Shown one piece after another: positions 1-64,000 of a stretch of DNA of 64,000 nt. Under the pieces are notes generated by a model. The model ran no database searches, had not been told where the DNA came from, and saw only the letters and a list, made by a program, of their open reading frames with translations. Location of the stretch: positions 45,005 through 109,004 of the forward strand of contig CAMDBP010000001.1 in assembly GCA_945889315.1 (NCBI GenBank), in the 5' to 3' direction. The position numbers and the translations under genes are program-made. The DNA is from Chitinophaga pinensis. Lineage in GTDB: Bacteria > Bacteroidota > Bacteroidia > NS11-12g > UBA9320. Positions within the stretch are counted from its first letter, which is position 1; each line of letters opens with the position of its first letter.

Positions 1-93
1 TTCATGTGTTTCGGGATGAATTTTACCTTTTTTGGGTGTACAAGACACTACTAAAACCAAAAGTATCAAAATACCATAATTTCTTGCATTCAT
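1..93 (-). CDS. Partial CDS, N-terminus of a lipoprotein; the gene runs off the window start
   Basis: Reverse complement of 1-93 reads ATG AAT GCA AGA AAT TAT GGT ATT TTG ATA CTT TTG GTT TTA GTA GTG TCT TGT ... = MNARNYGILILLVLVVSCTPKKGKIHPETHE. This is a signal peptide with an LVVSC lipobox. It is absent from the ORF track because it has no stop in the window. Confidence 0.35.
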   Translation of the reverse strand, partial: MNARNYGILILLVLVVSCTPKKGKIHPETHE

Positions 94-142
94 AAAACGA
101 AAATACACATGTTAAGGTAAGATCACAATTTTAGGCAGTTAC

Positions 143-1147
143 CTAAAGCCCAAGTAAGGGAATCTCCCTTGGTTTTTCGCTTTGAACACGATCAATAATC
201 GCCTTGAGGTGTTCTGGGGTTGTTCCGCAGCATCCTCCAACTATATTTAAAAATCCGCTGCTCGCAAATTCTCCTACCACCTTACTCATACTTTCTGGTG
301 TTTCATCGTATTCGCCAAATTCATTTGGTAAGCCTGCATTAGGATGTGCGGATACTCTACACCATGCCTTATCACTCAATTCCTTGATAAATGGTCTCAT
401 TTGATCTGCACCCAAGGCGCAATTAAGACCAATACTTAGCGGTTTCGCATGACTAACACTATACCAAAACGCTTCCACAGTTTGACCGCTTAAGGTTCTT
501 CCGCTCGCGTCTGTTATTGTACCACTAATCATAATGGGTGTATCTAAACCCATTTCTTCTTTAACTTCTAGTATGGCGAAGATGGCTGCTTTACAGTTTA
601 GGGTGTCAAAGACCGTTTCAATTAAAAAAATATCTACGCCACCTTTTGCCAATGCGATGGTTTGCTGTCTATAGGTAGCAACTAAATCGTCGAAACTGAC
701 TGCTCTATAGCCCGGATTATTGACATCAGGAGATAGACTTGCGGTCTTATTAGTTGGTCCAATGCTTCCCGCTACGAAACGTGGCTTGTCTGGATTTTTA
801 GCGGTATACGTATCAGCTGCATTTCTAGCTAGTTTCGCAGAAGTTACATTTAACTCATCAACTAAAAATTCCATGTGATAATCGGCCATAGAAACCGCTG
901 TACTATTGAAACTATTTGTTTCAATAATATCGGCTCCAGCTTCTAAGAACTGATTATGAATTTCTGTAATGATATGAGGCTGAGTTATGGATAGCAAGTC
1001 ATTATTCCCTTTGAGATTATGTTGATAATCCGCAAATCGTTGCCCACGATATTGTTCTTCGGAGAGTTTGTGTTTTTGGATCATAGTACCCATTGCACCA
1101 TCCAAAAAAAGAATTCTGTCTTGTAATAATCGCTCTATTTTATGCAT
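143..1147 (-). CDS. Homocysteine S-methyltransferase domain protein (N-terminal Hcy-binding module of a split cobalamin-dependent methionine synthase)
   Basis: 334 aa. '[13 protein letters not shown]' aligns with the MetH N-terminus (E. coli 'ILVLDGGMGTMIQ'). C-terminal '[11 protein letters not shown]' is the Zn-binding cysteine triad region of the Hcy-methyltransferase fold. The protein ends where full-length MetH continues into the pterin-binding module. Confidence 0.85.
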
Positions 1148-1191
1148 CTCGGCAAAGATAAGGAGATTAAGCGAGCTTGCATTTCAAACTC

Positions 1192-1231
1192 AAATAAAAT
1201 TAACAAAAATGGCCAGACATAAAGTCTGGCC
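1192..1231 (-). terminator. Leader hairpin plus U-tract (candidate attenuator) about 45-85 nt upstream of the metH-N start
   Basis: Minus-strand RNA reads GGCCAGAC-UUUAU-GUCUGGCC (perfect 8-bp GC-rich stem, 1211-1231) followed by AUUUUUGUUAAUUUUAUUU. No minus-strand gene lies upstream, so it sits in the 5' leader rather than at a gene end. Confidence 0.45.
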
Positions 1232-1624
1232 ACATATACTAAAAGCTAAGTATTTCAACTTTAGAAAAGCTGAAAAATTTTTCTGCGTTATTGATTTAGA
1301 TTTTAAGAATATTTTTACTGGTTATGTTTGGTAAATTGCATACATACACGTCTACCCTATTTTAAAACTTATATTTACTCTATGCTTGATTTTATGGCAC
1401 AAACTTACTTAAAATTACCTAGCCGTCAACCACAATTCCCTTCATTCTATTTACAGTAAAGAATTAACGACAAAGGTAACATTACTCTAAATCGATATAG
1501 CCAGAAAAAAAAATGTCATTTAAAAATATTCATCTAAGTCAAATGTGGGAGTATGAGATGAAGTAGTTATTATTCCTGCAAGAATGAGCGCATTATTATT
1601 ATTTTTGCCCCTTGTAAAAAAGAA

Positions 1625-2608
1625 ATGGCAAGACAACTGCAAATACGCGAGGCCCTTCGTGAGGCAATGAACGAAGAAATGAGAAAAGATCCATCTGTGT
1701 TTCTTATTGGTGAAGAAGTAGCAGAATACAATGGCGCTTACAAGGTAAGTCAAGGTATGCTTGATGAGTTCGGACCAAAGCGGGTAATCGATACTCCTAT
1801 TGCGGAACTTGGATTTGCCGGTATAGCTACGGGGGCTGCAAGTAATGGACTCAAACCAATTGTAGAATTCATGACATTTAACTTTAGTCTTGTTGCAATT
1901 GACCAAGTAATAAATGCAGCAGCAAAAATGAATAGCATGAGTGGCGGTCAATTTACTTGCCCTATGGTATTTAGAGGACCAACCGGTAGCGCAGGACAAT
2001 TGGGTGCTCAGCACTCTCAAGCTTTTGAAAACTGGTACGCAAACTGCCCTGGACTCAAAGTTGTGGTTTTGTCTAATGCTTATAATGCAAAAGGTCTTTT
2101 GAAATCTGCTATTATAGATCCAGATCCAGTTATTTTTATGGAGAGTGAACAAATGTATGGCCTAAAGCACGATGTTCCTGAAGAAGAGTATTATATCCCT
2201 ATTGGACAAGCCAACATACAAAAAGCGGGCACAGACGTAACACTTGTATCATTTGGTAAAATGATGCGTGTTGCTGAAGACGCTGTTGTAGCATTAGCTG
2301 AAAAAGGAATAGATGTAGAACTTATCGACTTACAATCCGTAAGACCGATTGACTACCATACAATTGCTGAAAGTATAAAGAAAACAAATAGATGCGTTGT
2401 TTTAGAAGAAGCTTGGCCACTTGCGTCAATCTCATCTGAAATTAGTTACATGATGAGCCAAATGGTATTTGATCATTTGGACGCGCCGATAAAACGTGTA
2501 ACTACGCGTGATACACCGTTACCTTATGCTGCTACGCTAGTTGACGCGTGGTTACCCAACGTGCAACGTGTGGTTGAAGCGGTGGATGCTGTAATGTATA
2601 GAAAATAA
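1625..2608 (+). CDS. pdhB: Pyruvate dehydrogenase E1 component, beta subunit (transketolase-like)
   Basis: 327 aa with full-length similarity to E1-beta / transketolase C-terminal family: 'VFLIGEEVAEYNGAYKVSQGMLDEFGPKRVIDTPIAE', 'GFAGIATGAASNGLKPIVEFMTFNF'. Confidence 0.85.
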   Translation: MARQLQIREALREAMNEEMRKDPSVFLIGEEVAEYNGAYKVSQGMLDEFGPKRVIDTPIAELGFAGIATGAASNGLKPIVEFMTFNFSLVAIDQVINAAAKMNSMSGGQFTCPMVFRGPTGSAGQLGAQHSQAFENWYANCPGLKVVVLSNAYNAKGLLKSAIIDPDPVIFMESEQMYGLKHDVPEEEYYIPIGQANIQKAGTDVTLVSFGKMMRVAEDAVVALAEKGIDVELIDLQSVRPIDYHTIAESIKKTNRCVVLEEAWPLASISSEISYMMSQMVFDHLDAPIKRVTTRDTPLPYAATLVDAWLPNVQRVVEAVDAVMYRK

Positions 2609-2624
2609 TACCACTACATAAAAT

Positions 2625-2661
2625 AAAAAAGCCTCGTACCTCTGGTTTGGGGCTTTTTTAT
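2625..2661. terminator. Bidirectional rho-independent terminator between pdhB and trhO
   Basis: AAAAAAGCC-tcgtACCtctGGTttgg-GGCTTTTTTATTT. A-run before and T-run after. The T-run overlaps the trhO stop codon (2658-2660). Confidence 0.6.
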
Positions 2662-3668
2662 TTAAATCGACCTTTACTGAAAATACGAACGCCTGTATCT
2701 TTCCCTTTACGCAATGCACGTTGCTCTTCCTCTGGCAATGCAGCGATTGTTTGACATTCGACCGAACACGTACTACTATATTTTTGAGCACATTTAGGAC
2801 ATTGAATAAAGAGCAGATTACATGCTTTGTTTTTACAATTACTATGATCGTCAAAAGGTTCTCCGCACTGATGACAACTGGCAATTATATCATCTGTAAT
2901 TCGTTCATTGAGTCGTTCGTCAAAAACAAAATTTTTCCCAATAAATTTGTTAGGAAGTCCTTTTTCTTTGGCATCTCTTGAATATTTAATGATTCCTCCT
3001 TCTAAGTGGTAAACATCTTTAAACCCTTCATGCTTAAGATAAGCACTTGCTTTCTCGCACCTTATGCCGCCCGTGCAGTACATCACTACGGTTTTATCTT
3101 TTTGCTCTTGTAGCTCATGCACAACTAAAGGGAGTTGCTCCCTAAAGGTATCTACGTCAGGGCACCATGCTCCATCGAAATGTCCCACTTCACTCTCATA
3201 ATGATTACGCATATCAATAAGCAAGGTGTTTTCATCATCTATAAGCTTGTTAAATTCTTCCACATTTAAGTAGTTGCCTGGCTTGCTTACATCAAAAAGG
3301 TCATCTTCAAGTCCGTCTGCTACTATCTTAGATCTTACTTTTATAGCAAGTTTAAAGAACGATTTTCCATCATCATCTACAGCAAAATTTAACCTAATCC
3401 CTTTCAAAAAGGTAATGTTCTCCAACTCTGCTTTATACGCTTCCAACTTATTATTAGGCACGCTAAGTTGCGCATTGATTCCTTCGTGAGCTACGTATAT
3501 TCTTCCTAGCACCCCGAGTTGATCCCAATGGAAGAACAGATGATCTCTAAACAATTGGGGGTTGCCTATTTTGGCATACTTATAAAAGGAGATAGTAGTG
3601 CGTTTTTCGTCACTTGTTTTGATTTTCTTCTTTAATTCTTCCCCATTAATAGTATTATGCAATTTCAT
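2658..3668 (-). CDS. trhO: Rhodanese-domain protein of the YceA/UPF0176 family (tRNA U34 hydroxylase TrhO)
   Basis: 336 aa. Central rhodanese fold with active-site region 'VVMYCTGGIRCEKASAYL' and the family-typical C-terminal Cys cluster (CHQCGEP...CKNKACN...CPKC...CSVEC). Confidence 0.7.
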   Translation of the reverse strand: MKLHNTINGEELKKKIKTSDEKRTTISFYKYAKIGNPQLFRDHLFFHWDQLGVLGRIYVAHEGINAQLSVPNNKLEAYKAELENITFLKGIRLNFAVDDDGKSFFKLAIKVRSKIVADGLEDDLFDVSKPGNYLNVEEFNKLIDDENTLLIDMRNHYESEVGHFDGAWCPDVDTFREQLPLVVHELQEQKDKTVVMYCTGGIRCEKASAYLKHEGFKDVYHLEGGIIKYSRDAKEKGLPNKFIGKNFVFDERLNERITDDIIASCHQCGEPFDDHSNCKNKACNLLFIQCPKCAQKYSSTCSVECQTIAALPEEEQRALRKGKDTGVRIFSKGRFK

Positions 3669-3727
3669 GTTACACCCTTTTTAACGGTAGTACAAATGTA
3701 AAAAAAAGAAAAGGTAATTACTTTATG

Positions 3728-5134
3728 CTATTCCGAAGTAACTTTTGCGTTCTTGTTCATCTTGGTTACCTCCATGTACAACCAAATCCCTGCCCACAGG
3801 CCGGCCAATATCTCTCCTACTGGCATTGAAAACCAAACACCATCCAGGCCTGCAAAATGCGCAAAAACAAACATTAGAGGAATCATAAATATTCCTTGCC
3901 TAGCTAGGGTAAGAACTAATGCTGGCATTGGCTTCCCTATGGCTTGAAAATAGGCGCCTCCAATAAACCCTACACCCATGAGTGGTAAGGATATAAAAAT
4001 CCACTTCAGAACTCTAGGCGTATGGGCCAATAATTCTTTGTCTTCCGTAAAAATTTGTATTAGCGGCTTCGGGAACAAAAATAGAATCCCAAGCATTAGG
4101 ACAGATATACTAAAGGTCCATTTCAAGCCTAGAATTATAGTATCGCTTACTCTCGTCCAATTTTTAGCGCCATAATTATAACTTATAATAGGCATAAGTC
4201 CTTGCATTACCCCAATGATAGGAAACGCAATAAATAAGGTGTATCCTCTAATTAATCCAAAAATAGCTAAAGCATGTGAACCCCCTTTGTCTCCCAGGGT
4301 TGATGCATATTCAATATTACCCCATATATTAAGTTGACTGTTTAACACAATAGCCAATAAGCTAAACATCCCTTGCCGCACAAGTGTAATAGAACCGATT
4401 GAAGCAATTTCAGCGGTAACAGGAAGGTCTAGCTTAACATTGCTTTTGGTTAATTTCAATTCACTTCTACCCGATAAGAAAAACCACAAGGTATATCCGC
4501 CACTTAAACAATATCCTGCAGTAGTAGCCCATGCAGCACCGCTTATCCCCATGTCGAAATGATAGATAAGTATATAATCTAAAAAAATATTAGAAATAGC
4601 AGGGATAATCATGGTTAACATCGCCACTTTAGGTTTTCCTTCTGCTCGTATAACATTATTAGTCATCATAGCCCATCCTAGAAAAGGAAGACCTATGAGC
4701 AAAATATTAAAGTACTTCTTAGCATAAGGCAGAATTTCATAATTAGCACCAAACAACGTTAATATCTGATCCTGAAAAATAAAGCCAAGTAATACAAAAA
4801 CACCCACAAAAAACAACGTTAATATTATTTGATTCCCGAACGTTTTCTGAGCTTTCTTGGCGTCTCCTTCACCCAGAGCACGGGCTAAAACCGACGCCCC
4901 GCCTACTCCTATTGCCATACCAAAAGAAGAGATGAGAAATGTTATAGGAAGCACCACTGTAATGGCAGCTATTGCCACTTCACCTTCTGCGTAATGACTT
5001 ACAAACCAAACATCTACCATCTGGTATAATGACATCACCAAAAAGCCGCAAGCAGCAGGCAGTGATTGTTTCAGCAACAAAGACCCTATTTTGTCAGTCC
5101 CAAGTCTATCGGAGGATTTACTTTGCTTTTCCAA
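3728..5134 (-). CDS. MATE family efflux transporter
   Basis: 468 aa, about 12 predicted TM helices, internal two-fold repeat typical of NorM/DinF MATE pumps. Confidence 0.75.
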   Translation of the reverse strand: MEKQSKSSDRLGTDKIGSLLLKQSLPAACGFLVMSLYQMVDVWFVSHYAEGEVAIAAITVVLPITFLISSFGMAIGVGGASVLARALGEGDAKKAQKTFGNQIILTLFFVGVFVLLGFIFQDQILTLFGANYEILPYAKKYFNILLIGLPFLGWAMMTNNVIRAEGKPKVAMLTMIIPAISNIFLDYILIYHFDMGISGAAWATTAGYCLSGGYTLWFFLSGRSELKLTKSNVKLDLPVTAEIASIGSITLVRQGMFSLLAIVLNSQLNIWGNIEYASTLGDKGGSHALAIFGLIRGYTLFIAFPIIGVMQGLMPIISYNYGAKNWTRVSDTIILGLKWTFSISVLMLGILFLFPKPLIQIFTEDKELLAHTPRVLKWIFISLPLMGVGFIGGAYFQAIGKPMPALVLTLARQGIFMIPLMFVFAHFAGLDGVWFSMPVGEILAGLWAGIWLYMEVTKMNKNAKVTSE

Positions 5135-5268
5135 AGGGGCAAATGTAATGCTTTAGCTTTTGAGAATTTAACCTTTGAATTTTTGTAGGTTACCGATTTG
5201 CTATCCTTTATTAATCTCATTATTAATACTATGCTATTAATTGAATACATTTCATTTTCTTTGCACTA

Positions 5269-5925
5269 GTGAATTATTTAAGTCATTATTATTTCGACCA
5301 AGACGAGGAGAATAAGTATTACAACATTGGACTAATACTGCCAGACCTTGCTAGAGCGCATATTTCAAAGCTCAGAATAAATCCATACAAGAATATCACC
5401 TTCACTACTAAGGAGATATCAAGTATGAATGATGGGACAAATAGACACTTTGCCAGTGATCGTAAATTTCATAACTGGATGACGTTTGTAGATTTAACAA
5501 ACAAAGCTACAGACATGATCAGAGAAAGTGGCGACAAAGACATTAACCGCGATTATTTTATAACTCACATAATGGTTGAAGTATTACTTGACAAAATACT
5601 CTTAGATAAAAACCCGAGTTTAGCGGACGACTTTTACAACATGATAGACAGTGTGGAACAAGATTGGGTACTTAAATTCATGCGATATGCTGGGTTACAA
5701 GATGACGAGTTATGGAAAGGGCAACATCGCCGATTTATGAAAGCTCGTTTCTTAGCCAACTATACCAGTTTAGAAAATGTGGTTGCGGCCGTTGAGGGAG
5801 TTTGCGCTAAACTAGGCATGATAGAACTTAATGACGACCAACGTCAATTACTAGTTGATATTTGTGAAACAATAGAACCTGAATTAGAACGTTCTATTGG
5901 TGCCCTCGAGATTCAACTCCTGTAA
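5269..5925 (+). CDS. Acyl carrier protein phosphodiesterase (AcpH)-like protein
   Basis: 218 aa, GTG start. N-terminus 'MNYLSHYYFD...GLILPDLARA' parallels E. coli AcpH 'MNFLAHLHLA...GNLLADFVRG'. A downstream H..H..D pattern (GTNRHFASDRKFHN) parallels 'GIHMHRRIDVLTDN'. Confidence 0.5.
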   Translation: MNYLSHYYFDQDEENKYYNIGLILPDLARAHISKLRINPYKNITFTTKEISSMNDGTNRHFASDRKFHNWMTFVDLTNKATDMIRESGDKDINRDYFITHIMVEVLLDKILLDKNPSLADDFYNMIDSVEQDWVLKFMRYAGLQDDELWKGQHRRFMKARFLANYTSLENVVAAVEGVCAKLGMIELNDDQRQLLVDICETIEPELERSIGALEIQLL

Positions 5926-5929
5926 AAAT

Positions 5930-7063
5930 ATGCTATCTCATACGAAACAAGTCCTTGCATTACTATCCGTTTTACTTTTTGCAGGTACCAATTTGTATGC
6001 ACAATCCGCTCCTAAATACAGTAACGAATTTTTATCAATAGGCTTAGGCGCTCGAGCTTTTGGTATGTCCAACTCCGTAATAGCATCTGTAGAAGATGTA
6101 ACTGCAGGATATTGGAACCCTTCGGCCCTCGTAAAGCAAGAGGATAAAATACAACTATCTTTTATGCACTCTGCTTTATTTAGCGGAATTGCCAATTATG
6201 ATTATTTAGGCATTAGTACAAAAGTTAATGAGAATGCAGCTCTCAGCTTTTCGATGATTCGATTTGGGGTAGACGGCATTCCTAATACCTTAGACCTTGT
6301 TCGAAATGGTCAGATAGACTACAATAGAGTAACAGAGTTTAGTGCCGTAGATTACGCTTTTATCGTCAGTTATGCTCAAAAAGCCATCAAAAATGGATTA
6401 AGCATTGGCGGAAGTGCGAAAATCATAAATCGTAAAGCAGGTGAATTTACGACCGCTTGGGGATTTGGAATAGACGCAAGTGCTCTTTATGAAACTCAGA
6501 ATAAATGGATTTTTGCAGCTGTGGCTCGTGACGTGACTACCACTTTTAATGCATGGAAATATAATTTCACAGACGCTGAGATTCAAACTTTTCAAAGCAC
6601 AGGAAATGAGGTTCCCATAAACTCCCTAGAATTTACCTTCCCAAAGCTACTTTTAGGAGTTTCTAAAAAAATCAACTTTAATGACGATTACACTTTCTTA
6701 ACAGAATTGAACATGGATTTAAATACCGACGGTAGACGTAATACATTGCTTCGAACCAACTTAGTTAGTGGAGACCCACATTTAGGTGTGGAAGCTGGCT
6801 ACAAAGACATCATCTTTTTACGAGGTGGACTAGGCAACGTGCAGCAGGTTAAAACCGAAGATATATTGAACACTGAGATTATAGACGGTAAGACTATTAC
6901 GAACTATAAATCTGAATGGACGTTTATGCCTAACATAGGCGTTGGGTTAAAACTCAAAAATTTAAGTATAGACTACGCACTTACTGACGTAAGTAACCAA
7001 AGCGCAGCCCTATTGTCTCACGTATTTAGTATACGTGCAGCTGTAAATGCTCCAAAAAAGTAA
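5930..7063 (+). CDS. PorV/PorQ-family (FadL-like) outer-membrane beta-barrel protein, T9SS-associated
   Basis: Signal peptide MLSHTKQVLALLSVLLFAGTNLYAQ; the track ORF starts at TTG 5897, but ATG 5930 gives the signal peptide. N-terminal 'LSIGLGARAFGMSNSVIASVEDVTAGYWNPSAL' has the NPAG/NPSA-type motif of FadL/PorV hatch regions. About 380 aa, beta-rich, C-terminal aromatic-rich strands. Confidence 0.45.
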   Translation: MLSHTKQVLALLSVLLFAGTNLYAQSAPKYSNEFLSIGLGARAFGMSNSVIASVEDVTAGYWNPSALVKQEDKIQLSFMHSALFSGIANYDYLGISTKVNENAALSFSMIRFGVDGIPNTLDLVRNGQIDYNRVTEFSAVDYAFIVSYAQKAIKNGLSIGGSAKIINRKAGEFTTAWGFGIDASALYETQNKWIFAAVARDVTTTFNAWKYNFTDAEIQTFQSTGNEVPINSLEFTFPKLLLGVSKKINFNDDYTFLTELNMDLNTDGRRNTLLRTNLVSGDPHLGVEAGYKDIIFLRGGLGNVQQVKTEDILNTEIIDGKTITNYKSEWTFMPNIGVGLKLKNLSIDYALTDVSNQSAALLSHVFSIRAAVNAPKK

Positions 7064-7101
7064 GCAATCCACTACTTTTCGTAGCGTCTTAACTTTCAAA
7101 T

Positions 7102-7785
7102 TTGTACATTTCGTGTACTAAAATGAACTTCGAACAAGCAATTCTAAATCAACTCGAGGCAAACGCTAATACACAACAAGCGGTTAAAATGGCTGACTAC
7201 ATGAAAAACAAGTTTGTTTTTTATGGTATTAATAGCCCTACACGAAAACTCATTTGTAAAGAACTATACAACGAATACGGCGTTCCCGAAAATGCTATTG
7301 AAGTAGCCAAAGTACTCTTTTTACGACCGCATCGGGAGTGTCACTACATAGCGCAAGAACTACTTCTTATGGCAAAAAATCAATGGAAGGAGCATCACAT
7401 AGAAGACATAGAATGGTTTATTTTACAAAATAGTTGGTGGGATACTGTAGACTTTTTAGCTAGTAATGTGGTCGGAGCCTATTTTAAAAAATGGCCAGAG
7501 AATAAAGCCGACATTATACATCATTGGAATGTAAGTGAAGACATATGGCTAATTAGAACCTCTATTCTATTTCAACTAAAATACAAATCAAAAGTGGATA
7601 CAATCCTATTGGCAAATAGCATTTTACCTCATACCCAAAACAAAGCGTTTTTCATTCGAAAAGCAATTGGCTGGGCACTTCGGAGTTATGCCGATGTAAA
7701 TCCATCATGGGTGATTTCTTTTACAGAAAACAACGAATTACAGCCACTAAGCATCAAAGAAGCACTTCGAAAACTCCCTAAGTAA
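7102..7785 (+). CDS. DNA alkylation repair protein (AlkC/AlkD-like HEAT-repeat glycosylase family)
   Basis: About 220 aa, helical repeat protein with a family-typical C-terminus 'FIRKAIGWALRSYADVNPSWV'. True start may be ATG 7123 (MNFEQAIL...). Confidence 0.65.
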   Translation: MYISCTKMNFEQAILNQLEANANTQQAVKMADYMKNKFVFYGINSPTRKLICKELYNEYGVPENAIEVAKVLFLRPHRECHYIAQELLLMAKNQWKEHHIEDIEWFILQNSWWDTVDFLASNVVGAYFKKWPENKADIIHHWNVSEDIWLIRTSILFQLKYKSKVDTILLANSILPHTQNKAFFIRKAIGWALRSYADVNPSWVISFTENNELQPLSIKEALRKLPK

Positions 7786-7789
7786 GTCA

Positions 7790-8137
7790 TTATCCATTAA
7801 CCCATGTTTTTCTGCGATAGCTAAATAATGCGCCAGAAAGTCCAAAAAAGCCTGCTACTAATCCCCCTAAACATGCGCTAAGAATGGGCGTAGACCAGTT
7901 GGGCAGTAAAAGCAACTTACCCATTAATTCAGCTACTACGCCATTGTCTTTGAGGTAAATAGCCAACAGCCAAGTACCAAATACTGCTAGAAAAGGAACA
8001 CCAAAACCCGCTGCTGATTTCATTCTACCTAGGTATGCCACAACAAAGGAAATAGGCGCTATTACCCACCAAGGCGCAACCAGTGAGCACAAAACAGTTA
8101 GTATACTTATGGAGACAAAGAGAATACTATTTTTCAT
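7790..8137 (-). CDS. Small integral membrane protein (3-4 TM), translationally coupled to the upstream acylase
   Basis: 115 aa, hydrophobic. Start overlaps the last 11 nt of the 8127-10535 gene. Confidence 0.5.
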   Translation of the reverse strand: MKNSILFVSISILTVLCSLVAPWWVIAPISFVVAYLGRMKSAAGFGVPFLAVFGTWLLAIYLKDNGVVAELMGKLLLLPNWSTPILSACLGGLVAGFFGLSGALFSYRRKTWVNG

Positions 8138-10535
8138 GATTTATGTGAATGGTAAAAAGTGATGTAGATATTTCTGAAGATTTCCGGGCTAAGACAAGTC
8201 TATCATATTCTCCTTTTGCCCAGGTGGAAATTCGGTTTTTGTAGAAAGGGCTTGCAGGATTCCCACTTTGGCCTCCTGGATATGTTCCATACGCTTCAGG
8301 GGTCTTGCCCAACAAGACAATCATGCGCCAACTGGGTCCGAACTTCTGTTGCATCGCATTCAAACTATACTTGGTACCGCCCAAGGCTAGTTCCATTTCT
8401 GAGAATGCAGGTAAGCGAGTAAGATGCAGTATTTGAGCGTCCTTAGACTCGCTCAATGTGCGTCTATCTAACCCCATAACAACCCTAAACGATTGATTTA
8501 TGAGGTCGTCCAAGGATTCTACTTTTGAAGTGGATGCTACATCGTAAAATTTACTAGTATTGATGCTTTCCATCATATTAACCGTAACCCAATAGTCCGG
8601 TTCGGGAAGAGCAACTTTTTTATTTTGTGCATATACTTCATCCCACAGCATTTCATGAAAAGTACTGAACCATCGGTCAAACAAAACTGCAGCTACAGAT
8701 GAAGCGTCATAATGATAATCCCACTTAGCTAATTCCGTAGCATAGGCGTGCATCGAAGCTTTCCCGTTGAGTCTTGGCAGCATAACGGCAAGTGCTTCTT
8801 CTGCCAACATACTATACGTACTATTTTGCATGGCTTTCATATAGGTTAAGTCTACGACCTTTTTATCGGCTAAATATTTGTGTACTGTTCTGCCTCTATA
8901 AGGTTCAAAATTCCCGTTGTAATAATAAGGGTAATCTTCAGTGGCACTGTATTGGTTTGCACTGCTAACATATCCTCTTTTAGGATTACGTTCTTGAGGG
9001 TTGGCGTTGCGTGGTATAAACCCTGACCATCCATTTTCAGAACGGGAACCATCGGTAATGGTAACTCCTTGCATATATTTTTTTATAGGTAGTGAACCGT
9101 TTATCCGTATCCCTATTTCATTTTTATTATCTGCATAAATAAAGTTTTGTGCAGGCGCATAAAATGCCGCAGTCGACTTTAAATAATCGTCATAATTATC
9201 ACACTGCATTCCATTTACAAAAGCCAGAAACTCAGGTGTAGGTGCCGCATCATGCGCTATCCAACGCAGGGCTAAATTGGCCTCATCATCTACTACTGGG
9301 CCCCACACAGTGTACCTAACCGTATCAAATACCACCTTCTCACCTTTGACCAAGATCTTTTCTATTTTGAGACCTGCCTTTTTTTGCTGACCGTCTAGCA
9401 TATACCTGGTTTTACTTTTATCGGTCCATTTTACTGTATAGTAGTCTGATACATCATGACCAACATTCGTCTCACCCCATGCTATGTTTTCGTTAAACCC
9501 AATCATAATACCTGGCATACCGAGTAAGGTTACTCCTTGTGCAGAAAATTCGGGAGTGGTAATAGCTATCTCATACCATACCGATGGCAGGCTCAACCCT
9601 AAATGCGGATCATTGGCAAGCATGGGCAAACCTGTAGCACTCATAGAACCGCTCACCGCCCAGTTATTGCTGCCTACACCGTCAGGAGAACGCGGCCTTT
9701 GGATGCTAGGCAAATTAAGACTCGTAATAGCGCCCTTAAAAGAATCTGTACGTTCATTAGCGTAGTTATAAGGTCCTTCAGCAATTGGAATGTCTTTTGG
9801 ATTCCTATCCGGATAAATTAAACTAAAATCTTCTTTACCAAATACCCGAAGCGCATTGCTCATTTCAATATCATTCTCGTAACCGGCCAGTGTTTGCGTC
9901 ATTGCCTTAAATAGTAAGGCAGAGTGTCTATTGGTCCATGAACTTGGCTTAAAATCTAAGAGTTTGTATTCTATTGGATAATCTTTTGGAGCTAGGTTAT
10001 CTATAAAATGGTTGACGCCAGCAGTATACGCATCTATATTTTTTAGCTCCTCGGGGAAATTATTCCACCCTTTAAGTGCATTATCTGCCGCAAAACCAAG
10101 TCCTAATCTACGTTGTTTCTTATCATACTCTACCAGATTCGGTCCGAGAATTTCAGCCAACTTACCGTCAGGTGAGCGAGTAGATATATCCATTTGAAAT
10201 AACCGATGATAGGCTTCTACATAGCCTTGTGCAAACAGAGCATCTTGTAAATTTTTTGCATAAATGTGAGGCACCATTCGGTCGTCAAAAACGATAGTGA
10301 CCTCTTCTTTAATAAGCTCACTTGTAAGCTTAAAGTCTGAATAATCTGTACTTTTTTCGGAGTTTTGCCATGCTCCTGTAAACGGATTTAACAGTTTACC
10401 AATAGGCGGAATAGGCTTCTCACCTAGGGTATGTGAGTTATTAAAGAAATAAACTAAGCCGAGCCCAATAATTAATGATATGATTCCAAGTACTTTTTGC
10501 ATTGTTAAGATGACGAAGTTACTAAAAAAATACAT
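8127..10535 (-). CDS. Penicillin acylase family protein (Ntn-hydrolase; possible N-acyl-homoserine-lactone acylase)
   Basis: 802 aa with signal anchor. Canonical autoproteolytic site 'GSNNWAVSGSMSATGLPMLANDPHLGL' (Ser nucleophile of the beta subunit) and alpha-subunit motifs (YAQGYVEAYHRLFQMD). Confidence 0.85.
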   Translation of the reverse strand: MYFFSNFVILTMQKVLGIISLIIGLGLVYFFNNSHTLGEKPIPPIGKLLNPFTGAWQNSEKSTDYSDFKLTSELIKEEVTIVFDDRMVPHIYAKNLQDALFAQGYVEAYHRLFQMDISTRSPDGKLAEILGPNLVEYDKKQRRLGLGFAADNALKGWNNFPEELKNIDAYTAGVNHFIDNLAPKDYPIEYKLLDFKPSSWTNRHSALLFKAMTQTLAGYENDIEMSNALRVFGKEDFSLIYPDRNPKDIPIAEGPYNYANERTDSFKGAITSLNLPSIQRPRSPDGVGSNNWAVSGSMSATGLPMLANDPHLGLSLPSVWYEIAITTPEFSAQGVTLLGMPGIMIGFNENIAWGETNVGHDVSDYYTVKWTDKSKTRYMLDGQQKKAGLKIEKILVKGEKVVFDTVRYTVWGPVVDDEANLALRWIAHDAAPTPEFLAFVNGMQCDNYDDYLKSTAAFYAPAQNFIYADNKNEIGIRINGSLPIKKYMQGVTITDGSRSENGWSGFIPRNANPQERNPKRGYVSSANQYSATEDYPYYYNGNFEPYRGRTVHKYLADKKVVDLTYMKAMQNSTYSMLAEEALAVMLPRLNGKASMHAYATELAKWDYHYDASSVAAVLFDRWFSTFHEMLWDEVYAQNKKVALPEPDYWVTVNMMESINTSKFYDVASTSKVESLDDLINQSFRVVMGLDRRTLSESKDAQILHLTRLPAFSEMELALGGTKYSLNAMQQKFGPSWRMIVLLGKTPEAYGTYPGGQSGNPASPFYKNRISTWAKGEYDRLVLARKSSEISTSLFTIHINHEK

Positions 10536-10583
10536 TGGTATTCGAATGAACTAAATTGAGATTCTCATGTTTGTAAAGTTGTA

Positions 10584-10856
10584 ATGAGTAGAACACCGTT
10601 AGACTTAAATCGTATTATAGAAATGGCGTGGGAAGACCGCACTAGTTTTGATACCATTAAACTACAATTCGGTATAACGGAGCACGAGGTGATTCAAATC
10701 ATGCGCAGAGAATTAAAACCCAGCAGTTTTAGACTTTGGCGAGAGCGAGTACAAGGAAGAGTAACCAAGCATAATAAATTGAGAGGCTGGATAGAAGGTA
10801 GACATAAGTGCAATCTTCAACGAACCATTTCAAATAATAAAATTAGCAAACGATAA
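10584..10856 (+). CDS. TIGR03643/DUF2805 family protein
   Basis: 90 aa. 'MAWEDRTSFDTIKLQFGITEHEVIQIMRRELKPSSFRLWRERV' matches the conserved core of this small family. Confidence 0.6.
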   Translation: MSRTPLDLNRIIEMAWEDRTSFDTIKLQFGITEHEVIQIMRRELKPSSFRLWRERVQGRVTKHNKLRGWIEGRHKCNLQRTISNNKISKR

Positions 10857-10903
10857 TATTACGGTTAATTCCATCCCCATCTCACTGGGCAACGGTATAA
10901 AGT

Positions 10904-11137
10904 CTATTTATTACGCAACAAACCGAACAATGCGACTATCGCCCAAAACACATTCACGACTAAAAAAGGGTATGCATTAAGGTGATATGCATTTAATGCT
11001 AAAAGCAATGCGCTACCAACGTTTATCCAAATATAGGATTTCGTAGTCGTGCTCATTTTTCCAGTTGAGTTTAAAAAAAATGCCGTGAGTAAACCAATAG
11101 CTCCTACCCAACCGATGAGTTGATTAACTAATCCCAT
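10904..11137 (-). CDS. CBU_0592-like small membrane protein
   Basis: 77 aa, two TM helices. Pattern 'GWVGAIGLLTAFFLNSTGKM...NVGSALLLALNAYHLNAYPFLVVNVFWAIVALFGL' is typical of the family. Confidence 0.5.
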   Translation of the reverse strand: MGLVNQLIGWVGAIGLLTAFFLNSTGKMSTTTKSYIWINVGSALLLALNAYHLNAYPFLVVNVFWAIVALFGLLRNK

Positions 11138-11232
11138 GATTCAAATATAGAATTTTCGTTACGTTCGTGTACCCTATCTTGAAAAAGTATCGTGTCGCGT
11201 TTCTAATACTACCTACATAAATTTGTAGCCGA

Positions 11233-12270
11233 CTATTCTTTTATTAAGTCTTTATACTTCAACTGAAACTTCACCACCTTAGGACCAATTACAGCATTGC
11301 AATACCCGTTGGTTTCTTTATTTAAGTTGTAATAGTTTTGGTGGTACTGCTCTGCGGTGCTATAATTCCGAATAGGTTCTATAGCTGTAACAACAGGATT
11401 ATTCCAAAGATCGCTGGCATCAATGCGCTTGAACACTTCACTTGCAATGGCCTTTTGCTCATCGTTATGATAAAAAATTACTGATCGATATTGTGTTCCA
11501 TGATCACCTCCTTGTTGATTAAGCGTAGTAGGGTCGTGCACATGGAAGAGAATGTCTACCAGTTTTTCGTAGGTGATAATGCTTGGGTCAAATACAATTT
11601 GAGCTACTTCCACACTTCCTGTATTGCCCTCGCAAACCATTTTATAGGTCGGATTTTTTAATTTTCCAGCGGCATAGCCACTTTCTACATGATGCACGCC
11701 TTTTAGTTTTTGAAAAAGAACTTCTACGCACCAAAAACAACCTGCTCCAAAAGTTGCTGTATCTAGTTTACTCATGTCTACAGGTTCGTTTTTTATAATG
11801 GCGGGTATGGTTTCTCCACCTTCCACAAAGTTCATTGATATTCCATTTACACAATGACGCGTATTTTTGGGTGTCATCATTTCACCTTCAAAAACGTGGC
11901 CCAAGTGACCTTGGCAATTAGAGCAAACGATTTCTGTTCTGCGTCCATCAGCATCTCGCAATCGGGTTACCGCTCCAGTTATCTCGTCATCAAAGGATGG
12001 CCAACCACAGTGACTATTAAATTTAGTTTCTGAAGTATAAAGTGGCTGATTGCATTGCTTACAGATATAAGTTCCTTTGGCTTCGCTGTCGGTAAACTCG
12101 CTGGTGCCTGGATACTCTGTTCCTTTGTTTAGAATAACCCGCTGTTCTGCTTCTGTTAATACGTTAAATTTCATTTCGCTGTTTTGAGATTTGCTTGGTT
12201 TATGGGTACTCGTTTGTGCATTGCATGCTACTACAAAGAATAAACAAATAAGATAATAAATTAACTTCAT
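11233..12270 (-). CDS. Bifunctional peptide-methionine sulfoxide reductase, MsrB-MsrA fusion; predicted lipoprotein
   Basis: MsrB CxxC...CxxC zinc site and catalytic 'HLGHVFEGE' are in the N-terminal half. MsrA active site 'ATFGAGCFWCVE' is in the C-terminal half. N-terminal signal with lipobox (FFVVAC). Confidence 0.9.
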   Translation of the reverse strand: MKLIYYLICLFFVVACNAQTSTHKPSKSQNSEMKFNVLTEAEQRVILNKGTEYPGTSEFTDSEAKGTYICKQCNQPLYTSETKFNSHCGWPSFDDEITGAVTRLRDADGRRTEIVCSNCQGHLGHVFEGEMMTPKNTRHCVNGISMNFVEGGETIPAIIKNEPVDMSKLDTATFGAGCFWCVEVLFQKLKGVHHVESGYAAGKLKNPTYKMVCEGNTGSVEVAQIVFDPSIITYEKLVDILFHVHDPTTLNQQGGDHGTQYRSVIFYHNDEQKAIASEVFKRIDASDLWNNPVVTAIEPIRNYSTAEQYHQNYYNLNKETNGYCNAVIGPKVVKFQLKYKDLIKE

Positions 12271-12469
12271 CTATATTAAAAACCATTAAGGTGTCCTTTT
12301 TGATTTTATAGTTATCCATTTTTCTATGAAAGATATCAAGAGCGGGATAAACGACGCTAATAATCATTTATTTATAATTTGATTAAATACGAATAAATCT
12401 TGGCTGCCTGAGCCTTGTGCACTTTTAAACTAAATCGTGGCACGCAATTTTTCTTAGTTTTGCCACAGA

Positions 12470-13237
12470 ATGAATGCAATAGATCAAGGTGATGTAAACT
12501 ACACCATAGAAAATGGAATTGCTACCGTACAATTTCACCACCCTTTAAGCAACTCTTTACCCGGCAAGGTACTTGCTAAACTTGCAAATACGATTACTGC
12601 TATTGGATCGAATAACGATGCGGTAGTCATTATCGTGAGAAGTGAAGGTGATCGTGCCTTTTGTGCAGGTGCCAGTTTTGATGAGCTCGTAGCAATAGAA
12701 AATTTAGCTAAAGGCGCCGTATTCTTTTCTGGATTTGCCAATGTGATAAATGCGTGTCGTAAATGCCCTAAACTTATTATTGGTCGGGTGCAAGGCAAGG
12801 CGGTAGGCGGCGGAGTTGGACTAGCAGCTGCATTCGATTATACACTTGCCACGACTCAAGCTTCTGTAAAACTGAGCGAATTGGCTGTAGGGATTGGCCC
12901 TTTTGTAGTTGGCCCAGCAGTAGAACGCAAAATTGGCTTGTCCGCTATGAGTCAACTTGCAATAGATGCTACCGAATGGCAATCAGCAAAATGGGCTCAA
13001 GACAAGGGTCTATATACCAATGTGTATGATACCTTAGAAGAGATGGACGCTGCTATTGACAGCTTAGCTCAAAAACTAAAAAATAGCAATCCGGAAGCAA
13101 TGCGATTACTCAAAGAAGTATTTTGGAGAGGAACAGAAGACTGGGATACCTTACTTTCAGAACGCGCTTCCATCAGTGGACAATTGGTGCTTTCTGACTT
13201 TACTAAAAACGCGATTAACAGCTTTAAAGCTAAGTAA
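12470..13237 (+). CDS. Enoyl-CoA hydratase/isomerase (crotonase) family protein
   Basis: 255 aa. 'VVIIVRSEGDRAFCAGASFDELV' oxyanion-hole region and 'GRVQGKAVGGGVGLAAAFDYTLAT' second helix of the crotonase fold. Confidence 0.8.
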   Translation: MNAIDQGDVNYTIENGIATVQFHHPLSNSLPGKVLAKLANTITAIGSNNDAVVIIVRSEGDRAFCAGASFDELVAIENLAKGAVFFSGFANVINACRKCPKLIIGRVQGKAVGGGVGLAAAFDYTLATTQASVKLSELAVGIGPFVVGPAVERKIGLSAMSQLAIDATEWQSAKWAQDKGLYTNVYDTLEEMDAAIDSLAQKLKNSNPEAMRLLKEVFWRGTEDWDTLLSERASISGQLVLSDFTKNAINSFKAK

Positions 13238-13264
13238 AGGATGAACGCTAGCAGAAAATCTAGT

Positions 13265-13840
13265 TTAGATTTTCTTGACGTATTTGGTAATAATAACCAC
13301 CGTTTGGCCATCTACCTTGCCTTCTATGTACTCTTCGTTATCGGGGTCTAATCGAATATTTCTCACCGCAGCACCTCGCTTAGCGGTAAGACTACTGCCT
13401 TTTACATCTAAGTCTTTAATAAGCACTACAGCATCGCCAGTAGATAGAACTACGCCATTACTATCTCTATGAATAATACCGCTGGTAGGTGCAGCTTCCA
13501 CACCTTCTTTTGCCCACAATGTAGTTTCCTCATCCATATACATCATATCCAATAAGTCATTGGGCCAACCTTGTCCTTTTAGTTGGGTTAACATGCGCCA
13601 CGCTACTACTTTAACAGCATTTACTTCAGACCACATGCTATCATTCAAACATCTCCAATGATTAGCATCTACCTTCGTTTCATCCCCTAACTGATCATAA
13701 CATGTTTCACAGGTCATAACACAATTATCTGCTAGTTTACCGTCTTTCGGCGCAACAGTATAGACAGTAAGTCCTTCTTTGCCGCCACATAGCTCGCAAC
13801 TATCATTCCCTCTATCTCTCAAATCTTGTTCTACACTCAT
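13265..13840 (-). CDS. phnA: PhnA protein (zinc-ribbon plus PhnA C-terminal domain)
   Basis: 191 aa. N-terminal CELCGG...CETC zinc ribbon. C-terminal 'GDAVVLIKDLDVKGSSLTAKRGAAVRNIRL...IEGKVDGQTVVI' matches the PhnA domain. Confidence 0.85.
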   Translation of the reverse strand: MSVEQDLRDRGNDSCELCGGKEGLTVYTVAPKDGKLADNCVMTCETCYDQLGDETKVDANHWRCLNDSMWSEVNAVKVVAWRMLTQLKGQGWPNDLLDMMYMDEETTLWAKEGVEAAPTSGIIHRDSNGVVLSTGDAVVLIKDLDVKGSSLTAKRGAAVRNIRLDPDNEEYIEGKVDGQTVVIITKYVKKI

Positions 13841-13947
13841 CGTATTTTATTAAAGCGCGCAAAGTAGCAATTTGGTTACTGTAAACTCATACAGCTTAGA
13901 TATAAAATGCCAACTTAATAAAGATTTGCTTTCGCCAAGAACCTATT

Positions 13948-14331
13948 ATGTATCCTAAATTAGTTACATACCTTTGCCTCATGCTTATGCAACAGTTACG
14001 CGCATTTGGTTACGCATTAAATGGTATTGTATTGTTTTTTTTGAAAGAACGCCATGCTAAAATACACGCCGTAGCCGCTTTATTTATTATTACACTGAGT
14101 TTTTATCTCCATATAACCTCCTCAGAATGGCTTTGGGTGCTTCTGTGTATTACCTTAGTCATCGCAACTGAAATGATTAATACCGCCATTGAGCGCCTTT
14201 GTAACAAGCTGACCACAGAATTAGATTCTGACATTAAAATTATAAAAGACGTAAGTGCCGGTTTCGTGCTAATAAGTTCATTGTTTTCTGTGGCCGTTGC
14301 TGCAATCATTTTTTCTCGTTATTTGTTGTAA
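13948..14331 (+). CDS. dgkA: Diacylglycerol kinase (prokaryotic DgkA family)
   Basis: 127 aa, 3 TM. 'LRAFGYALNGIVLFF' and the catalytic 'EMINTAIERL' (E..NSAIE in E. coli DgkA). Confidence 0.8.
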   Translation: MYPKLVTYLCLMLMQQLRAFGYALNGIVLFFLKERHAKIHAVAALFIITLSFYLHITSSEWLWVLLCITLVIATEMINTAIERLCNKLTTELDSDIKIIKDVSAGFVLISSLFSVAVAAIIFSRYLL

Positions 14332-14336
14332 TAATC

Positions 14337-14960
14337 ATGGATGCACAAGCACTTTACGATGCCGGAAAATTTGAGCAGGTAATCTCCTTACTTAAAAAAG
14401 GAAAACCAAGCCCACTTTTGGCTTTTGCTTATCAAAAAAGTAAATTATGGGACGAGGCAATGAATACGTGGACCACACTTATTGCTCTATATCCAGATGC
14501 CGCAGAGTATTATGTAGAGCGTGGAGTTTGCAAGTTTAATTTACGATTTAAACACGCTATACAGGACTTTGATTACGCCATAGAACTAGTAGATGACAAT
14601 GCTTATTTTTATAGCTGCCGGGCCTACATCCGAGATAAAATAGGAGACTCTGAGGGTGCAATCGCAGATTATAGCAAAGCACTGGAATTAGATCCTGAAG
14701 ATGCTATCATACTTAACAATCTTGGTCTTGCCGAGCAAAAGTTGGGGTATACCGCAAGAGCACGTGAGCGTTTCAAAAACAGCGATGATTTGCTGGGTAT
14801 AAAAACCATAGACTCTCGTGAGGATATTACGGAAAATGGCACCGGATTTACCCCAAATGTTAAAAATACTGCTCCGGCAAAACCATCCATTTGGTTAGAA
14901 TTTAGGAAGATGTTGAGCATAGTTGGGTTTAAAGAATTTCTAAAGGATTTGCGGAAATAA
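14337..14960 (+). CDS. Tetratricopeptide-repeat protein
   Basis: 207 aa. Repeated 34-aa TPR-like units (AEYYVERGVCKFNLRFKHAIQDFDYAIEL; AYFYSCRAYIRDKIGDSEGAIADYSKALELDP). Confidence 0.6.
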   Translation: MDAQALYDAGKFEQVISLLKKGKPSPLLAFAYQKSKLWDEAMNTWTTLIALYPDAAEYYVERGVCKFNLRFKHAIQDFDYAIELVDDNAYFYSCRAYIRDKIGDSEGAIADYSKALELDPEDAIILNNLGLAEQKLGYTARARERFKNSDDLLGIKTIDSREDITENGTGFTPNVKNTAPAKPSIWLEFRKMLSIVGFKEFLKDLRK

Positions 14961-15112
14961 CGTTTGATTACATCTTTTCCAACATTTAAAAAGCATAACG
15001 AGTAACATCCCAACTTTAAAACGACACCTTAACGCCTTTTTTGGAAACCGACATAACGTTCACCAAATCTCGCTACCACATTGATTAAATAATTTTGTTA
15101 ATTTGCACCTCA

Positions 15113-16042
15113 ATGATTTCAATCATTTTACCAATTTATAATGAACAAGAAGGCCTTGCAGCATTTATGCAATCGCTTGAAAATGAATTAACTAAATTAA
15201 AGGAAGATGTTGAAGTCATTTTTATAAACGATGGCAGTACGGACGATTCATTGGTTCTGATTAAAAACTACTGTGACTCGAATAACCGTTACAAGTACCT
15301 TGATTTAAGTAGAAATTTTGGGCATCAGATAGCAGTAACTGCCGGCATAGATCACGCACTAGGCGACACCATAGTGCTTATGGACGCCGATGGTCAAGAT
15401 CCACCATCTGTAATCCCTGAAATGTTAGCTAAAATGGCAGAAGGATATGACGTAGTATACGCCAAGCGCATTAAACGTCAAGATGAATCGGTCATCAAGA
15501 AAATGACCGCCTCTTTCTTTTACAAACTGCTCAATAAAATCACTTCCATAGAGATCCCCGTAAATACCGGCGATTTTAGAATTATGAATCGTAAGATTGT
15601 AGAAGGCTTAAAAAAAATGCCCGAAAAACAACGGTACTTGCGCGGTCAAATTGCATGGCTAGGATACAAACAAACAAGCGTGAGCTATGAGCGACACGGC
15701 AGGAATGCAGGCACCACAGGATATACCTATCGTAAAATGATTCACTTAGCCCTAGATGCAATCACTTCGTTTTCTAATCTACCACTTAGACTCGCTACAA
15801 TCTCGGGTTTTGTGTGTGCATTAATCGGGTTTTTACTTATTCTTTATACCCTCTATTCTAGATTTATACTGCAAGTTTATGAACCAGGTTGGTCATCGCT
15901 TATGATAACCATCGTTTTTTTGGGAGGAATACAATTGATGGGCATTGGCATCATTGGCGAGTACATAAGTCGCATAAATGATAATGTAAAAAACAGGCCT
16001 TTGTACTTAATTGCTGAAACCAACATTTCATTGAATGCATAA
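15113..16042 (+). CDS. Family-2 glycosyltransferase, polyprenyl-phosphate sugar transferase type (DPM1/ArnC/GtrB-like)
   Basis: 'ISIILPIYNEQ', 'FINDGSTDDS', 'LMDADGQDPP' (DxD). Two C-terminal TM helices as in GtrB/ArnC. The track ORF starts at TTG 15095; ATG 15113 gives the canonical N-terminus. Confidence 0.85.
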   Translation: MISIILPIYNEQEGLAAFMQSLENELTKLKEDVEVIFINDGSTDDSLVLIKNYCDSNNRYKYLDLSRNFGHQIAVTAGIDHALGDTIVLMDADGQDPPSVIPEMLAKMAEGYDVVYAKRIKRQDESVIKKMTASFFYKLLNKITSIEIPVNTGDFRIMNRKIVEGLKKMPEKQRYLRGQIAWLGYKQTSVSYERHGRNAGTTGYTYRKMIHLALDAITSFSNLPLRLATISGFVCALIGFLLILYTLYSRFILQVYEPGWSSLMITIVFLGGIQLMGIGIIGEYISRINDNVKNRPLYLIAETNISLNA

Positions 16043-16592
16043 CATCGAGCCTTTTTACCTTTGGCGAGACCTGTACAGTTCTGACCAAGATCCCAATGCG
16101 TTAAACTATAACCAAGAGTATTCTGAATTTCATTATACCAATAAAGTGTACAACTACTTATTGCATCCACAGTGGGACGATTTTGGTAGCGAAACTCTTT
16201 TTTATAAACTACTGTTTGCCGACTACGAAGAAGGTTTTTGCATAATAGAACTTATAGGAGAATGGAATGATGCCATTAACAATGACATTATGCAGCTCAA
16301 AGTTGAGCTCATTGACCACTTGATAAACTGTGGGATTCAAAATTTTGCAATTATCATGGAGAATGTACTCAATTTTCATGGAGATACTGATGATTACTAT
16401 CAAGAATGGAAGGAGGACATAGAAGGAGCCGTCTATTTCCTTAATGCTTTACCACACGTTCTCCATGAGTTAGGAAAGCATCACTTAAAGTACAGCATAA
16501 ATTTTGGAGATCACTTGAACGATATTAATTGGAGAAGTACTAAGCCTGATGAGCTATTAGAATTGCTTGAGACACGTTATTTAGATCTTTAA
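16035..16592 (+). CDS. Hypothetical acidic cytoplasmic protein, overlapping (coupled to) the GT2 gene
   Basis: 185 aa, no TM and no recognizable motif. 8-nt overlap with the GT2 stop. Confidence 0.4.
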   Translation: MHNIEPFYLWRDLYSSDQDPNALNYNQEYSEFHYTNKVYNYLLHPQWDDFGSETLFYKLLFADYEEGFCIIELIGEWNDAINNDIMQLKVELIDHLINCGIQNFAIIMENVLNFHGDTDDYYQEWKEDIEGAVYFLNALPHVLHELGKHHLKYSINFGDHLNDINWRSTKPDELLELLETRYLDL

Positions 16593-16758
16593 AACGTAAA
16601 AGCCATCGATAAATTATGGTCTAACTCTATGTCTTATTCCTTTTAGAAATAGCATCCAACCTGTACACAGTTTAGCATTTTCACCAGCACTCGTATATTG
16701 CACCATTTTTTAGGTTCATCTTTAAGTGAGAGTTAATAATCAACAAGGATATAAATTA

Positions 16759-19581
16759 ATGTTTAGTATTTCGGTACATCCTCAATTAGGTGTGCTAATA
16801 CATCCCTATGTTGTTGCTTTATCTATCCACCAAACACTTACACTTACCTATCAAAAAGTATTTTCGGGTAACGCCGCACATTACCATAAATTAACTGCCG
16901 AAGACTTAAAACTAATCGCTAGTCTTGACGATTTGATGGAAGAATCTGTTGTACGTAAGTTTTCACCTGAAAAAAAAATACGCCCTAAAGAATATTTCAA
17001 AAAGTATCACACTGAATTATTGCAAGCCGATGTAATTAGGCCATGGTTAGAAAAACAAATTGCAAATTTTCTAGCCATTTTACCATTGAATGCAGACCAT
17101 CTTTATGTGGCTGACGAAATAAACCCCGCAGCATTCCCGATAGAAATCAACCGAGATTTCACTAAAGTTCTTTTCCATTTTCATAAGACCGAACTAGGTA
17201 CGAACTATTTTGTAACCCTTAAGCATAATGAAGAGCGTATTCCGTTTATGAAAATTGGAGGCCTAATGCTCACTAAAAAACCAGCTAGAATGGTCGTTAA
17301 CGGTCAACTTTACCGGTTTTACGACTTTGTAGATGGGGCAAAACTGGCGGTATTCCTGAATAAAAAACTGGTCTTTATCCCTAAAACCAGTGAAAAAAAA
17401 TATTACACTAACTTTATAAAACCGTTACTTGAAACTTCACCTGTTTTTACTAAAGGTTTTGAAATTATTACGTTAAAAGAAGAGGCTAAACCCAAGCTCT
17501 CATTAGCCTTAAAAAATGGAAAATACGGCTTTAATGTAATGATTGACTATGGCGGCCTGAGTTTCCCTTTTCACCAAGACAAACTCTTCCACGTAAAACT
17601 AGAATGGAACAGAGATCAGCCCATATTTACCAAATATAAACGATCTCAAATATGGGAAGCCAATAGAATAAATGCCCTCAGTGAACTTGGCCTTACCTTA
17701 GTTTCAGGCTCATTTTTTAGTTTAATAGCTAAAGACTTACAATCATGCATTGACTGGATCAGAACCCATAACGAAGTGCTGGCAGCTAGCCATTTTGATG
17801 TATCGTCTACGATTGATGAAAAATACTGTATTTCACCCTATCAACTTCATTATAACATAGCAGATAAAATTGATTGGTTTGATCTAAACGCGCAAATTAT
17901 CATTGGCGAGGAGACCATCCCTTTTAGCCAGGTTGTAAATGAAATACGAAAAGGTAACGATCGAATAATACTGCCAAACCATGAAGTTTTTCTATTCCCA
18001 AAAGAATGGTTCGCGCTAGGTGAAGCATTAGCTGGGCAAAGCACTAAGAGCAATACCTACAGTATAAAAAAATACCAAGTCGATATTTTGGGACTCATAC
18101 AGTCCAAAGAAATCAAACAACATCTTACCAAGCTGGTTGCCATACAAGCTGAAAAACCTCATTCTAACTTTGTAGGCACTTTAAGAAACTACCAACTAGA
18201 TGGTCTAAGTTGGCTGATGTTTTTAAAAAACAACAACTTTGGAGGTGTATTGGCAGATGACATGGGCTTAGGAAAAACAGTGCAAACCATTTCATTCATG
18301 CAACGTGTGAAGTACGATATGTTAAAAAGTTCTGAGAGAAAAGCTAAGTTTCTACTTGTTGCTCCGACCTCATTACTTTATAACTGGGTGTATGAATGTA
18401 AGCAATTTAGTCCTGACCTCTCAACCGTAATTCACTCGGGCACCAAAAGAGCTAAATCGCCAGTTGAATTAGAAAAGTACGACGTAGTCATCACTACATA
18501 TGGGCTCATTCGAAATGACGAGTCTCTTTTTACGCAACTGCATTATGACGTGCTTGTTTTAGATGAAAGTCAAAATATAAAAAATCACACCGCAAAAACG
18601 ACTCAAAGTATAGCTAAACTAAATGCTGCATGTAAGATAGCGCTTACTGGCACGCCAATAGAAAATAGTATACGCGATTTATGGAGCCAGATGAATGTGC
18701 TTAACAAAGGATTATTAGGCACTTTAAAGCAATTTGAAACCCGATACGCTAAGCCCATTGAAAAAGAGGGAGATGAAGTAAAAGCAGAAGAACTTAGAAA
18801 AATCATAAAACCATTCTTACTCAGGAGAACAAAGGAAGAAGTGGCCAAAGAACTTCCTCGTCTCACCGAAAAAATCATCTATTGCGACATGACAGAAGAG
18901 CAAGCGGAGTATTATGAAACCATCAAATCTGAATACCGAAATAATATACTCGACCTAGTAGATCTGAAAGGATTTGAAAAGTCAAAATTCTCGATCTTAC
19001 AAGGATTATCAAAACTACGTCAATTGGCAAATCACCCGTCATTAATAGACGAACAATATACTGCTAAGAGCGGTAAACATGATATTTTACTTGAAAAAAT
19101 CGCGTCAGCAATTTCTGATGGGCATAAGCTCTTGGTGTTTTCTCAATTTGTGAGATACTTAGAAATTATTGAAAAAGAATTACAACGATTGGGGCTATCT
19201 TATTATAAACTTACAGGTGCAACAAGTAAGGAAAATAGAGCAAAACGGGTAAAGGAATTCCAAACTCAACTAAATCCTGCTGTTTTTCTTATTTCACTAA
19301 AAGCGGGAGGAACTGGCTTGAATCTTACCTCTGCCGATTATGTATTTATAGTGGACCCGTGGTGGAACCCTGCTTCAGAAGCCCAAGCAAGAGATAGAAC
19401 ACATCGAATAGGACAAAAAAACAGTGTATTCAGTTACAAGTTTATCTCGAGAGATACTATTGAAGAGAAAATATCCTTGCTACAGCAAAAAAAACAAGGT
19501 TTCTCAAAAAACATTATCGTGTCAGAAAACAATGTTTTAGCTAATCTTGACATGAATGAGATACAATATTTATTGAGCTGA
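16759..19581 (+). CDS. SNF2-family helicase/ATPase with a long N-terminal SNF2-associated region
   Basis: C-terminal half has SNF2_N and Helicase_C motifs: Walker A 'ADDMGLGKTVQT', DEAH-like 'LVLDESQNIKN', motif VI 'QARDRTHRIGQKNSV'. The N-terminal ~450 aa lack known catalytic motifs. The track ORF starts at GTG 16726; the first ATG is 16759. Confidence 0.8.
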   Translation: MFSISVHPQLGVLIHPYVVALSIHQTLTLTYQKVFSGNAAHYHKLTAEDLKLIASLDDLMEESVVRKFSPEKKIRPKEYFKKYHTELLQADVIRPWLEKQIANFLAILPLNADHLYVADEINPAAFPIEINRDFTKVLFHFHKTELGTNYFVTLKHNEERIPFMKIGGLMLTKKPARMVVNGQLYRFYDFVDGAKLAVFLNKKLVFIPKTSEKKYYTNFIKPLLETSPVFTKGFEIITLKEEAKPKLSLALKNGKYGFNVMIDYGGLSFPFHQDKLFHVKLEWNRDQPIFTKYKRSQIWEANRINALSELGLTLVSGSFFSLIAKDLQSCIDWIRTHNEVLAASHFDVSSTIDEKYCISPYQLHYNIADKIDWFDLNAQIIIGEETIPFSQVVNEIRKGNDRIILPNHEVFLFPKEWFALGEALAGQSTKSNTYSIKKYQVDILGLIQSKEIKQHLTKLVAIQAEKPHSNFVGTLRNYQLDGLSWLMFLKNNNFGGVLADDMGLGKTVQTISFMQRVKYDMLKSSERKAKFLLVAPTSLLYNWVYECKQFSPDLSTVIHSGTKRAKSPVELEKYDVVITTYGLIRNDESLFTQLHYDVLVLDESQNIKNHTAKTTQSIAKLNAACKIALTGTPIENSIRDLWSQMNVLNKGLLGTLKQFETRYAKPIEKEGDEVKAEELRKIIKPFLLRRTKEEVAKELPRLTEKIIYCDMTEEQAEYYETIKSEYRNNILDLVDLKGFEKSKFSILQGLSKLRQLANHPSLIDEQYTAKSGKHDILLEKIASAISDGHKLLVFSQFVRYLEIIEKELQRLGLSYYKLTGATSKENRAKRVKEFQTQLNPAVFLISLKAGGTGLNLTSADYVFIVDPWWNPASEAQARDRTHRIGQKNSVFSYKFISRDTIEEKISLLQQKKQGFSKNIIVSENNVLANLDMNEIQYLLS

Positions 19582-19625
19582 GCTACAATAGTTTAAATTT
19601 GCCAGACAAAATAAAAACACAATAA

Positions 19626-20363
19626 ATGAAAAAAACCTTTACAATTCTCTTAAGTATTATTTCAACTATGTCTATTGCGCAACTAGACTGGGCCGTTAAA
19701 AGCATAGACAAACCTGTAGATTTATACACCAATGATGACGGAACGACGGAAGTTGTTGCGCAAGTAACATTAGAAAATCTGGGTGAAACCATCCCTGCAG
19801 GCGATACGTTCACCATTGCTTTAGCCATTTTTAGAGGAGGGGATGGAGCTCTTTTAGTTGCTTCACCAAACTATACTCTTTTAAACCCAAGTGAATCTGT
19901 AAAAGGAAGCATATTAACTACAGCAGAAATTAGCTTTAAAATTAATGCAGGGATTACAGGTTCAGTTGATATGCCTATTTTTATGGGTGCATTGAGTTAT
20001 CATAGAAATAGAACTAGTCCAAAAGAAGACATCGATTCTAACAACAATTTTCTTTTGAAGGAGATGAAATGGAAATCTATTGGCAAATTATCATTGAATA
20101 CGGTTGCTTTTGAAAACAATATTTCGGCATACCCTAACCCTGCAAATGCTACCATAAACGTTGCCTTAAATTATGTACAGCAGGGAGCTACTACTATTGA
20201 ACTTATAAACTTAAATGGACAAGTAGTAGTAAGCCAAAATGCGACCGATATGTTCAATACCAGCAATTCAATGGATGTTTCAAATCTGGAGAAAGGACTT
20301 TACATCTTAACAATAACGAATGGAGATGCTACGTATACTCGAAAAGTTAGTGTTACTCACTAA
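19626..20363 (+). CDS. T9SS type-A sorting-domain protein (secreted, function unknown)
   Basis: Signal peptide. C-terminal ~80 aa 'AYPNPANATINVALNY...IELINLNGQVVVSQN...LEKGLYILTITNGDATYTRKVSV' matches the Por-secretion C-terminal domain. Confidence 0.75.
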   Translation: MKKTFTILLSIISTMSIAQLDWAVKSIDKPVDLYTNDDGTTEVVAQVTLENLGETIPAGDTFTIALAIFRGGDGALLVASPNYTLLNPSESVKGSILTTAEISFKINAGITGSVDMPIFMGALSYHRNRTSPKEDIDSNNNFLLKEMKWKSIGKLSLNTVAFENNISAYPNPANATINVALNYVQQGATTIELINLNGQVVVSQNATDMFNTSNSMDVSNLEKGLYILTITNGDATYTRKVSVTH

Positions 20364-20386
20364 TTTTAACAGTTAAATTATCTTCT

Positions 20387-20425
20387 AAAAAGCCGCATTC
20401 TTAGCTGAATGCGGCTTTTTATTTA
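20387..20425 (+). terminator. Rho-independent terminator
   Basis: AAAAAGCCGCATTC-ttagct-GAATGCGGCTTTTTATTTATT: perfect 11-bp stem plus T-tract, 24 nt after the stop. Confidence 0.8.
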
Positions 20426-20524
20426 TTAAAAAACATACGATTAACCTTAATATTGTACTCGTCTAGGAGAAAGCATGCTCACACAATTAAGTGCTTCTGT
20501 TGGATATTAGAATATACCGCATTA

Positions 20525-22063
20525 ATGAATAAACGAAATATACTTACCCAAAAACTTGCTGCAGCTAAATTAGGTGGCGGTCAACATAGAATAGACGCTC
20601 AACACACTAAGAAAAAGCTAACAGCACGCGAAAGGCTGGATTTACTCTTAGACCGCAACTCATTTGAAGAAATTGGGGCGCTTGTTAAGCATAGAAGTAC
20701 CGACTTTGGCATGGAGAAAATGCACTATCCTGGCGATGGGGTGGTTACAGGTTACGGTACAATTCACGGCCGATTAGTATATGTTTTTTCGCAAGATTTT
20801 ACTGTTTTTGGAGGTTCTTTATCTGAAACGCATGCTGAGAAAATATGCAAGATTATGGATATGGCGATGCGCAATGGCGCTCCTGTTATTGGACTCAATG
20901 ATAGTGGCGGCGCACGTATTCAAGAAGGAGTTGTTTCCCTTGGAGGTTATGCAGACATATTTTACAGAAATACATTGGCTAGTGGTGTAATTCCTCAACT
21001 TTCTGCAATCATGGGCCCTTGTGCCGGCGGAGCAGTATACTCACCTGCCATAACAGACTTTATTCTCATGGTAGAAGATACAAGTTACATGTTTGTAACC
21101 GGCCCAAATGTGGTTAAAACAGTTACCAATGAAGAAGTATCTTCAGAAGATTTAGGCGGTGCTTCTGTACACAGTGAAAAGAGTGGAGTAGCTCACCTTA
21201 CTGCCGCAAATGATCTTGAAGCAATAGAAGACATCAAAACACTTCTTAGCTATATGCCTCAGAACTGCGAAGAAAAAGCACCGAGAATTGCATATGATCT
21301 GGGGGACGAAATACGTCACGAGCTAGAAAAAATTGTGCCCGATAGTGCAAACCAACCTTATGACATGAGAGATGTTATTCACGGTATTATTGACCGAGAA
21401 TCATTTTTTGAAATACACACCAACTTTGCACCCAATATAGTTGTTGGATTTGCTAGACTAGCAGGCAGAAGTATAGGTATAATTGCTAACCAACCTGCAT
21501 ATCTTGCTGGTGTTTTAGATGTGCAATCTTCTCAAAAAGGAGCTCGTTTTGTAAGATTCTGTGACTGCTTTAATATTCCACTTCTCGTTTTAGAAGATGT
21601 ACCAGGATTCTTACCTGGCACAGATCAAGAGTGGAATGCCATTATTACCAACGGAGCAAAATTACTGTACGCGTTTAGTGAAGCGACCGTGCCTAGAATA
21701 ACGGTTATTACCCGAAAAGCCTATGGCGGAGCGTATGACGTTATGAATAGTAAACACATTGGGGCAGACCTAAATTTTGCGTGGCCAAGTGCCGAGATCG
21801 CTGTTATGGGTGCAAAAGGAGCTGCCGAAATTATATTCAAAGGCGAAATAAGTGCCGCTGCTGATCCAGCTGCAGCATTGCTTGAAAAGGAGAAAGAATA
21901 TGCAGAAATATTTGCAAACCCTTATCGCGCAGCAGAAAGAGGCTTTGTGGATGAAGTAATACTCCCGGAAGAAACAAGAGTTAAACTGATTAAGGCTTAC
22001 GCAATGCTGGAAAATAAAGTTGCCACCTTACCCAAAAAGAAACACGGAAATATACCACTGTAA
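20525..22063 (+). CDS. Acyl-CoA carboxylase carboxyltransferase subunit (propionyl-CoA carboxylase beta / methylmalonyl-CoA decarboxylase alpha family)
   Basis: Full-length similarity: 'RERLDLLLD', '[40 protein letters not shown]', '[13 protein letters not shown]'. The track ORF starts at 20453, but the conserved N-terminus begins at ATG 20525. Confidence 0.85.
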
Positions 22064-22097
22064 TATCATTTGTATAATTATGATATTAATCATAGAG

Positions 22098-22141
22098 TTT
22101 GAACCTAATTTAAGTTAACTTTGAACCTAAATTAAGTTAAT
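22098..22141 (+). repeat. Tandem direct repeat, 2 x 22 bp (20/22 identical), immediately upstream of and overlapping the start of the 22140 gene; contains a TAnnTTTG-type promoter -7 box
   Basis: TTTGAACCTAATTTAAGTTAAC / TTTGAACCTAAATTAAGTTAAT. The junction reads TAACTTTG (22116-22123), matching the Bacteroidota sigma-A -7 consensus TAnnTTTG. The first copy is preceded by TAGAGTTTG. Confidence 0.55.
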
Positions 22142-22844
22142 GAAGAACATAATTTCTGCTTCAGTATTCATCCTAATTTTATTAGCAATGATTAGCTCCC
22201 AAGCGTGTAAGCATCAACCTGATGTTACTCCTAATAACAACCCAACAAGTCCTACTAACAGTGTAAGCTGCGATCCCGATAGTGTATATTTTGAAAATTC
22301 AATACTTCCTTTACTCGTATCATCTTGTGCAAAAAGCGGATGCCACGATGCCGCTACCCAAGAAGATGGTGTCATTTTGGATAATTACACGAATATTATG
22401 AAAACTGGCCGCGTTAAGGCTGGGAATCCAAGTGGCAGTGAACTATACGAAGTTATTATAGAAACACGTTCTAGTAAAGTAATGCCTCCCCCACCAGACA
22501 ACCCCTTGAGCGCCGAACAACAAGCGCTAATCAAAAAATGGATTGATCAAGGTGCTAAAAACAATAAATGTATCGAATGCGACAGCGTTAACGTTACTTT
22601 TTCAAAACAAGTAACTTCCACACTTAATGCAAATTGTGTTTCTTGTCACAATGCTTCATCAACCAGTGGAGGTGTAAGCTTACATAATTACGCAGCGGTA
22701 AAAACCAACGTAGACAATGGTAAATTAATAGGTTCAATTAACCATAGAATTGGGTTTGTAACTATGCCCCCCAGCGGAAAGTTAGATAATTGTAACCTCA
22801 CAATAATTAATAAATGGATAAATGATGGAGCACCAAATAATTAA
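22140..22844 (+). CDS. Lipoprotein with two Planctomycete-cytochrome-C-like (PSCyt1-like) modules carrying C(x)nCH motifs
   Basis: Lipobox (SSQAC). Two ~95-aa repeats. Repeat 1 'SCAKSGCH...YEVI...MPPPPDNPLSAEQQALIKKWIDQGAKNN' (CX4CH). Repeat 2 'NCVSCHNAS...GKLIGSINHRIGFVTMPPSGKLDNCNLTIINKWINDGAPNN' (CXXCH). Pattern C..CH...L..Y..v...G.L.G.v.H...MP......I..WI..GA.NN. Confidence 0.55.
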   Translation: MKNIISASVFILILLAMISSQACKHQPDVTPNNNPTSPTNSVSCDPDSVYFENSILPLLVSSCAKSGCHDAATQEDGVILDNYTNIMKTGRVKAGNPSGSELYEVIIETRSSKVMPPPPDNPLSAEQQALIKKWIDQGAKNNKCIECDSVNVTFSKQVTSTLNANCVSCHNASSTSGGVSLHNYAAVKTNVDNGKLIGSINHRIGFVTMPPSGKLDNCNLTIINKWINDGAPNN

Positions 22845-23208
22845 GGTTAAGACCTTAATCGTAGGTTTGATAGGATTGCTTTTTGTGGGTTGTTATTACG
22901 ACGTAGAAGAAGAGCTTTATCCTACCGTTAACTGCAATACTACCAACATTTCTTATGCCACAGACGTTGTTACTGTACTTACCAATAACAGCTGTATTTC
23001 ATGTCATAACAACACAAACCCACAAGGCAGTATCAAGCTAGACACCTATGCCGATGTGAAAATTAATGTAGATAATGGAAGACTTTTTGGAAGTGTAAAC
23101 CACGACGCTGGTTTTAAATCAATGCCTCAAGGAAGTACCACTAAAATAAATCAATGCTCGATAGACCAATTGCAAGCTTGGATTAAAGACGGAGCATTAA
23201 ATAATTAA
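22822..23208 (+). CDS. Lipoprotein with one PSCyt1-like CXXCH module (third copy of the repeat)
   Basis: Own signal and lipobox (LLFVGC). 'SCISCHNNTNPQGSIKLDTYADVKINVDNGRLFGSVNHDAGFKSMPQGSTTKINQCSIDQLQAWIKDGALNN'. Different frame from the upstream gene, with a 23-nt overlap. Confidence 0.55.
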   Translation: MMEHQIIKVKTLIVGLIGLLFVGCYYDVEEELYPTVNCNTTNISYATDVVTVLTNNSCISCHNNTNPQGSIKLDTYADVKINVDNGRLFGSVNHDAGFKSMPQGSTTKINQCSIDQLQAWIKDGALNN

Positions 23209-23220
23209 GCACACTAAAAT

Positions 23221-23667
23221 ATGATCAGACCAATTATAATCTTAATCGTAGCACTCGCAATAGGCGCAGCCTTCTATGGTTACAACACGTACAATAAACC
23301 TCATACAAATGTGGGTGAAAGTGAAGCAGCTGAGACATTACTCGCCAGTGAAATCTTTGTTGCATTTGACACCAACGAGCAAGCCGCAATGGCCCTCTAT
23401 TCTGACAAAGTAATTCAAGTAGAAGGAGAATTGTTAAGTAAAGACCTATCCAACGACAAAGAACCTCAGATACTCTTAAAAGGAAATGGAGATGAAGGTT
23501 TTGTGCGATGCGGATTTAAACCAACTGAATTAAGCAAAGTTCTGGCACTAACCGACAGTTCTACGGTAAAAATTAAAGGAATATGTATGGGTTGTAATGG
23601 TTCTGAAGAACTTGACCTACTCGGAAGCAAAGACGTCGTATTATCCAATTGTATCATAATCAACTAA
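23221..23667 (+). CDS. OB-fold protein of the tRNA_anti-like family (exported, N-terminal anchor)
   Basis: 148 aa, N-terminal hydrophobic segment. 'YNKPHTNV...LLASEIFVAFDTNEQAAMALYSDKVIQVEGEL...KGNGDEGFVRCGF' matches the family's conserved layout. Confidence 0.5.
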   Translation: MIRPIIILIVALAIGAAFYGYNTYNKPHTNVGESEAAETLLASEIFVAFDTNEQAAMALYSDKVIQVEGELLSKDLSNDKEPQILLKGNGDEGFVRCGFKPTELSKVLALTDSSTVKIKGICMGCNGSEELDLLGSKDVVLSNCIIIN

Positions 23668-23681
23668 TAACAAAATAACTC

Positions 23682-24245
23682 ATGAATAAAAAAATCATTC
23701 TTTTCGCTGCCATTACAACACTTGGTTTTATGGCATTTACAAACCACAGCGGTGGTGTTTACAAAACAAATACTGGAAATATCAACTTCTTTAGCCACAC
23801 CGCTGTAGAGGATATTACGGCTGATAATCATAAAGTAAAAACAGCTTTTGATGCCGAAACAGGCAAACTACAGTTTAGTGTGTTAATTAAGGATTTTGAA
23901 TTTCCTAAAGCGCTAATGCAAGAACACTTTAACGAAAATTACATGGAAAGCACTACCTATCCCAAATCAACTTTTACGGGTACTATTGATAAAATGAGTG
24001 CTGTGAATTTAGCAAAAGATGGAACATATAAATCTCCAATTACAGGCAAACTTACAATGAAAGATGTGACAAAAGACGTTAGTACGATAGCTACCTTCGT
24101 GGTTAAAGGAGGAATTGTAAATGCCAAAGCAACATTCACGGTAAACCCTACAGACTACCACATTGCAATACCAAAAACAGTGGCTGCTAAAATTTCCAAT
24201 GAAATTAAAGTAAGTGTTGACGCTGATTACACGCACGTACACTAG
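23682..24245 (+). CDS. YceI-like periplasmic (polyisoprenoid-binding) protein
   Basis: 187 aa with signal peptide. 'YKTNTGNINFFSHTAVEDITADNHKVKTAFDAETGKLQFSVLIKDFEF...STFTG' is the typical YceI lipocalin-like beta-barrel. Confidence 0.8.
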   Translation: MNKKIILFAAITTLGFMAFTNHSGGVYKTNTGNINFFSHTAVEDITADNHKVKTAFDAETGKLQFSVLIKDFEFPKALMQEHFNENYMESTTYPKSTFTGTIDKMSAVNLAKDGTYKSPITGKLTMKDVTKDVSTIATFVVKGGIVNAKATFTVNPTDYHIAIPKTVAAKISNEIKVSVDADYTHVH

Positions 24246-24255
24246 CCCAAGAACA

Positions 24256-24292
24256 TAAAAAAACCTTTTGAAATAGTTCAAAAGGTTTTTTC
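24256..24292 (+). terminator. Rho-independent terminator closing the 22140-24245 operon
   Basis: AAAAAAACCTTTTGAA-atag-TTCAAAAGGTTTTTTC: 13-bp stem plus T-tract. Confidence 0.8.
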
Positions 24293-24322
24293 AATTAACA
24301 CGTCTAATAATCAATCTCATAA

Positions 24323-25186
24323 ATGAAAAAAAGCCTTTTCTTTTTTATCCTTTTAGCAACTACTAAGTTATGCCTAGCTCAAGACGTTGATTTGTTAGAT
24401 GAGCCAGAATTAGAAACTACAGATTATGCTACCGCCACATTTAAAACCAATAGAGTGGTAAATGGGCACAGCATCGAAACCGTAGCTAAAAATGAATTCG
24501 ATTTTAAAATCTCTCATCGATTCGGATTTTTAAGCGGGGGACCATATGATATGTTTGGACTTGATCAAGCCACTATGCGTATAGGCGGAGACTATGGAAT
24601 AACGGATAACTTAAACGTAGGACTAGGTAGAAGTACAGTAGACAAAACCTATGATGGATTCATAAAATACAAATTCCTGAAACAAAGCACTGGACTAAAA
24701 ACAATGCCCTTAACCGCCACTTGGATAAGTCATATGGGCATAACCACTTTAAAATGGCCGCAACCAAATCGTGAAAATTACTTTTCTAGTAGATTACATT
24801 ACACGCACCAACTATTAATTGCGCGAAAATTTACGGAAGGATTAAGTATTCAATTAAGCCCTACATTGGTGCATAAAAATATTGTCGATTCCACTAAATT
24901 TAAGAATGACATCTTATCGCTAGGAGTGGGTGTTAGACAGAAGCTTACCAAACGTACTACACTAAACGTGGAGTATTATTATGTACTGCCTAATCAATTG
25001 GAAGAAGATAAAACAAATGTGCTATCAGTAGGTTTTGACATAGAAACAGGGGGGCACGTTTTTCAACTATTTTTCACCAACTCAAGCGGACCCTTTGAAA
25101 AAGCATTTATTACAGATACAAAAGCAAAATGGCTTGATGGGAACATACGATTCGGATTTAATATTGCCAGAGTTTTTGATTTTTAG
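24323..25186 (+). CDS. DUF5777-like outer-membrane beta-barrel protein
   Basis: Signal peptide. 'FKTNRVVNGHSIETVAKNEFDFKISHRFG' N-terminal motif. Alternating amphipathic strands. Ends in aromatic residues (RVFDF). Confidence 0.45.
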   Translation: MKKSLFFFILLATTKLCLAQDVDLLDEPELETTDYATATFKTNRVVNGHSIETVAKNEFDFKISHRFGFLSGGPYDMFGLDQATMRIGGDYGITDNLNVGLGRSTVDKTYDGFIKYKFLKQSTGLKTMPLTATWISHMGITTLKWPQPNRENYFSSRLHYTHQLLIARKFTEGLSIQLSPTLVHKNIVDSTKFKNDILSLGVGVRQKLTKRTTLNVEYYYVLPNQLEEDKTNVLSVGFDIETGGHVFQLFFTNSSGPFEKAFITDTKAKWLDGNIRFGFNIARVFDF

Positions 25187-25241
25187 TATGTTTGATAGAA
25201 TATTTCCGACTGTTTTAACAGGACCCTAACTTAAAGAACGT

Positions 25242-27746
25242 ATTAAAAAGCTACTAATCATAACACTTACCTTGCTGTCAACTGTAGTCGTTGAAGCTAC
25301 CCACATTGTAGGAGGTGAGATATATTATCAGTTATTAAATGCAAACACTAATTCTTACAGAGTAACCGTCAATGTGTATTTTGATTGCTATAATGGCGAT
25401 CCAGACGCTATAGATTCTGATAAAACTATTTTCATTAGTACTTGGGACGCCAAAACCAATAACTTTATTTCCGATTTTACCTTAACAGGATCTGCCCCTA
25501 ATCGACTTAAAAGTACAAACTACGAATGCGTGAAACAGCCAAGTGGCATCTGTACAGACGCTTATGTATACACAGCTATTCGAACTATAAATCCAGGGAG
25601 CAATGGTGTAATTCTGGCATGGCAACGTTGCTGCAGAAATAACACCATAGACAATATTGTTAGTCCAGAAGCATCTGGTTTTACCGCATGGACTATCATA
25701 CCGCCAAAAGCTACAGCCAATTCAAGTGCATATTTTACAACAGTACCTCCGGTCTATATTTGCGTAGACGCTCCACTTACGCTTCAGCAACCGGCTACAG
25801 ATCCAAATGGGGACTCCTTAGTATATCTTCTAACAACTCCATATTTAGGTGCCAATCAAAATAGCCCAAGACCTAGTGCCGCAGGAGCATATGACAAACC
25901 CCCTTTCGCTGAATTAAATTGGAGCTCTAGTTATTCTAAATTTCTACAAATGAAGGGGAGCCCTTCTCTCAACATGAATTCATCAACGGGAGAAATAACC
26001 ATTACGCCTTCTGAAATAGGGCAATTCGTTGTTGGATTCACGGTTCAAGAATATAGAAATGGGAAACTTATTGGGGAAACCCGCCGCGACTACCAGTTTA
26101 ATGTAATACAATGTGAATTTGACATTCTTGCTAATTTTGATATACCTAACGGCACAACAGTAGGTGGAGCATACACCTTTGAATGCGGGGATACTGTTTG
26201 CATTCGAAATAAAAGTTATACTAAATTCCCCGCTAAAACTAAGTACTTTTGGGACTTTGGTGATCCTACAACTACACGTGATACGCTTACTACGTTTAGC
26301 TTAGCCGGCAATTTATGCTATACCTACCCCGGAAATGGAAATTACACCATAAGTTTAAAAGCCACTACGTCTATTTGTGAATCCAATTACAAATATGACG
26401 TGCGAATACGTTCTACCAAATCATTTGACTTAGGTCCTGACCTTATTTTTTGTGACGACTTTTCAATTCGATTAGACACTAAAACTGCAGACGCAGTCTC
26501 TGTAAAGTGGAATACCGGCCAAAGTGGATACCGTATAAATGTAAGTGATACCGGAAAATATGTTGCTACTGTTTCGTATGGAAATTGCAGTTACCTGGAT
26601 TCTGTTCACTTACGCTATAATAAAGTTCCTCCCCTTTCTATAACCAGAGATACACTTTTATGTGATACCGTAAATGTGCTTCTAGATGTAGGTGTGCCAG
26701 GACTTTTTTACCAATGGAGCACTAGCCCTCTAGACAACAAGCAAACTTTAAATGTGCGAGATACCGGAGAATATTCGGTTATCGTAAGAAACATAAACTG
26801 TTTTTCGTACGATACCGTTAGAATTTGGACCGCGACTGAACCAAAAATCGATGACCAGTTTTATTGCAATGAATTTACGTACGAAGCGGACGCTACCGCC
26901 ATAGAAGAAGCAGAATATAAATGGTCTACAGGAGAAACTACCCAAAAGGTTACGCTTACTCGAGCTGACAATTATTGGGTTGAAGTAAAACAAAGGCATT
27001 GTGTTAAAACAGATTCCTTTAGCATAACCAATCCCATAATTAATCTTGAGTTAGGCGTGGACAAACATTTCTGTGATAACATAAATGCAGAGCTGGATGC
27101 AGGACCTGACGGAATAACATACGACTGGAACACAGGAGCTACTACTCAAAAAATAAAAGTGAACCAGCCTGATACATTCAAAGTAACGGTGTATGATGAA
27201 TATGGATGTGAAGCCACAGATTCTGTGATTATATCTGTATCTCAATCACCAGAAGTTGACTTAGGTGACGACCTTACCATTTGCGTAAATAGCCCAACCA
27301 AAATTGAAGGACCCGCAGGATATGCGTATCAATGGAATACCGGATCTAAAGACCAGAGCATTTCCACTATTGACCAAGGCAAGTACTCACTCAAAATAAT
27401 AGATCAATTTGGCTGTATGGCTACAGATAGCTTGTATATCACGGTAGATCCTGAAGCGCTACCCAACGAACTTAATGTGCCTAGCGCCTTTAGTCCCAAT
27501 GACGACGGGCTTAATGAATTATTCCCGTTTACCCTACCAGTCTCTCAACCTTCTTATTACATTACTGTATTTTCTAGATGGGGAGAAAAAGTGTTTGATT
27601 CACGAGACGATAGTACTAAACCCAATTGGGACGGTTATTACCAAGGAGAAAGAGTGCCAAATCAATTGTACATCTATTTCATGTACTACCGAGGCTGTGA
27701 CGGCAATGCTCGCACCGCAAAAGGCAACGTATATCCGCTACGTTAA
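25242..27746 (+). CDS. T9SS type-B sorting-domain ('gliding motility-associated C-terminal domain', CHU_C-like) surface protein with five internal ~68-aa tandem repeats; start codon uncertain (ATT/ATA/TTG)
   Basis: C-terminus 'VPSAFSPNDDGLNELFPF...ITVFSRWGEKVFDS...WDGYYQGERVPNQLYIYFMYY...GNVYPLR' matches the type-B CTD. Five degenerate repeats (about 26424-27445) with pattern LG.D...C...L.....Y.W.TG..Q.I.V...G.Y.V.V....C...DS..I. The track ORF starts at TTG 25272, but the in-frame codons upstream (after stop 25227-25229) read 'ATT AAA AAG CTA CTA ATC ATA ACA CTT ACC TTG...' = (M)KKLLIITLTLLSTVVVEA, a textbook signal peptide. Confidence 0.7.
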   Translation: MKKLLIITLTLLSTVVVEATHIVGGEIYYQLLNANTNSYRVTVNVYFDCYNGDPDAIDSDKTIFISTWDAKTNNFISDFTLTGSAPNRLKSTNYECVKQPSGICTDAYVYTAIRTINPGSNGVILAWQRCCRNNTIDNIVSPEASGFTAWTIIPPKATANSSAYFTTVPPVYICVDAPLTLQQPATDPNGDSLVYLLTTPYLGANQNSPRPSAAGAYDKPPFAELNWSSSYSKFLQMKGSPSLNMNSSTGEITITPSEIGQFVVGFTVQEYRNGKLIGETRRDYQFNVIQCEFDILANFDIPNGTTVGGAYTFECGDTVCIRNKSYTKFPAKTKYFWDFGDPTTTRDTLTTFSLAGNLCYTYPGNGNYTISLKATTSICESNYKYDVRIRSTKSFDLGPDLIFCDDFSIRLDTKTADAVSVKWNTGQSGYRINVSDTGKYVATVSYGNCSYLDSVHLRYNKVPPLSITRDTLLCDTVNVLLDVGVPGLFYQWSTSPLDNKQTLNVRDTGEYSVIVRNINCFSYDTVRIWTATEPKIDDQFYCNEFTYEADATAIEEAEYKWSTGETTQKVTLTRADNYWVEVKQRHCVKTDSFSITNPIINLELGVDKHFCDNINAELDAGPDGITYDWNTGATTQKIKVNQPDTFKVTVYDEYGCEATDSVIISVSQSPEVDLGDDLTICVNSPTKIEGPAGYAYQWNTGSKDQSISTIDQGKYSLKIIDQFGCMATDSLYITVDPEALPNELNVPSAFSPNDDGLNELFPFTLPVSQPSYYITVFSRWGEKVFDSRDDSTKPNWDGYYQGERVPNQLYIYFMYYRGCDGNARTAKGNVYPLR

Positions 27747-28178
27747 CTCCGACAAAGCCTGCTTGTCCATGTCAAAAGTAAGTTCAGTTAGTAATAGCTG
27801 ATCAAGTGTTCGCCATTCAAATAGATGTGTATTATCTCCCCCAAGCTTAGTAGGCTGAACGGTATGCATCCTTTCTAGTGCTTCGGCGCAACTTACTCTG
27901 TAATGTACAGCTATAATTTGCTCATCTTTTCTAAATGCACTTTGAATAAAATTTTCGGTCACGTGCAGGAGTTGCTCTATTTTTACGGTGACATTCAATT
28001 CTTCCATAAACTCTCTTATTAGACATTCTCTCGTCCCTTCACCATACTCCAAACCTCCACCTGGTAATTTCAGCATCTTAAAACCATTGATATTTTCATT
28101 GCTGACTAAAATTTTACCTTCTTTTATCCAAATACCATAGACGCGTACATTAAATTTGCTGACCATATATGCCTTCAA
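27738..28178 (-). CDS. NUDIX hydrolase
   Basis: Nudix box 'GGGLEYGEGTRECLIREFMEELNV' (GX5EX7REUXEEXGU). Start may be the Met at 28166, which avoids overlap with pyrC. Confidence 0.8.
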   Translation of the reverse strand: MKAYMVSKFNVRVYGIWIKEGKILVSNENINGFKMLKLPGGGLEYGEGTRECLIREFMEELNVTVKIEQLLHVTENFIQSAFRKDEQIIAVHYRVSCAEALERMHTVQPTKLGGDNTHLFEWRTLDQLLLTELTFDMDKQALSELT

Positions 28179-29506
28179 TTTTAATCAAAAACGGACTGCT
28201 TATTAACGAAAACCAACAATTTATAGCTGACATCTATATCGAAAACGGTTTAATAGCAGAAATATCAAAAAATGGAATTAGCCGCATTGCGGACAAAACC
28301 ATCGACGCATCAGGAAAATGGGTAGTCCCAGGCGTAATAGATGACCAAGTGCATTTTCGTGAACCGGGGCTCACCCATAAAGCAGAAATATACACCGAAG
28401 CAAAGGCTGCTGTGGCAGGAGGTACTACTTCCTATATGGAAATGCCAAACACCGTGCCCCAAGCCACCACACAGGAAGAACTGGCTAAAAAATACGCAAG
28501 AGCAAACGATTGTTCTCTTGCCAATTATTCATTCTTTATGGGCGGCACCAATGACAATATAGAAGAGGTCCTAAAAACGGATCCCAAAACAGTATGCGGT
28601 GTAAAATTATTCATGGGAAGTAGCACTGGAGACATGCTCGTAGATAATGAAGATACGTTACGGAGCATTTTTTCGCAAACCCCAATGCTTATTGCAACAC
28701 ATTGCGAAGACGAAGAAACGATACGTAGAAATACCGCAACGTTTGTGGCTAAGTACGGTGAAAACATTCCTATGGAAGCACACCCAATAATTCGTGATGA
28801 GGAAGCTTGTTATCTAAGCAGTAAATTGGCAAGGGACTTGGCAAGAGAATACAATGCTCGTCTTCACATACTACACATATCCACTGCCAAAGAAATCGCG
28901 CTTTTTACCAACGCTATTCCTCTGTCTCAAAAAAGAATAACCGCAGAAGTATGTGTGCACCATCTCTCTTTTAATGATACTCATTATGCTCAAAAAGGGA
29001 GTCTAATAAAATGTAACCCCGCTATAAAATCAGAAGCAGACCAAAACGCACTATGGCATGCATTAAATAATGATTATTTTGACATTATTGCAACCGACCA
29101 CGCACCGCATACATGGGAAGAAAAACAGAATACGTACACAAAAGCACCAAGTGGTTTACCCTTAGTGCAGCACAGCTTACAACTGATGTTGGAGCACGCT
29201 AAGACAGGCAAAATAGCCGTAAACAAAGTCATAGAGAAAATGTGTCACGCTCCCGCCAAGTTATTTGGAATCCAAAAAAGAGGCTACTTAAGGGAGGGAT
29301 ATTATGCAGACATTGTAATCCTAAATCCTGAAACACAAGTAACAGTGAGCAAAAATAACATCTTGTACAAGTGTGGATGGAGCCCGCTAGAGGGCGATAC
29401 ATTTACAACCGCTATCGAACAAACAATTGTCTCTGGACACCTAGCTTATTCCTTTGGCAAATTTGACGAAAGTAAAAAGGGCGAAAGGCTTATCTTCAAC
29501 CCATAA
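28169..29506 (+). CDS. pyrC: Dihydroorotase (cyclic amidohydrolase superfamily, multifunctional-complex type)
   Basis: 445 aa. 'VPGVIDDQVHFREPGLTHKAEIYTEAKAAVAGGTTSYMEMPNT' (metal-binding HxH), 'DHAPHT' motif, overall amidohydrolase layout. Confidence 0.75.
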   Translation: MPSILIKNGLLINENQQFIADIYIENGLIAEISKNGISRIADKTIDASGKWVVPGVIDDQVHFREPGLTHKAEIYTEAKAAVAGGTTSYMEMPNTVPQATTQEELAKKYARANDCSLANYSFFMGGTNDNIEEVLKTDPKTVCGVKLFMGSSTGDMLVDNEDTLRSIFSQTPMLIATHCEDEETIRRNTATFVAKYGENIPMEAHPIIRDEEACYLSSKLARDLAREYNARLHILHISTAKEIALFTNAIPLSQKRITAEVCVHHLSFNDTHYAQKGSLIKCNPAIKSEADQNALWHALNNDYFDIIATDHAPHTWEEKQNTYTKAPSGLPLVQHSLQLMLEHAKTGKIAVNKVIEKMCHAPAKLFGIQKRGYLREGYYADIVILNPETQVTVSKNNILYKCGWSPLEGDTFTTAIEQTIVSGHLAYSFGKFDESKKGERLIFNP

Positions 29507-29890
29507 AATATGAATTTTATCAAGATAAGCTAACTGCTCCTATTCGTTATTTTTTCTCAGATTTGTTTAGCATAAACAGACTCTACAACATCAGAAAAAC
29601 CTATTTTAAAAGATTATTACAAGACGCGTGCAGAGTTCCCCGGTGGCAAGGTAGTTTAAACTGGTTTATTATGTAGAATATAGAACATCCCAAAGTTTAT
29701 TTCTATCCAAGAAGAATACTGCCGATTCAAATGCAAATTCACCAAGGTGGATACCTGCTACGCAAAAAGGTAAAAACGTAAATATTCGATACCGCATACC
29801 TATATAACACGATGTATATATGTTAGACTCCGAAGCGAACATCATTTTTCTTAGAATTAAACTAATACTTTCTCAGTGTATATTCGCCAA

Positions 29891-32719
29891 ATGCACAGAA
29901 AGACATTCGCATTAAGCGTTATACTATTATGTTATTTTACGTCCTTGGCTCAATATCCCTCTAATCCAGTAAATCCAACTAGTGAAAAGGAGCGCTTAGA
30001 TGCCGTTCAAAAACGTGAAGAGCTGCAAAAAAAATCGAGCTATTTAGGTATTGAAGCGACCAATATAGGTCCAACTATAATGAGTGGACGGGTAGTCGAC
30101 ATGGCCATAGACCCTTACGATAACAAGCACTTTTTTGTAGCGTATGCCACAGGCGGTGTATGGGAAACCAAAAACAACGGACAAAGCTTTACTTCGGTTT
30201 TTGATGACAATGGATATACGATACATTGTGGGGCACTTGCTGTAAATTGGGTAGAGAAAGTAATATATGTGGGAACGGGCGAGGCCAACTCCAGCCGATC
30301 TAGTTATGCTGGTTTTGGGGTTTTTAAATGTGATTTTAGCATAAACGACCCCCAAGTATGGAAGTTTTGGGAGTACCTCGGACTTGCTGCCACCCAGCAC
30401 ATTAGCCGAATTATTCTTCATCCTACCAAGACCCATATTATTTACGTTGCAAGTATGGGCAGCCTTTTTTCTCCCAATAAAGAACGCGGAATATATAAAA
30501 CGATAGATGGTGGTAAAACCTGGAAACAAACACTTTTTGTTGATGAAAATACCAGTGCTATTGATTTGGAAATCGACCCCAAAAATTCGAATAGACTCTA
30601 TGCCGCCATGTGGCAAAAAGAACGAAGAGCTTGGAATTTTTGGGAGGGAGGCAAAAATAGCGGAGTACACATTTCTGAAGACGGTGGCGACACTTGGAGC
30701 AAATCTGCATCTTTCCCGTCAGGTGAAAACGTGGGAAGAATTGGGCTTAGCGCAAGTGGGAATTCTATTTACGCTTTACTTGATAATCAAGAGCAATACA
30801 AAAAAGAAGAAGCTCCCAGTGAAGGATTAACCAAGAAATCATTTCAAACGATGACACTGGATTCATTTCAAAATTTGAGTGACTCCTCATTAAATACCTT
30901 CCTAAAACAGAATCGATTTCCAGACAAATACAAAGCAAAAGACATCCAAAAGATGGCAAAAAAAGGCAAACTAAAGCCTTATGATTTTTATGAATATCTG
31001 CACGATGAAAATGCCGTAATGTTTGAAGATCCCGTGAAAGGCCCCGAACTCTATCGTAGCACAGATGCCGGCAAAACATGGACTAAAACACACGATAATG
31101 TTCTCGAAAATGTTTGCTATTCCTACGGTTACTACTTTGGGGTGATTACGGCAAGCCAGAAAGATGAAAATCATGTTTTTATAGCGGGCGTCCCTCTCTT
31201 GCAATCATATAATGGTGGAGGTAGTTTTACATTTTCGGGTGGCGATAATGTACACGTAGATCATCATTACATCTGGGTAAATCCTGACAATCCTCTTCAT
31301 CTTATTAATGGTAACGATGGAGGGGTAAACATTAGTTATGATGGCGGAAACCATTGGATTAAGTGCAACTCTCCAGCAGTTGGGCAGTTTTACACCATTG
31401 CAGTTGACAATCAAAAATATTATAATGTTTACGGTGGATTGCAAGATAATGGCGTTTGGAAAGGTCCAAATAATTATAATTATAGTACCTCGTGGCATCA
31501 AGAAGGCAAATATCCCTATCAGCGCATTGCCGGCGGAGATGGTATGCAAATCCAGATAGACAATAGAGACCAAACAGTGTATACAGGTTCTCAATTTGGG
31601 CACTATTACCGCAGAGATGCTAACGGAGGCTATACCTACATACATCCTATGCACGACCTGAAAACGGAGAAACTGCGTTGGAATTGGCAGACGCCTATCC
31701 TGTTATCCATGCACAATCAAGATATTCTGTATATGGCGAGCAACAAGTTGCATCGCAGTATGAATAAAGGCAAAACTTTTGAGGAGATTAGCCCAGACTT
31801 GAGTAATGGCAGAAAAGATGGGGATGTAAGCTATGGCACTATTTCGTGTATATCCGAGAGTAAATTCAAATGTGGATTAATCTATGCAGGCACAGATGAT
31901 GGCAACATTCAACTTACCAAAAATGAAGGCAAAACTTGGAACAACATATCCCAAAAACTCCCCCAACACCTTTGGGTACGAAAAATTGTAGCTAGCGAAC
32001 ATAAAAAAGAACGTGTGTATGCCCTATTGAATGGTCATACATGGGATCACTTTAACTCCTACATTTACATCTCTGAAGATTATGGCACCACCTGGACTCA
32101 AGTAGGCGCTAATTTACCCGCAGAATGCTTGAATGCACTGAAAGAAGATTCAACTTCGGAAGATATTTTATACGTAGGATCTGACGCAGGCTTATATATT
32201 TCAACAGATAGAGGAACTACCTTTCAAGCGTTTAGTAATTTGCCTCCTGTGGCGATACATGACTTGGCGATACAACAAGAGCAAAGAGACTTATTAGTGG
32301 GCACCCATGGCAGAAGTATTTATAAGATTCAACTTGAACCTGTTTACCAATCTGCCACCTACCTAGATTCAGGCTTTGTGTTTTTAAGAATGGATCCGTT
32401 AAAATACCGTGAAAACTGGGGTACACTCAGCTATGAATGGGAAGAAACCACTCCCAGAAAAGAGGTGGTTTTTTATCTTAGTGAGCCATCTAATATAATC
32501 TTAGCAATTACAGATGAAAAAGGAAATCTATTACTTGAAAAAGAGATTAACGGTAAAAATGGATTCAATACACATTCTATCGAGCTTAAATTTCAAGAAA
32601 ATACAAGTAACGACCTTAAAAAAGGAGAGCTTGGCAAATACTATCCAGTAAAAGGCAAGTATACCATCTCCATAAATAACGGATCTCAAACCTTAGAAAA
32701 TAGCTTTATGATTCAATAA
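29891..32719 (+). CDS. Secreted BNR/Asp-box repeat protein (sortilin/VPS10- or GH74-like beta-propeller)
   Basis: Signal peptide. Multiple S-x-D-x-G-x-T-W motifs: 'IDGGKTW', 'SEDGGDTW', 'STDAGKTW', 'TKNEGKTW', 'SEDYGTTW', 'STDRGTTF'. The track ORF starts at 29876; ATG 29891 begins the signal peptide. Confidence 0.7.
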   Translation: MHRKTFALSVILLCYFTSLAQYPSNPVNPTSEKERLDAVQKREELQKKSSYLGIEATNIGPTIMSGRVVDMAIDPYDNKHFFVAYATGGVWETKNNGQSFTSVFDDNGYTIHCGALAVNWVEKVIYVGTGEANSSRSSYAGFGVFKCDFSINDPQVWKFWEYLGLAATQHISRIILHPTKTHIIYVASMGSLFSPNKERGIYKTIDGGKTWKQTLFVDENTSAIDLEIDPKNSNRLYAAMWQKERRAWNFWEGGKNSGVHISEDGGDTWSKSASFPSGENVGRIGLSASGNSIYALLDNQEQYKKEEAPSEGLTKKSFQTMTLDSFQNLSDSSLNTFLKQNRFPDKYKAKDIQKMAKKGKLKPYDFYEYLHDENAVMFEDPVKGPELYRSTDAGKTWTKTHDNVLENVCYSYGYYFGVITASQKDENHVFIAGVPLLQSYNGGGSFTFSGGDNVHVDHHYIWVNPDNPLHLINGNDGGVNISYDGGNHWIKCNSPAVGQFYTIAVDNQKYYNVYGGLQDNGVWKGPNNYNYSTSWHQEGKYPYQRIAGGDGMQIQIDNRDQTVYTGSQFGHYYRRDANGGYTYIHPMHDLKTEKLRWNWQTPILLSMHNQDILYMASNKLHRSMNKGKTFEEISPDLSNGRKDGDVSYGTISCISESKFKCGLIYAGTDDGNIQLTKNEGKTWNNISQKLPQHLWVRKIVASEHKKERVYALLNGHTWDHFNSYIYISEDYGTTWTQVGANLPAECLNALKEDSTSEDILYVGSDAGLYISTDRGTTFQAFSNLPPVAIHDLAIQQEQRDLLVGTHGRSIYKIQLEPVYQSATYLDSGFVFLRMDPLKYRENWGTLSYEWEETTPRKEVVFYLSEPSNIILAITDEKGNLLLEKEINGKNGFNTHSIELKFQENTSNDLKKGELGKYYPVKGKYTISINNGSQTLENSFMIQ

Positions 32720-32777
32720 TTAGAAAGCTACCTGCTATTAACCTATTACTAACCTTATTTTTGCGCTTTATACCATC

Positions 32778-33242
32778 ATGCAAGTTACAGAGGCCATATC
32801 GATATTCGAAAAAGTAGTTAAAGAACACTTAAACCTGACGCCAGAACAAATTCGTTGTGAGAACGACGGCGAATACTTAATACAACGAGGGGATGAAACG
32901 GAGCTGTACGTAGATATATGGCAACCTACCGAAACTACGCAATGGCAATACTTTGACCGACAAAAGATTGCAGGTATTTTTCAAATTGTTGCACCTATAT
33001 GCGAATATCCTGCCGATGAGCACTTAGCAATGTTTATGGAAGAATTGGCACACCTTAATTTTCATCTCTTTTCGGCATCCTTTATTGCTAATTCAGAACA
33101 ACGCGTAGTAAGCATTCAATTTAAACGTGTTCTTGAAGGCCTAAACGAAACCGAAGTGATAGAACCATTAGAAGCAGTAGGTTACTATGCAGAGAATCTG
33201 AAAGAATACCTTTCAGAAAAGTATCACGTAAAAAAAATCTAA
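32778..33242 (+). CDS. Hypothetical cytoplasmic protein (weak YbjN-like / chaperone-like pattern)
   Basis: 154 aa, acidic, no TM. Low-confidence resemblance to the YbjN 'sensory transduction regulator' family. Confidence 0.35.
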   Translation: MQVTEAISIFEKVVKEHLNLTPEQIRCENDGEYLIQRGDETELYVDIWQPTETTQWQYFDRQKIAGIFQIVAPICEYPADEHLAMFMEELAHLNFHLFSASFIANSEQRVVSIQFKRVLEGLNETEVIEPLEAVGYYAENLKEYLSEKYHVKKI

Positions 33243-33293
33243 CTCTCGGGCAACCTCCCTGAATCTGATTACATCTAAAACATATCCAGCGCA

Positions 33294-33836
33294 ATGAGCC
33301 CTAGTGAATCACACGATGAAATATCTTTGATTAAAGCTTGCAGCAATGGAGACCATAACGCTTTTAAAAAAATTTACGATATACACTCAGGAAACATGTA
33401 CAGCATTTGCTTACGATATATGACCAACGAAGACGAAGCCAAAGATGCTTTGCAAGAAGGCTTTATCAAGGTTTTTAACGGCATTAGCAAGTTCCAATTT
33501 ACGGGTAGTTTCGAGGGTTGGATGAAGCGTATTTTTGTAAATACCAGCATAGAACAAATTCGCAAACGTAAGTTACATTTTGACGTGTCTGAATTAAATA
33601 CGAATGAGCTTCCGCTTACCTCCCGTATTGAAACAGGTACCATGGACGCAGAAAAAATGATGCGTTTAGTACAACAACTACCATTGGGCTATCGCACGGT
33701 TTTTAACATGTTTGTAATTGACGGATATAGCCACAAAGAAATAAGCGACTATCTCAATATTAATGAGAATACTTCTAAGTCTCAATTGTTTAAAGCCCGC
33801 AAGCAATTACAGATTTGGTTAAAAGACTGGTTTTAA
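33294..33836 (+). CDS. ECF-subfamily RNA polymerase sigma-70 factor
   Basis: Region 2 'EDEAKDALQEGFIKVFNGISKF...FEGWMKRIFVNTSIEQIRKRK'. Region 4 HTH 'YSHKEISDYLNINENTSKSQLFKARKQLQIWL'. Confidence 0.9.
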   Translation: MSPSESHDEISLIKACSNGDHNAFKKIYDIHSGNMYSICLRYMTNEDEAKDALQEGFIKVFNGISKFQFTGSFEGWMKRIFVNTSIEQIRKRKLHFDVSELNTNELPLTSRIETGTMDAEKMMRLVQQLPLGYRTVFNMFVIDGYSHKEISDYLNINENTSKSQLFKARKQLQIWLKDWF

Positions 33837-33839
33837 ACA

Positions 33840-35066
33840 ATGCCGAAATTCAACGACATATCTGATTTTGAACAGTTGCTCAAAGAGCAAATGTCAGGAC
33901 ATAGTACGCCACCGCCAACAGACGCTTGGACGGCTATTTCGTCGTCTACAGCTCAAGTGGGAGGAATCATTAATTCGCTTTCAACCTATTTCAATGCCAG
34001 TGTAACACTTGTAAAAACTGGCTTAATCGCAGGTAGTATTATAGCTCTAGGCACTGTTAGCTATTTTTCAATTATCAATTCAACGGATATTCCGAATAAT
34101 AAGCAAGAAAACAATGATAGCATACAAAAAGCTAACTCCAATGATTCACAACCAACTTTCGAAACAATAGAATCATCGGATAATGAGAGAAAGTCACTCA
34201 CTCAAAATATAGCCAGTGGACGTATCGATTCTAAAACAAATCATACTAGTGCTGTAAGCTCTCTTGTAACTTCTGATACTTCGTCTCCCGCAACTAAAAA
34301 ATACACAACTCAACCGAGCAAAATCGTTGAAAACAAAGGGGGAAACGAATTCCGAATCACTGCAACTAATTATAACCCATGTGTTGGAGAAACGGTAGTT
34401 CTTAAATCATCAGAAAAGGGAAATTGGTTTTTAAACGAAATTAAAGTCGCCAGCAACACGGCCGCTTATAATGTCCAATGTCGAGCGACAGGTAGTTATG
34501 TGTATCACTTCAAAACGGCAGATAGAACCATTCACACCACATTGAATATTTCTGAATTTAATGGAAATATCGTAAAGGAACAATTGGAAGACGGGCATTA
34601 TTCATTTAGCTTGAGTAATCAAAATCTAATTGCGAACTGGTATATCAATGGCAAATTATACAGCACCAATGCTCCGTTCATTCATGTTGCCCTCGAAACG
34701 GTCGGTAAACATGAGATTAAAGCGGCAATAATTAATCATCCTTGTGCTAAAACATTAACTTTTGATGTTCAATTAGCTCCCATCGGTCACTTTGAAGCTA
34801 TAAATATTTTTACCGTAGGAAACGATGGTTTGAATGATACCTACAGAGTGAAAATTTCGGGTTACGATAATTTTTCTATACAGATTTTTAATAGTAATTC
34901 TAATCTAGTATTCAGCACTTTAGATCCAGAAGAAGGTTGGGATGGGCGAATAAATAACACAGGAATAGAATGCCCTCAAGGAGAATATTTTGCTCGCGTT
35001 AGCTACAAGCTTAAAGGCGAATTACCGCAACTAAAAAATATAAAATTAACACTATTACGTCCATAA
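33840..35066 (+). CDS. Anti-sigma-factor-like single-pass membrane protein whose extracytoplasmic part ends in a T9SS type-B (CHU_C-like) sorting domain
   Basis: Starts 4 nt after the ECF sigma stop. N-terminal ~50 aa 'DFEQLLKEQMSGHSTPPPTDAWTAISS' resembles the P..AW..I cytoplasmic N-domains of Bacteroidota ECF partner proteins. One TM helix (LVKTGLIAGSIIALGTVSYFSII). Ser/Thr-rich linker, Ig/PKD-like middle. C-terminus 'INIFTVGNDGLNDTYRV...IQIFNSNSNLVFST...WDGRINNTGIECPQGEYFARVSYKL' matches the type-B CTD of the neighbouring adhesins. Confidence 0.6.
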   Translation: MPKFNDISDFEQLLKEQMSGHSTPPPTDAWTAISSSTAQVGGIINSLSTYFNASVTLVKTGLIAGSIIALGTVSYFSIINSTDIPNNKQENNDSIQKANSNDSQPTFETIESSDNERKSLTQNIASGRIDSKTNHTSAVSSLVTSDTSSPATKKYTTQPSKIVENKGGNEFRITATNYNPCVGETVVLKSSEKGNWFLNEIKVASNTAAYNVQCRATGSYVYHFKTADRTIHTTLNISEFNGNIVKEQLEDGHYSFSLSNQNLIANWYINGKLYSTNAPFIHVALETVGKHEIKAAIINHPCAKTLTFDVQLAPIGHFEAINIFTVGNDGLNDTYRVKISGYDNFSIQIFNSNSNLVFSTLDPEEGWDGRINNTGIECPQGEYFARVSYKLKGELPQLKNIKLTLLRP

Positions 35067-35145
35067 TTTGAAAATTAACATGAACCTCATTAAATTTACC
35101 AACTTTTTGGATTTTAAAAACAAGAATAACAAACCGTATAAACGT

Positions 35146-38100
35146 ATGAATAAATCATTCAATTCAGCTAGCCTTACCAGGTATTTAGCCTCATTTGTGT
35201 TACTGGTGACAAGCTTTCTGGCTTACTCACAGTGTAACCCTAAAGTCATGTACAATGGAAATTGGTCCTCAACAGGGGTGTTTTGTTTAGGAGAAATTAT
35301 AAGTTTCGATGCAAACTCTCCAGGTTACAACAGTACAACTGTTTGGGATTTTGGCGATGCTGGACCAGGTACAAGTACGTCAGAAAAACCATCTTACAGC
35401 TTCGCCCAAGCAGGAACGTACACTGTAAAATATACGGGTACAGGAGGTGCAGGAACATGCACAGGCAACGTGACGGTAATTGTAAGGCCTTCACCTGAAA
35501 TACACGTTCGCCAACTCACAAACGACACACAGTGTTACTCTGGCAACAGCTTTTGCTTTAGAGACTCAATTGTAGCGCCAGACGGTTCTATTGAGCGACT
35601 TGTAATGCTATTTAGTGACGGTACTAAAGTGGATACCACTTTTACTGGAGGCGCTGGTAAACTAAAAATATTTGACTTTTGTGTTACCATAAACGATCCT
35701 GCAGGGGGATTCTTTGACATGGTAATTGAAGCATATGACACCAGTGGATGTTTAACCAAATACACTTTTACTGATTATATCTATGTTCATCCAAAGTTAG
35801 GAATTAAGTTTGATAATATTACGCCTAAGCCCAACCCAGGTTGTGACTCCACGCTTGGGGTGTTTCTAAATACATCACTTATCGCATTAGCAGATATTGA
35901 TACCTTCATGTGGGATTTTGGGGATGGTAATATTCAAAGAGGTTCTTCTACAGTTAATACGCAATGGTGGTTTGGCATTGACGGGAAAGACACGATAAAA
36001 CATATGTATACTATCAATGGTACCTTTAACGGAACATTGTCTGTTTCTGCCTATGGATGTAGTGAGACCTTTACTTGGAAAAATGCAGTTACCAACTTTG
36101 TGGTAGATCCTAAAATTGTATCTACACCTAATCCTGCATGTGTCGCCGATAACCCCATCGAGTTTTCGGTAACCAATTTTAATACTGCAGGTATGTCTGC
36201 ATTCTTATGGAACTTTGGTGATCCTCCATCGGGACCTGCCAATTTTGATAAAGATAATTTTAGTCCGACAGCGCACGGCTACGGACCTGGACCATGGATG
36301 ATTAGTTTACGTATTCAGCAAGGCCCATGTGATGTAACTATTTATGATACTATTCAGGTTATAGGTCCAATCTCAACTATTGGTGTTCCCAATGACCAAG
36401 TTGCTTATAATCAAACCTATCAGTGTTTGATTACCGACTCTGTTCAAATGGTGAATAACTCCAGTTATTATCAAAATGATTACAATCAATTAGATGAGGA
36501 TTCTATCGTTTTTTATTTTGATTATAGTTTTGATTACAACTTTGACAACACCACTGGAATTACTAAATTTATTGTAAGGAAATGGAAAGAAGATAAAAAT
36601 GGCAATAAAATATTGTCGGCCGATACGTTCCCGAAAACAGATACACTATCTTTTATGGGCTACAAAGCTTATTTTGATACGGCCAAAGACTCTATTGCTG
36701 TAATAAATGGTAAAGATACCGTTTGGCAAAAATACTACTACAACGCCACTAGTTATAGAGGCGGCATTAACGGCCGTAAGCGTTGGGTTTTTAGATACGT
36801 TCCACCTCCTGGAGGAAAAGGAGTAGGAACTGGTAATCAAACTGCCATCGATCCCACTCTTAACGTTCGAGATTATAACCCTAATGTTTGGAGAGTATGG
36901 ACTATGGATGACAGATATGCTCCACAATGTACTACAGACAGTAGACCCTGGGTAAATAGAAATGTTGGCATTAATTGTAATTGGAGTATTGATAGTGTTC
37001 CTATACACTGGTATACCCCTTGGGATGAAGTTTACAGAACGCTTAATAATGGACAAAACTATAGAAGACCAAAAGTTGACAAACGCTTGTTCAAAGCAGA
37101 TACGATCTGTTATGAGGTGAATGTTTACTCTGATTCCTTCATGGTTGTACCTAGATTTATTTATATCAATGTTCCTGCAGATTCTGCATACACCTACTTC
37201 TTGCCGTATGACGGACTAAACCCAGCGGTGAATGGTTATAGAGACACCATCGTTTTGACAGCATCGTCACTTGGTCGAAAAATACACTATATGGATAGCT
37301 CTCACTTGAGTGTTTTTCAACAAGAAACGTATATCGTAATCAATAGACCTCCAAGTAGATTTATCGGAACTGAGTTTTACTATGATGCTGCTGTAGATTC
37401 TTTTTATGCAGTAAATAATTTAACCGATACCACCGTACTTGCTGCCGATCCATTAGGACGATGGAACAAAACTGCTGGCAACGGAACTACCAGATGGTCT
37501 ACCACCACTAGCGAAATGAGTTTCTACGTTCCGGATGGTGTAACCATCACCACTATAAATCTTCCAGCACCGGGTGGTGGAGGTGGAGTGCCTACTCCAG
37601 GCCCTTCGTACACCGGACCTAAGACCATTATTTTACCTGCAAATACGCAATTTACATTGCAATCTAAAGATTCATTGTTTAGTTTAAAGCACATACAAAC
37701 CGTGGCTAGAACCACCACAAATGCGCTTCCATCTTCATATCCATACAAAGATATGTTTGGTAAAACTAGATTTGGTTCAGCCATTTTTGTGGATTCTGCA
37801 TTACATAGAGAAGATTGGTTTGATAATAATGCTGTTTGTTTCAATGTAATATTGTGGCAAAAAGACACTATTCATCCGTTACTTTGTGAGTCTCAAGCAA
37901 CTAAATCATTAGCACTTGTTCCGCCTAATGCAAAAGGATTAGAGTGGGCAGATGGCACCCCATGTCCATTTACGGGTAACTTCCAATACATATTAGGATT
38001 TGATATGGCAGATACTAAACCAGGTTGTACACAATCGTGGTTTGCCGTAAACTACGATACCTTCCAATTGCCAACCAATCAGACAGGTTCTTGGGCCGTG

Positions 38101-41100
38101 TATAACGGTGGGGGTGTATTAGCACCAAGTAGACCAGGAAGTGCACTTCCATTCCAATTACCGTATAGCATAGTAGGAAATACCGGGACACAATTCTTAA
38201 AAGGATATACTCCTGGACAAATTGGTACAGGACAACGTTCACCTGCAGGATCATTTACCGTTGGTTTAATTGTAGGAAATGGTGTACCTCAAGCAAATGG
38301 ATTGCCTGCTTGCTTAGATACCGCTTACTATCCTGATATGTTCAGAATTCTATATATGAATCCTGCATTTACTCTATTAAACAGCTCACCACACATGTGT
38401 GCCGGCGCAACTGCTTATTTCCAACTAGAAGATCCTATACAAGATAGTATTACAGCACTTAGATGGAACTGGGGTTACCCAGGTAATGTTGGCCGTGGAC
38501 CTCAACAAGGTGGTTATTCTGAAGAGTTTTATTACTACAAAGAATACAACGGACCACAAGCTAATAGAAATGACGCTGGTATCGCTTATAATGGTGAAAA
38601 ATGGTTGTATAATTTTATCGTTAGATATAATATAGATGACCTTTCGGGTACTAAACTGATCGATACTATTGTGGTAAACATTATCAAGAAATGGGAAGTA
38701 GTCGCTTCTAAAAAGCAAGTTAGTAAGGAAGTAATAGACCTTTTCCTTCGTGAAAACTTAATTTATCAAGACATCCCAGCGGAAGACATTCCATTTTACT
38801 TAGGTGATGGTTCTAACAATTGTGTTGATACTACTAGTTTTGGCTCATTCTTCCAATTTGGAATTAAAGCATACCATCAAAAATCTGATCCAGATGTATG
38901 GCAAGTTGGTAACAAACGTTACTTATGTAACACTTATAACCCAGCTATAGTATCTGACACCACATTCTTCCTGAATGGCTCTGGCAATAGAGTTCCTTCA
39001 TTACAATATCCAAGTATAGATTCATTTACAATTGTTCAAAACGTAACAAATCGTAACAAGGCTAATTGTACCAGTTCTGTTGAAGTTACTCAAATTCTTC
39101 ACTTCAGAGATTCTTCTCTTAAAGGGTATGATACGTATGAAAGAGATTACGATAATGACGGGGTGATAGATGAAGTAATTACCGGCGTATATAAACATAC
39201 TTACAGATATCCTGTGGTGCGAGCAATTGATCCGTGTGATCCTTCGGTAAAAGATACCATTTGGGTTGCCGCAAATGCACCTATGACACCTAACTTTAGA
39301 TTAAACAACACCACGGGTTGTGGTGGATTTGGTGCAATATCTATGAATGTTGGATTCTACAATGACTTCTGGATGGATTCAACGGCTATTTGCCAAGGAT
39401 TGACATTATTTGTTGAAGATTCTATTAGATACTACCAATTAGGTGAGCAGGATCCTCCTACTTACCCAATTCACGATTTTGCACTATGGCAAGATCCTGC
39501 TAGATTTATTCCTAACATTGAAACCGTTTATTATGATTGGGACAGTACCGACGGTGTGTGGGATAATTACCAGTCTATTGTACCGAATCATTTCTACCCA
39601 GACCCAGGAAAATATACCATTACGATCATACCTAAAGATAGTACCGGCTGTAGAGATACCTCGTATATTGATGTAACCATTTCTAAAGTAAACCCTGTTA
39701 TTTCATTTGCCACATCAATCGTTAATTGTGCTTCGATAGTTGATTTCAAAGATTCTACCTGGTTTGTAGATCCTTGCGACACATTATGTCCAAATGGAAA
39801 CAACGTATCGTGTGAAAAATTACTTACCTGGAATTGGGATTTCGGAGACGGCACGCGAAACAGTAAACTTCAAAATCCTTCGCATAACTTTACTTCGAGT
39901 GGTAGCTATGACATTACACTCACGGTTACGTCTAAGCTAGGTTGTGAAGAAACTATTATCCGAACAATCTATATACCTGGTCCACAGCCTGATTTTGAAT
40001 TTGACTTAGATGAGTTTAATTTAAACGATACAGCTACTATATGCGTTGGCGATTCGCTGCTACTCGTGAACTTAAGCAAAGGAGACATTTCTGCACCTAA
40101 GTTTATAATGGACTGGGGAGATAAGACCTTTTCTCAACCAACTAATACAACGGGTAAATACGGACACACGTATACTACTGCTGGAACATACTTATTATTC
40201 TTAACACAAGAAGACGTAATACCCGGTACTAGCAATCGTTGTCAAAGAATGTTCCCGGATACCAATCCTGATATTCAAAATCAGCGACGTATAGTTGTGA
40301 TTGTAAAACCATTGCCAGAAGTAAATATTACAGCATCAAAAGACACTGTTTGTTTAGGCGAAGAAATCACCTTTAGTGGAACACTTGATCCAAGATACAC
40401 CCGAGTTAAATGGGATATGGCTAAGTTAGACACTATAAACGGAATTGTTCCTCAGGATACAGTAGTTAAATATATCTTTAAACAGCCTGGAACATTCACC
40501 GTAGTGCTAAGACCAGAGTATGATTTAAAACCTCGTTGTTGGGCAACCGATTCAATCGATGTATTTGTACAATCTGTAACTGCAGCATTTGATATTGTTC
40601 CTGACGGAGCACCTAACTTCTGCTTTACAAATACTTCTACAACTAGTCCATCTGGCAATGTCTTGACCTATGAATGGACGTTTGAAGATGAGACTCCTCC
40701 AGGACCAGGAAGTAGCACGGATACAGATCCTTGTTACAATTGGAACGAGCACGTAGGTATTTATGAGATTTGTCTTATCGCTACGGATGCTTTAGGTTGT
40801 AAAGACACGGTATGCCAAGATATCGAAAATGTATTCCAAACAAAACTTGTTCCTTACAATGTGTTTACGCCAGATGGTAAAGGTCTAAACGAAACATTTG
40901 TAATTGAAGGAGAAAGCTTACAGGAGTATCATATCAAAATCTACAATCGTTGGGGAGAATTAGTATTTGAAACTGAAGATGTGAAAAATTCTTGGAATGG
41001 TAAAGTTAAGAATAGTGGTAACGATTGTCCAGAAGGCACATACTTCTACGTAATTAAATACATGTTTGAATTTGACGACAAGTCGGAAACAATCGAAGGA

Positions 41101-41121
41101 ACCGTTGACATTATCCGATAA
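35146..41121 (+). CDS. Giant (about 1990-2017 aa) PKD-repeat cell-surface protein with a T9SS type-B sorting domain (SprB-like adhesin class)
   Basis: Signal peptide MNKSFNSASLTRYLASFVLLVTSFLAYSQ; the track start 35068 adds 26 aa before it. Many PKD-type 'WDFGDG/WNFGD' motifs. Gly/Pro linker 'PAPGGGGGVPTPGPS'. C-terminus 'YNVFTPDGKGLNETFVIEG...IKIYNRWGELVFE...WNGKVKNSGNDCPEGTYFYVIKY' is the type-B CTD. Confidence 0.85.
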   Translation: MNKSFNSASLTRYLASFVLLVTSFLAYSQCNPKVMYNGNWSSTGVFCLGEIISFDANSPGYNSTTVWDFGDAGPGTSTSEKPSYSFAQAGTYTVKYTGTGGAGTCTGNVTVIVRPSPEIHVRQLTNDTQCYSGNSFCFRDSIVAPDGSIERLVMLFSDGTKVDTTFTGGAGKLKIFDFCVTINDPAGGFFDMVIEAYDTSGCLTKYTFTDYIYVHPKLGIKFDNITPKPNPGCDSTLGVFLNTSLIALADIDTFMWDFGDGNIQRGSSTVNTQWWFGIDGKDTIKHMYTINGTFNGTLSVSAYGCSETFTWKNAVTNFVVDPKIVSTPNPACVADNPIEFSVTNFNTAGMSAFLWNFGDPPSGPANFDKDNFSPTAHGYGPGPWMISLRIQQGPCDVTIYDTIQVIGPISTIGVPNDQVAYNQTYQCLITDSVQMVNNSSYYQNDYNQLDEDSIVFYFDYSFDYNFDNTTGITKFIVRKWKEDKNGNKILSADTFPKTDTLSFMGYKAYFDTAKDSIAVINGKDTVWQKYYYNATSYRGGINGRKRWVFRYVPPPGGKGVGTGNQTAIDPTLNVRDYNPNVWRVWTMDDRYAPQCTTDSRPWVNRNVGINCNWSIDSVPIHWYTPWDEVYRTLNNGQNYRRPKVDKRLFKADTICYEVNVYSDSFMVVPRFIYINVPADSAYTYFLPYDGLNPAVNGYRDTIVLTASSLGRKIHYMDSSHLSVFQQETYIVINRPPSRFIGTEFYYDAAVDSFYAVNNLTDTTVLAADPLGRWNKTAGNGTTRWSTTTSEMSFYVPDGVTITTINLPAPGGGGGVPTPGPSYTGPKTIILPANTQFTLQSKDSLFSLKHIQTVARTTTNALPSSYPYKDMFGKTRFGSAIFVDSALHREDWFDNNAVCFNVILWQKDTIHPLLCESQATKSLALVPPNAKGLEWADGTPCPFTGNFQYILGFDMADTKPGCTQSWFAVNYDTFQLPTNQTGSWAVYNGGGVLAPSRPGSALPFQLPYSIVGNTGTQFLKGYTPGQIGTGQRSPAGSFTVGLIVGNGVPQANGLPACLDTAYYPDMFRILYMNPAFTLLNSSPHMCAGATAYFQLEDPIQDSITALRWNWGYPGNVGRGPQQGGYSEEFYYYKEYNGPQANRNDAGIAYNGEKWLYNFIVRYNIDDLSGTKLIDTIVVNIIKKWEVVASKKQVSKEVIDLFLRENLIYQDIPAEDIPFYLGDGSNNCVDTTSFGSFFQFGIKAYHQKSDPDVWQVGNKRYLCNTYNPAIVSDTTFFLNGSGNRVPSLQYPSIDSFTIVQNVTNRNKANCTSSVEVTQILHFRDSSLKGYDTYERDYDNDGVIDEVITGVYKHTYRYPVVRAIDPCDPSVKDTIWVAANAPMTPNFRLNNTTGCGGFGAISMNVGFYNDFWMDSTAICQGLTLFVEDSIRYYQLGEQDPPTYPIHDFALWQDPARFIPNIETVYYDWDSTDGVWDNYQSIVPNHFYPDPGKYTITIIPKDSTGCRDTSYIDVTISKVNPVISFATSIVNCASIVDFKDSTWFVDPCDTLCPNGNNVSCEKLLTWNWDFGDGTRNSKLQNPSHNFTSSGSYDITLTVTSKLGCEETIIRTIYIPGPQPDFEFDLDEFNLNDTATICVGDSLLLVNLSKGDISAPKFIMDWGDKTFSQPTNTTGKYGHTYTTAGTYLLFLTQEDVIPGTSNRCQRMFPDTNPDIQNQRRIVVIVKPLPEVNITASKDTVCLGEEITFSGTLDPRYTRVKWDMAKLDTINGIVPQDTVVKYIFKQPGTFTVVLRPEYDLKPRCWATDSIDVFVQSVTAAFDIVPDGAPNFCFTNTSTTSPSGNVLTYEWTFEDETPPGPGSSTDTDPCYNWNEHVGIYEICLIATDALGCKDTVCQDIENVFQTKLVPYNVFTPDGKGLNETFVIEGESLQEYHIKIYNRWGELVFETEDVKNSWNGKVKNSGNDCPEGTYFYVIKYMFEFDDKSETIEGTVDIIR

Positions 41122-41151
41122 GATAAGCTAAAACAAAACTTAGCATACCAT

Positions 41152-41188
41152 AAACTGCCTTGACGAATAACGTCAAGGCAGTTTTTTT
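41152..41188 (+). terminator. Rho-independent terminator after the giant adhesin gene
   Basis: AAACTGCCTTGACG-aataa-CGTCAAGGCAGTTTTTTTAT: 14-bp perfect stem plus T7. Confidence 0.85.
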
Positions 41189-41210
41189 ATGTTCAAAAAA
41201 TAATAACTTT

Positions 41211-41340
41211 GCGTCGCTTATAAAGAAAGACTGAGGGATTAGGCCCGGAGAAGTCTTAGCAACCTGAAAGCCATACTTTTTGCTATTCAAGGTGCTACAT
41301 CCTATCAAGACGTACAAATCTTGAGCAGATAAGCTTCTCA
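41211..41340 (+). promoter_or_regulatory. SAM-I (S-box) riboswitch in the leader of the metH C-terminal-half gene
   Basis: GCUUAUAAAGAAAGACUGAGGGAUUAGGCCCGGAGAAGUCUUAGCAACC...AAGGUGCUACAUCC...CAAGACGUACAAAUCUUGAGCAGAUAAGC. Compare the SAM-I consensus CUCUUAUCAAGAGAGGUGGAGGGACUGGCCCGAUGAAACCCGGCAACC...GGUGCCAAUUCC...AGAUGAG. P1 (GCUUAU/AUAAGC), P2 (AAGACU/AGUCUU), the GGUGC P3 motif and P4 (CAAGA/UCUUG) are all present. It lies 30 nt upstream of ATG 41369. Confidence 0.85.
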
Positions 41341-41368
41341 ACTCTCCTAACTCTTCAGCACAAAGTAA

Positions 41369-44023
41369 ATGGGAAAATCAATACATAATTATTTGCGCTT
41401 GAGCGGTTTAGAGCCGATGGTTCAAACTCCAAATATTAATTTTATTAATATTGGAGAGCGCACAAATGTTACAGGTTCTAAGGCTTTTGCGAATCTTATC
41501 CTCAATAATAAATATGACGAAGCACTCTCTGTAGCTCGATCTCAAGTAGAAAATGGTGCACAGGTCATAGATGTGAATATGGACGAAGGAATGCTGGATG
41601 GCAAAGCCGCTATGGTTAAATTTCTAAACTTAATAGCCGCTGAACCAGACATTAGTCGAGTACCTGTGATGATTGACTCTAGCAAGTGGGATATTATTGA
41701 GGCCGGACTTAAAGTTATCCAAGGCAAAGGAATTGTAAATTCTATCAGCCTAAAAGATGGAGAAGAGGCATTTATTGCCAGAGCCGAAAAAATAAAACGC
41801 TATGGGGCTGCCACAGTTGTGATGGCATTTGACGAAAATGGCCAAGCAGATTCATACGAAAAACGAATTGCTATCTGTGAAAGATGCTATCACATACTCA
41901 CTCAGAAAGTAAACTTCCCTCCATCCGACATCATTTTTGACCCTAACATTTTAACTGTCGCTACAGGTATTGAAGAACATAATAATTATGCGGTTGACTT
42001 TATAAAAGCAACCAAATGGATTAAAGAAAATTTGCCATATGCTAAAGTAAGTGGCGGGGTAAGCAATATATCATTCAGTTTTAGGGGGAATAACATCGTG
42101 CGGGAAGCAATGCACTCTGCCTTCTTATATCATGCTATTCAAGCGGGATTAGACATGGGTATCGTGAATGCTGGGATGATAGAAGTTTATGAAGAGATCC
42201 CAAAAGAACTATTAATAAGGGTAGAAGATGTTTTGCTTAATCGCAGAGATGACGCCACTGAACGATTAGTAGATTTTGCCGAGACAGTAAAAGGTGATGG
42301 CAAAAAGATAGTACTTGACTTAAGCTGGAGAGATCAAAGTGTTGAAGAACGACTTAAACACTCCCTTATAAAAGGTATTACAGATTACATAGATGAAGAT
42401 ACGGAAGAAGCACGTCTAAACTATGCTAAACCCTTACACGTCATTGAAGGACCGCTAATGGCCGGCATGAACGTAGTAGGCGACTTATTTGGTGCGGGCA
42501 AAATGTTCTTACCACAGGTAGTGAAAAGTGCCCGTGTGATGAAAAAATCCGTAGCGTATCTAAATCCTTACCTTGAAGCAGACAAAAGTGAAGGCGATAC
42601 GCAAGGTAAAATACTAATGGCCACCGTTAAGGGAGACGTTCATGACATTGGAAAAAACATTGTAGGTGTTGTATTGGCTTGCAACAATTATGAAATAATT
42701 GACTTAGGCGTTATGGTTCCCGCAAATAAGATCTTGGATGAAGCTATAAAGCATAATGTAGACGTGATTGGGCTCAGTGGACTCATCACTCCCAGCTTAG
42801 ACGAGATGGTAGACGTAGCCGCTGAAATGGAACGTAGAGGCATGAAATTACCTTTACTTATTGGCGGAGCAACTACGAGCAGAGTACATACTGCTGTAAA
42901 GGTGGCACCTCATTATAGCGGACCGGTGGTACACGTGCTGGATGCATCGCGGTCTGTTCCTGTAGCAGGTAAACTTATCGGGCAAAGTACCCGAGAATTA
43001 TTTCAAGCTGAGATAAAAGCAGAGTATACTGAGTTAGCTATACAGCATGCTGCTCGTCAAGCGGATAAAGTAATTTTACCATGGGGCGAAGCCAATGCTA
43101 ATAAGTTAAAATTAGATTGGGATACCTTTACTCCTGTACCCCCGCCACAACTTGGAATAACTGTTTTTGATGACGTTGATTTAAATGAAATTAGGGGCTT
43201 TATAGATTGGACGCCATTCTTCTCGACTTGGGAATTACGCGGGAAATATCCTAACATTTTCCAAGATGAATATGTGGGTGATGAAGCTAAGAAACTTTTT
43301 GCGGATGCAGTGGTCATGTTAGATGACATAATAACTCACAAAAAACTTCAAGCAAAGGCTGTATTAGGCGTATTCGAAGCAAATGAAGAAAATGGCGATG
43401 TACTGCTTACAAATGGGACTAAATTTAATTTCCTAAGACAGCAACGCAAAATGGGAAATGACATTCCTAACATCTCACTTGCCGACTATATAGCACCCAA
43501 AAACAGTGGCAAAAAAGATTACCTCGGAGCCTTTGCGGTAACCGCAGGCATTGGCATAGAGTCACTTATTGACGCATTTGAAGCAGACCATGATGATTAC
43601 AACTCCATAATGGTGAAGGCAATTGCCGATAGGCTCGCAGAAGCAATGGCTGAATTCATGCATCAAAAAATGCGAAAAGAAATTTGGGGCTACGCTGCAG
43701 AAGAAACACTAACCAACGAAGAGCTCATATACGAAAAATACCAAGGTATTCGTCCCGCAGCTGGTTATCCCGCAAGTCCGGATCATACCGAAAAAGAAAC
43801 GTTATGGAAACTGTTAGATGTGGAGAATAAAACAGGAATCAGCCTTACTGAAAGCTATGCAATGTACCCTACAGCTTCAGTTTCTGGATTATATTTTGCT
43901 CATCCAGAAGCTAAATACTTTGCCGTAGGCAAGATAGATACAACTCAAGTAGCAGATTATGCAGAACGAAAAGGTGCTGATTTCAATGCTACCAAAAAAT
44001 GGCTCGGTCCTAATTTATTTTAG
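41369..44023 (+). CDS. metH: Methionine synthase, B12-dependent: pterin-binding, cobalamin-binding and AdoMet-reactivation modules (C-terminal ~3/4 of MetH; Hcy module encoded separately)
   Basis: 884 aa. Begins at the MetH linker ('LRLSGLEP'). Pterin-binding barrel. B12-binding '[25 protein letters not shown]' (DxHxxG...S...GG). C-terminal activation domain '[12 protein letters not shown]...'. Confidence 0.9.
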
Positions 44024-44181
44024 AACTAGAACTTTACTACCGCACTCTATTTTGTCTGCACTTACATACTATTATGTTGCTGCAGGTATACATATGATAG
44101 ACTGGTCTGTTTAACACGATTTTTTATCTTATTATTTTAGTTTAGAAACACTTATACATACATCTTTGTAGACTTAATTAG

Positions 44182-45285
44182 ATGAATATAGGAATAGTAT
44201 GTTACCCCACGTATGGAGGCAGTGGTGTGGTTGCCACTGAACTAGGTAAGGCATTGGCAGTTAAAGGAAATAACGTACATTTTATATCGTATGATCAACC
44301 TGTTAGATTGGATGCATTTGCTCAAAATATTTACTATCACGAAGTAAGCATTAACAACTATCCATTATTTAAATATGCCCCATACGAGATAGCGCTAACC
44401 AGCAAAATAGTCGACATTGTAAAGGCCCATAAAATAGAAGTATTGCATGTTCACTATGCTATTCCGCATGCTGCTGCAGCTGTTACAGCCAAACATATAT
44501 TAGCACGTGAAGGAATACAGATTAAAATAATAACAACACTGCACGGAACAGATATTACGTTAGTTGGTAAAGACAAGTCTTACGAACCCGTAGTAACCTA
44601 TTCCCTTCAAGAGAGCGATGTAGTTACTGCCGTTTCAGAAAGTTTAAAGAAAGACACCTACTCGTTTTTTAACTACAGTGGAGAGATTCACGTGGTACCC
44701 AACTTTATCGACTTTGAGCGATTCAATAAGCAACCGAAAGATCACTTCAAAAAAGGGATTGCTCCGAATGGAGAAAAAATTTTGGTGCACACCTCTAATT
44801 TTAGAAGAGTAAAAAGAGTACCAGATGTGCTTGACATTTATAGAAGAGTCGCTTCCAAAATACCCGCAAAACTTCTTTTAATTGGCGATGGTCCAGAAAG
44901 GGCCAGCATTGAGGAAGAATGTCGTAATTGTGATATATGTTCAGACGTTATTTTTCTTGGAAAACAAGAAGCAGTTGAAGAAATATTAAGTGTAGCAGAC
45001 CTATTTCTTATACCGTCAGAAACTGAAAGTTTTGGTCTAGCAGCACTCGAAGCTATGGCGTGTGAAGTCCCCGTAATAAGTACAAACACCGGAGGTTTAC
45101 CAGAAGTCAATATTGACGGAGTAACCGGCTTTACAAGCAACATTGGAGATACAGAAAAAATGGCTGCGGATGCACTAACCATCCTGCACGATTATAACCT
45201 TGCTCTGTTCAAAGCGAGAGCAAAAGAGCATTCACTAAATTACAAATTAAAAAATATACTCCCTTTGTACGAGGCACTATACTAA
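44182..45285 (+). CDS. bshA: N-acetyl-alpha-D-glucosaminyl L-malate synthase BshA (GT4 glycosyltransferase, bacillithiol biosynthesis)
   Basis: '[37 protein letters not shown]' is the characteristic BshA N-terminus. C-terminal GT4 '[28 protein letters not shown]' region. Confidence 0.8.
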   Translation: [367 protein letters not shown]

Positions 45286-45323
45286 AAAAACGATACGTTA
45301 TGTTAATCACATAACCTTTCACC

Positions 45324-45845
45324 ATGAGATTTACGCTACTTATATTATGCTGCTCCTTCATAGGAACTCTTGTTGCCCAAACAGATTCTATAGATAACGC
45401 AAAATCCAGGTATTCCGATAGTACTGAAATAAAAAACATTTGTTCAAAGCTCCAAATACCTGCCAATCTTGAAGCAAGTAATGATATATTAAACTTTATC
45501 ACAGATTGGATTGGCACCCCTTATTGTTATGGCGGAAAGACAAAAAAATGTACGGATTGTTCAGGTTTCACGACTAATCTATACATGACAATCTTTAAAA
45601 AAAATATACCTCGAAGCTCTCGAGAAATATTTAATAATTGTTTACCCCTTTCCCAACACGCCTTGTATGAAGGGGATTTAGTCTTTTTTGCAACCTCTGG
45701 TGGAAATGTTATATCACATGTTGGAGTCTATCTTTGGGACGGGTTTTTTGTACATTCAAGTACTAGTCAAGGGGTCATTATTAGCAACTTAAAACAAGGC
45801 TATTACCAGAAAACATATGTCAGTGGAGGTGCTTGGCTTGATTAA
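45324..45845 (+). CDS. NlpC/P60 (C40) family cell-wall peptidase, secreted
   Basis: Signal peptide. Catalytic Cys 'GKTKKCTDCSGFTTNLY' and His 'ISHVGVYLWDGFFVHSS'. Confidence 0.8.
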   Translation: MRFTLLILCCSFIGTLVAQTDSIDNAKSRYSDSTEIKNICSKLQIPANLEASNDILNFITDWIGTPYCYGGKTKKCTDCSGFTTNLYMTIFKKNIPRSSREIFNNCLPLSQHALYEGDLVFFATSGGNVISHVGVYLWDGFFVHSSTSQGVIISNLKQGYYQKTYVSGGAWLD

Positions 45846-45953
45846 AAACAACTAGGCTCCAGAACAAATAATAACTAAACTATAGGCTTAGACTTGCGCT
45901 CCAAAACTGTTGTAGTCAACTAAATAAGATTACTATTTTAATTTGATTCTTGT

Positions 45954-46508
45954 CTACTTAGTGATGGTAAACTCTACATCCGAAGTAGCATCGATGGTAA
46001 AGAATTGAACTGGAATTTGTGTCGTAAAACTACCTGAGAATACTATTTTACTGCTTGTACTACTCAAAACGGCTATCGATTTTCCACCGTCATCTGTCAA
46101 CGTAATTTTCCCATTCGTTTCTACCCAAGTGCCTGCAGAAGTTTGTTTATTAACCGGCGCCGTTTGTGCTTGACTTTGTCCGCCGAAAACAGCATCAATA
46201 TTGGCTGTAAATGCAACCTCTGTCGTGTATCTATTTGGTTTTTCTGTAATCACAACTTTGCCTACTATTTCTGAACCTTTACCGGTAAAAGTTCCTACAT
46301 CATTGCCCATAACATTTAAAATTCCATTCTTCAAATCTATGTTTGTGTAGTTCCATGTACCAACATACGGACTAACTTTAACCTCGCTTCCACCTGTTCC
46401 AGTGGTATCTGTTGTAGTATCATCTACTATCGGCAATGGCGGTTTTTTACAACTTTGAGATCCAAAAACAAATAAAGTTACGGCGATGATTAGAAATATA
46501 TTTTTCAT
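45954..46508 (-). CDS. Hypothetical lipoprotein (beta-rich, lipocalin-like)
   Basis: 184 aa, lipobox (FGSQSC), Thr/Gly-rich linker, then alternating-strand beta-rich domain (lipocalin-like). Confidence 0.45.
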   Translation of the reverse strand: MKNIFLIIAVTLFVFGSQSCKKPPLPIVDDTTTDTTGTGGSEVKVSPYVGTWNYTNIDLKNGILNVMGNDVGTFTGKGSEIVGKVVITEKPNRYTTEVAFTANIDAVFGGQSQAQTAPVNKQTSAGTWVETNGKITLTDDGGKSIAVLSSTSSKIVFSGSFTTQIPVQFFTIDATSDVEFTITK

Positions 46509-46534
46509 TTAAGTAGGGCTAAAATAATACATTT

Positions 46535-47260
46535 TTACGTATTCCAAATATCCCAGGATTTATCCGCTTGTATTTCAAGCATTTCCAATCCATTTTCAAT
46601 TTTAGCTCCTTGCTCTTTTGCCCTTTGGAGGAATACGGTTTCCGCTGGCGTATATATCAAATCAAAACAAACATGTTTTTTAGAAATGGCAGAGTAAGGT
46701 ATATTCACACACTCATCCATCTTCGCAAGACTACCTAGCGGAGTAGTGTTGATTAGCAGGTTGTGTTCTTTGATATCCTCTTCTGCTAAGTCACTGTAGG
46801 AGTAGTCTACCAGATTACCGCGCGACACCGTCGCATGAGGTATTCCGAGTTGCTTTAGCGCGTATCTTACCGCATTTGAGCTGCCACCCGTACCAAAAAT
46901 AAGTGCATAGTTAAAATAAGGATGCAAGTGCTTTCTGATACTATTCCTAAAACCTATAAAATCTGTATTATCGCCTATCCAACCATTATCCGTTACTGTA
47001 ACGGTGTTCACAGCCTTCATAGCTTTAGCCGCTTCGCTCATTCCCGAAAGGAAGGGTATTATCTCTTGTTTAAAGGGTATCGTAACATTAAAACCCAGCA
47101 AATTTTCATCCTTTACTAAGTCCTTAATACCCGATAAGTTCTCCATTTCATAAGCCTTGTAGTGACAATCTGAAAGTCCGAGTGCTTCAAATTTTTGTTC
47201 GAAGTAACGGGGAGAAAAAGAATGCTTTACAGGAAATCCGATTACACCATAATTTCTCAT
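46535..47260 (-). CDS. aroE: Shikimate 5-dehydrogenase
   Basis: 'YGVIGFPVKHSFSPRYFEQKF' substrate-binding N-terminus. NADP Rossmann 'IFGTGGSSNAVRYAL'. Confidence 0.85.
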   Translation of the reverse strand: MRNYGVIGFPVKHSFSPRYFEQKFEALGLSDCHYKAYEMENLSGIKDLVKDENLLGFNVTIPFKQEIIPFLSGMSEAAKAMKAVNTVTVTDNGWIGDNTDFIGFRNSIRKHLHPYFNYALIFGTGGSSNAVRYALKQLGIPHATVSRGNLVDYSYSDLAEEDIKEHNLLINTTPLGSLAKMDECVNIPYSAISKKHVCFDLIYTPAETVFLQRAKEQGAKIENGLEMLEIQADKSWDIWNT

Positions 47261-48213
47261 GATTCTGCTACACTGTACTTATCCATGAGGTAAATAATCC
47301 CAATGGCAATACACATAAGCGCAATAGCACCCCCTAAATGGGGATCGTTTCCATACAAAAAATTTTCTGATAGCTCAGCAAAAGTGGAAGGAAGTACACT
47401 TTCTGAAAACAACACTTGTTCTACCCCTTTGCTATTCAATCTGGTTTCCAACACCTGTTGCCAAGGCCATACTTTGTTAAGCGAACCTATTAAAAATCCT
47501 GTAAGTAAAGCCATTGTAGGATTTGGATATTTTTTAAACGTAAAGGTAAGCACGCGTGCAAAGCTCAGAAGTCCTACAATCATTCCCACTCCAAATACGA
47601 TTACAACTATAGTACTTGGCCCAAAAGGGTGATGGGTAGTTTCCTCTACCGCAGGCATTATGATGGTATACATTCCCATAAGCAAAAGCACAAAACTCCC
47701 TGATATACCAGGTAACATAAGCGCAGAAACACCAATTATACCAGCCACAAAAACCATAAGTAAATGCTCACTTCCTTGTGAAGGTGCCGCAACAGTTACC
47801 CAATAAACTACCACTGTGCCCACTATCGCAAGCATTATTTCCAATAATCCCCATTTTTTCACTTCCTTACCTATCATTGGGATGCTGGCCAAAATTAAAC
47901 CAAAGAAAAAGCTCCAAATAAGTACAGGATGTGTTTCCAGCAGACCTACTATTATTTTAAGCCCCAGTATAAAACCCATGGCCATACCCGAGAGTAACTT
48001 GACTAAAAAAGCGCCATCCATTTTTTGCCACACTGCTTTGACACCTCCATCCTTAAAAACATCTATCAAATCTACATTGATAGCACTGATCGCATTGAGC
48101 AATCGCTCATAAATTCCGGTGATAAATGCTAATGTTCCTCCAGATACTCCTGGAATAACCTCTGCGACACCCATAGCCGCACCCTTTAGCATTGTTTGAA
48201 TGGTTTCTTTCAT
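47257..48213 (-). CDS. DUF368 family membrane protein
   Basis: 'GAAMGVAEVIPGVSGGTLAFITGIYERL' signature. Two homologous halves, multi-TM. 4-nt ATGA overlap with aroE. Confidence 0.8.
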   Translation of the reverse strand: MKETIQTMLKGAAMGVAEVIPGVSGGTLAFITGIYERLLNAISAINVDLIDVFKDGGVKAVWQKMDGAFLVKLLSGMAMGFILGLKIIVGLLETHPVLIWSFFFGLILASIPMIGKEVKKWGLLEIMLAIVGTVVVYWVTVAAPSQGSEHLLMVFVAGIIGVSALMLPGISGSFVLLLMGMYTIIMPAVEETTHHPFGPSTIVVIVFGVGMIVGLLSFARVLTFTFKKYPNPTMALLTGFLIGSLNKVWPWQQVLETRLNSKGVEQVLFSESVLPSTFAELSENFLYGNDPHLGGAIALMCIAIGIIYLMDKYSVAES

Positions 48214-48271
48214 AAAATTTGGACAAATGTACTAACTCATTGTCAGTTCCGTTTTACTTTTGCGATACCGA

Positions 48272-48400
48272 ATGAAAAAAACCTTTGCTATTCTTTTATT
48301 AGGCTTGAGCCTTATCTTAATTTTTGACAGCTGTAAAGCTAAAAAAAGGTACAGATATAAAGGCCCGAGCAGAGGTTGCGATTGCCCCACGGGCCGTTGA
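48272..48400 (+). CDS. Small ORF (42 aa): putative lipoprotein-type signal peptide plus a short basic Cys-containing peptide
   Basis: ATG...TGA: MKKTFAILLLGLSLILIFDSCKAKKRYRYKGPSRGCDCPTGR. Below the ORF-track size cutoff. Sits in the 190-bp gap between the DUF368 start and the OMP stop. Confidence 0.3.
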   Translation: MKKTFAILLLGLSLILIFDSCKAKKRYRYKGPSRGCDCPTGR

Positions 48401-48402
48401 TG

Positions 48403-49527
48403 CTAGCCTAGATTCAACTTACGCTTTCCCGAAGTAAAATGCCATCTTAGGTAGTTTTCCATGGTAACATCCACCTTATTGGGTTGTACGTTGTAGTTAA
48501 ATCCTAGTCGGTTTAAAAACACCAAGTGTTTCCCAATAGTTACCTCATAACCCACTCTCGCTCCTATCATCTTTCGATAATTATGGATTACCGGAAAACT
48601 TTTATTGCCAACCGAATGATAAAGCTGCTCTCCCCACGGCGCTTGAAATTGGTAACTATCCCAATAGTTAAGGACAAACTGATATTCTTTATGGGTTAAT
48701 CTAAGTACTCCTAACTGACCTACCCCGTCTATAATCCCATGTACTTTGTCATTGCTTCTGTCTTCATAAAAAGCAGCGTGACCAGCTACAAATAAGTTTG
48801 TATGTTCATTAAAAAAGTGCGTGTATTCTAGTCCATAGGCGAAATTATATTCTACAGAATTTGGGGTACTATTTACGTCTATTTCACCTGCGCTGTGCAC
48901 TGTCATTCCTTGTGCGTTTAAGCTTAATTTATTTTTTGCATTATGTATAGGATTAAGATAAACGTTATACCCCGCCACAAAACGCTCATTTTTTGTGTCT
49001 TTATCGTAAATCATGTCGTGCCAATCAATCCAAGCGTCATATGTCAGTACTTTCCCTGGTTTGGTGATTTGTAATCCTTGTTCAAAACGGTCTGTAATCA
49101 CTTTCTCATAATCATACAGCGGCTCTATCATTTTGTGCTGCAAGGTTCCATTCAAACTACCGAAAACAATATTGTGCTTTAGCACCCCTTCATACGTAAA
49201 TTTAAAATACGGTTCAATGCTCTTAATCTCCGGATTACCAAAATCATATCGCATGTTAAAACCCCCGTAAATTTGAGCTTTTTCATTAAATGAATATTGA
49301 ACATACGGCAATATTTGAAACCCAATGTACGTAGACCCTTTATCTATTTGCGAGAGATACTCTGCATTGCGGAAGTAACTCATTTGGTCTACATGCACCA
49401 ACATGTGTGAAGAATCAATGCTATGTTCGTACTTGTCATTATCAAAAAATGAATTTTCATATTGAGCGAACACATTGGTGCACACTATCAAACTAACTAG
49501 AACAGCCGAGAATTTATTAAATAACAT
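48403..49527 (-). CDS. Hypothetical outer-membrane beta-barrel protein
   Basis: Signal peptide (LIVCTNVFAQ). Aromatic-rich alternating strands. Ends '...KRKLNLG'. Confidence 0.45.
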   Translation of the reverse strand: MLFNKFSAVLVSLIVCTNVFAQYENSFFDNDKYEHSIDSSHMLVHVDQMSYFRNAEYLSQIDKGSTYIGFQILPYVQYSFNEKAQIYGGFNMRYDFGNPEIKSIEPYFKFTYEGVLKHNIVFGSLNGTLQHKMIEPLYDYEKVITDRFEQGLQITKPGKVLTYDAWIDWHDMIYDKDTKNERFVAGYNVYLNPIHNAKNKLSLNAQGMTVHSAGEIDVNSTPNSVEYNFAYGLEYTHFFNEHTNLFVAGHAAFYEDRSNDKVHGIIDGVGQLGVLRLTHKEYQFVLNYWDSYQFQAPWGEQLYHSVGNKSFPVIHNYRKMIGARVGYEVTIGKHLVFLNRLGFNYNVQPNKVDVTMENYLRWHFTSGKRKLNLG

Positions 49528-49632
49528 TAAAATTTAACAGAATTAGATGCAAATAAGCAACTTTGTAGCGTTATATCATAGCAATACGTCTAATGGCATA
49601 TTAATTGTAAGCCTAGCTAGACACAAAGTAAG

Positions 49633-50427
49633 ATGAACCAACTAAAATTTTTATCACTTCTCTCTCTCCTCGTACTAAGCAGCTCTTATACTTCAGAGAG
49701 TACTCAATATACTCAACTACGTGTTACTAAAAACATTGCCTTTAACTATGGGGAAGAACTAAAGTATAGGGTACACTATGGGTGGATAAACGCCGCAGAT
49801 GTAAGCGTTACCGTAGATGCTAAACCCACTATGATCAAAGGAAGACCTACTTTTAAAGTATCTGCCTTTGGCAAAACCTACAAATCCTTTGATTGGGCCT
49901 TTAAAGTACGCGATAACTTTGTAAGCTATATTGACAGTCAGAGTGTTGCACCGCTCAAGTACTGGAAAAAAGTGCAAGAAGACAACTATAAAGACGAAGA
50001 CTTGGTGTATTATGACCATGAAAAAAAATGGTTAACCGGCAAAAAAAAGAATATGGAGATGCCAGCCTACTTGCAAGATATTGTAAGTGGTATTTTCTAC
50101 GCACGTACCATTGATTTTAGCAAGGCTACCGTGGGACAATCATTCCCATTAGACATTTATCTGGATCAACAGATATACAATCTACAGTTTAAATATATGG
50201 GTACCGAAACCATCAAAACAGATTTAGGCAAAATAAACTGTTACAAGCTAAGACCACAGCTGGTCGTAGATCGTGTTTTCAAAGACGAGGACGACATGAC
50301 CATTTGGGTGAGTGCCGATGCCAACAAGATACCCGTGCGTGTAGAAGCAGCCATCTATGTGGGCAGTGTAAAGATAGATATTACAAGTGCTAGCGGTTTG
50401 AAGAATGCTTTTACAAGTAAGCGATAA
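49633..50427 (+). CDS. DUF3108 domain protein (secreted)
   Basis: Signal peptide. 'FNYGEELKYRVHYGWINAADVSVTVD' matches the DUF3108 N-terminal core. Confidence 0.55.
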   Translation: MNQLKFLSLLSLLVLSSSYTSESTQYTQLRVTKNIAFNYGEELKYRVHYGWINAADVSVTVDAKPTMIKGRPTFKVSAFGKTYKSFDWAFKVRDNFVSYIDSQSVAPLKYWKKVQEDNYKDEDLVYYDHEKKWLTGKKKNMEMPAYLQDIVSGIFYARTIDFSKATVGQSFPLDIYLDQQIYNLQFKYMGTETIKTDLGKINCYKLRPQLVVDRVFKDEDDMTIWVSADANKIPVRVEAAIYVGSVKIDITSASGLKNAFTSKR

Positions 50428-50517
50428 TTTAAATTTAACAGTCTAAAAGGATACAAAAAGTCTGCAATCATAAAATTGTGGACTTTTCTTATTTACATAC
50501 CTTTACCGCTTTAAATA

Positions 50518-52404
50518 ATGAACTACTTAAACGGCGAAAACCTGAGCAAAGACCTTGGCGAGCGCATACTCTTCAAAGACCTAGATATCAGTATTAATAA
50601 AGGTGATAAAATAGCGCTAGTTGCCAATAACGGCACAGGTAAAAGTTCGTTACTGAAAATATTGGCTCACGCTGAGCAACCCGATAATGGGATAGTACGA
50701 TTGAGAAAAGGACTGCGGTCTGCCTACTTACCTCAAGAACCTATTTTTGACGAAGGAACAATTCAAAACCTCATAGACCATAGCAGTTCGCATATAATGG
50801 CAACCATACGGGCGTATGAGGCTTCTCTAGAAGCACAAACTGAAGATTACAATACAGAAACCCAAAGAGCCTTTGAGCACGCTTCTGCGGCTATGGATGA
50901 GGCCGATGCGTGGGATTTTGAGCGGAAACTAAAAGAACTGCTTACCCGTTTTACTATTACCAACTATGACCAGCAAATAAGTTCGCTAAGTGGCGGACAA
51001 AAAAAACGACTCGCCATCAGTTTGGCCATACTCCAAAATCCCGATTTACTGCTACTTGATGAGCCTACCAATCACCTAGACTTGGACATGATAGAATGGC
51101 TAGAGAAATACTTGAGCAATTCTAACATGAGTATCTTAATGGTAAGTCACGACCGCTACTTTCTAGACTCGGTGTGCAACCAAATCGTAGAAATGGTAGA
51201 CGGCAGATTGCAATATTATACAGGCAATTACGCTTATTACTTAGAGAAAAAAGCCGAAATGGAAGCTGCAAATGCTTCTGAAATAGGAAAGGCTCAACAG
51301 CTCATGAATAAAGAGTTGGAATGGATGCGCAGAAGCCCAAAGGCGCGAACTACTAAATCTAAATCGCGAATTTCGGCTTATTACGAAACCGAAGCAAAAG
51401 CCAAAAGCGGCAAAAAGACACAAGACCTAGAACTGGCCGTAAAAATGACACGCATTGGCGGCAAAATACTCGAACTCAAAAAAGTACATAAAAGCTATGG
51501 TGATAATGTCATTTTAAAAGGACTGGACTACACCTTTAAAAAAGGAGAACGTATTGGCATAGTAGGTAAAAATGGCTGTGGCAAGTCTACTTTCCTGAAT
51601 ATGATAATGGACTTAGAACAGCCAGATAGTGGGAAGATAAACAGAGGCGATACCATCGTGTTTGGCTATTACAGCCAAGATGGGATGAAGCACCTTAAAC
51701 CTGAAAAAAGGGTTATAGACGTGCTCAAAGATGTAGCCGAGGTAATCACACTTGCAGACGGAGCAACTGTTACCGCAAGCCAAATGTTGAACCTATTCCT
51801 TTTTCCACCGCAAATGCAACATCAGTTTGTAGAGAAACTGAGTGGTGGAGAGAAGAGACGTTTGTATTTACTCACTGTGCTTATGCTAAATCCAAATTTT
51901 CTTATTTTGGATGAGCCTACCAATGATTTAGACATTTTGACGCTCAATAAGTTAGAGGATTTTCTAGCGGATTTTGGAGGTTGTATTTTACTGGTAAGTC
52001 ACGACAGGTATTTCTTAGATCGTATAGTGGAGCATATATTTGTGTTCGAGGGTCAAGGAGAAATAAAAGACTATAACGGCAGCTACACCGAGTACAGATT
52101 AGAACAAGAAGAACAAGCCAAGCAAGATAAGAAAGACGCTAAAGCGGCACCCTTAGTGTTAGAAAAATCCAAGACTGAAGCGCCTAAGCTTAAACTTAGT
52201 TTTAAAGAAAAATACGAATTGGAAACCTTGGAAAAAGAATTGGAAGATTTAGAAACCGAGAAAGAGCAATTAGAATCTCAACTAGCTAATAATCCTTCAG
52301 ATTTTGACATCATCGCTAAAGCAAGCGAACGATTGGGAACAATACTCCAAGAAATCACCACTAAATCTGACCGGTGGCTGATTTTAAGTGAATACGAAAG
52401 CTAG
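50518..52404 (+). CDS. ABC-F family ATPase (tandem ABC domains, no TMD; EttA/Uup/YheS class)
   Basis: Two Walker A (GANGTGKSSL; GKNGCGKST). Two signatures (LSGGQKKRL; LSGGEKRRL). Two Walker B (LLLDEPTNHLD; LILDEPTNDLD). C-terminal coiled-coil. Confidence 0.9.
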   Translation: MNYLNGENLSKDLGERILFKDLDISINKGDKIALVANNGTGKSSLLKILAHAEQPDNGIVRLRKGLRSAYLPQEPIFDEGTIQNLIDHSSSHIMATIRAYEASLEAQTEDYNTETQRAFEHASAAMDEADAWDFERKLKELLTRFTITNYDQQISSLSGGQKKRLAISLAILQNPDLLLLDEPTNHLDLDMIEWLEKYLSNSNMSILMVSHDRYFLDSVCNQIVEMVDGRLQYYTGNYAYYLEKKAEMEAANASEIGKAQQLMNKELEWMRRSPKARTTKSKSRISAYYETEAKAKSGKKTQDLELAVKMTRIGGKILELKKVHKSYGDNVILKGLDYTFKKGERIGIVGKNGCGKSTFLNMIMDLEQPDSGKINRGDTIVFGYYSQDGMKHLKPEKRVIDVLKDVAEVITLADGATVTASQMLNLFLFPPQMQHQFVEKLSGGEKRRLYLLTVLMLNPNFLILDEPTNDLDILTLNKLEDFLADFGGCILLVSHDRYFLDRIVEHIFVFEGQGEIKDYNGSYTEYRLEQEEQAKQDKKDAKAAPLVLEKSKTEAPKLKLSFKEKYELETLEKELEDLETEKEQLESQLANNPSDFDIIAKASERLGTILQEITTKSDRWLILSEYES

Positions 52405-52448
52405 CCATCAAATAATCATTCAATGAGCAAAGTAACTACCTGCTCCTT

Positions 52449-52487
52449 GAAGCTTAGTCCTTTCTAAGCTTACGTCTTTTTCTGATA
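52449..52487 (+). terminator. Probable terminator after the ABC-F gene
   Basis: GAAGCTTAG-tccttt-CTAAGCTTAC then GTCTTTTTCTG: 8-9-bp stem, T-run offset by 3 nt. Confidence 0.5.
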
Positions 52488-52520
52488 TACTTGATGACAA
52501 GTAATACGATAAGTGGCATG

Positions 52521-55334
52521 TTATAATTTAAAGCTAACGCCGAATAGTATTTGTCTAGGAGCGGTATAACGAGCAGGATTGTTAGGAGGTGTCCCGCTTT
52601 CCTCTGGTCCAAGGTAGCGATCATCTCGCTGGTTATTAGGCAAATCGTCTCCTGGTTCCCAAGCTCTGCCTGTCACGGGATTAATAACCTGCGCATTTTT
52701 ATAGTTAAATAAATTTCTTGCTTCCACACTCAGTGTAACCCCTTTACCCTTTCCTTGTGCAAATGTCTTTGTGACTTTAATATCACTGTTTATCCATGGC
52801 GTAGCTCGTTCAGCTAAATAATTATTCAGATCTGAAACATACAGCGGTCTACCTAAATCATTATATCCTTCTAAAAGCATTGGTGTATATCTAAATCCAC
52901 TCTGGTACGATGAGCTAAAGTAGATTTGCGTTCCTTTCATCCATTTTCGATAGATGCTTAAATTAGTATCTGGGGCAAAGACCACCCCAAGATTAATATT
53001 CCAAGGTCTGTCCCAAGCCAAGTACTGCTCTGTGCTTAACGGTACTTCCCCATTTTGCTCTATTTGCAAACTGCTTTCTCTCGCACTGTTACTTTTACCT
53101 TTGGCGAGCTGATAGGCAACGTTGGTAAACGTTCGCAAGTAGGACGTCATTCGCCAGATAACATTAGCCTCGGCACCTTGCACTTTCGCATAATCCTGGT
53201 TAATGTACATGGTCTTGCTTACTGGTCTTCCCGTTTGATCCGTTACAATAACCTTGCGGCTTACGATGTAGTCAAAACGATTGTTATTATAGGCTGATAA
53301 TGTTAGGCCTAAATTTTTCTTAATCTGAGATTTAAAGCCTATTTCGTATGCTACATTTACCTCTGGATTTAAGTCTGGATTACCCAAAAACGAAAGAAAA
53401 CTTCTATCCTGATACTCTGGATCTAGGCCTGCATATACAAAACGAGGATGCGGTAAACGCATACTATGGCTATAGTTAAAGTACAGCACGTTATTATTGG
53501 TTACCGGAAACGACACATTTATTTTAGGCAATATTCTAGCCTTATAACGAAGTCCAAATACCTTCACTGTATGGCTTTTGTAGTCTTCCCTTACTTGATT
53601 GATAACAGGTGCAGTTGGATTATTAACCGCATCATCCGCAAACTTACCCGGCGCCCAATAATTGAAACGCGCTCCTAAATTGGCGATTATCCCTTTGTAT
53701 AGTATTTTATCACTAAAAAATAGACCTCCATTATTTGGTTTTACACGCCAAATGTCATTACTAGAACCAATGCTAATACTCGGAGTACTTATACTATCAT
53801 TGATTTGTATAGGTGCCCCAACCCAAGGTCTTGTCACATCTACCCACTGATATTCATTGAGCTTATGCTCCCAACCGAAATTCATCTGATGGGTTTTATC
53901 CTTTGGATAATATTTAAAACTCGTTTTAATAGTGTGCTCACTGGCAAAGTGATCGTGCCACGTAGAACTTATACCGCCGTTATTTATTAAACCTGGACCA
54001 GGCAGTACATATTGAATAAAGCCATTGGGGTTAAAAACTTGCACTGGATTCGTTACTATGCTTTGCTCGTCATACACTTGGTCTACTGAATTAGTTCTAA
54101 AAGGTCTTCCGTTGGCATCTGCTCTCAGGTTGGTAAAAAGTCGACCCAAGGTAAGTGTACCGACTAATTTTTCGTTGATGGTGCGTCTTATATTTATAGC
54201 AGTAATATTAGAGGAATGGGTGTAGGTAGTAGCGTTATCTAAATTTAAACTTCTATCAAACTGATAACCTGGTGCTAGAATCGCATCAAATCCCACAATT
54301 TGGAGTGACCGAGTACTTTGATTTACGGTTAAACTGTGTTGGTTGGTTATCGATATTTTCGTTTTTTGATTAAGCTCGTGCGAGAGTTTTAAGGTGTGTG
54401 TAAATTGATTGGATTGTCTTGGCGCCCAAAAACTATCGTTTTCCGTTAGTAATGAACTATGCAACTGCTTTGCAGTAGGACCAAAATAATCGTCGGTAAG
54501 ATTTAGGGTAACATTATTGAAGAAATAAAATTTTCTCTTCTTCACTTTAATTTTACCGCCGAATGAAAATTCGCCTATATCTGTATTCCAACCCGAATTT
54601 GCACTTCCTCCAAGATTATCTCTTTGCCAACTTCCCGCAACTTGAAATTCATCTGAACCTTCTTTGATAGATGTACTAATAACACCAGCTGTACCACCAT
54701 CGTGCTCTGCTCCTGCGCCACCTGTAATCAACTCTAATTCACCTATTGAACCACTGGATACTTGTACCCCGAAGCCAGTACCGGCCAGAGGATCTTGTGC
54801 GCTTATGTTATCTATATTAAAAGAAGTTTCATACACACGAGCTCCTCTAATTTGGATACCATCTGGAGATTTAGATACACCTGCTTGAATCGCAACCACC
54901 TCTTGAACGTCTCGCACATTCATCTCTTCGATGTCTTTTTTGTTTAACGTTATGGTGCTTTTTGCATCATCTAATTCAACAACTTTTTTCTTCCCTACTA
55001 TTTTAACGGTTTCAAAGGAATTGGTTTGCGCCGTCATTTTCACATTGAGTAGCGTTGATTTATCCGCTTGAATCTCTATATCATTATAGATTTTTTGCTG
55101 GTACCCCATAAATGAAATATTTATAGTGTACGACCCTGGTTTTATGCTGGCAATTTTAAAAGATCCATCTGCTTCTGATATGGTTGCTCCATAAGTACCT
55201 ACTATTCTTACATAAGCACCTACCAGCTTTTCACCGCTTTCTTGATCGGTAAGAACCCCTTTAAGCGTGCCGTTTTGAGCAATGCTAAACAGTGTAACTA
55301 ATATGCCTAGTATACTACCAGTTAAACGCTTCAT
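52521..55334 (-). CDS. TonB-dependent outer-membrane receptor with N-terminal carboxypeptidase-regulatory-like (CarbopepD_reg) domain
   Basis: 'GTLKGVLTDQESGEKLVGAYVRIVGTYGATISEADGSFKI...GSYTINISFMGY' is the CarbopepD_reg domain. Plug domain (VKIVGKK...ITLNKKDIEEM...VQEVVAIQAGV). Then a ~600-aa barrel. Confidence 0.8.
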   Translation of the reverse strand: MKRLTGSILGILVTLFSIAQNGTLKGVLTDQESGEKLVGAYVRIVGTYGATISEADGSFKIASIKPGSYTINISFMGYQQKIYNDIEIQADKSTLLNVKMTAQTNSFETVKIVGKKKVVELDDAKSTITLNKKDIEEMNVRDVQEVVAIQAGVSKSPDGIQIRGARVYETSFNIDNISAQDPLAGTGFGVQVSSGSIGELELITGGAGAEHDGGTAGVISTSIKEGSDEFQVAGSWQRDNLGGSANSGWNTDIGEFSFGGKIKVKKRKFYFFNNVTLNLTDDYFGPTAKQLHSSLLTENDSFWAPRQSNQFTHTLKLSHELNQKTKISITNQHSLTVNQSTRSLQIVGFDAILAPGYQFDRSLNLDNATTYTHSSNITAINIRRTINEKLVGTLTLGRLFTNLRADANGRPFRTNSVDQVYDEQSIVTNPVQVFNPNGFIQYVLPGPGLINNGGISSTWHDHFASEHTIKTSFKYYPKDKTHQMNFGWEHKLNEYQWVDVTRPWVGAPIQINDSISTPSISIGSSNDIWRVKPNNGGLFFSDKILYKGIIANLGARFNYWAPGKFADDAVNNPTAPVINQVREDYKSHTVKVFGLRYKARILPKINVSFPVTNNNVLYFNYSHSMRLPHPRFVYAGLDPEYQDRSFLSFLGNPDLNPEVNVAYEIGFKSQIKKNLGLTLSAYNNNRFDYIVSRKVIVTDQTGRPVSKTMYINQDYAKVQGAEANVIWRMTSYLRTFTNVAYQLAKGKSNSARESSLQIEQNGEVPLSTEQYLAWDRPWNINLGVVFAPDTNLSIYRKWMKGTQIYFSSSYQSGFRYTPMLLEGYNDLGRPLYVSDLNNYLAERATPWINSDIKVTKTFAQGKGKGVTLSVEARNLFNYKNAQVINPVTGRAWEPGDDLPNNQRDDRYLGPEESGTPPNNPARYTAPRQILFGVSFKL

Positions 55335-56772
55335 TTAGTATTTTAGAGATTAATTGATTTTGGTTAATACTATTTTTATTAAGCTTATGCAGTTCAACAG
55401 AAAAGAGCACTAAATTCACTTGATTTTTATTATTTCTTCTTCTAATAGCAATGCACCTTGGACCACTCCAGCCACCGCTAGGTGTAAGTTGAGCAGTGTA
55501 AAACACTTCTGCATTTACTCCTGGGTAAAAAGGATCTGCAGCGAGTAGAAAATTAGCAGGTTGTACCACAGGGTATCCGGCATCTTTACTTATCGCAGCA
55601 CTGTCGTTGGTAAAAAAAGCTTGACCTCTAGCCGAGCTAAAACTATCAATTGATAGCACATCTCCAATTATGCTTAAATCGGCTCCGTTAGAGAACGACG
55701 AGGAAACCAGTACTTTTTTATTATTGTCAATTAGTTGTTGAATGACAGGTGCCGCAAAATCCAATAAAGTGCCATCAAGACCAGAGAAAGGATTACTTGT
55801 CGTGCCTTCTTCGGTATGAAAGAAAATTTTATCGTATTCCATTGCAAGAAGTCGGAAGGTAGGATCCCAAAACTTAGGTTGGTATTTGCCGCCATCTCGA
55901 GCATAATCTACTACGTCTAGATTTTTATAATTGGTTGTAATAAGGGCATTGTATATAGCAGACAGACTTTGATTGTGTCCACCTACTGCCAGTAAATCAC
56001 TTGTTTTAGATCTGGTGTAAATATTTATGGTACTATCTACTTTACTTTCTGAATTAGCAATGTCGGATACTTTAAGTTGGATTATATTATTCCCCCCATT
56101 TACAAAACCATCAATAATAATCCTGGCATTTTTTTCAATTCCGTAATACAGTTTCGCATTGCCTTTGCCTAAAGCAGAGGTGTTTTCTGCGATGAGTGAA
56201 ATTAATTTTTGATTGAGATCAATCTCAGACCACGCTCCGTCATTGGCGCGTATAAAGCCTTTTTTTAGCGTAGCATCTCCATCTGGATCACTGGCACGGT
56301 AGCGAAAAGATATAACTAGATTTGTAGTGTCCTCAGTTACACTTGCTTTGTCAAATGACACTACAGGAGGACTATTTTTAAGTGGCACTTTTATGAAAGC
56401 AGGAGTCGGATCAGCAACGTTTTCATCGTCCACCGCTCTCACGTAAAACTCAATATCTGTTGAGTCTGCGTCTGGATTAATATCAAATAAAAATGTACTA
56501 TCTTGTGATTGAGTTTTAAACCACTCACCTTCATTTATTTTGATTTCGTAATGCTGAACGTAGCCATCTACATCTGTACCAAACCATGTGAGGTTAACTG
56601 TGCTATTTAGCCGTTTGTCTCCAGAAAGGTTTATGTTTTCTACAGATAATTTAGTTTCGGGAGCCATGTTTGGCAACTCCTCTCCCGTTTTACAGGAAAA
56701 AGTAAAAACAAGAAGACCGAGCACGAAAGTGCTCAGTCCTTTTGTTGAATAAGATAAGATACTATTTATCAT
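55315..56772 (-). CDS. Hypothetical lipoprotein (485 aa) in the T9SS-cargo / TonB-receptor operon
   Basis: Lipobox LVFTFSC. No recognizable catalytic motifs. 1-nt TAATG overlap with the upstream gene and 20-nt overlap with the TonB receptor start. Confidence 0.5.
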   Translation of the reverse strand: MINSILSYSTKGLSTFVLGLLVFTFSCKTGEELPNMAPETKLSVENINLSGDKRLNSTVNLTWFGTDVDGYVQHYEIKINEGEWFKTQSQDSTFLFDINPDADSTDIEFYVRAVDDENVADPTPAFIKVPLKNSPPVVSFDKASVTEDTTNLVISFRYRASDPDGDATLKKGFIRANDGAWSEIDLNQKLISLIAENTSALGKGNAKLYYGIEKNARIIIDGFVNGGNNIIQLKVSDIANSESKVDSTINIYTRSKTSDLLAVGGHNQSLSAIYNALITTNYKNLDVVDYARDGGKYQPKFWDPTFRLLAMEYDKIFFHTEEGTTSNPFSGLDGTLLDFAAPVIQQLIDNNKKVLVSSSFSNGADLSIIGDVLSIDSFSSARGQAFFTNDSAAISKDAGYPVVQPANFLLAADPFYPGVNAEVFYTAQLTPSGGWSGPRCIAIRRRNNKNQVNLVLFSVELHKLNKNSINQNQLISKILNEAFNW

Positions 56773-58985
56773 TAAATTTTCACAAACTTAGCAGAAGCTC
56801 TCTGCCCAGTTGCGTTGGTATATTCTAGGAAATAAACACCACATAATAATGAACTTATATTCACAGAGGTGCTCCCAAGTATTTCAGTTTGACTCACTAA
56901 TCTTCCTTCAAGACTGCGTATTGCAAGTGTGCCATGACCATTGTTTCCTATCTGAATAGTTAACACATTATTCGCAGGATTTGGGTAAAAAGAAACACCT
57001 AAATCGGTAAGTTCTACAACGCTATTTTTAGCGGTATCGCTCGCATATTTTGCAGGTGCTAATGTTTGGCTAAAACCTATGATATCGTTGTTATTTCTTG
57101 GCTTAAGTGCAAATTGGCTGAATCCATAATAAATCACTCCAACCATAGCGTCCATATCCATGTCTTTGGTAGCTTCCACTGCTGCTACTTCCATGATACC
57201 ATCTATGTTAGCAAAAGTATCGTTAGACACTAAAGACACCCAAAGTGAAGAATTATTGTTGCTGTTTTTTACACCGGATTGAACCTTAGTACTATTGGCA
57301 AAATTAGCTGCAGTATCATTAGAGATCATGAACTCACCAAATGGATTTAAACGTGGGTTAGCTATTTTTACTTTACCTCCTGCATTAACCATTTTTACCA
57401 GCATAGATTCGTATTTTTCCATTCCTCCATTTGCTCTTCCTGTACTATCGCTTACGGGTAATTCTAAAGGTGCTACGTCAAATGTTTTACCTGTTTTGGA
57501 TACTGAAGTTACTTCTAGTTGGGTGTTTCCGAAGGATTCTACCACTTTACCAGTTACCTGAACCTCTTCGGTTCTCCACAAGTCTAACAAGTCAGCGTTA
57601 CCTGTTAATTTTATCCCTGCAAACTCTGTTGCGTCTTTATCTTGAATATAAATATCTTCTAGGTCGTAAGGCTTAGCGCTGGCGATAACATAGCCTTTTA
57701 CGGTAACTGTTTGATCTTTATACGGACTCGCATCTTGAAGCGGGTTTAATACTTTTTGAAGGTCAACAATACTTAAGCCATTATCTCTAACGGTATAAAA
57801 AGAGGTTGAACCCGATGCTTTTGCTGCACTAAAAGGTTCGTAGCTTTTATTACCATCGTTATCATCGGCAGTGATGTAGTATCTAACTATTGTACCATCT
57901 GCAAAAGCTGGAATTGTCGCTTGAAATTCATCTGTTGAACCGGACTTTAATGTCATCGATACTGAAGTAAAAGCAGTATTATCCTGATTTAAGTTTGTTG
58001 AGTAAAATAATTTTTGGTCTACTACAGTACCATTAAAATCAACAATTTTAGCTGTAAGCGTTACCACATTACCGCTAGCAGGAACCAATGGACTTCTGCT
58101 TACTTGTGTAATACTTGGAGGTGTATCTCCTACTTTGTAATGACTAGCCAAAAATGGATTTAATTCATACCCTCTACCTGTTCCACCTGAACAACCATTT
58201 TGTGAATGAAGTACAATTCCTGACAAAGACTCGTATTTAGTACCTACAACCGGCGGTACAAATTGTCCTTTAGACTGAGGAGAGGAAACATTTAGTGCAG
58301 TCCAACTTGCTTGTTTTTGAGCAATAAATCTATCCGAAACGTTAATTAAATTGCCGTTAACATCACTCACATCAAAACTAACTCTATTGCCACTAAATAT
58401 AGAAACCGCAACAACGGTTACGTTTTCAAAGGTCACTAAAGAACCTTCATATTCTTCTCCCGTAGTGTATACATTACTTCTTGAGTTATCATTTAGTATG
58501 CCCAAGTTGATCACTTTTGGTGTAGGGGCTGAGGTTGTTCCTATAACCGTTACCGATGAGTTATCTTTAGGATAGATTTGTGTTTCACCGCTAAAGTTAT
58601 TTACCGTTCCTACGATTTCTACAATCATACCTGCAACTAGATTATTAAGCGCTGTTACGGGTTGAGTGAGTTGTCCTGAGTATACCCCGTGAATCTGAAT
58701 TCCTGCAAAATTTCCCATTACGCCGCCAGCAGCGGTATCCATAATGTGAACACCAGGTCTATATCCACCTGTTACTGATCCAGAAGCCAACTCCGTAAGA
58801 CCCCCATCGTGCATCACTACACCAACAGTTTTAACTACTTGGTTGTTATACGCACTTAAATCTTTACAACTTGCTAAGTCACTAGGACTTACATACTGTA
58901 TATCGTGCACCGATAAAGCCGTTTGAGCAGACGCAAATAGGATACTGAATATTCCCAATGCTAGTGTTAGAACTTGTTTTTTCAT
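56772..58985 (-). CDS. T9SS type-A sorting-domain protein (737 aa), function unknown
   Basis: Signal peptide. N-terminal 'SVHDIQYVSPSDL' region. C-terminus 'SFYPNPANNVLTIQIGNNGHGTLAIRSLEGRLVSQTEI...LCGVYFLEYTNATGQRASAKFVKI' is the type-A CTD. Confidence 0.7.
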   Translation of the reverse strand: MKKQVLTLALGIFSILFASAQTALSVHDIQYVSPSDLASCKDLSAYNNQVVKTVGVVMHDGGLTELASGSVTGGYRPGVHIMDTAAGGVMGNFAGIQIHGVYSGQLTQPVTALNNLVAGMIVEIVGTVNNFSGETQIYPKDNSSVTVIGTTSAPTPKVINLGILNDNSRSNVYTTGEEYEGSLVTFENVTVVAVSIFSGNRVSFDVSDVNGNLINVSDRFIAQKQASWTALNVSSPQSKGQFVPPVVGTKYESLSGIVLHSQNGCSGGTGRGYELNPFLASHYKVGDTPPSITQVSRSPLVPASGNVVTLTAKIVDFNGTVVDQKLFYSTNLNQDNTAFTSVSMTLKSGSTDEFQATIPAFADGTIVRYYITADDNDGNKSYEPFSAAKASGSTSFYTVRDNGLSIVDLQKVLNPLQDASPYKDQTVTVKGYVIASAKPYDLEDIYIQDKDATEFAGIKLTGNADLLDLWRTEEVQVTGKVVESFGNTQLEVTSVSKTGKTFDVAPLELPVSDSTGRANGGMEKYESMLVKMVNAGGKVKIANPRLNPFGEFMISNDTAANFANSTKVQSGVKNSNNNSSLWVSLVSNDTFANIDGIMEVAAVEATKDMDMDAMVGVIYYGFSQFALKPRNNNDIIGFSQTLAPAKYASDTAKNSVVELTDLGVSFYPNPANNVLTIQIGNNGHGTLAIRSLEGRLVSQTEILGSTSVNISSLLCGVYFLEYTNATGQRASAKFVKI

Positions 58986-59004
58986 TTTATTCTTTTTTAA
59001 TTCT

Positions 59005-61128
59005 TTATTTTATTATGGCAAATTTGCTTTTGTACAACTTGCCTGTGTCTAAATCTTTTACGGTAAAGATATATAACCCTCGGGCTATAATTTGTGTGTT
59101 CTCTGTAAGCAAGTCCCATGCATGCTCTCCTCCTGCAAATACATTTTGGTCTGCATTCTCAGCTCCAAAAGTTTGATTCCAGCGGATATCGCTGCCATCG
59201 TATTGAGCATTGTGTGTTATCTTATCTAAAAAATCTCCTGCCGCTGTGTAAACATATATTTCACAATTAGCGGGTAGATTAGCAAAGTATAACTTACGAC
59301 TTTGTTCTTGAAATGAACTTTTACCTTCCCAACTTGCTCCTGCTATGTAGGGGTTGGGATATGCATATGGTTCATTCATACTTAAGTTCTTATTAGCTGG
59401 CTTCCCAGCGTAGGCTCTATAATTATTCGCAAGCGGACTACTTTCTAAACTCTCTAAGTTACTTGCCGCGTTTCCTCTATCAAAAGCGGTTACCGATATC
59501 GCGTATTGCCAACCGTTTAACACATTATTAATGGTGTATTTATACCAATATTCGGTATCATCTCCTTCAAACTTAAAAGGCTGATCTAGTCTTACTGCAC
59601 CAAATCCTGTTTCGTAATCGTAGCCATTAGCAGCAATATCATATTCCGCTATTTTCACCAAGTCGCGTTGTAAGTTAGGAACAGTGCTTACATCAAAACC
59701 TAACTTAGTCATATATACTCTGTACCCTTCAAAATCCATGGTTTGACTTATAGGGTCAATACTAGATTCTGCATTCTGTGACCAATAAATCTCTATTTTA
59801 TTTTCGGACGTTACTACCTTAGTTTCTGGAATCTCTGGTGGAGCGGGAAGTATGAAGCGCGTAAGTTTTCCATTGCCGTCTAAATCTTCACCAGCATCTA
59901 AAAGCCCATTTGCATTAATATCTTCACCATTATAAGCGGTTTGCGCCCAAGAAGCATTGCCCAAGAAAATACTTTGTTGTTGTAAATTATTGGCACTATT
60001 GGGATTGCCATCTTGTTTCTTTCTGCCAAAAATGAAGGCATAACTAACCTTTATCTTTTCTCCAGGTTTGAAATCTCTAAATGGACCAACGGAAACTAAA
60101 TCTGAACGATTACCTGCTTCGTTCAACTGCTGCTGATAACTTTTAGTTCCGCAACTTGAATTAGTAGTGTTATTCTGATCCCAACAGGGGTGCTGGTTTA
60201 ATCCTCGGGTTAATTTTTGATACCGAGTGTTATCGTTGGTAGGTTGGAAGTATATAGGATCTGTGGTACTATTAAACTGCCAAGCGTTGTAATTAGCCTT
60301 AAATGAAGCTGCAGTAGAAGGATGATGAAAGCCATTTTTATCTTCTGCACCTAAAAATTTTTGTCCCACATAGCTATCGGTAAAACCAACATCCCCCGCA
60401 TTATCGTAACAGTAGGCCATTTGTAAGCTATCCAAATAACCATTACCCCCTTTATTATAGAAAGAGGCACCGCCACTTCCCGCAGGAGTAATATTGATGT
60501 TTCGAACAACGGTATTAGACCATAGACCAAAAAAAGCACTGTCTATGGTGTTCGTACCGATATTTTCTAGTTCATAATCTAAAATAACAAAAAAATCACT
60601 GAAGCTGTAATTCCAATTATATGACTTTGCGGTTATTTGAACAAAAAGAGGATCGAGATGTGCTCCTATTTGAGTGTTCGTACCTGGCACTTTTACATTT
60701 TTATCAGAAAATGAGGCTACAAAATCTTGGTGAGAAACCGCGGATGTATTGTAATAGGGACTATTTCGAAGTGATGAGATTTCTTTAAGTGTAGCTCCTT
60801 GTTCCGGATAAAACTCAAATCCGGCAGAACCCGTACTGTATCCTTGGGGAGCATCTACTGCTGCCGTGCTAACTGCCACGGTAGATCCATTTATTAATCC
60901 GCCAAACCAAATGCCACTTTCAAAAAGATGTTCTACGCCACTTCCTGCGGGATATTCGCCAGAAGGGTTACCCGAACCATCGCGATAACCTCGAAATGCA
61001 TTGCCAAACGTACCTGAGTTGGACACATTTAGACGTACATTGGAGGCAGTGGTAGTTTTCTCACTAAAGGTTTGCGCAGATACACAAAATGAAAACAAGA
61101 GGGAAACTATAAAAGCACTTAACTTCAT
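59005..61128 (-). CDS. T9SS C-terminal sorting-domain protein (707 aa) with a Ca-binding-like Asp/Gly loop, function unknown
   Basis: Signal peptide. 'DINANGLLDAGEDLDGNGKLT' (EF-hand/dockerin-like loop). C-terminus 'YAYPNPYIAG...CEIYVYTAAGDFLDKI...GLYIFTVKDLDTGKLYKSKFAIIK' resembles the type-A CTD. Confidence 0.6.
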   Translation of the reverse strand: MKLSAFIVSLLFSFCVSAQTFSEKTTTASNVRLNVSNSGTFGNAFRGYRDGSGNPSGEYPAGSGVEHLFESGIWFGGLINGSTVAVSTAAVDAPQGYSTGSAGFEFYPEQGATLKEISSLRNSPYYNTSAVSHQDFVASFSDKNVKVPGTNTQIGAHLDPLFVQITAKSYNWNYSFSDFFVILDYELENIGTNTIDSAFFGLWSNTVVRNINITPAGSGGASFYNKGGNGYLDSLQMAYCYDNAGDVGFTDSYVGQKFLGAEDKNGFHHPSTAASFKANYNAWQFNSTTDPIYFQPTNDNTRYQKLTRGLNQHPCWDQNNTTNSSCGTKSYQQQLNEAGNRSDLVSVGPFRDFKPGEKIKVSYAFIFGRKKQDGNPNSANNLQQQSIFLGNASWAQTAYNGEDINANGLLDAGEDLDGNGKLTRFILPAPPEIPETKVVTSENKIEIYWSQNAESSIDPISQTMDFEGYRVYMTKLGFDVSTVPNLQRDLVKIAEYDIAANGYDYETGFGAVRLDQPFKFEGDDTEYWYKYTINNVLNGWQYAISVTAFDRGNAASNLESLESSPLANNYRAYAGKPANKNLSMNEPYAYPNPYIAGASWEGKSSFQEQSRKLYFANLPANCEIYVYTAAGDFLDKITHNAQYDGSDIRWNQTFGAENADQNVFAGGEHAWDLLTENTQIIARGLYIFTVKDLDTGKLYKSKFAIIK

Positions 61129-61181
61129 GTATTAAAGTTGCAAATATAAGAGGTGAACTGTAGTCTCGTGTAACCCTATCA

Positions 61182-61862
61182 TTAAACTTTAGGCTTGGGT
61201 TTTGTCACAAAAACTGATTTAATATAATTGGGCTCATAATACGCCACACTCTCTAGCTCACCCGCTTCCCACTTTTTAAGGGCTTCAGGAAGTAAATCTC
61301 GAGCATAAATACCTGTAAGTGAATTAATTAAAATGTTTTCAGGATTAAATTCTTGAACCCATTTTAAAGCTCCAGATCCACAAGCAATTGTCTCTCCATG
61401 GGTATAATCAAACGCTAGTTGAGCATCTATTGTGATAAACTGCTCATCAGCAATAGAATTTAGTTTTTTATCAAATACGCCCAAATAGGCATCCATTCTA
61501 CGTGCATCTATCAATGAGATAAAACGATCCGCTTTAGGAAATTCTAATTGAGCTGAAGCTGCAAAAGCGGCTAATGTAGAGCATGCAATAAGTGGTAAAT
61601 CTGACCCGAAACAAAGGCCTTTGGCCAAACTGCACCCAATACGCAATCCGGTATAAGAACCAGGGCCTCCACCAATAACAATTGCATCGAGTTCAGTTAT
61701 TTTTATCCCACTTTCTTTTAAAACCTCACTTACAAATTGTGCTAAATAAATAGAATGTGAGTTGGGTTCTTGAATAGATTTTTCAGCCATAATCTGATTG
61801 CCATTAGACACCGCAGCTGAGCAAATATCCCCAGAAGATTCTATCAAAATAAATTTAGGCAC
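61182..61862 (-). CDS. tsaB: tRNA threonylcarbamoyladenosine biosynthesis protein TsaB (YeaZ)
   Basis: 'ILIESSGDICSAAV', 'ELDAIVIGGGPGSYTGLRIGCSLAKGL', 'LIDARRMDAYLG'. About 225 aa, the inactive Kae1/TsaD paralog. Confidence 0.85.
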   Translation of the reverse strand: MPKFILIESSGDICSAAVSNGNQIMAEKSIQEPNSHSIYLAQFVSEVLKESGIKITELDAIVIGGGPGSYTGLRIGCSLAKGLCFGSDLPLIACSTLAAFAASAQLEFPKADRFISLIDARRMDAYLGVFDKKLNSIADEQFITIDAQLAFDYTHGETIACGSGALKWVQEFNPENILINSLTGIYARDLLPEALKKWEAGELESVAYYEPNYIKSVFVTKPKPKV

Positions 61863-61883
61863 TTAATGACTTAATTAGCTGAT

Positions 61884-62366
61884 TTATAGCGATTTTACTC
61901 TTTTAAACGCCCAAGATTTTTCAAAAGGAACTTGCCATCTTGTACGTAAATCAGAAAGCACTCCCAGCGTATTATCTAGAAACGTAGAATTAGCATGAAT
62001 AATACCTACACGAAATGCTTGTGTTATCTCCGAAAGCTGCACTAAGCGAATCTTATCGTCTTCTAAGAAGGTGAGATTCATTCTGTTAAAAAGATCCAAG
62101 TTCATCTCCTTATCAATTTGTCTAAATATTGCAGAAGTCTGATCTATGCTGCACCCCGACGCTAATTCTATCTCCTCATCTACCCCTAATACCAAGAGTT
62201 GGTTGTGAAAAATAGCAAATTCAGCTGTAAGTTGATTACCATGAGCTGCCCAGTTTTTGCAAAATATAGAAAGCCTTTCTTCTATGATTAATGATTCTGC
62301 TGATGTAAGAGGTCTATTGGCTACATAAATCCAAATTCGTCCATTTCCTGTAAGTCTTGGGAACAT
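61884..62366 (-). CDS. Hypothetical protein (160 aa), conserved-looking, upstream of tsaB
   Basis: 160 aa, no TM, no recognizable motif. Same strand as tsaB with a 21-nt gap. Confidence 0.4.
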   Translation of the reverse strand: MFPRLTGNGRIWIYVANRPLTSAESLIIEERLSIFCKNWAAHGNQLTAEFAIFHNQLLVLGVDEEIELASGCSIDQTSAIFRQIDKEMNLDLFNRMNLTFLEDDKIRLVQLSEITQAFRVGIIHANSTFLDNTLGVLSDLRTRWQVPFEKSWAFKRVKSL

Positions 62367-62655
62367 GGTGCGAAGATAGCGGGAAACCTATGCAACTAGC
62401 AAATGAAAAAGTTGGTTACAATCCCCCATTAGAACGTTACAAAAGTTTTACCTCTATAAGAGTTCCCCAAAAACAGGCTGATAGATAAAAAATGTTATTC
62501 ATTTAATTTTAAATGTATTTCAAATGACCAATCTGATTCTCTAAAAGCCTCATATCCTTATAGTATATTTTACCACAAGTTATTTCGATTTTTCTTTTTC
62601 TTTTCAATTTGGTATGTATATTCGTTTCTAATGTGAACCGCTTTTTTAACTAAAA

Positions 62656-64000
62656 CATGACCAAAACCAACTATCCAGCGCTGTATACGCTAATTACCGT
62701 ATTTTTCTTTTGGGGCTTTATTGCTGCAGGAAATAGCATATTTATTCCCTTTTGTAAATCGTACTTCTCGTTGGACCAATTTCAGTCGCAACTTGTAGAT
62801 TTTGCATTTTACACCGCCTACTATTTAGGTGCTCTTTTACTATTTGCATTCGGGACTTTAGGAGGTACTGACATCGTAGGTAAGTGGGGTTATAAAAAAA
62901 GTATCGTCTACGGATTACTTTTTTCAGCACTTGGCGCCGGGGCTATGATTGTAGCAGTGCAGGCTAATTTATATGCAGGAATGCTGGTAGGGCTATTTAT
63001 TGTAGCATTAGGCTTTTCACTACAACAAACAGCAGCTAATCCGTTTGCCATCTTACTTGGCGACCCAAAAACTGGCGCAAGCCGCGTTAATTTAGGAGGT
63101 GGAATAAATTCTTTGGGAACCACGATTGGCCCAATAGTAGTCGCATTAGCTTTATTTGGTACTGCAGCAAGTATTACGGACGAGCAAATAAAAATGTTAG
63201 AACTTAGCAAGGTTATATACTTATACGTTGGAGTTGGATTATTATTTATTTTAGCGGCTGGACTTTTCTTTTTCTCCAAAAAAGTACCTGATGGTATTAC
63301 AACAGAGCCTGTAGAAAAAGCAAACAAAGCGCTTATCACGTTGACCGTTATGACTGTATTATTGGCCATTATGTTTGTTCCCGTATTTAGCAGTTATAAA
63401 AGCGCTGAAGCTGCGGAAATATTAACCTTAGGGAATGAAATAGTTGAACTTAACGCGGCAAATCTAGAAACCATTAATCTTGATTTAATTTCATCCAAAC
63501 AGACCAAATTGGCAGAAATAAGTGAAGGATTGGAAAACTATAGAATGGCTTGGTTGATAGGCGCTTTACTTACGGTTGTGGGAGGTTTACTATTTTCATA
63601 TACTTCCGCTAAGAAGAAACAAGATGGATGGGGAGCAATGCAATACCCTCAATTGGTGCTTGGGATGCTTGCCATTTTTACGTACGTTGGCGTAGAGGTT
63701 GCCATAGGTTCTAATCTGGGTGAACTCTTAAAATTAGATTCCTTTGGCGGATTACAATCATCGGAGATTGCTCCATATATATCCATGTATTGGGGCAGTT
63801 TAATGATAGGACGCTGGGCAGGAGCCATTAGTGTTTTTAACCTAAGCGGAATTAAAAGAACTATTGCCCTGATTGTTGTTCCAATCGTTGCGTTTGGGCT
63901 TATCCTTGGAGTTAATATACTTTCAGGTAAAGACATGACGCCTCTTTATTACTATGTAGTGTGTGTTTTCTTGCAAATTGGAGCTTTCTTTTTCAGCAAG
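62656..64000 (+). CDS. Partial CDS: L-fucose/glucose-galactose:H+ symporter-type MFS permease (FucP/GluP family); runs off the window end
   Basis: ATG 62656: MTKTNYPALYTLITVFFFWGFIAAGNSIFIPFCKSYFSLDQFQSQLVDFAFYTAYYLGALLLF... This is the classic FucP N-terminus (LFFLWGF...N.IL.P). At least 10 TM segments are visible and there is no stop before 64000. It is absent from the ORF track for that reason. Confidence 0.7.

Follow-up and report, generated by a model that had tools for sequence, protein, structure and literature searches.

The cobalamin (B12)-dependent methionine synthase (MetH) of an uncultured marine Bacteroidia bacterium is encoded by two unlinked genes, a split of a known kind. In the 64,000-nt stretch of DNA analyzed here (the window), the two genes, metH-N and metH-C, lie on opposite strands about 40 kb apart. 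As a whole, we judge it probable, though well short of certain, that MetH is split in this way, that a SAM-I riboswitch controls the large subunit, that the small subunit is expressed from a leaderless mRNA, and that a hairpin upstream of metH-N is the terminator of a separate RNA. The coordinates of all features are collected in Table 1.

Table 1 Features of the metH-N and metH-C regions, in window coordinates.
Feature	Position	Strand	Evidence or remarks
metH-N, 334 aa; homocysteine-binding (Zn) module of MetH as a separate protein	143..1147	-	PF02574 sole match
P1, metH-N sigma-A -7 box TATCTTTG, with its end 5 nt ahead of the ATG	1153..1160	-	invariant in alignment A1, columns 468-475
Intrinsic terminator with a stem of 10 bp (6 G-C pairs), a 5-nt loop and a U-tract	1195..1233	-	-18.7 kcal/mol; stem invariant in four lineages
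Invariant 84-nt non-coding block: SL1 (9 bp), SL2 (5 bp), terminator; proposed small-RNA 3' domain	1202..1286	-	conservation and predicted fold
P2, candidate sigma-A promoter TTG (1429-1427)-N19-TAAGTTTG (1407-1400)	1400..1429	-	conserved -7 positions
-7 box TATTTTTG of the divergent neighbor pdhB; other boundary of the intergenic region	1600..1607	+	A1 columns 1-75 ~90% conserved
pdhB CDS, divergent from metH-N	1625..2608	+	domain matches
Terminator of the preceding 2017-aa PKD/CHU_C gene	41155..41188	+	stem kept via compensatory changes in relatives
-7 box TAACTTTG of the riboswitch/metH-C promoter	41204..41211	+	TAACTTTG/TATATTTG conserved in relatives
SAM-I (S-box) riboswitch aptamer	41215..41335	+	RF00162, 70.6 bits vs gathering 44.4, model positions 1-108
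Spacer, 33 nt	41336..41368	+	no terminator inside
metH-C, 884 aa, pterin-binding, B12-cap, B12-binding and AdoMet-reactivation modules	41369..44023	+	PF00809, PF02607, PF02310, PF02965

Two unlinked halves of methionine synthase

In a domain profile search, S-methyl_trans was the only domain matched in the metH-N product (E 3.8e-98), and the zinc-ligand motifs GLNCALG and GGCCGTTP are visible in its translation. The metH-C translation carries the motifs GDVHDIGKN (DxHxxG) and GLSGL, and the domain search found no homocysteine-binding (Hcy) module of its own in it. When the two products were aligned to the full-length chain of human MetH (9ssp_A), residues 3-330 of metH-N corresponded to chain residues 21-347 (398 bits) and residues 6-883 of metH-C to chain residues 352-1260. 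The halves abut at the Hcy/Fol linker with neither overlap nor gap (chain residue 347, N-half residue 330; chain residue 352, C-half residue 6), and in fused homologues the matches to the two halves are contiguous and in frame. These domains and complementary alignments bear out the original prediction that MetH is divided at the inter-module linker into unlinked genes of opposite strand.

Proteins with PF02574 as their only domain include homocysteine S-methyltransferases of the MmuM/BHMT type. The 334-aa protein might accordingly be an independent enzyme of this sort, using S-methylmethionine or another donor, with the 884-aa protein having a different partner or being inactive; its gene is unlinked to the C-half, lacks a SAM riboswitch and has a seemingly constitutive promoter. 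We regard this as very unlikely, however, since metH-N shares 62-68% identity along its entire length with the N-terminal module of the fused enzymes (92 loci) and aligns as well as it does to the human enzyme, since it ends at the very linker residue at which a C-half devoid of an Hcy module begins, and since in more distant Bacteroidota its orthologue adjoins the C-half as the upstream gene, behind a shared SAM-I riboswitch.

Split MetH enzymes have been described in Sphingomonas koreensis, in two parts (PMC7857596), and in Phaeobacter inhibens, in three parts that are not all adjacent (locus tags c13370, c16040 and c13350; PMC5764234), and genetic evidence for joint function of the parts exists in both species. 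As in these systems, the modules here reside on separate polypeptides that must cooperate, with the Hcy module (PF02574) a protein of its own. In contrast to them, the only cut is at the Hcy/Fol linker, the large part keeps a standard PF02965 reactivation domain, the two genes are separated by tens of kilobases on opposite strands, and the unlinked layout is fixed in a marine Bacteroidia clade whereas other Bacteroidota keep the halves adjacent. Physical association and joint catalysis of the two products are assumed from fused homologues and from the split systems of other bacteria. By this analogy, the synthase would be made from two separately encoded polypeptides, a small subunit consisting of the Hcy/Zn module and a large subunit of the Fol, Cap, B12 and AdoMet modules, and the B12 domain would have to dock in trans on the Hcy module.

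The arrangement of the halves was compared across 160 related loci, of which 92 are fused, 13 have adjacent halves, 15 are split by a gap of >300 nt, and in 39 the available flank contains no C-half. The last group includes every close relative (N-half identity 64-98%), and no C-half was found within 3.3-6 kb either side of the N-half in the ~25 loci with enough flank. Conversely, the 120 best C-half homologues are all 800-884 aa long and all lack PF02574. This synteny comparison, which had been proposed as a check, indicates that unlinked halves are common to all close relatives and are a fixed feature of an entire clade of marine Bacteroidia; the 13 adjacent loci agree with the earlier statement that relatives often have neighboring halves. 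At three loci (L022, L024 and L066) the order is SAM-I, N-half, C-half, which on these comparisons is the apparent ancestral layout. No riboswitch was found in front of the N-only loci L002, L004, L005 and L008, which, in these relatives, goes against the idea that each of two separated halves needs regulation of its own.

SAM-I riboswitch and expression of metH-C

A SAM-I riboswitch had been recognized before the C-half, and the search with RF00162 confirms it over the full model. Matches of 68-72 bits were also obtained in four relatives (L171, L172, L175 and L176) before C-halves 86-96% identical, and the P4 helix is replaced compensatorily in relatives (alignment A3). Because a terminator follows the preceding PKD/CHU_C gene, the riboswitch and metH-C constitute their own transcription unit. 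Its transcription start is predicted at 41216, coinciding with the first bases of the aptamer.

The element thus resembles other SAM-I (S-box) riboswitches in matching the whole model, in lying 5' of a methionine-cycle gene and in beginning at the predicted transcription start, but it differs from them in controlling only one of two subunits, in having just 33 nt from the P1 helix of the aptamer to the ATG, and in its lack of an intrinsic terminator, none being found in the 33-nt spacer. To our knowledge, Bacteroidota is a phylum without Shine-Dalgarno sequences. Given this, the short distance and the missing terminator, the expression platform would have to act differently, probably on initiation. 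Within the spacer, CCUAACUCUUCAG (41346-41358) can pair at 12 of 13 positions with the aptamer segment CUGAGGGAUUAGG (41231-41243), and by eye this pairing is kept in alignment A3 both in L175, where C to U changes give G-U pairs, and in L171, with a bulge. An anti-aptamer pairing of these segments is therefore a possible part of the expression mechanism.

In the mechanism that we propose, metH-C would be transcribed from its own promoter behind the SAM-I riboswitch, and enzyme output would fall when SAM is plentiful. Since the enzyme would need both parts, control of the large subunit alone would suffice.

Terminator and predicted promoter upstream of metH-N

On the minus strand, the hairpin upstream of metH-N consists of GTGGCCAGAC (1233-1224), the loop TTTAT and GTCTGGCCAT (1218-1209), followed by TTTTGTTAATTTTATTT. 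With a G+C-rich stem-loop leading directly into a U-tract, it is an intrinsic (Rho-independent) terminator. Pair probabilities in context are ~1.0, and the surrounding 121 nt fold with z = -5.5 against shuffles. A terminator scan of positions 1-2000 returned 3 candidates against 1.7 expected, which is not itself an enrichment; what places this hairpin above chance is its conservation in four lineages, across which the stem is invariant, the loop is TTTAT or TTCT (4-5 nt) and 5-9 U follow. The perfect GC hairpin with a U-tract reported in the original prediction is therefore real, its stem being 10 bp long, and the accompanying observation that no gene lies upstream on the same strand also stands, as no protein-coding gene is found there and pdhB is divergent.

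In Bacteroidetes, the sigma-A -7 box occupies positions -12 to -5, and leaderless mRNAs make up 5.5% in Flavobacterium psychrophilum (PMC9723704). Of 21 orthologous metH-N loci, whose upstream DNA is otherwise unrelated, 20 have a box of the form TAnnTT[T/C]G that ends 4-5 nt ahead of the ATG. Within the window, TAnnTTTG is enriched 4-24 nt before gene starts (22 occurrences vs 8-11 for control motifs), and the same geometry puts the start of the riboswitch promoter on the first aptamer bases. Since a box at this distance would place the first transcribed nucleotide at the ATG, transcription of metH-N is predicted to start at 1148/1147 and to yield a leaderless mRNA, and the hairpin would then lie ~60-85 nt upstream, at about -62 to -86, outside that mRNA. 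This resembles the leaderless mRNAs from sigma-A promoters (-33 TTG / -7 TAnnTTTG) of F. psychrophilum, in which the distance of the box likewise puts +1 on the start codon, although the starts were mapped there (PMC9723704), whereas the assignment for metH-N comes from motif position and from conservation among the orthologues. The small subunit would thus be produced from a leaderless mRNA of a sigma-A promoter, with no metabolite-sensing leader.

The distribution of the hairpin also bears on its role. It is present only in lineages with at least 96% N-half identity and absent in orthologues at 75-92%. For example, L168 and L169, which are 92% identical and have the same pdhB synteny, possess a 192-nt intergenic region that lacks the hairpin and keeps the -7 box, and the hairpin is likewise missing from L002-L006 and L083-L090. 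These comparisons suggest that it is dispensable for metH-N.

A conserved non-coding block and its interpretation

The terminator forms the end of an 84-nt block that is far more conserved than its surroundings. Among four lineages, between-lineage identity is 0.90-0.96 in the block, compared with 0.45 for the intergenic DNA next to it and 0.53-0.74 for the 4-fold sites in metH-N. A covariance model of the block (R1) matched a single time per locus in 7 loci and had no other match; neither the window nor 42 loci contain a further copy, and viral contigs gave no match. All 24 of the predicted pairs are invariant in 5 sequences, and hence there is no covariation support for the fold. Three of the 4 substitutions inside the block fall at unpaired positions, and the other, a within-species variant (L164/L166), breaks a pair of SL2. 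No conserved ORF was found in the block on either strand, the short ORFs being broken by a loop indel or missing ATGs.

A candidate promoter, P2, lies upstream of the block. Its -7 positions T, A, T, T and G and its +1 A are invariant columns (221, 222, 225, 226, 228 and 233), against 45% identity in the rest of this stretch; the -7 box of L167 is TACTTTCG, and the -33 element has a non-canonical spacing in two lineages. From P2, transcription is predicted to begin at A1395; an RNA running from there to the terminator would measure ~195 nt, of which the 5'-most ~110 nt are not conserved between lineages. The region thus displays, at the sequence level, the attributes of a small-RNA gene: a putative promoter of its own, no coding capacity, its own terminator and purifying selection.

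The original prediction had instead placed the hairpin inside the metH-N 5' leader and read it as a riboswitch or attenuator expression platform. In such a model, P2 would drive a long metH-N leader, the hairpin would be the terminator arm of the regulatory element in it, and both halves would answer methionine or SAM status. A conserved, promoter-like P2 does lie upstream with a terminator between it and metH-N, selection is strong on the 84-nt stretch that ends with the terminator, and the pathway is often riboswitch-controlled, with SAM-I preceding the N-half where the halves are adjacent. However, an Rfam search for an aptamer upstream of the hairpin, including SAM-II, SAM-V, SAM-VI, SAM/SAH and leader families, matched no family: 4227 families run on both strands of 1050-1700 at E<=10 gave only terminator-like sub-threshold matches (e.g. 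Hrs12, 33.6 vs 70), and a search at E<=1 in two relatives (L162 and L170) likewise matched none. When the region was folded with the 3' arm of the hairpin removed, the 5' arm remained essentially unpaired, and no antiterminator or other pairing competing with the terminator stem emerged. The block is 32% GC with two simple hairpins, and no conserved leader peptide was found upstream of metH-N. Moreover, metH-N keeps its own invariant -7 box, which would put its start at the ATG, downstream of 1192, as the original prediction had itself named as counter-evidence, and homologous leaders outside the narrow clade, in orthologues at 75-92% identity, lack the element entirely. We therefore consider a metH-N leader unlikely, both as to the position of the hairpin and as to its proposed function.

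It is also conceivable that the block does not act through an RNA product. It might be a DNA-level site, for instance for a regulator of pdhB or metH-N, combined with a terminator that insulates the leaderless P1 promoter against transcription from upstream, or a recent insertion that has yet to diverge. Such an origin would fit the restriction of the block to a narrow clade and its absence from a close relative of the same synteny, the lack of covariation, and its position directly upstream of the P1 promoter region. Still, we find this explanation rather doubtful: near-invariance over 84 nt is far longer than a typical operator, the extent of the block matches exactly that of a three-hairpin fold whose last hairpin is the terminator, and flanks of 45% identity in the same genomes imply that the element has existed long enough for a neutral sequence to diverge. 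The single copy per locus and the absence of viral matches additionally argue against a mobile repeat.

Most likely, then, the hairpin terminates a short, conserved non-coding RNA and does not belong to a metH-N riboswitch. In the proposed mechanism, it would act as the constitutive intrinsic terminator of a separate transcript upstream of the metH-N promoter, probably starting at P2 near 1395 and carrying the invariant block (1286-1202) as its 3' domain. The best reading is a candidate small RNA of ~195 nt confined to one genus-level lineage of marine Bacteroidia. It resembles the intergenic small RNAs of Bacteroidetes, with a promoter of their own and an intrinsic terminator, that are catalogued in Bacteroides thetaiotaomicron (PMC7366714) and F. 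psychrophilum (PMC9723704): a short unit without coding capacity is flanked by divergent genes, has a promoter of sigma-A type, stem-loops and a strong terminator, and is most conserved in its 3' part. The candidate differs from known Bacteroidetes small RNAs in having no match among Rfam families, with Flavo-1 and Bacteroides sRNA models included in the search, and in being found, from sequence alone, in one genus-level lineage only. Duplex energies of the putative RNA with the 5' regions of metH-N, metH-C and pdhB were average (-11.4 to -11.8 vs a mean of -12.1), and no target was found among these three regions by this measure.

Transcription from P2 may read through into metH-N. In its strongest form, the P2 transcript (~1395 to 1200) would be a regulatory leader of a new class, in which conditional read-through of the terminator across P1 tunes metH-N to the SAM-controlled C-half. 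We think this quite improbable; if true, the P2 leader would be a metabolite- or protein-responsive attenuator without a known aptamer. A less far-reaching and likelier alternative takes the P2 transcript to be a new small RNA that acts in trans, in a genus of marine Bacteroidia that is abundant and uncultured.

Two complementary halves of MetH

The only Pfam match of the metH-N product, the Hcy module, is PF02574 (homocysteine S-methyltransferase, E 3.8e-98), and the metH-C product carries PF00809 (pterin binding), PF02607 and PF02310 (B12 cap and B12 binding) and PF02965 (AdoMet activation). Against solved structures, residues 3-330 of the 334-aa protein align to residues 21-347 of full-length human MetH (9ssp_A), and residues 6-883 of the 884-aa protein align to residues 352-1260 of the same chain. 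The halves are therefore exactly complementary, with the cut falling within the Hcy/Fol linker, and both Zn-ligand and cobalamin motifs are readable in their translations. Domain content and alignments thus bear out the original prediction of a MetH divided into two genes on opposite strands, and its other sequence observations (both ORFs, the SAM-I riboswitch and a GC hairpin upstream of metH-N) also proved correct. Unlinked halves are a known kind of gene split: split MetH systems have been validated genetically, and in Phaeobacter inhibens the parts are likewise not all adjacent (PMC5764234). As judged from these systems and from the modular MetH cycle, the large subunit would have to bring its B12 domain to the Hcy module in trans for catalysis to proceed.

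Linkage of the halves was compared across 160 loci with N-half relatives, gathered from genome and metagenome collections. A full-length, fused MetH is encoded at 92 loci, and the halves are neighbouring genes at 13 (e.g. in Flavobacterium beibuense, Lutibacter and Chitinophaga) or are separated by a 0.3-3.4 kb gap at 15 (e.g. in Chryseobacterium). The order C then N occurs once, in a metagenomic relative (L095, 508-4113) whose adjacent halves are reversed (C-half 508-3120, N-half 3139-4113). At the other 39 loci, about 25 of which are flanked on both sides by 3.3 kb or more of sequence, no C-half is present in the available flank, and these include every close relative (64-98% identity to the window gene). 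Two close relatives, L082 and L090, derive from Tara Oceans data. The best 120 C-half homologues are all 800-884 aa long and all without PF02574, and their neighbourhood matches that in the window, with a giant PKD/CHU_C protein, the C-half, a GT4 glycosyltransferase and NlpC/P60. Since the close relatives have no nearby C-half and the 120 homologues no PF02574, the unlinked arrangement is fixed throughout a clade of Bacteroidia that are uncultured and for the most part marine, and is no peculiarity of one genome.

The metH-N gene of a related locus, L001 (CAMDCQ010000171.1), is 98% identical to that of the window, and its intergenic region is syntenic with the marine Bacteroidia lineage; true Chitinophaga loci (L019, L025) are ~65% identical and have adjacent halves. 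Given this identity and synteny, the Chitinophaga pinensis label on L001 looks wrong. Downstream, a gene for a 134-aa protein (L163, 4055-4459) starts 50 nt beyond metH-N and is cut off by the edge of the window. Its product has no Pfam match and a lipoprotein-like N-terminus; the gene is absent in L168 and L169 and may be co-transcribed with metH-N.

Features of the two metH loci in the window
Feature	Coordinates	Strand	Sequence or remark
134-aa protein gene (partial)	1-93	minus	downstream of metH-N
metH-N	143-1147	minus	334 aa
metH-N -7 box (P1)	1160-1153	minus	TATCTTTG; predicted +1 at 1148/1147
Conserved block	1286-1202	minus	84 nt, ends in hairpin
Hairpin	1233-1209	minus	GTGGCCAGAC, loop TTTAT, GTCTGGCCAT, then TTTTGTTAATTTTATTT
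Rejected 41-aa ORF	1209-1334	plus	very likely spurious
Candidate promoter P2	1429-1427 and 1407-1400	minus	TTG-N19-TAAGTTTG; predicted +1 A at 1395
pdhB -7 box	1600-1607
pdhB	1625-2608		divergent from metH-N
PKD/CHU_C gene terminator	41155-41188
metH-C -7 box	41204-41211		TAACTTTG; predicted start 41216
SAM-I riboswitch (RF00162)	41215-41335		complete
Aptamer segment	41231-41243		CUGAGGGAUUAGG
Spacer	41336-41368
Pairing part of spacer	41346-41358		CCUAACUCUUCAG
metH-C	41369-44023	plus	884 aa

The SAM-I riboswitch before metH-C

The SAM-I riboswitch that had been proposed before the C-half scores 70.6 bits against a gathering score of 44.4. It is kept at the equivalent place before all C-halves 86-96% identical to that of the window (68-72 bits); in the leaders of these relatives a conserved -7 box lies 5 nt before the aptamer, and the P4 helix is replaced compensatorily. 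The -7 box in the window predicts a start at the first bases of the aptamer. Where the halves are adjacent, SAM-I precedes the N-half as the first gene (L022, 5829-5931; L024, 5808-5913; L066, 5843-5942), and in the unlinked clade no Rfam element was found at the N-half (loci L002, L004, L005, L008). Because the riboswitch stands before the N-half when the halves are adjacent and before the C-half in the window clade, the simplest history suggested is that an operon ordered riboswitch, N, C lost its N-half to another site, so that the C-half came to follow the riboswitch directly.

No terminator accompanies SAM-I before metH-C, and the aptamer ends only 33 nt from the ATG; the same is seen in relatives. 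The spacer can pair at 12 of 13 positions with a segment of the aptamer, and this pairing is retained in the metH-C leaders of relatives by C-to-U changes or a shifted register, with G-U pairs in L175 and a bulge in L171. The pairing points to competing folds that would regulate translation initiation, and it may be an anti-aptamer helix acting on translation in a phylum that lacks Shine-Dalgarno sequences. The large subunit would be produced under SAM control.

Other RNA elements were seen near these genes. The terminator of the 2017-aa PKD/CHU_C (T9SS-type) gene upstream of metH-C has a stem kept by fully compensatory changes in relatives (CTGCCTTGACG, CCGCCTTGAT, CCCTTGTGTCG). In Flavobacterium beibuense (L024, 3926-3985, minus strand), a SAM-II (long-loop, RF01726) riboswitch lies 2 kb from the SAM-I/metH operon on the opposite strand, and in Lutibacter (L066, 9733-9811, plus strand) a Flavo-1 RNA directly follows the metH C-half.

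The metH-N start and the upstream hairpin

The original prediction placed the GC hairpin inside the 5' leader of metH-N, as an attenuator or riboswitch expression platform. The intergenic region is 477 nt long and is bounded by the divergent pdhB. All 21 orthologous metH-N upstream regions compared carry a Bacteroidetes sigma-A -7 box (TAnnTT[T/C]G), whose end lies 4 or 5 nt ahead of the ATG in 20 of them and 24 nt ahead of it in the other. The position holds even though these regions have different neighbouring genes and hence, for the most part, share no related DNA farther upstream. The box of Flavobacterium psychrophilum spans -12 to -5, and leaderless transcripts make up 5.5% of the mRNAs in that species (PMC9723704); the same geometry puts the predicted +1 of metH-N on its start codon. 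Two checks within the window agree with this geometry: the predicted start of the riboswitch promoter falls at the first bases of the aptamer, and TAnnTTTG precedes 22 long ORFs window-wide, most often at a distance of 4-24 nt from the ATG, whereas control motifs precede 8-11. A sigma-70-type promoter scan, a model not applicable to this phylum, gave no enrichment. From the conserved box position, the F. psychrophilum geometry and both checks, we infer that the metH-N mRNA is leaderless. With a predicted start downstream of 1192, the hairpin would lie outside this mRNA, 62-86 nt ahead of the start codon, and not in a leader. The small subunit would be translated from a leaderless message that apparently escapes metabolite control; controlling one subunit would be enough because the enzyme needs both.

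Leaders in this genome appear to be very short, and the genes at 12470, 13981 and 1147 look leaderless. In a more distant Flavobacteriales group (L008, L009, L010, L011, L036 and L045; 64-70% identity), an uncharacterised ORF occupies the ~600 nt upstream, and its stop meets or overlaps the beginning of the N-half; the N-half there therefore looks operonic, not leaderless.

The hairpin itself is present where first described, with a folding energy of -18.7 kcal/mol and a pair probability in context of ~1.0. Among the upstream regions compared, it is absent in metH-N orthologues at 75-92% identity; L168 and L169 keep the pdhB-metH-N synteny with only 192 nt of intergenic sequence and no hairpin. 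Four lineages hold it (the window species, L001, L081/L167 and L161/L162/L170). In their alignment the pdhB-side region is ~90% conserved, and identity between the two sub-clades drops to 45% over the central 250 nt. The 84-nt block that ends in the hairpin is 90-96% identical, with few differences, located in loops and the U-tract. Identity at the four-fold degenerate sites of metH-N, compared in the same way, is 53-74%. On this sequence comparison, the hairpin is apparently dispensable for metH-N, yet not junk. The predicted fold of the block comprises two hairpins, of 9 and 5 bp, and the 10-bp terminator. A covariation check was uninformative since all pairs are invariant, and one within-species SNP breaks a pair.

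Coding by the block was rejected. The 22-aa and 32-aa minus-strand ORFs and the 88/41-aa plus-strand ORF that overlap the hairpin are not kept in relatives, being frame-shifted by a 1-nt loop indel or without an ATG in L001, L167 and L161. The 41-aa ORF, a gene-caller call in L163 (2814-2939) that starts at an ATG inside the hairpin, is very likely spurious because the indel leads to an early stop in these three loci. A repeat or mobile element was also rejected: a BLAST search with the intergenic region found no other copy in the window or the 160 loci (the block is single-copy in the window), a covariance model of the block (R1) run over 447 kb did not find it in 42 other loci, and two exact-pattern scans of viral contigs returned no copy. 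That so conserved a block acts at the DNA level, or is purely insulating, is considered unlikely.

A second regulatory leader, on metH-N, is unsupported. Rfam searches of the metH-N leader (4227 families, E<=10) and of two homologous leaders (E<=1) gave only sub-threshold, terminator-driven matches (Hrs12, SorX, SorY and L20 leader), discarded as noise. When the 3' arm of the hairpin is removed, the fold leaves the 5' arm unpaired, without a competing partner, and therefore no antiterminator is present. There is no leader peptide, the short ORFs over the block not being conserved, and the block is a 32% G+C stretch of simple hairpins. An attenuator on metH-N is thus quite improbable. A canonical-looking promoter-like site, P2, lies upstream of the block. 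Its -7 positions and predicted +1 are invariant columns in the otherwise 45%-identical stretch, and the metH-N box downstream of the terminator is likewise invariant; the -33 spacing of P2 is non-canonical in two lineages. Four results against an attenuator and three for a separate transcript therefore lead to reading the hairpin as a terminator of non-coding RNA, and the existence of such an independent RNA appears somewhat probable.

The candidate RNA would be ~195 nt long, with a constitutive terminator and the conserved 3' domain as its functional part. A start at ~1286, just after a semi-conserved CTAAAT, was considered, but this box is a poor sigma-A match and P2 is tentatively preferred. 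Duplex energies of the candidate RNA, calculated against 47 gene starts in the window, predicted no target: the metH-N, metH-C and pdhB 5' regions were average, and the top matches were unrelated genes, uninterpretable in AT-rich sequence.

Consequences of the probable operon break

The candidate small RNA, apparently confined to one lineage, would be a modest by-product and a modest addition to the very small RNA catalogue of uncultured marine Bacteroidia. Modest by-products of the same kind are a likely leaderless subunit gene and the probable evolutionary trace of a riboswitch staying with one half. The locus also carries a warning: a strong terminator ahead of a biosynthetic gene need not act as an attenuator, and with leaders as short as those of Bacteroidetes, the first thing to look at is where the -7 box lies. 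The two metH genes would be a clear natural case of a broken operon in which the riboswitch remains with one subunit only, the other apparently having become a leaderless gene without a recognisable regulatory leader. In this abundant marine clade, a 334-aa "homocysteine S-methyltransferase family protein" and a distant 884-aa "methionine synthase" should jointly be scored as a single functional MetH. Software that looks for pathway gaps on the assumption of a fused or neighbouring pair could otherwise mis-call these organisms methionine auxotrophs.

Follow-up and report, generated by a model that had tools for sequence, protein, structure and literature searches.

A candidate envelope redox module of Bacteroidota in which predicted haem-c lipoproteins are encoded with an OB-fold protein, a YceI lipocalin and a DUF5777 barrel

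Two small overlapping genes for lipoproteins with c-type haem motifs, followed by genes for an exported OB-fold protein and a YceI lipocalin, raise the question of which genes belong to the unit and what such a unit might do in the cell envelope. The window analysed here is a 64-kb stretch of DNA, within which five genes on the plus strand, p1 to p5, occupy positions 22140–25186. Their features are as follows.

22098–22141, plus strand: 22-nt tandem direct repeat (TTTGAACCTAATTTAAGTTAAC, two copies), running into the start codon of p1
22140–22844, plus strand: p1, predicted 234-aa lipoprotein with two putative haem-c modules (A and B)
22206–22208, plus strand: lipobox Cys23 of p1, at the end of the signal peptide
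22326–22346, plus strand: CX4CH motif of module A in p1, followed by Met115-Pro116
22635–22649, plus strand: CXXCH motif of module B in p1, followed by Met209-Pro210
22822–23208, plus strand: p2, predicted 128-aa lipoprotein with one putative haem-c module (C)
22891–22893, plus strand: lipobox Cys24 of p2, followed by the conserved acidic tail C-Y-Y-D-x-E-E-E
22993–23007, plus strand: CXXCH motif of module C in p2, followed by Met101-Pro102
23221–23667, plus strand: p3, 148 aa, N-terminal hydrophobic anchor and tRNA_anti-like OB-fold domain
23682–24245, plus strand: p4, 187-aa exported YceI-family lipocalin
24258–24291, plus strand: AT-rich hairpin with a 15-bp stem and flanking A and T runs, between p4 and p5
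24323–25186, plus strand: p5, 287-aa DUF5777 outer-membrane protein with a signal peptide and a C-terminal Phe

Gene layout and control region

The four upstream genes lie exactly where the initial annotation had placed them and are tightly packed, with a 23-nt overlap between p1 and p2 and gaps of 12 nt (p2–p3) and 14 nt (p3–p4). The flanking genes in the window encode a carboxyl transferase, T9SS cargo proteins and a NUDIX protein. No cytochrome b561 gene is present in or beside the cluster, and the 64-kb window contains neither the CcsBA maturation system nor any CXXCH-bearing ORF besides p1 and p2. We considered p1 and p2 as a broken three-module gene or as the products of a programmed frameshift, and rejected both: p2 has its own signal peptide and an invariant lipobox, an overlap of ~20 nt recurs in relatives, and the single-chain homologues with three modules have another module order (CXXCH-CX4CH-CXXCH or CX4CH-CX4CH-CXXCH).

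The hairpin downstream of p4, with a folding energy of −15.1 kcal/mol (z = −4.9; none of 200 shuffles is as stable), had been taken to close a terminator-bounded operon. The hairpin itself is real, but no terminator-like site lies upstream of p1 and the DUF5777 barrel gene comes after the hairpin, which is thus internal to the conserved unit and probably acts as a partial terminator or an RNA-stability element. At the p4–p5 junction it is conserved only in the lineage of the window; elsewhere the junction has unrelated hairpins or no gap, most relatives show no hairpin at this position, and the YceI-to-barrel gap in 59 relatives has a median of 19 nt and is mostly 0–30 nt or an overlap.

Upstream of p1, the junction of the two repeat copies forms a TAnnTTTG (−7-like) box at 22116–22123, the sole one on the plus strand in front of the gene, and 22098–22141 is, on the strength of this motif, the probable promoter region of p1. 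The 22-nt duplication is absent from the closest relatives. Across the window the TAnnTTTG box occurs 89 times against 82 expected and is not enriched, so promoter assignments are weak. Control by Fur through the conserved AT-rich block at 22066–22094 was considered and dropped, the ATGAT-N4-ATCAT element not being a canonical Fur box. Direct repeats of TTCCCGTTCAG and adjacent LytTR two-component genes are real features of a sub-lineage, limited to it and not evident in the window.

Predicted haem-c lipoproteins p1 and p2

Three homologous modules of ~95 aa span p1 and p2, as had been proposed from the sequence. By blastp, modules B and C share 42% identity (E = 4e-27) and modules A and B 31% (E = 1e-10), while A and C align with E = 3e-5, values that place the repeat far beyond chance; aligned by hhalign, p2 is homologous to module B with E = 3e-45. 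The predicted haem motifs are likewise those initially described, CAKSGCH in module A and CVSCH and CISCH in the two CXXCH modules, each followed by Met-Pro. CX4CH is an accepted variant haem motif (PMC10734462), and the order CX4CH then CXXCH is invariant in 65 of 65 p1 homologues. In the families the lipobox cysteine is invariant, as are the Cys..CysHis motifs and the Met-Pro pairs; of 184 family haem motifs, 179 have Met-Pro 25–65 aa downstream.

The modules had been assigned to the PSCyt1 domain (PF07635), whose Pfam gathering threshold is 22 bits. The assignment stands for module A (34.7 bits), module B (29.6 bits) and p1 as a whole (60.1 bits), but module C of p2 scores 20.4/19.5 bits, just under the cutoff. 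Among 38 p2-type homologues, 12 match PSCyt1 (E ≤ 0.01) and 22 match Cytochrome_CBB3, and the p1 and p2 modules also match profiles of the Cytochrome_CBB3 type. The threshold match of modules A and B is shared with the planctomycete and verrucomicrobial giants of PSCyt1-PSCyt2(DUF1549)-PSD1(DUF1553) architecture, in which PSCyt1 is typically the N-terminal module; p1 and p2, in contrast, are small predicted lipoproteins with a CX4CH motif in module A, belong to another phylum and gene context, and have, like all their homologues, neither a PSCyt2 nor a PSD1 domain. Small lipoproteins of this type, thought to be unusual when the locus was first read, turn out to be common: the homologues form at least 740 clusters at 90% identity, nearly all of 230–350 aa.

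Class-I c-type cytochromes are characterized by an N-terminal CXXCH, a distal Met some 40–60 residues further on and flanking N- and C-terminal helices. The module profiles match cytochrome c6 (E = 9e-5 to 3e-3) end to end, spanning both CXXCH and Met-Pro, and the p1 profile finds FoxE as its best match among solved structures (E = 1.2e-5). In the AF2 model of p1 (pLDDT 87), helices precede each motif and close each module at its C-terminus. On profile and model evidence, the modules of p1 and p2 are class-I (His/Met-type) cytochrome c modules. Four further cysteines of p1 (Cys44, Cys144, Cys147 and Cys218) are invariant and probably form disulfides, in a pattern that would fit one per module (44–144 and 147–218 in p1, 38–112 in p2). 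A redox-active CXXC formed by Cys144 and Cys147 was rejected, as the spacing varies and the family consensus is CX3C.

Both p1 and p2 have a hydrophobic N-terminus that ends in an invariant cysteine (Cys23 and Cys24, respectively), with mostly Ser, Ala or Gly at position −1, and by the lipobox criterion both proteins are predicted lipoproteins, in agreement with the initial annotation. Surface-export signals of Bacteroidota lipoproteins carry acidic residues at about +3 to +6 past the lipidated cysteine, as in C-X-K-(D/E)2, SDDDD and SDDFE (PMC5080379). The C-Y-Y-D-x-E-E-E tail of the p2 family, with at least two acidic residues within +2 to +7 in 91% of members, is identical to no published export signal, and the p1 family has C-K-H-E/D-P at the lipobox.

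Exported partners and linkage across Bacteroidota

The OB-fold and YceI assignments of p3 and p4 are borne out by scores of 49.7 bits for tRNA_anti-like (PF12869; cutoff 23.5) and 58.9 bits for YceI (PF04264; cutoff 23.7). p3 is poorly conserved, keeping only Gly69, Gly120/124 and three cysteines, and its family profile gives a marginal match to 3f1z, a 'putative nucleic acid-binding lipoprotein' (E = 0.029); PDB searches with the single sequences of p3 and p5 gave no matches. We asked whether the OB protein could act at the CX4CH site in the manner of a CcmE-like haem chaperone, and rejected the idea: no His or Tyr is conserved in it, its CxxC is not conserved, and the protein is present in clusters with only CXXCH modules. 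The YceI family profile matches solved YceI structures, 5ixg being the closest (E = 7e-5), followed by 1y0g (E = 2e-3) and 3hpe (E = 7e-3), and YceI proteins bind polyisoprenoids (PMC8981238). Judged by title and abstract, literature matches for tRNA_anti-like and for YceI with Flavobacterium looked unrelated.

The fifth gene, p5, matches DUF5777 (PF19089) with 322 bits. Clustered at 50% identity, the family counts 2,331 representatives; it has ~66 invariant columns, and a conserved N-terminal segment covers aa 38–53 of p5; our literature search found no paper on DUF5777 or on the five-gene cluster. The AF2 model has 12 strands (pLDDT 80, pTM 0.73) and recovers FapF, OmpG and NanC in Foldseek (E ~1e-6, probability 1.0, TM ~0.5), so that p5 is predicted to be a 12-stranded outer-membrane β-barrel. 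By strand-parity analysis the lumen face carries invariant D/E/K/R/Gly and is polar and charged, not hydrophobic; these invariant charged residues suggest a specific rather than a generic pore.

Gene linkage was sampled in 34 metagenome loci anchored on the DUF5777 barrel. Cytochrome genes neighbour the barrel in 32 of these, YceI in 30 and OB in 26; all three are present in 24, and every locus has at least one of them. The loci comprise at least four gene orders with unrelated flanks, the number of haem motifs per cluster ranges from one to five (mode three), and cytochrome plus barrel alone form a minimal core in two loci (L004 and L019). Judged from gene neighbourhoods, genetic linkage ties the five families together in many genomes, and the barrel is the most conserved partner of the cytochromes. 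The persistence of this five-gene neighbourhood in many Bacteroidota suggests a system, not previously described, that would move electrons to the outer membrane. We accordingly regard 22140–25186, tentatively and at somewhat less than an even chance, as a five-gene operon encoding a compact envelope redox module that would be widespread in Bacteroidota.

A possible electron relay and its alternatives

The proposal of an uncharacterised envelope module for redox or quinone handling had missed the barrel, its fifth component; as to function, it is consistent with our results and with two YceI–cytochrome precedents (PMC9113575; PMC8981238). Our preferred reading, plausible but short of probable, is a compact relay in which electrons would pass between isoprenoid quinone bound by YceI and the haem-c lipoproteins. 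Flexible tethers would place these lipoproteins at the outer membrane, where they would dock on or beside the DUF5777 barrel; YceI would carry the quinone, in oxidised or reduced form, or else a related lipid, over the periplasm; and the OB protein would serve as an adaptor on the inner-membrane side. One-electron transfers between YceI-bound quinone and the c haems would then connect the quinones of the respiratory chain to an electron acceptor or donor that lies at the outer membrane or outside it. Our first choice for this partner would be reactive oxygen species or oxidised lipids of the outer membrane, which would give the module an antioxidant role of the kind proposed for BcnA-LcoA; a secreted redox enzyme (as for Cbp2D) would come second and Fe(II)/Fe(III) (as for FoxE) third. 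A physical coupling of haem motif and barrel, in a single lineage only, is suggested by L102 (two assemblies), where a CXXCH-Reeler domain is fused to the barrel N-terminus and cytochrome genes lie directly upstream; the 95 barrel ORFs of the sampled loci include no fusion, and a CXXCH-Reeler fusion is present in 1 of the 150 family representatives listed. Several results count against the relay: YceI is missing from 4 of the 34 clusters and OB from 8, three-module homologues of ~327 aa also occur without any partner, the cluster encodes no inner-membrane redox protein, a barrel of 12 strands has no room inside for a cytochrome domain such as MtrB encloses and so leaves the passage of electrons through the membrane unexplained, and a Foldseek search of the PDB with the cytochrome model found nothing significant and did not recover FoxE.

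Among known systems, FoxE (PDB 5MAB) is a dihaem c-type cytochrome of Rhodobacter ferrooxidans SW2, where the foxEYZ operon encodes it as a putative Fe(II) oxidase of the periplasm. Like p1, it has two haem modules in one chain of ~250 aa, His/Met ligation, a stabilising disulfide and the signature G-D/N-P-x-x-S ... M-P-P ... W-I-x-x-G-A (PMC10654088). Unlike p1, a predicted lipoprotein with CX4CH in module A, FoxE is soluble, proteobacterial and has two CXXCH motifs. Its partners are FoxY, a PQQ protein, and FoxZ, an inner-membrane transporter, whereas those of p1 are a second lipoprotein with a third module, YceI, OB and DUF5777; no neighbours of the FoxY or FoxZ type were found in any locus examined.

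YceI and cytochromes are joined in two other settings. Cbp2D and Cbp2E of Cellvibrio japonicus combine CBM2, a YceI-like X158, FN3 and the c-type cytochrome domains X183/X132, X183 being a pure electron-transfer domain (PMC8981238; PMC12542752). Like the cluster, they bring a quinone- or polyisoprenoid-binding domain of YceI type together with small class-I, His/Met, disulfide-stabilised cytochromes c outside the cytoplasm. They do so within a large secreted, cellulose-binding gammaproteobacterial protein, whereas the cluster has separate genes, no CBM, cytochromes that are predicted lipoproteins, and an outer-membrane barrel and OB protein in addition; PDB profile searches of the modules gave no specific similarity to X183. 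In Burkholderia, the YceI lipocalin BcnA and the cytochrome b561 LcoA detoxify lipid peroxyl radicals, and the cytochrome is proposed to recycle the lipocalin-bound quinone (PMC9113575). This pair and E. coli yceI-yceJ resemble the cluster in that a YceI lipocalin is genetically coupled to a cytochrome, which there is an integral inner-membrane dihaem b561, as opposed to c lipoproteins of the predicted covalent-haem type with an outer-membrane barrel.

In MtrCAB, PioAB/MtoAB and Cyc2, as in the cluster, an outer-membrane β-barrel gene is co-inherited with c-type cytochrome genes (PMC10734462). One cluster cytochrome is a predicted lipoprotein with an acidic N-terminus that may resemble a surface-export signal, and the CXXCH domain at the barrel N-terminus in L102 recalls Cyc2. 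The predicted barrel has 12 strands as compared with ~26 in MtrB and ~16 in Cyc2. The cluster also differs in its one to five haems (10–20 in porin-cytochromes), in its additional YceI and OB proteins and in having no detectable sequence relationship, and it contains no wide barrel, membrane-spanning multihaem chain or porin fusion of the kind that marks porin-cytochrome and Cyc2 systems. It might represent a third architecture for bringing electrons to the outer membrane, besides multihaem wires (Mtr/Pio) and fused Cyc2. YceI would ferry quinol over the periplasm and hand it to monohaem c modules, one to five of them, tethered at a small, specialised 12-stranded barrel, whose invariant charged or His-lined interior, or a plug, would complete the path to the surface; this extension is speculative, and we consider it distinctly unlikely.

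Other readings assign the same parts differently. In a miniature porin-cytochrome system for a small redox-active solute, the barrel would be a specific channel for a charged species, e.g., Fe(II). Oxidation or reduction of this solute on the periplasmic side of the channel would fall to the haem-c lipoproteins, in the manner of FoxE, with YceI and OB as accessories. The primacy of the cytochrome–barrel link (32 of 34 loci, and the minimal core), the invariant charged lumen, the FoxE match and the L102 fusion all speak for such a channel, which is nonetheless unlikely: genes for iron or metal transport or regulation do not recur beside the cluster, the upstream block has no canonical Fur box, the homology to FoxE is weak with foxY and foxZ absent, and YceI in 88% of clusters is left unexplained. 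A charged lumen argues instead against trans-envelope trafficking of lipids or pigments, with OB as inner-membrane anchor, YceI as periplasmic carrier, the barrel as outer-membrane receiver, isoprenoids (menaquinone, carotenoids) as cargo and cytochromes that only modify or sense it. Such a layout would resemble the three-tier trans-envelope architecture of Lpt, Mla and Lol. It would also suit the polyisoprenoid binding of YceI proteins (PMC8981238), but the cytochromes are the barrel's most constant partners, clusters of cytochrome and barrel only exist, and the cluster has neither an ATPase gene nor any other energy source, which makes trafficking improbable.

The stable hairpin with T-runs after yceI and the packing of p1–p4 favour a four-gene, terminator-closed operon at 22140–24245 that comprises cytochromes, OB and YceI and acts in the periplasm independently of the downstream gene. 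We consider this very improbable, because DUF5777 is next on the same strand in the window and in relatives, often with a gap of 0–30 nt or an overlap, because its link to the cytochromes holds in 32 of 34 independently anchored loci, and because no −7-like box lies between the hairpin and p5. The usual electron carriers in Bacteroidota are membrane-tethered class-I cytochromes c, and p1 and p2 could be ordinary respiratory carriers, e.g., from alternative complex III to a terminal oxidase, whose proximity to YceI, OB and DUF5777 is functionally meaningless. The Cytochrome_CBB3-type matches agree with such a role, but the linkage survives several gene orders and unrelated flanks, and oxidase or complex III genes are not adjacent in the loci examined; we give this reading hardly any weight.

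Bacteroidota play a dominant part as degraders in oceans, soils, lakes and wastewater, and we know of no redox chemistry described at their outer membrane. The gene set described here, discrete and widespread, joins predicted c-type haems, a quinone or lipid carrier and an orphan barrel of the outer membrane. DUF5777 and the Bacteroidota branch of PF12869 thereby gain their first functional context. The set also extends the YceI–cytochrome partnership of BcnA-LcoA and Cbp2D to c-type lipoproteins, and offers a natural series of one-, three-, four- and five-haem variants with one barrel fusion. If the third architecture were true, a redox activity of the outer membrane that has so far gone unrecognised would be present in most aerobic Bacteroidota, for example antioxidant protection, extracellular enzyme activation or metal redox. 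Should the module protect outer-membrane lipids or supply redox enzymes outside the cell, it would matter for envelope stress and for the turnover of polysaccharides and metals in Bacteroidota.

Extent of the operon and its upstream region

All four open reading frames (ORFs) named in the initial annotation, which placed them in an operon closed by a terminator, are found on the + strand, and a further gene, p5, follows.

Genes of the cluster in the window
22140-22844, + strand: p1, ORF of 234 aa, cytochrome lipoprotein with modules A and B
22822-23208, + strand: p2, ORF of 128 aa, cytochrome lipoprotein with module C
23221-23667, + strand: p3, ORF of 148 aa, tRNA_anti-like OB protein
23682-24245, + strand: p4, ORF of 187 aa, YceI protein
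24323-25186: p5, DUF5777 barrel (Pfam, 322 bits), next gene past the hairpin

The p1 and p2 genes overlap by 23 nt, and gaps of 12 nt (p2-p3) and 14 nt (p3-p4) separate the next ones. The hairpin 3' of p4 (24258-24291; -15.1 kcal/mol, z=-4.9) had been taken as the end of the unit. On the comparative data, that is, conserved linkage in other genomes, p5 also belongs to it, the most conserved member of the module and the one overlooked. We conclude that the five genes form one operon (22140-25186), inside which the hairpin probably acts as a partial terminator or stability element. The underlying sequence observation was sound and Pfam backs its domain calls, including tRNA_anti-like for p3 (49.7 bits) and YceI for p4 (58.9 bits); the interpretation stands in outline, apart from the extent of the unit, with the barrel left out, and its supposed rarity. 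The profile of the cluster's YceI family matches the solved YceI structures 5ixg, 1y0g and 3hpe and, judged by sequence, the family is bona fide YceI. The OB protein is weakly conserved, and a profile search found no solved close relative of it.

A 22-nt tandem direct repeat (22098-22141; copies 91% identical) runs into the p1 start codon, and the junction of its copies makes a perfect TAACTTTG -7-like box. The duplication is unique to the window genome, being a single copy in L002 and diverged in L001, L008 and L022. Near the cluster, + strand TAnnTTTG boxes occur only 17 nt 5' of p1 and just past the p5 stop, with none on that strand in the hairpin-p5 interval; as the window shows no enrichment of such boxes, this evidence is weak. 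Directly past the stop of the upstream gene, the block TCATTTGTATAATTATGATATTAATCATA (22066-22094) is kept in close relatives, in contrast to the DNA beside it, where indels occur. A possible operator, the block includes ATGAT-N4-ATCAT, which does not fit a canonical Fur box. In one sub-lineage (L027, L028, L029, L037, L047, L049, L050), genes for a LytTR response regulator and for a Reg_prop/Y_Y_Y/His_kinase sensor border the cluster, and TTCCCGTTCAG direct repeats lie 5' of the first gene in most of these loci (e.g. L047, L028, L037, L029, L050), spaced by 21 nt where they come in pairs; the motif is ~6-fold enriched over background. These flanks and repeats suggest an inducible operon in the organisms concerned.

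Beyond the barrel gene lies an 824-aa PKD/CHU_C protein with a type IX secretion C-terminal domain (25272-27746), which has its own TATGTTTG box at 25187, and upstream of the cluster is a 245-aa Por_Secre_tail protein (19626-20363). In 8 loci, large CHU_C proteins similarly lie 3' of the cluster, a pattern that could reflect lineage synteny alone.

Linkage across genomes

Among loci reached via p1 homologues, whose genomes and flanks are unrelated, the order cyt2-cyt1-OB-YceI-DUF5777 recurs in L011, L015, L016 and L017/18, with the variants cyt2-OB-YceI-DUF5777 (L014), cyt2-cyt1-DUF5777 (L004) and cyt-cyt1-DUF5777-YceI-OB (L006). As an independent test of linkage, a metagenome scan was anchored on DUF5777 alone, with ORFs labelled by iterative HMMs. 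In the 34 loci having enough flanking DNA, the barrel gene neighbours a cytochrome gene in 32, YceI in 30, OB in 26, all three in 24 and none of them in 0, in at least four gene orders. Both loci given as 'barrel alone' by public gene calls (L019/L020) hold an uncalled 130-aa CXXCH lipoprotein ORF immediately 5' of the barrel (5604-5996), and thus the minimal recurring core is a single cytochrome module plus the barrel.

The YceI-to-barrel gap has a median of 19 nt with frequent overlaps (59 junctions), and a hairpin there is restricted to the lineage of the window plus a few more, whose hairpins are unrelated. Six loci (L028, L034, L043, L045, L046, L054) carry long inserted palindromes of -32 to -65 kcal/mol, GC-rich or made of short repeats, at the same intergenic position as the window's AT-rich hairpin. 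Their shared position suggests that RNA structure has been selected for recurrently here or that insertions favour the site.

Cytochrome modules and the DUF5777 barrel

The proposed three-fold repeat is borne out by blastp, in which the ~95-aa modules are paralogues (B-C, 42% identity, E=4e-27; A-B, 31%, E=1e-10; A-C, E=3e-5). Their assignment to PSCyt1 holds for modules A (34.7 bits) and B (29.6 bits), above the cutoff of 22, and not for C at 20.4; whole p1 scores 60.1. Met-Pro lies ~40-46 residues past each haem motif, CAKSGCH (p1 aa 63-69), CVSCH (p1 aa 166-170) and CISCH (p2 aa 58-62), and downstream of 179 of the 184 motifs in all loci; clusters hold 1-5 motifs (mode 3). Cytochrome surveys count CX2-4CH as haem-c attachment sites (PMC10734462, PMC11492766).

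Small lipoproteins of the p1 kind, first described as unusual, form at least 740 homologous clusters, nearly all 230-350 aa and from Bacteroidota, labelled 'c-type cytochrome domain-containing protein' by some sources. The order CX4CH then CXXCH is kept in 65/65 two-module homologues, and longer ones have three motifs on one chain. Invariant in the family are the lipobox Cys, both haem motifs, both Met-Pro pairs, the Trp-Ile..Gly-Ala ending each module and four extra Cys, which fit one disulfide per module. A near-invariant His stands at +3 of the lipidated Cys (C-K/T-H-E/D-P; 39/40 sequences), in p1 encoded at 22212-22214, and is seen in two- and three-module cytochromes. The p2 family, homologous to module B (hhalign E=3e-45) and placed between the PSCyt1 and Cytochrome_CBB3 profiles, keeps an acidic tail past the lipid Cys (C-Y-Y-D-x-E-E-E), similar, not identical, to published Bacteroidota surface-export signals. 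The best solved relative of the p1 family profile is FoxE (E=1.2e-5), and cytochrome c6 aligns end to end with module B/C-type profiles (E=3e-3, 9e-5). The AF2 model of p1 (pLDDT 87) has a disordered ~20-aa tether past the lipid Cys, then two helical modules, and gave no significant Foldseek match in the PDB.

A 462-aa ORF heading the L006 cluster (5218-6606) has five haem motifs (CX4CH, CXXCH, CXXCH, CX4CH, CXXCH) and shows modular expansion of the family. In Bacteroidales MAGs, 327-aa three-module homologues (P0017; L012/L013; CXXCH-CX4CH-CXXCH) are solitary, beside an HTH regulator gene, with no barrel, YceI or OB.

The DUF5777 family (at least 7,843 clusters at 90% identity; 2,331 representatives at 50%) is unusually conserved, with ~66 invariant columns in an alignment of 59-95% identity, and is mentioned in no paper of the literature searched. 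The p5 model (pLDDT 80, pTM 0.73) has 12 strands, with low confidence in the conserved N-terminal segment, and its Foldseek neighbours FapF, OmpG and NanC are generic 12-14-stranded outer-membrane barrels (TM ~0.5). By strand parity, invariant Asp, Glu, Lys, Arg and Gly face the lumen and hydrophobics face lipid; this charged lumen indicates a specific or plugged channel, counter to a lipid conduit. In P0277 (456 aa; L102 959-2329), a signal peptide, CXXCH (NCTECH) and Reeler (PF02014) precede the barrel, apparently a natural haem-barrel fusion, one case among the long family members; it occurs in two independent assemblies (L102, L103), with cytochrome genes still immediately upstream. Eukaryotic Reeler domains go with DOMON-cytochrome b561 ferric reductases. 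Other members (P0245, P0246, P0271, P0280) are extended at one end or the other by long low-complexity stretches rich in Lys, Ala and Glu, and P0271 has an extra ~200-aa C-terminal domain matching nothing in Pfam.

A candidate envelope electron relay

Two known systems, like this cluster, pair YceI lipocalins with cytochromes. The Burkholderia lipocalin BcnA has as its partner the cytochrome b561 LcoA, proposed to recycle lipocalin-bound quinone, a quencher of lipid peroxyl radicals, and the two also occur as natural fusions (PMC9113575). In the secreted Cellvibrio protein Cbp2D, a YceI-like domain that binds quinone is joined in one chain with two c-type cytochrome domains of class I, and its X183 (+193 mV) reduces an LPMO (PMC8981238, PMC12542752). 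From these precedents, the conserved linkage and the fused barrel, we tentatively propose that the cluster may be an envelope electron relay, a reading to which we give slightly less than an even chance. YceI would be the shuttle for an isoprenoid quinone or quinol; at the outer-membrane barrel, electrons would pass between it and the tethered haem-c lipoproteins, with the OB protein as the anchor of the system at the inner-membrane side. Against the relay, the cluster encodes no inner-membrane redox component and, as modelled, a 12-stranded barrel is too small and cannot house a cytochrome.

A FoxE/Cyc2-like oxidation of a solute (iron) appears unlikely. We give little credence to lipid trafficking, against which the invariant charged residues of the barrel lumen speak, and still less to a four-gene unit without the downstream barrel gene, given the cytochrome adjacent in 32/34 DUF5777 loci. 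That the cytochromes are respiratory carriers, their linkage to YceI, OB and DUF5777 being fortuitous, is scarcely probable. Undescribed in the literature searched, the five-gene module is widespread, and we class it as related to two known kinds, the YceI-cytochrome partnerships and the porin-cytochrome modules.

Follow-up and report, generated by a model that had tools for sequence, protein, structure and literature searches.

The locus described here raises the question of why the gene directly after an ECF sigma factor should encode a protein whose C-terminal domain (CTD) is type-B, of the kind found on T9SS cargo, immediately upstream of a giant adhesin that bears such a domain as well. 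Within the window, by which we mean the whole 64-kb stretch of DNA analyzed, an ORF check recovered the three co-directional genes of the earlier note at their reported positions: the sigma factor (33294-33836), its 408-aa partner (33840-35066, + strand), and the giant protein (35068-41121). The partner begins after a 3-nt gap from the sigma stop codon and lies in the sigma's reading frame.

The first product was correctly recognized as an ECF sigma factor. This 180-aa protein (33294..33836, +) consists of sigma2 and sigma4 only, matches the Pfam models Sigma70_r2 (48 bits) and Sigma70_r4_2 (59 bits), has SigW, SigE, and RpoE as its nearest solved structures, and is conserved at 61-85% among orthologs. 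An ECF-type promoter (GCAACC, 16 nt, CATCTA; 33250..33277, +), presumed to be autoregulatory, is located 17 nt 5' of the sigma ATG. It is the sole match to the pattern GCAAC-N16-19-TCTA in the 64-kb window, which is not significant alone because 2.1 matches are expected by chance. Conservation of the promoter extends to at least 15 loci: the sequence GCAACC-N16/17-(C)(A/G)TCTA stands at the same position at L081-L089, L001, L002, L003, L011, L090, and L092, with variants of the motif at L091 and L094. On the 3' side, the strong terminator proposed after the giant gene was found as an intrinsic hairpin with a 14-bp stem, 7 GC pairs, and a T-run (41152..41184, +). The trio is bracketed by these two elements, and the 13 nt from the partner stop to the adhesin start, probably ATG 35080 rather than 35068, contain neither a terminator nor an ECF motif. 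From these boundaries, we presume that sigma, partner, and adhesin are co-transcribed as one operon.

The anatomy of the partner supports its assignment as a single-pass anti-sigma factor with a predicted N-in topology. Its first 50 residues (33840..33989, +) form an N-module, ISxFE..LLK....HSTPPP..W, presumed to be the cytoplasmic sigma-binding domain; mean pairwise identity among 18 orthologs is 58%, and I7, S8, E11, P24, and P26 are invariant. This module has no model in Pfam or PDB, and AF2 pLDDT values at the N-terminus are 50-62. The protein contains one hydrophobic segment, at approximately residues 55-79 (34002..34076, +), and none near its N-terminus; the Kyte-Doolittle 19-mer maximum is 1.85 at residues 61-79, and the invariant Lys59 precedes the helix. 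The median start of the hydrophobic core in the partner family is residue 57; in conventional CTD proteins, the hydrophobic segment lies at a median of residue 6. The flanks carry net charges of +0.72 (N) and -1.70 (C), and the positive-inside rule, judged by a more positive N flank, is obeyed in 57 of 67 family members. Hydrophobicity and topology analysis of the family revealed no cleavable signal peptide. The cytoplasmic N-domain and single TM helix described in the earlier note are supported by this anatomy.

Beyond the helix, residues 80-170 (34077..34349, +) form a polar periplasmic tether, presumably disordered, with AF2 pLDDT below 50 over residues 30-168. It is hypervariable (mean identity 13%), with a length kept at 91-104 aa among orthologs, and the spacing from TM helix to CTD is at least 109 residues in all 63 partners measured. 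Previously described as a Ser/Thr-rich linker, it does contain Ser and Thr, within a broader enrichment in T/E/K/S/N and with 16% hydrophobic residues. The Ig/PKD-like region that follows was resolved into two Ig-like beta-sandwich domains (residues 171-318; 34350..34793, +; AF2 pLDDT >90), for which Foldseek gives generic Ig/Fn3 arrays only. These domains share 37% identity among orthologs and are missing from the partners of L003, L011, L091, and L092; they are optional spacers.

It is very improbable that the partner is instead a T9SS cargo or surface protein of small size, its N-terminal leader being unusually long and its place beside the sigma incidental. Databases do annotate the family only as CTD protein or hypothetical, and curated anti-sigma domains in Pfam and NCBIfam give no match to the partner. 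However, the N-terminal 50 residues are its best-conserved part, the hydrophobic segment is an anchor of 19-23 residues whose flank charges favor N-in, and the sigma gene is directly upstream of the partner at every locus examined, non-syntenic ones included, with start and stop codons that overlap or abut. The N-module is also homologous to that of barrel-type proteins that likewise come after ECF sigmas.

This homology connects the partner to the Dma architecture reported in 2024, which comprises an N-module, a TM helix, a disordered tether, and an OMP_b-brl_2 barrel (PMC10927553). In a database of 1.84 billion proteins, a profile of the window family's N-module matched the barrel-type proteins P0175, P0181, P0191, and P0194 with E-values from 1e-12 to 8e-5; each has 4-6 N-modules, a TM helix, a polar linker, and a PF13568 OMP_b-brl_2 domain above the gathering score, and both of the barrel-type proteins looked up follow an ECF sigma. 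Reciprocally, an HMM built from the barrel repeats placed only CTD-type partners in its top ranks, at approximately residues 1-35, above all other ORFs in a set of 4412. The window partner itself ranked 21 of 4412, a non-significant match (E ~1), so the homology between the N-module and the N-terminal repeats of Dma-architecture proteins is a family-level one, resting on profiles and orthologs. The sigmas that accompany barrel-type and CTD-type partners fall into a single clade and have the GCAACC -35 box in common, and the window sigma is 39-48% identical to sigmas of other such partners versus 20-26% to other ECFs. Given the N-module homology, the single sigma clade, and the common -35 box, we consider it likely that the 408-aa protein is a Dma-type envelope-spanning anti-sigma variant in which a T9SS CTD has replaced the barrel.

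Both types are restricted to Bacteroidota and share a cytoplasmic N-terminal module, one TM helix, a long disordered tether, and a gene directly 3' of an ECF sigma; this likeness was assessed by comparing sequences with the OMP_b-brl_2 relatives, and BT_4721/Reo by published layout only. They differ in that Dma proteins end in an 8-stranded outer-membrane barrel, whereas the partners finish with a type-B CTD, preceded by zero to two Ig-like domains; the partner has a single N-module, unlike the barrel-type relatives found here; and the vesiculation regulon of Dma contrasts with a giant T9SS adhesin in the partner's own operon. Since Dma1 and Reo span both membranes and use the N-terminus to bind their own sigma (PMC10927553, PMC13088901), a trans-envelope arrangement has a real precedent.

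The terminal domain of the partner (residues 319-408 plus stop; 34794..35066, +) matches CHU_C/PF13585 at residues 320-390 with 50.0 bits (cutoff 27), which supports its reading as a genuine type-B CTD by Pfam. The NCBIfam model TIGR04131 gives 34.2 bits, just below its cutoff of 35, compared with 43.6 for the giant protein. The domain is 57% identical among orthologs, close to the N-module, and these two are the best-conserved parts of the protein. It keeps FTxxxDGxND (as FTPNGDGxND), an invariant W(D/N)G, and GxY. It is type-B by PF13585 and divergent, having lost the RWG-block Trp, elsewhere conserved at about 92% (0/65 partner CTDs versus 98/108 conventional ones), and, for the most part, the conserved last-strand Gly (frequency 0.87 in conventional CTDs, 0.20 in partner CTDs). 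Partner CTDs form a distinct, RWG-less type-B subclass. Identity between the partner CTD and the neighboring adhesin CTD is only ~29-31%, with no co-variation.

This divergence gives some room to an unlikely alternative, a classical single-pass anti-sigma factor that has put a CTD-like fold to a new use, unrelated to T9SS, in periplasmic sensing or binding; the cue would then be periplasmic or envelope-derived and the adhesin simply a regulon member. Secretion by the SprB CTD required each conserved type-B motif (PMC12618676), and the separate CTD subclass, the missing signal peptide, and the lack of a cognate shuttle gene near the partner all agree with co-option, as does a faster divergence of partner CTDs between lineages (24-33% identity) than of adhesin CTDs (40-51%). 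Nevertheless, most type-B signature positions remain under strong constraint, Ig-like domains come and go whereas the CTD alone among the periplasmic modules is constant, most lineages co-transcribe a type-B cargo, and the Dma proteins, which are homologous, extend to the outer membrane (PMC10927553). Loss of the Trp is no proof of lost T9SS recognition, because 10 of the 108 conventional, signal-peptide-bearing CTD proteins are also without it.

The third gene encodes, as proposed, a PKD-rich giant surface protein whose type-B CTD is conventional (2017 aa; 35068..41121, +), comprising seven PKD_4 stretches and a CHU_C match of 78 bits; its CTD retains RWG and its signal peptide ends ...LAYSQ|C. 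We presume that this adhesin is an output of the sigma. Gene order is weak evidence among close orthologs because the whole neighborhood is syntenic there. The arrangement nevertheless exceeds what chance would produce, since sigma, partner, and giant cargo occur in this order again in orthologs with as little as 31% partner identity and at several non-syntenic loci. At L001, L003, L061, L083-L089, and L092, a giant CTD protein comes after the partner, and in 6 of 8 informative lineages this place is taken by giant type-B cargo, linking the CTD of the anti-sigma to cargo with the same kind of signal. The combination of N-module and CTD itself occurs in at least 45 representative clusters at 50% identity. 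An adhesin is missing after the partner at L011 and L091; this and the ~29% CTD identity to the adhesin count against the explanation that we favor as a whole.

That explanation, to which we give reasonable though not high confidence, is a Dma-type anti-sigma variant that docks to T9SS, with the sigma driving the adhesin operon. The mechanism that we infer, including sigma binding, topology, T9SS contact, proteolysis, and signal direction, would run as follows. The ~50-residue cytoplasmic N-module would hold the co-translated sigma at the inner membrane, where one signal-anchor helix fixes the partner, and the ~90-residue disordered tether and two Ig-like domains would carry the C-terminus across the periplasm. 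There, the specialized type-B CTD, in the place of the Dma barrel, may dock to or be captured by an outer-membrane T9SS component, e.g., a PorP/SprF-like shuttle or the translocon. A change in this contact could lead to anti-sigma proteolysis, as happens with other single-pass anti-sigmas and has been suggested for Dma1, and the freed sigma would transcribe its own operon (sigma, anti-sigma, and giant type-B adhesin) from the GCAACC-N16-CATCTA promoter. The arrangement suggests a coupling of adhesin expression to the secretion machinery, and a real T9SS coupling of the partner is a tentative proposal, with chances slightly below even.

The CTD might also be a disposal tag, a reading that we regard as improbable, in which an unrelated signal triggers site-1 cleavage and T9SS then exports the freed periplasmic fragment; export would make activation irreversible, with T9SS clearing the fragment rather than generating the signal. 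A cleaved fragment would be a C-terminal CTD without a membrane anchor, the normal state of T9SS cargo, and C-terminal fragments of Dma1 occur in outer-membrane vesicles (PMC10927553). However, such disposal leaves unexplained both the divergence at RWG and the retention of a long tether of conserved length.

A simple T9SS substrate is likewise disfavored, because the partner combines a divergent CTD with no cleavable signal peptide, present in every known T9SS cargo (PMC12618676), and no PorP/SprF-like gene was found in the window or at related loci examined. Like type-B cargo such as SprB (PMC9143113, PMC12618676), the partner has a PF13585/TIGR04131-type C-terminus with FTPNGDGxND, W(D/N)G, and GxY, and its gene neighbors that of a bona fide cargo of this type. 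It differs in that a signal anchor and cytoplasmic domain replace the cleavable signal peptide, in its lost RWG block and last-strand Gly, and, unlike SprB-type cargo with PorP/SprF-like shuttles, in lacking an adjacent shuttle gene. In PorA/PorXY-SigP of P. gingivalis, a CTD-bearing protein similarly feeds T9SS information into an ECF sigma pathway, but PorA is a secreted surface protein that acts via a two-component system rather than by binding the sigma itself, and SigP has no such anti-sigma (PMC7712824).

If true, the coupling of the partner to T9SS would follow the logic of FlgM/sigma-28, where a working export machine switches on late or exported structural genes. FlgM is a secreted, soluble anti-sigma factor of sigma-28 that leaves the cytoplasm entirely through the type III system, whereas only the periplasmic part of the partner could engage T9SS; thus, sigma release would still need proteolysis. 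In FecR/FecA signaling, an inner-membrane anti-sigma contacts an outer-membrane TonB-dependent transducer through its periplasmic C-terminus to control an ECF sigma. The partner's C-terminus would likewise contact an outer-membrane protein, presumably a T9SS component rather than a TonB-dependent transducer; its tether is predicted to be disordered, and it has no FecR or DUF4974 domain. The Dma family and the FlgM precedent lower the conceptual novelty of the proposal. The earlier statement that this architecture is undescribed as a regulatory system holds for the CTD-type variant, for which no report turned up in the searchable literature, but overlooked the Dma family and the FlgM precedent. 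No paper there joins Dma1 with T9SS; Pardue 2024 (PMC10927553) refers to trans-envelope signaling of the FecR/FecA type in its discussion and never mentions T9SS.

Three neighboring features complete the locus. Directly 5' of the sigma, and outside the ECF-promoter transcript, a recurrent gene (32778..33242, +) encodes a conserved cytoplasmic protein (154 aa) of unknown family, with no match in Pfam, NCBIfam, or PDB, an unusable single-sequence AF2 model (pLDDT 44), and a mean column identity of 75% across 8 orthologs; homologs lie 5' of the sigma at the non-syntenic loci L090 (5e-43) and L092 (2e-33). Beyond the terminator, a SAM riboswitch (41215-41335; 70.6 bits) heads a separate metH unit. 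Finally, the 824-aa protein placed at 25242 does carry a CHU_C domain (48.5 bits), but a canonical start is absent there: the first in the ORF is TTG 25272, and a start at ATT 25242 would encode a signal peptide.

The order and coordinates that the earlier note assigned to three genes are borne out by open reading frames (ORFs) on the forward strand. These are an ECF sigma factor with Sigma70_r2 and Sigma70_r4_2 domains only (33294-33836; Pfam), a 408-aa protein carrying a CHU_C domain at residues 320-390 (33840-35066; the partner), and a 2017-aa giant protein with seven PKD stretches and a CHU_C match of 78 bits in Pfam (35068-41121; the adhesin). The best supported reading of our findings is that the partner is an anti-sigma factor of the Dma type, dual membrane-spanning in layout, whose outer-membrane end is a specialised type IX secretion system (T9SS) sorting domain (CTD).

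A predicted ECF-type promoter, GCAACC-N16-CATCTA (33250-33277, forward strand), lies 17 nt 5' of the sigma ATG. It is the single match of a relaxed ECF pattern in the 64-kb window, within the 2.1 expected by chance, so its support comes from conservation across the compared loci. The form GCAACC-N16/17-(C)(A/G)TCTA occurs at the same position in L081-L089, L001, L002, L003, L011, L090, and L092; L091 and L094 have variant forms. An ECF promoter with CGTCTA or CATCTA is kept in at least 15 loci. The GCAACC box is also present in L094, where the partner is of the barrel type discussed below. Since the pattern has no further match in the 64 kb, we rejected the idea of another ECF-type promoter, be it in front of the adhesin or at any other place in the window. 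Neither an ECF motif nor a terminator was found between the partner and the giant gene, and only 13 nt separate the partner stop from the adhesin if the latter starts at ATG 35080. Together with the conserved promoter, this points to one sigma-activated operon, and we read the sigma factor as one that would switch on its own genes (sigma, partner, and adhesin) from the predicted promoter. The 3' boundary is clear: the strong terminator proposed after the giant gene is a 14-bp hairpin with a T-run 3' of it (41152-41184, forward strand), followed by a SAM riboswitch (RF00162; 41215-41335, forward strand; 70.6 bits, gathering score 44.4) that opens the separate unit of metH, the B12-dependent methionine synthase gene directly downstream (41369-44023, forward strand). 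The sigma and partner ORFs, 3 nt apart, share one reading frame, with TAA-ACA alone between them (33834-33842, forward strand). The shared frame is probably incidental and not a sign of read-through fusion, because the corresponding ORFs of relatives lie in different frames and overlap by 1-11 nt.

Alignment of 18 partner orthologs (31-100% identity, all 406-422 aa) places the best conserved parts at both ends, with mean pairwise identities of 58% for the N-terminal 50 residues and 57% for the CTD. The Ig region reaches 37%, and residues 80-170 only 13%, with a length held at 91-104 residues and a composition rich in T, E, K, S, and N (16% hydrophobic). AlphaFold2, run with the ortholog alignment, gave two Ig-like domains (approximately residues 170-320) with pLDDT above 90, a CTD with pLDDT 85-90, and values below 50 over residues 30-168. 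The low pLDDT, together with the variable sequence and polar composition of residues 80-170, fits the long disordered tether of the Dma layout. Foldseek comparison of the model with the PDB returned generic Ig/Fn3 arrays only. No Pfam barrel family matched the partner, whose C-terminus consists of Ig-like domains and CHU_C rather than OMP_b-brl_2.

Hydropathy shows one hydrophobic segment in the partner, at approximately residues 55-79, and none close to the N-terminus. The median start of the hydrophobic core is residue 57 in 67 family members, compared with residue 6 in the conventional CTD proteins of the same data set. Across the family, the flanks of the segment carry net charges of +0.72 (N side) and -1.70 (C side), the positive-inside rule for an N-in/C-out orientation is obeyed by 57 of the 67 proteins, and Lys59, at the cytoplasmic edge of the helix, is invariant in the ortholog alignment. 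No cleavage site of the A-x-A/Q type follows the segment. Judged from hydropathy and charge only, the segment is a signal anchor of 19-23 residues after a conserved 50-aa domain, in agreement with the cytoplasmic N-domain and single transmembrane (TM) helix proposed earlier, and not a cleavable signal peptide.

The Dma proteins are anti-sigma factors specific to Bacteroidota (Pardue et al. 2024, PMC10927553; Dma2, PMC13088901). From the N-terminus, they consist of a domain that binds the sigma factor, a TM helix, an extended disordered tether, and, at the C-terminus, an outer-membrane beta-barrel annotated as OMP_b-brl_2; they pair with ECF21 sigma factors, and their spanning of both membranes has been shown experimentally (PMC10927553; PMC13088901). 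Neither of these papers mentions the T9SS. The partner has in common with them an N-terminal module (the N-module, for which sigma binding is predicted from sequence), a single N-in TM helix, and a disordered tether. The difference lies at the C-terminus, where Ig-like domains and a T9SS CTD take the place of the barrel.

Curated models did not recover the anti-sigma N-domain postulated in the earlier note: none in Pfam or NCBIfam matched, including the classical zf-HC2/RsrA-like ASD, RskA, RseA_N, and FecR domains at E ≤ 1-10. Pfam has no model for the N-module, and the profile of the module had no match in the PDB; consequently, the only annotations that such regulators carry at present are “gliding motility-associated C-terminal domain” and hypothetical protein. 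The N-terminal profile, searched with HMMER against 1.84 billion representative proteins, yielded 69 matches at E ≤ 0.001, about 35 of them orthologs. Four matches (P0175, P0181, P0191, and P0194; E 1e-12 to 8e-5) combine four to six tandem copies of the N-module, each of approximately 35 residues and preceding the TM helix, with a polar linker of considerable length and a PF13568 OMP_b-brl_2 match that exceeds the gathering score. Both barrel-type relatives whose neighbors were examined (L093:2993-4882 and L094:5001-6929) lie directly after an ECF sigma gene.

The top match of the profile, P0150, proved to be an artefact of repeat accumulation, which is why a reciprocal HMM was built from the repeats of the barrel proteins only and searched against 4412 ORFs of the window and the compared loci. 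It ranked its two source proteins first and then only CTD-type partners, ahead of all other ORFs, with matches over approximately residues 1-35 (E 3e-9 to 0.08); the window partner came at rank 21, with E about 1 over residues 10-34. Homology of the N-module to the barrel-type proteins is thus solid at the family level and through the orthologs, not for the window sequence alone. Kinship to Dma is drawn through OMP_b-brl_2 proteins of Dma layout. That the partner is not an anti-sigma factor at all is unlikely in light of this N-module evidence. Like P0150, the matches P0182, P0200, and P0206 were set aside as false positives (repeat accumulation or TPR), and P0212 and P0204, with repeated N-modules and C-termini that match no family, are not claimed as barrels. 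When a diverse alignment of N-modules served as the query, word-indexed searching gave five short fragments only. Two N-module copies occur in some CTD-type partners (P0179, P0207, and P0208); if each copy binds a sigma factor, one anti-sigma molecule could hold several.

The sigma factor, whose gene adjoins that of the partner, is 39-48% identical to the sigma factors of CTD-type and barrel-type partners, compared with 20-26% for unrelated ECFs, and in a crude NJ tree the sigma factors of both partner types form one clade. It clusters with the sigma factors of barrel-type partners and may be of the ECF21 group. Other ECF sigma factors in the compared loci have RskA-type or unrelated partners and are uninformative.

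At the opposite end, the partner carries the type-B CTD attributed to it: PF13585 scores 50.0 bits over residues 320-390 (cutoff 27), and TIGR04131 narrowly misses its cutoff of 35 with 34.2 bits. The near-threshold score probably explains why deposited relatives are labeled either “hypothetical protein” or [quoted passage not shown] The partner CTD is approximately 29-31% identical to that of the adhesin and 46-54% identical to those of orthologous partners, with which it groups. Recent copying or co-evolution of the partner and adhesin CTDs, which was also considered, is rejected on these grounds.

Among 173 non-identical type-B CTDs aligned from the data set, the Trp of the “(N/D)RWG” block is present in 0 of the 65 proteins with an N-module and in 98 of the 108 others (Fisher p ~2e-37, a value that overstates independence because the sequences are related). 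After a redundancy cut at 60% identity, leaving 44 partner-class and 91 conventional CTDs, frequencies fall from 0.90 in the conventional to 0.23 in the partner class for R, from 0.92 to 0.00 for W, and from 0.99 to 0.55 for G of this block, and from 0.87 to 0.20 for the Gly of the last strand. Partner-class CTDs keep FTPNGDGxND, an invariant W(D/N)G, and GxY. Three blocks of our alignment are thus retained and the RWG block and last-strand Gly lost. Since the Trp is likewise missing from ten conventional CTD proteins, its loss is no proof of secretion incompetence. Small Prevotellaceae proteins of approximately 220 aa (L078:9470-10294 and L068:9620-10294) combine a signal peptide with a type-B CTD that reads “RSG” and has no RWG Trp; the RWG-less state therefore also exists in conventional secreted proteins. 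L078 had been a candidate partner and was rejected as an ORF-extension artefact.

Paillat et al. 2025 (PMC12618676) report that Sec signal peptides are found on every T9SS effector, that type-B CTDs require cognate PorP/SprF-like shuttles, and that secretion of the SprB CTD involves five conserved motifs (A-E), each of them necessary. No cleavable N-terminal Sec signal peptide was seen on the partner by hydropathy; where type-B cargo has such a peptide, the partner has an anchor at approximately residue 55. No PorP/SprF-like gene was found among the Pfam-annotated genes of the window region and related loci, so that the partner and the adhesin would both be “orphans,” and an unlinked shuttle is shared by some orphan cargoes (PMC12618676). 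The lost CTD motifs would suit a rival explanation, that the CTD-like domain has been co-opted for sensing in the periplasm and is unconnected to the T9SS. Against this speak the motifs that are kept, a CTD that is always present, and the transcription of a type-B cargo from the same operon.

The arrangement recurs in several lineages. Orthologs found by exact-protein look-ups have a fully syntenic neighborhood, which among close relatives makes gene order a weak sign of a functional link. With unrelated flanks, L001, L003, and L061 contain a sigma gene and a partner with N-module, TM helix, linker, and CTD, after which come giant CTD proteins, either one or two; in L002 and L011 there are the sigma factor and partner. 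A scan of genome contigs with the full-length partner profile was swamped by the generic CTD pattern and returned no full-length relatives; the loci just named were identified instead through sigma genes in retrieved loci. Similarly, at least 18 remote matches of the N-module search (285-488 aa) have the layout of the partner, and CHU_C exceeds the gathering score in all eight remote proteins tested. The three that were looked up lie directly after an ECF sigma gene and are followed by a 1831-aa PKD/CHU_C protein (L092), a protein of at least 1003 aa (L090), or a CdiI-like gene (L091). Overall, a giant type-B cargo follows the partner in six of eight informative lineages. The N-module, the TM helix, and the CTD are constant, as is a spacer no shorter than 109 residues; Ig domains are optional, as the partners of L003, L011, L091, and L092 pass from linker straight to CTD. 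Every carrier in this survey is an uncultured MAG or a metagenome contig.

With anatomy, homology, promoter, and operon structure observed, we propose for this Dma-type anti-sigma factor that the N-module sequesters the sigma factor, while a tether of approximately 90 disordered residues and two Ig domains would, by simple geometry, be long enough to cross the periplasm, allowing the CTD to contact the T9SS or an outer-membrane component. A change in this contact would lead to proteolysis of the partner and release of the sigma factor, the signal thus passing from CTD to sigma, and the freed sigma would drive its own operon, including the giant adhesin. Alternatively, the CTD might act as a disposal tag for the cleaved partner fragment.

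More tentatively, and with the odds against it, the T9SS or gliding apparatus itself may actuate the anti-sigma factor directly, as a secretion checkpoint or mechanosensor built on the Dma scaffold. In this reading, either the translocon or a free PorP/SprF-type shuttle would seize the CTD of the partner. As the partner is fixed in the inner membrane and has no way out of it, being pulled on, or caught in a stalled engagement, would make it accessible to proteolysis and free the sigma factor. The giant adhesin would then be made only when secretion or shuttle capacity is available. A mechanosensor of this kind would be coupled to the moving GldK/SprF track. The nearest precedent for such a secretion checkpoint is the logic of FlgM and sigma-28.

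Beyond PorXY-SigP in P. gingivalis, little is understood of the ways in which Bacteroidota adjust their output of huge T9SS adhesins to the capacity of the secretion and gliding machinery, and the locus is a concrete, widespread, and compact candidate, with one sigma factor, one cargo, and one anti-sigma factor that itself bears a sorting signal of the cargo's kind. The architecture had been thought undescribed, which holds in part: operons of an ECF sigma and its anti-sigma factor are already known, as is the envelope-spanning scaffold of Dma, whereas the searchable literature yielded neither a Dma-type anti-sigma factor that has a T9SS type-B CTD at its end and shares its transcript with a giant type-B cargo, nor a paper treating Dma1 and the T9SS together. 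The combination also goes unrecognised in databases. At its outer-membrane end, the scaffold appears to carry either a barrel or a T9SS sorting domain and hence to be modular, which broadens the recently described Dma principle. Additionally, the RWG-less CTD subclass provides a natural variant for separating T9SS recognition from translocation.

Other genes in the window offer further observations. A conserved 154-aa cytoplasmic protein (32778-33242, forward strand) is always encoded just 5' of the sigma gene and its ECF promoter, with 75% mean column identity, and keeps this position in the non-syntenic loci L090 (954-1412) and L092 (7880-8377). It has no match in Pfam, NCBIfam, or the PDB, and single-sequence AF2 reached a pLDDT of only 44, too low for the model to be used; the cassette may include this protein as its fourth component. 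A TTATTTTTG box of its own, similar to the Bacteroidetes -7 promoter element, belongs to the 154-aa gene. In its start region (35080-35230, forward strand), as at the adhesin starts of L081-L084, the adhesin has a conserved extension of approximately 25 residues (..KFTNF..) before a signal peptide whose end, A-x-S/A-Q↓C, resembles the Bacteroidetes “Q-rule”; secreted proteins of very large size have extended signal peptides that this extension brings to mind.

Two type-A sorting domain proteins (Por_Secre_tail; 19626-20363, forward strand, 62 bits, and 56772-58985, reverse strand, 48 bits) accompany three type-B CTD proteins in the window, which indicates that the organism uses the T9SS extensively. 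The third type-B protein, of 824 aa (25272-27746, forward strand), has the CTD expected of it, as a Pfam CHU_C match. Immediately 5' of its gene lies that of a DUF5777 beta-barrel membrane protein (24323-25186, forward strand), and the pair is kept in L081-L089. By analogy with SprF/SprB, the two could form a shuttle/cargo pair, although DUF5777 is not of the PorP/SprF family. The 824-aa ORF has no ATG, GTG, or TTG from the upstream stop (25228-25230) to TTG 25272, and a signal-peptide-like stretch, IKKLLIITLTLLSTVVVEA, is encoded on the forward strand from ATT 25242, which suggests a non-canonical start codon.

Follow-up and report, generated by a model that had tools for sequence, protein, structure and literature searches.

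The window, by which we mean the whole 64,000-nucleotide stretch of DNA analysed here, carries on its forward strand the gene for the large subunit of the B12-dependent methionine synthase MetH (41369..44023), with a SAM-I riboswitch in front of it. The 884-aa product of this gene matched only four Pfam families, Pterin_bind (PF00809, E 6e-63), B12-binding_2 (PF02607), B12-binding (PF02310) and Met_synt_B12 (PF02965, E 2e-120), all of them far above the cut-off, and its modules are those for pterin (methyl-THF) binding, the B12 cap, B12 binding and AdoMet-dependent reactivation. The N-terminal homocysteine-binding module of MetH (S-methyl_trans) was absent from the 884-aa product in the Pfam analysis. 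A preliminary description of this DNA had called the gene the cobalamin-binding/reactivation half of a split methionine synthase; the enzyme is indeed split, but "half" understates a protein that carries three of the four modules.

A motif search together with Pfam located the homocysteine-binding (Hcy) subunit in a 334-aa S-methyl_trans protein (PF02574, E 3.8e-98), encoded at 143..1147 on the reverse strand, 40 kb from the large-subunit gene. This protein shares 59–62% identity, along its entire length, with the Hcy subunits whose genes adjoin the large gene in relatives, and is therefore the orthologous partner of the large subunit. Judged by sequence, the products of 143-1147 and 41369-44023 are thus the two subunits of one MetH enzyme, whose assembly is predicted. 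The contigs carrying the Hcy subunit represented same-species contexts only and added no divergence. Split MetH enzymes encoded in two or three parts have been documented (Price et al., GapMind, PMC7857596); in these, as in the window, the homocysteine-binding module is a separate polypeptide, and the domain split itself is not unusual. What differs in the window is that the two subunit genes are unlinked and that only one of them has a riboswitch.

Transcription units of the two subunit genes

The window belongs to a clade of uncultured marine Bacteroidia, whose large-subunit proteins are 86–99% identical and come from Tara and other marine metagenomes. The order of elements is kept in this clade: a PKD/CHU_C gene with its terminator, a −7 box, the aptamer, a tail of 33–39 nt, the metH large gene and a GT4 glycosyltransferase gene. 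This synteny is shared by the large-subunit homologues from marine metagenomes, both those that are 96–99% identical and those that are 86% identical. In the window, the upstream gene encodes a 2017-aa PKD/CHU_C protein (a type IX secretion cargo) and has its own intrinsic terminator at 41152..41191 on the forward strand, a 14-bp stem plus a T-run, so that the riboswitch transcription unit should be shielded from upstream read-through. Most of the 21 distinct clade upstream sequences have an equivalent hairpin and T-run, the clear exceptions by eye being L092 and L104.

Downstream of the terminator lies a Bacteroidota sigma-A −7 box (TAACTTTG, 41204..41211, forward strand; consensus TAnnTTTG). 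This box was found in all 21 distinct clade upstream sequences, at 4 nt from P1 of the aptamer in 19 of them and 1–2 nt further upstream in L092 and L104. The Bacteroidota sigma-A −7 box occupies −12 to −5 relative to the transcription start (PMC9723704), and from its position we infer that the transcript begins at about 41216, the first paired nucleotide of P1. The riboswitch is therefore predicted to form the entire 5' leader of a monocistronic-looking metH large-subunit mRNA.

The Hcy gene has a sigma-A −7 box of its own (TATCTTTG, 1160-1153, reverse strand), which ends 5 nt before the ATG. Given the −12 to −5 spacing, the Hcy-subunit mRNA is predicted to be essentially leaderless. No riboswitch was found upstream of the Hcy-domain gene at the Rfam gathering score; the sub-threshold Rfam matches in this region (Hrs12, SorX and rpsL_ricks) were rejected, as they were driven by a terminator hairpin.

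The SAM-I aptamer and its covariation

The complete 64 kb were scanned against Rfam 15 at gathering thresholds. The only family found in the window at these thresholds was RF00162 (SAM-I, S-box leader), which cmscan placed at 41215-41335 on the forward strand with 70.6 bits (E = 1.7e-14), well above its gathering score of 44.4. The match spans model positions 1–108 of 108 and is not truncated. The riboswitch lies on the sense strand 34 nt upstream of the metH large-subunit gene, as the 5' leader of a methionine gene. Note that the preliminary description had the aptamer ending about 30 nt before the ATG; with the end of P1 at 41334/41335 and the ATG at 41369, the gap is 33–34 nt. The interval given in that description, 41211-41340, encloses the aptamer.

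The aptamer (41215..41335) is supported by the RF00162 alignment and by covariation in 66 leaders. All helices of the family could be put into window coordinates from the cmscan alignment. P1 (41216-41221/41329-41334) is GCUUAU/AUAAGC. P2 (41227-41231/41253-41257) is followed by P2a (41235-41237/41244-41246), within the blocks GAGGGA (41233-41238) and GGCCC (41242-41246), and the GA-containing kink-turn loop, UGA (41232-34) opposite GGAGAA (41247-52), aligns to the kink-turn columns of the model. P3 (41258-41268/41286-41296) contains GCAACC at 41259-41264 and has GGUGCUA (41291-41297), then UCC (41300-41302), on its other side; P4 (41305-41310/41319-41324) is UCAAGA/UCUUGA. Finally, a possible 4-bp pseudoknot, UAGG/CCUA (41240-41243/41301-41304), would join the P2 loop to J3/4. 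It is paired in 100% of the 18 clade types and yet invariant, and represents complementarity without covariation. P1, the kink-turn region, GCAACC, the P3 side and P4, all of which had been picked out by eye in the preliminary description, were each found where it had placed them.

Compensatory change was analysed in homologous leaders. The sample comprised 80 loci coding for relatives of the downstream protein in species-representative genomes, to which we added 11 contigs with 86% and 96% identical proteins and 22 metagenome contigs obtained by an exact-pattern scan for the clade aptamer core. Seven clade aptamers and the structure derived from Rfam went into a covariance model that recovered 67 aptamers in 95 sources; it replaced a regular expression that had found the aptamer in only 37 of 81 sources. 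Among the 66 distinct leaders, 93.7% of the cells of the four-helix fold were standard pairs, compared to 34–45% when the 3' partners were slid by 1–3 columns, and both sides had changed in a compensatory manner in 21 of the 33 pairs, including all six pairs of P4 and six of the ten pairs of P3. None of 500 column shuffles matched the observed pairing values. Fitting the 66-sequence alignment to the model biases it towards the structure, but the margin is very large. In a separate MAFFT and RNAalifold analysis of 15 aptamers, P1, P2 and the P3 base came out, whereas P4 and the distal part of P3 were misaligned; it was not used for the pair counts.

Because the score exceeds the gathering threshold and compensatory pairing is abundant in the homologous leaders, the two tests put forward in the preliminary description, its claim of a canonical SAM-I riboswitch is borne out. 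By every feature examined computationally, the element is a member of RF00162. A genuine, textbook-type SAM-I aptamer, ordinary in kind, is thus firmly supported by the comparative sequence evidence, and its binding of SAM is predicted.

Outside the clade, the locus is arranged differently. In 47 of 48 Bacteroidota leaders the SAM-I aptamer precedes the Hcy-domain gene, with the large gene directly after it; the sole leader of the 48 with the aptamer directly before the large gene is that of Fulvivirga marina (L011). These split-metH operons (L002-L080, from Pedobacter, Spirosoma, Roseivirga, Cyclobacteriaceae and others) carry a homologous aptamer in the same pathway, which scored 29.9–93 bits with model R1 and 44 or more in the 48 leaders analysed, and most of them have no terminator. 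The scan identified terminators in only two of the 48 leaders, to which L046 was added by eye. In the operons the subunit genes adjoin and the riboswitch stands before the Hcy gene, whereas in the window clade the riboswitch stands before the large gene and the subunit genes are 40 kb apart.

The anti-aptamer helix and the start region

No intrinsic terminator was found between the aptamer and the ATG in the scan of 40900-41700. Terminators were sought by a simple consensus scan only, which in this region returned a single site, 41152-41184, upstream of the aptamer. As this is the site of the upstream gene, the absence of a terminator hairpin after the aptamer, already noted in the preliminary description, holds. 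Nor do the tails of the 18 clade types (33–39 nt) contain a G+C-rich hairpin followed by a U-run.

The unconstrained minimum free energy fold of the leader was not the aptamer. Instead, the tail was paired back into the aptamer, leaving P3 and P4 intact. The pyrimidine-rich tail (41333-41358) is complementary to the region of P2, the kink-turn and the pseudoknot loop (41231-41254), and it pairs through two forward-strand segments. The partner of AA1 (GCUUCUCA, 41333..41340), which is composed of the last two P1 nucleotides and the first nucleotides of the tail, is 41247-41254 (GGAGAAGU), where the kink-turn 3' strand runs into the first nucleotide of the P2 3' strand. AA2 (CCUAACUCUUCAG, 41346..41358) pairs with 41231-41243 (CUGAGGGAUUAGG), from the last part of the P2 5' strand through the kink-turn and the P2a 5' strand into the pseudoknot loop. 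Of P1, the competing strand therefore takes up only the two outermost base pairs; its other targets are P2, the kink-turn and the pseudoknot loop, and its pairing is mutually exclusive with the ligand-bound aptamer.

This pairing was evaluated in an alignment of the 18 distinct clade leaders (A2). AA1 (columns 34-41 with 122-129) was paired in 93.8% of the cells, and its column pair 35/128 was GC in eight leaders and UA in six; AA2 (columns 19-30 with 135-146) was paired in 84.3%. Together, 88.1% of the cells were paired, compared to 41–55% when the strands were slid, and none of 500 shuffles equalled either the pairing or the covariation score. The aptamer trinucleotide that follows CCC varies between AGA, AUA, ACA and GGA, and is matched in the tail by UCU, UAU, UGU and UC(U/A), respectively, so that the middle position is G-C, U-A or C-G; these are the only freely variable aptamer positions in the region. 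In addition, the aptamer-tail duplex of the window has an energy of −22.6 kcal/mol, against −15.6 ± 2.5 kcal/mol for dinucleotide-preserving shuffled tails, of which 16 in 2000 were as good. The pairing relative to slid and shuffled controls, the covarying trinucleotide and the duplex energy all argue that the anti-aptamer pairing is real and not a folding artefact.

Next to the tail is an A-rich translation initiation region (41359..41381, forward strand; CACAAAGUAA AUG GGAAAAUC). No Shine-Dalgarno (SD) motif of the GGAG/AGGA type was present in 41336-41368. This absence is expected for Bacteroidota, since the mRNAs of Bacteroidetes lack an SD and rely on the structure of the start region and on adenines upstream of it to tune initiation (PMC6847099).

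With the aptamer enforced, the tail was predicted to fold with the start codon and the early codons into a long, imperfect hairpin (41351-71/41384-403); another candidate OFF-state pairing joins UCCUA (41345-49) to UGGGA (41370-74). The long hairpin was hinted at by a possible compensatory change, C41353-G41401 to U-A, between the window and L001, but we place no weight on it, as other lineages do not have that pairing. In tail-plus-start folds of the 18 clade types, the freed tail covers the start site in most lineages, through different pairings: a UCCUA-A-UUUAU/AUAAA-UGGGA hairpin in L001, L087 and L098, a UUUCCUA/UGGGAAA hairpin in L100 and L113, UUCUC/GGGAA in L096, L101 and L109, and UAUGCA/UGCAUA at −9 to −2 in L081, L082 and L099. 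In the window, the start-codon hairpin of the sister lineages has degraded and UCCUA/UGGGA alone is left (the closest relatives have a 96–97% identical protein).

We then expressed occlusion as the energy needed to open positions −9 to +12. For the window this was 2.5 kcal/mol with the tail engaged in AA1 and AA2 and 6.8 kcal/mol with the tail free (+4.3), and the rise exceeded 0.5 kcal/mol in 15 of the 18 clade types (median +3.2). However, shuffled tails of the same dinucleotide content gave 5.2 ± 1.1 kcal/mol, and 11% of them reached or exceeded the observed 6.8; across the clade, the median fraction in this control was 0.21. Since shuffled tails occlude almost as well, the OFF-state effect is largely one of composition (a UC-rich tail facing a purine-rich start) rather than demonstrably an evolved hairpin. 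Thus, these energies weakly suggest that the SAM-bound state may occlude the start region in the window. Note that a bound state modelled by enforcing P1 only gave an opening difference of just 0.5–1.2 kcal/mol in the window clade, compared to a rise of 4–7 kcal/mol in related leaders of the Cytophagales type. For the window clade this model was dropped in favour of the explicit comparison of tail-engaged and tail-free states, because its "free" ensemble mixes both. The AUG itself is predicted to be mostly base-paired in either state, within weak A-U hairpins. About 8–11 nt separate the end of the anti-aptamer helix from the AUG downstream of it, which places that end within the footprint expected for the 30S subunit and leaves the "ON" state not obviously unobstructed.

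Proposed output mechanism, alternatives and known systems

The aptamer, the lack of a terminator and the covarying anti-aptamer pairing lead us to propose that the leader is probably, though with considerable room for doubt, a SAM-OFF switch that acts on translation initiation without a terminator and without an SD. Transcription would start at about 41216, at the first nucleotide of P1, so that the aptamer would fold first. When SAM is low, the tail (41333-41358) would invade the aptamer, AA1 pairing with 41247-41254 and AA2 with 41231-41243; the tail would thereby be kept off the A-rich start region, and the 30S subunit could load. When SAM is high, P1, the kink-turn and the pseudoknot would be locked and the tail expelled. 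Its freed UC-rich segments may then pair with the start region, whose AUG-GGAAAA and first codons are rich in purines, making the initiation site costlier to open and lowering the production of the MetH large subunit. As MetH needs both subunits, throttling one of them would suffice to throttle the enzyme. The OFF-with-SAM polarity in this scheme is inferred, and is the one expected for a SAM-I riboswitch that precedes a methionine-synthesis gene.

The preference of the preliminary description for translational over transcriptional control fits the lack of a terminator, the covarying anti-aptamer and a start region predicted to be harder to open in the bound state; the mechanism itself stays at the level of a proposal, the shuffle control having shown the predicted occlusion to be largely compositional. 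Its more general statement, that translational control is common in Bacteroidota, is sound, because two lines of evidence agree: translation attenuation predominates for riboswitches outside Firmicutes, with SAM-I occurring in Bacteroidetes (Barrick and Breaker, PMC2258182), and terminators were found in only 2–3 of the 48 related leaders.

Other outputs could be served by the same elements. Rho-dependent riboswitches are known, such as the Mg2+ riboswitch of mgtA and the FMN riboswitch of ribB, and we regard it as rather unlikely, but worth serious attention, that the aptamer and its anti-aptamer tail work through Rho-dependent termination, alone or coupled to poor translation. The C-rich, almost G-free tail with its YC dimers, once expelled by SAM, would load Rho and cause termination in early metH, and without SAM would be hidden in the anti-aptamer helices. 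The tail (CUUCUCAACUCUCCUAACUCUUCAGCAC) has just 2 G in 35 nt and many UC/CC dimers, it is predicted to alternate between paired and free, and the predicted occlusion of the start site is barely better than composition; moreover, the authors of the Xanthomonas study were likewise unable to rule out Rho for the terminator-less SAM-I that they examined (PMC7270179). On the other hand, the pyrimidine richness is already explained by pairing with the purine-rich conserved segments GAGGGA and GAGAAG, at about 25 nt the free stretch is on the short side for a rut site, and the leader shows no Rho-specific sequence feature. An unrecognised, non-canonical intrinsic terminator or a SAM-dependent decay of the mRNA seems to us very unlikely. 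Such a terminator could have escaped the simple consensus scan, the only one used, and some bacteria do use terminators without canonical U-tails (Barrick and Breaker, PMC2258182), but directly upstream, in this genome as in its relatives, the terminators are textbook hairpins with a T-run, and no G+C-rich hairpin of any kind fits the 34-nt tail.

The least likely of these explanations is a functional aptamer of opposite polarity, or one without a regulatory role in this lineage. As an ON switch, the anti-aptamer helix, reaching to about −11, would block the 30S subunit at low SAM and SAM would open the leader; as a relic, the element would have been carried along when the split-metH operon broke up. 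It is true that AA2 ends 8–11 nt before the AUG, within the ribosome footprint, that the bound state offers about 34 nt of unstructured, pyrimidine-rich leader as a standby site, and that the start-codon hairpin seen in sister lineages is degraded in the window. To our knowledge, however, every characterised SAM-I riboswitch is an OFF switch, and it is not obvious what sense a MetH induced by SAM would make. The SAM-I of Xanthomonas, which acts on translation, represses when it binds SAM (PMC7270179). In the two-state model the tail-free state lowers the accessibility of the start site in 15 of the 18 types, and the relatives with clear sequestor hairpins have OFF polarity. Furthermore, the aptamer, the promoter box and the anti-aptamer are kept, with covariation, down to 86% protein identity, which argues for selection and not for decay.

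We next compared the riboswitch with known systems. With the RF00162 examples of Bacillus subtilis (the yitJ and metE leaders) and Thermoanaerobacter tengcongensis (metF-metH2), it shares the P1–P4 junction, the P2 kink-turn, the pseudoknot between the P2 loop and J3/4, a target in the methionine/SAM cycle and the conserved blocks AGA, GAGGGA, GCAACC, GGUGC and AGAUAAG. The output stage differs: the characterised Firmicute SAM-I leaders end in an antiterminator/terminator pair and their competing strand acts mainly against the P1 3' strand, whereas the window leader has no terminator and its competing strand acts against P2, the kink-turn, the pseudoknot loop and only the two outermost base pairs of P1. 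Among elements characterised by experiment, the closest analogue is the SAM-I(Xcc) riboswitch of the Xanthomonas campestris met operon (PMC7270179), which, like that of the window, is terminator-less, and which is mainly translational; according to the same paper, all the SAM-I riboswitches characterised previously use terminators. SAM-I(Xcc) uses SD/anti-SD sequestration and also senses uncharged initiator tRNA (PMC7270179), while the window leader has no SD-like motif. Its output stage works like a translational sequestor/anti-sequestor platform that falls outside the classical SD-sequestering class, since the leader has no SD to sequester, and an output stage with neither terminator nor SD is mildly unusual.

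The leaders of the split-metH operons (L002-L080) resemble those of the window clade in that their 3' tail, too, is complementary to a portion of the aptamer. Their switching strand, CUUUCU..AUAAGC, is by eye complementary to the P1 5' strand, J1-2 and the P2 5' strand, whereas the tail of the window clade pairs elsewhere, which suggests that the platform was rebuilt when the riboswitch came to precede the large gene. Tentatively, we therefore see in the clade a platform that arose after the breakup of the operon. It would be SD-independent; its tail would invade the kink-turn, P2 and the pseudoknot loop rather than displace P1, and the expelled tail would repress either by compositional pairing with the start region or as an exposed Rho-loading site. 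Of the two unlinked subunits, one would be controlled and the other, with its near-leaderless mRNA, unregulated.

What is known of SAM-I riboswitches as a class is unchanged by this element, and any Rfam-based annotation would find it. For annotation, it adds an RNA element that tracks of open reading frames miss, and it links two distant genes as subunits of one enzyme, only one of them predicted to be SAM-regulated. Three features go beyond the routine: a lineage-specific, covarying anti-aptamer on P2, the kink-turn and the pseudoknot loop; an SD-less output whose mechanism is experimentally unexplored; and an asymmetric control, over only one of the two unlinked subunits of MetH. Few experiments have addressed SAM-I riboswitches that lack a terminator, and in the literature searched we found no riboswitch output mechanism worked out for the SD-less Bacteroidota. 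From the clade alignment comes a two-state model that is compact (about 155 nt), supported by covariation and directly testable. If the tentative reading of a rebuilt platform is confirmed, the clade leader would offer a tractable natural case of riboswitch-gated translation in a phylum that makes no use of Shine-Dalgarno pairing.

Predicted promoter and leader of the homocysteine-binding subunit gene

The gene for the homocysteine-binding (Hcy) subunit of the split MetH (143-1147, minus strand) is preceded by a sigma-A -7 box, TATCTTTG, at 1160-1153 on the same strand. Because only 5 nt separate the end of this box from the ATG (region 1145-1160), we predict from the sequence that the Hcy mRNA is leaderless or carries a 1-nt leader. 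This class is uncommon in Flavobacteria, where it accounts for 5.5% of F. psychrophilum mRNAs (PMC9723704). With a predicted leader of 0-1 nt, there would thus be no space for cis-regulation of the Hcy subunit.

Approximately 270 nt of non-coding DNA (1204-1478, minus strand) separates the Hcy gene from a transketolase-like gene. This stretch has its own box of the TAnnTTTG type, the sigma-A -7 consensus of Bacteroidota (TACCTTTG, 1478-1471, minus strand), and a strong terminator hairpin (1232-1210, minus strand) followed by a T-run. No credible ORF was found in it, its Rfam matches were all sub-threshold and its fold z-score was -1.57. We consider it a candidate small RNA.

Gene neighbourhood and an expanded aptamer

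Upstream of the riboswitch lies a gene (35068-41121, plus strand) whose product, 2017 aa long, contains several PKD domains as well as a CHU_C type IX secretion signal, and the synteny of this gene with the riboswitch-metH unit is kept across the clade. Within the lineage of 86% identity, the interval that separates metH from the GT4 glycosyltransferase gene is variable: the relatives' loci L081/L084 (5156-5950) carry an additional 73-aa DUF2541 gene there, whereas L082/L085 and the window (spacer 44024-44181) lack it.

In another homologous locus, L009, the Rfam alignment gives a SAM-I aptamer of 207 nt (716-922), approximately 100 nt of which are an insertion, and the clade-derived covariance model matches its first 84 nt only. 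This aptamer is an unusually expanded SAM-I variant. Neither an Hcy nor a large metH start was recognised directly 3' of it.

Output platforms of related metH leaders

In the Pedobacter/Mucilaginibacter-type loci (L015, L016, L025, L031, L032 and L040), the SAM-I aptamer is separated from the Hcy gene by 118-155 nt. Inverted-repeat blocks of the GAGAU/AUCUC type recur in these long leaders (approximately 1850-2010 in each locus). Since enforcing P1, the cruder model of the bound state, leaves the opening energy of their translation initiation region almost unchanged, they may use an output mechanism other than that of the short-leader Cytophagales type. A clear intrinsic terminator is present 3' of the aptamer in a minority of related leaders, namely L011 (Fulvivirga marina; 2905-2990), L026 and, judged by eye, L046. 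Thus, transcriptional and terminator-less SAM-I platforms occur side by side in Bacteroidota metH leaders.
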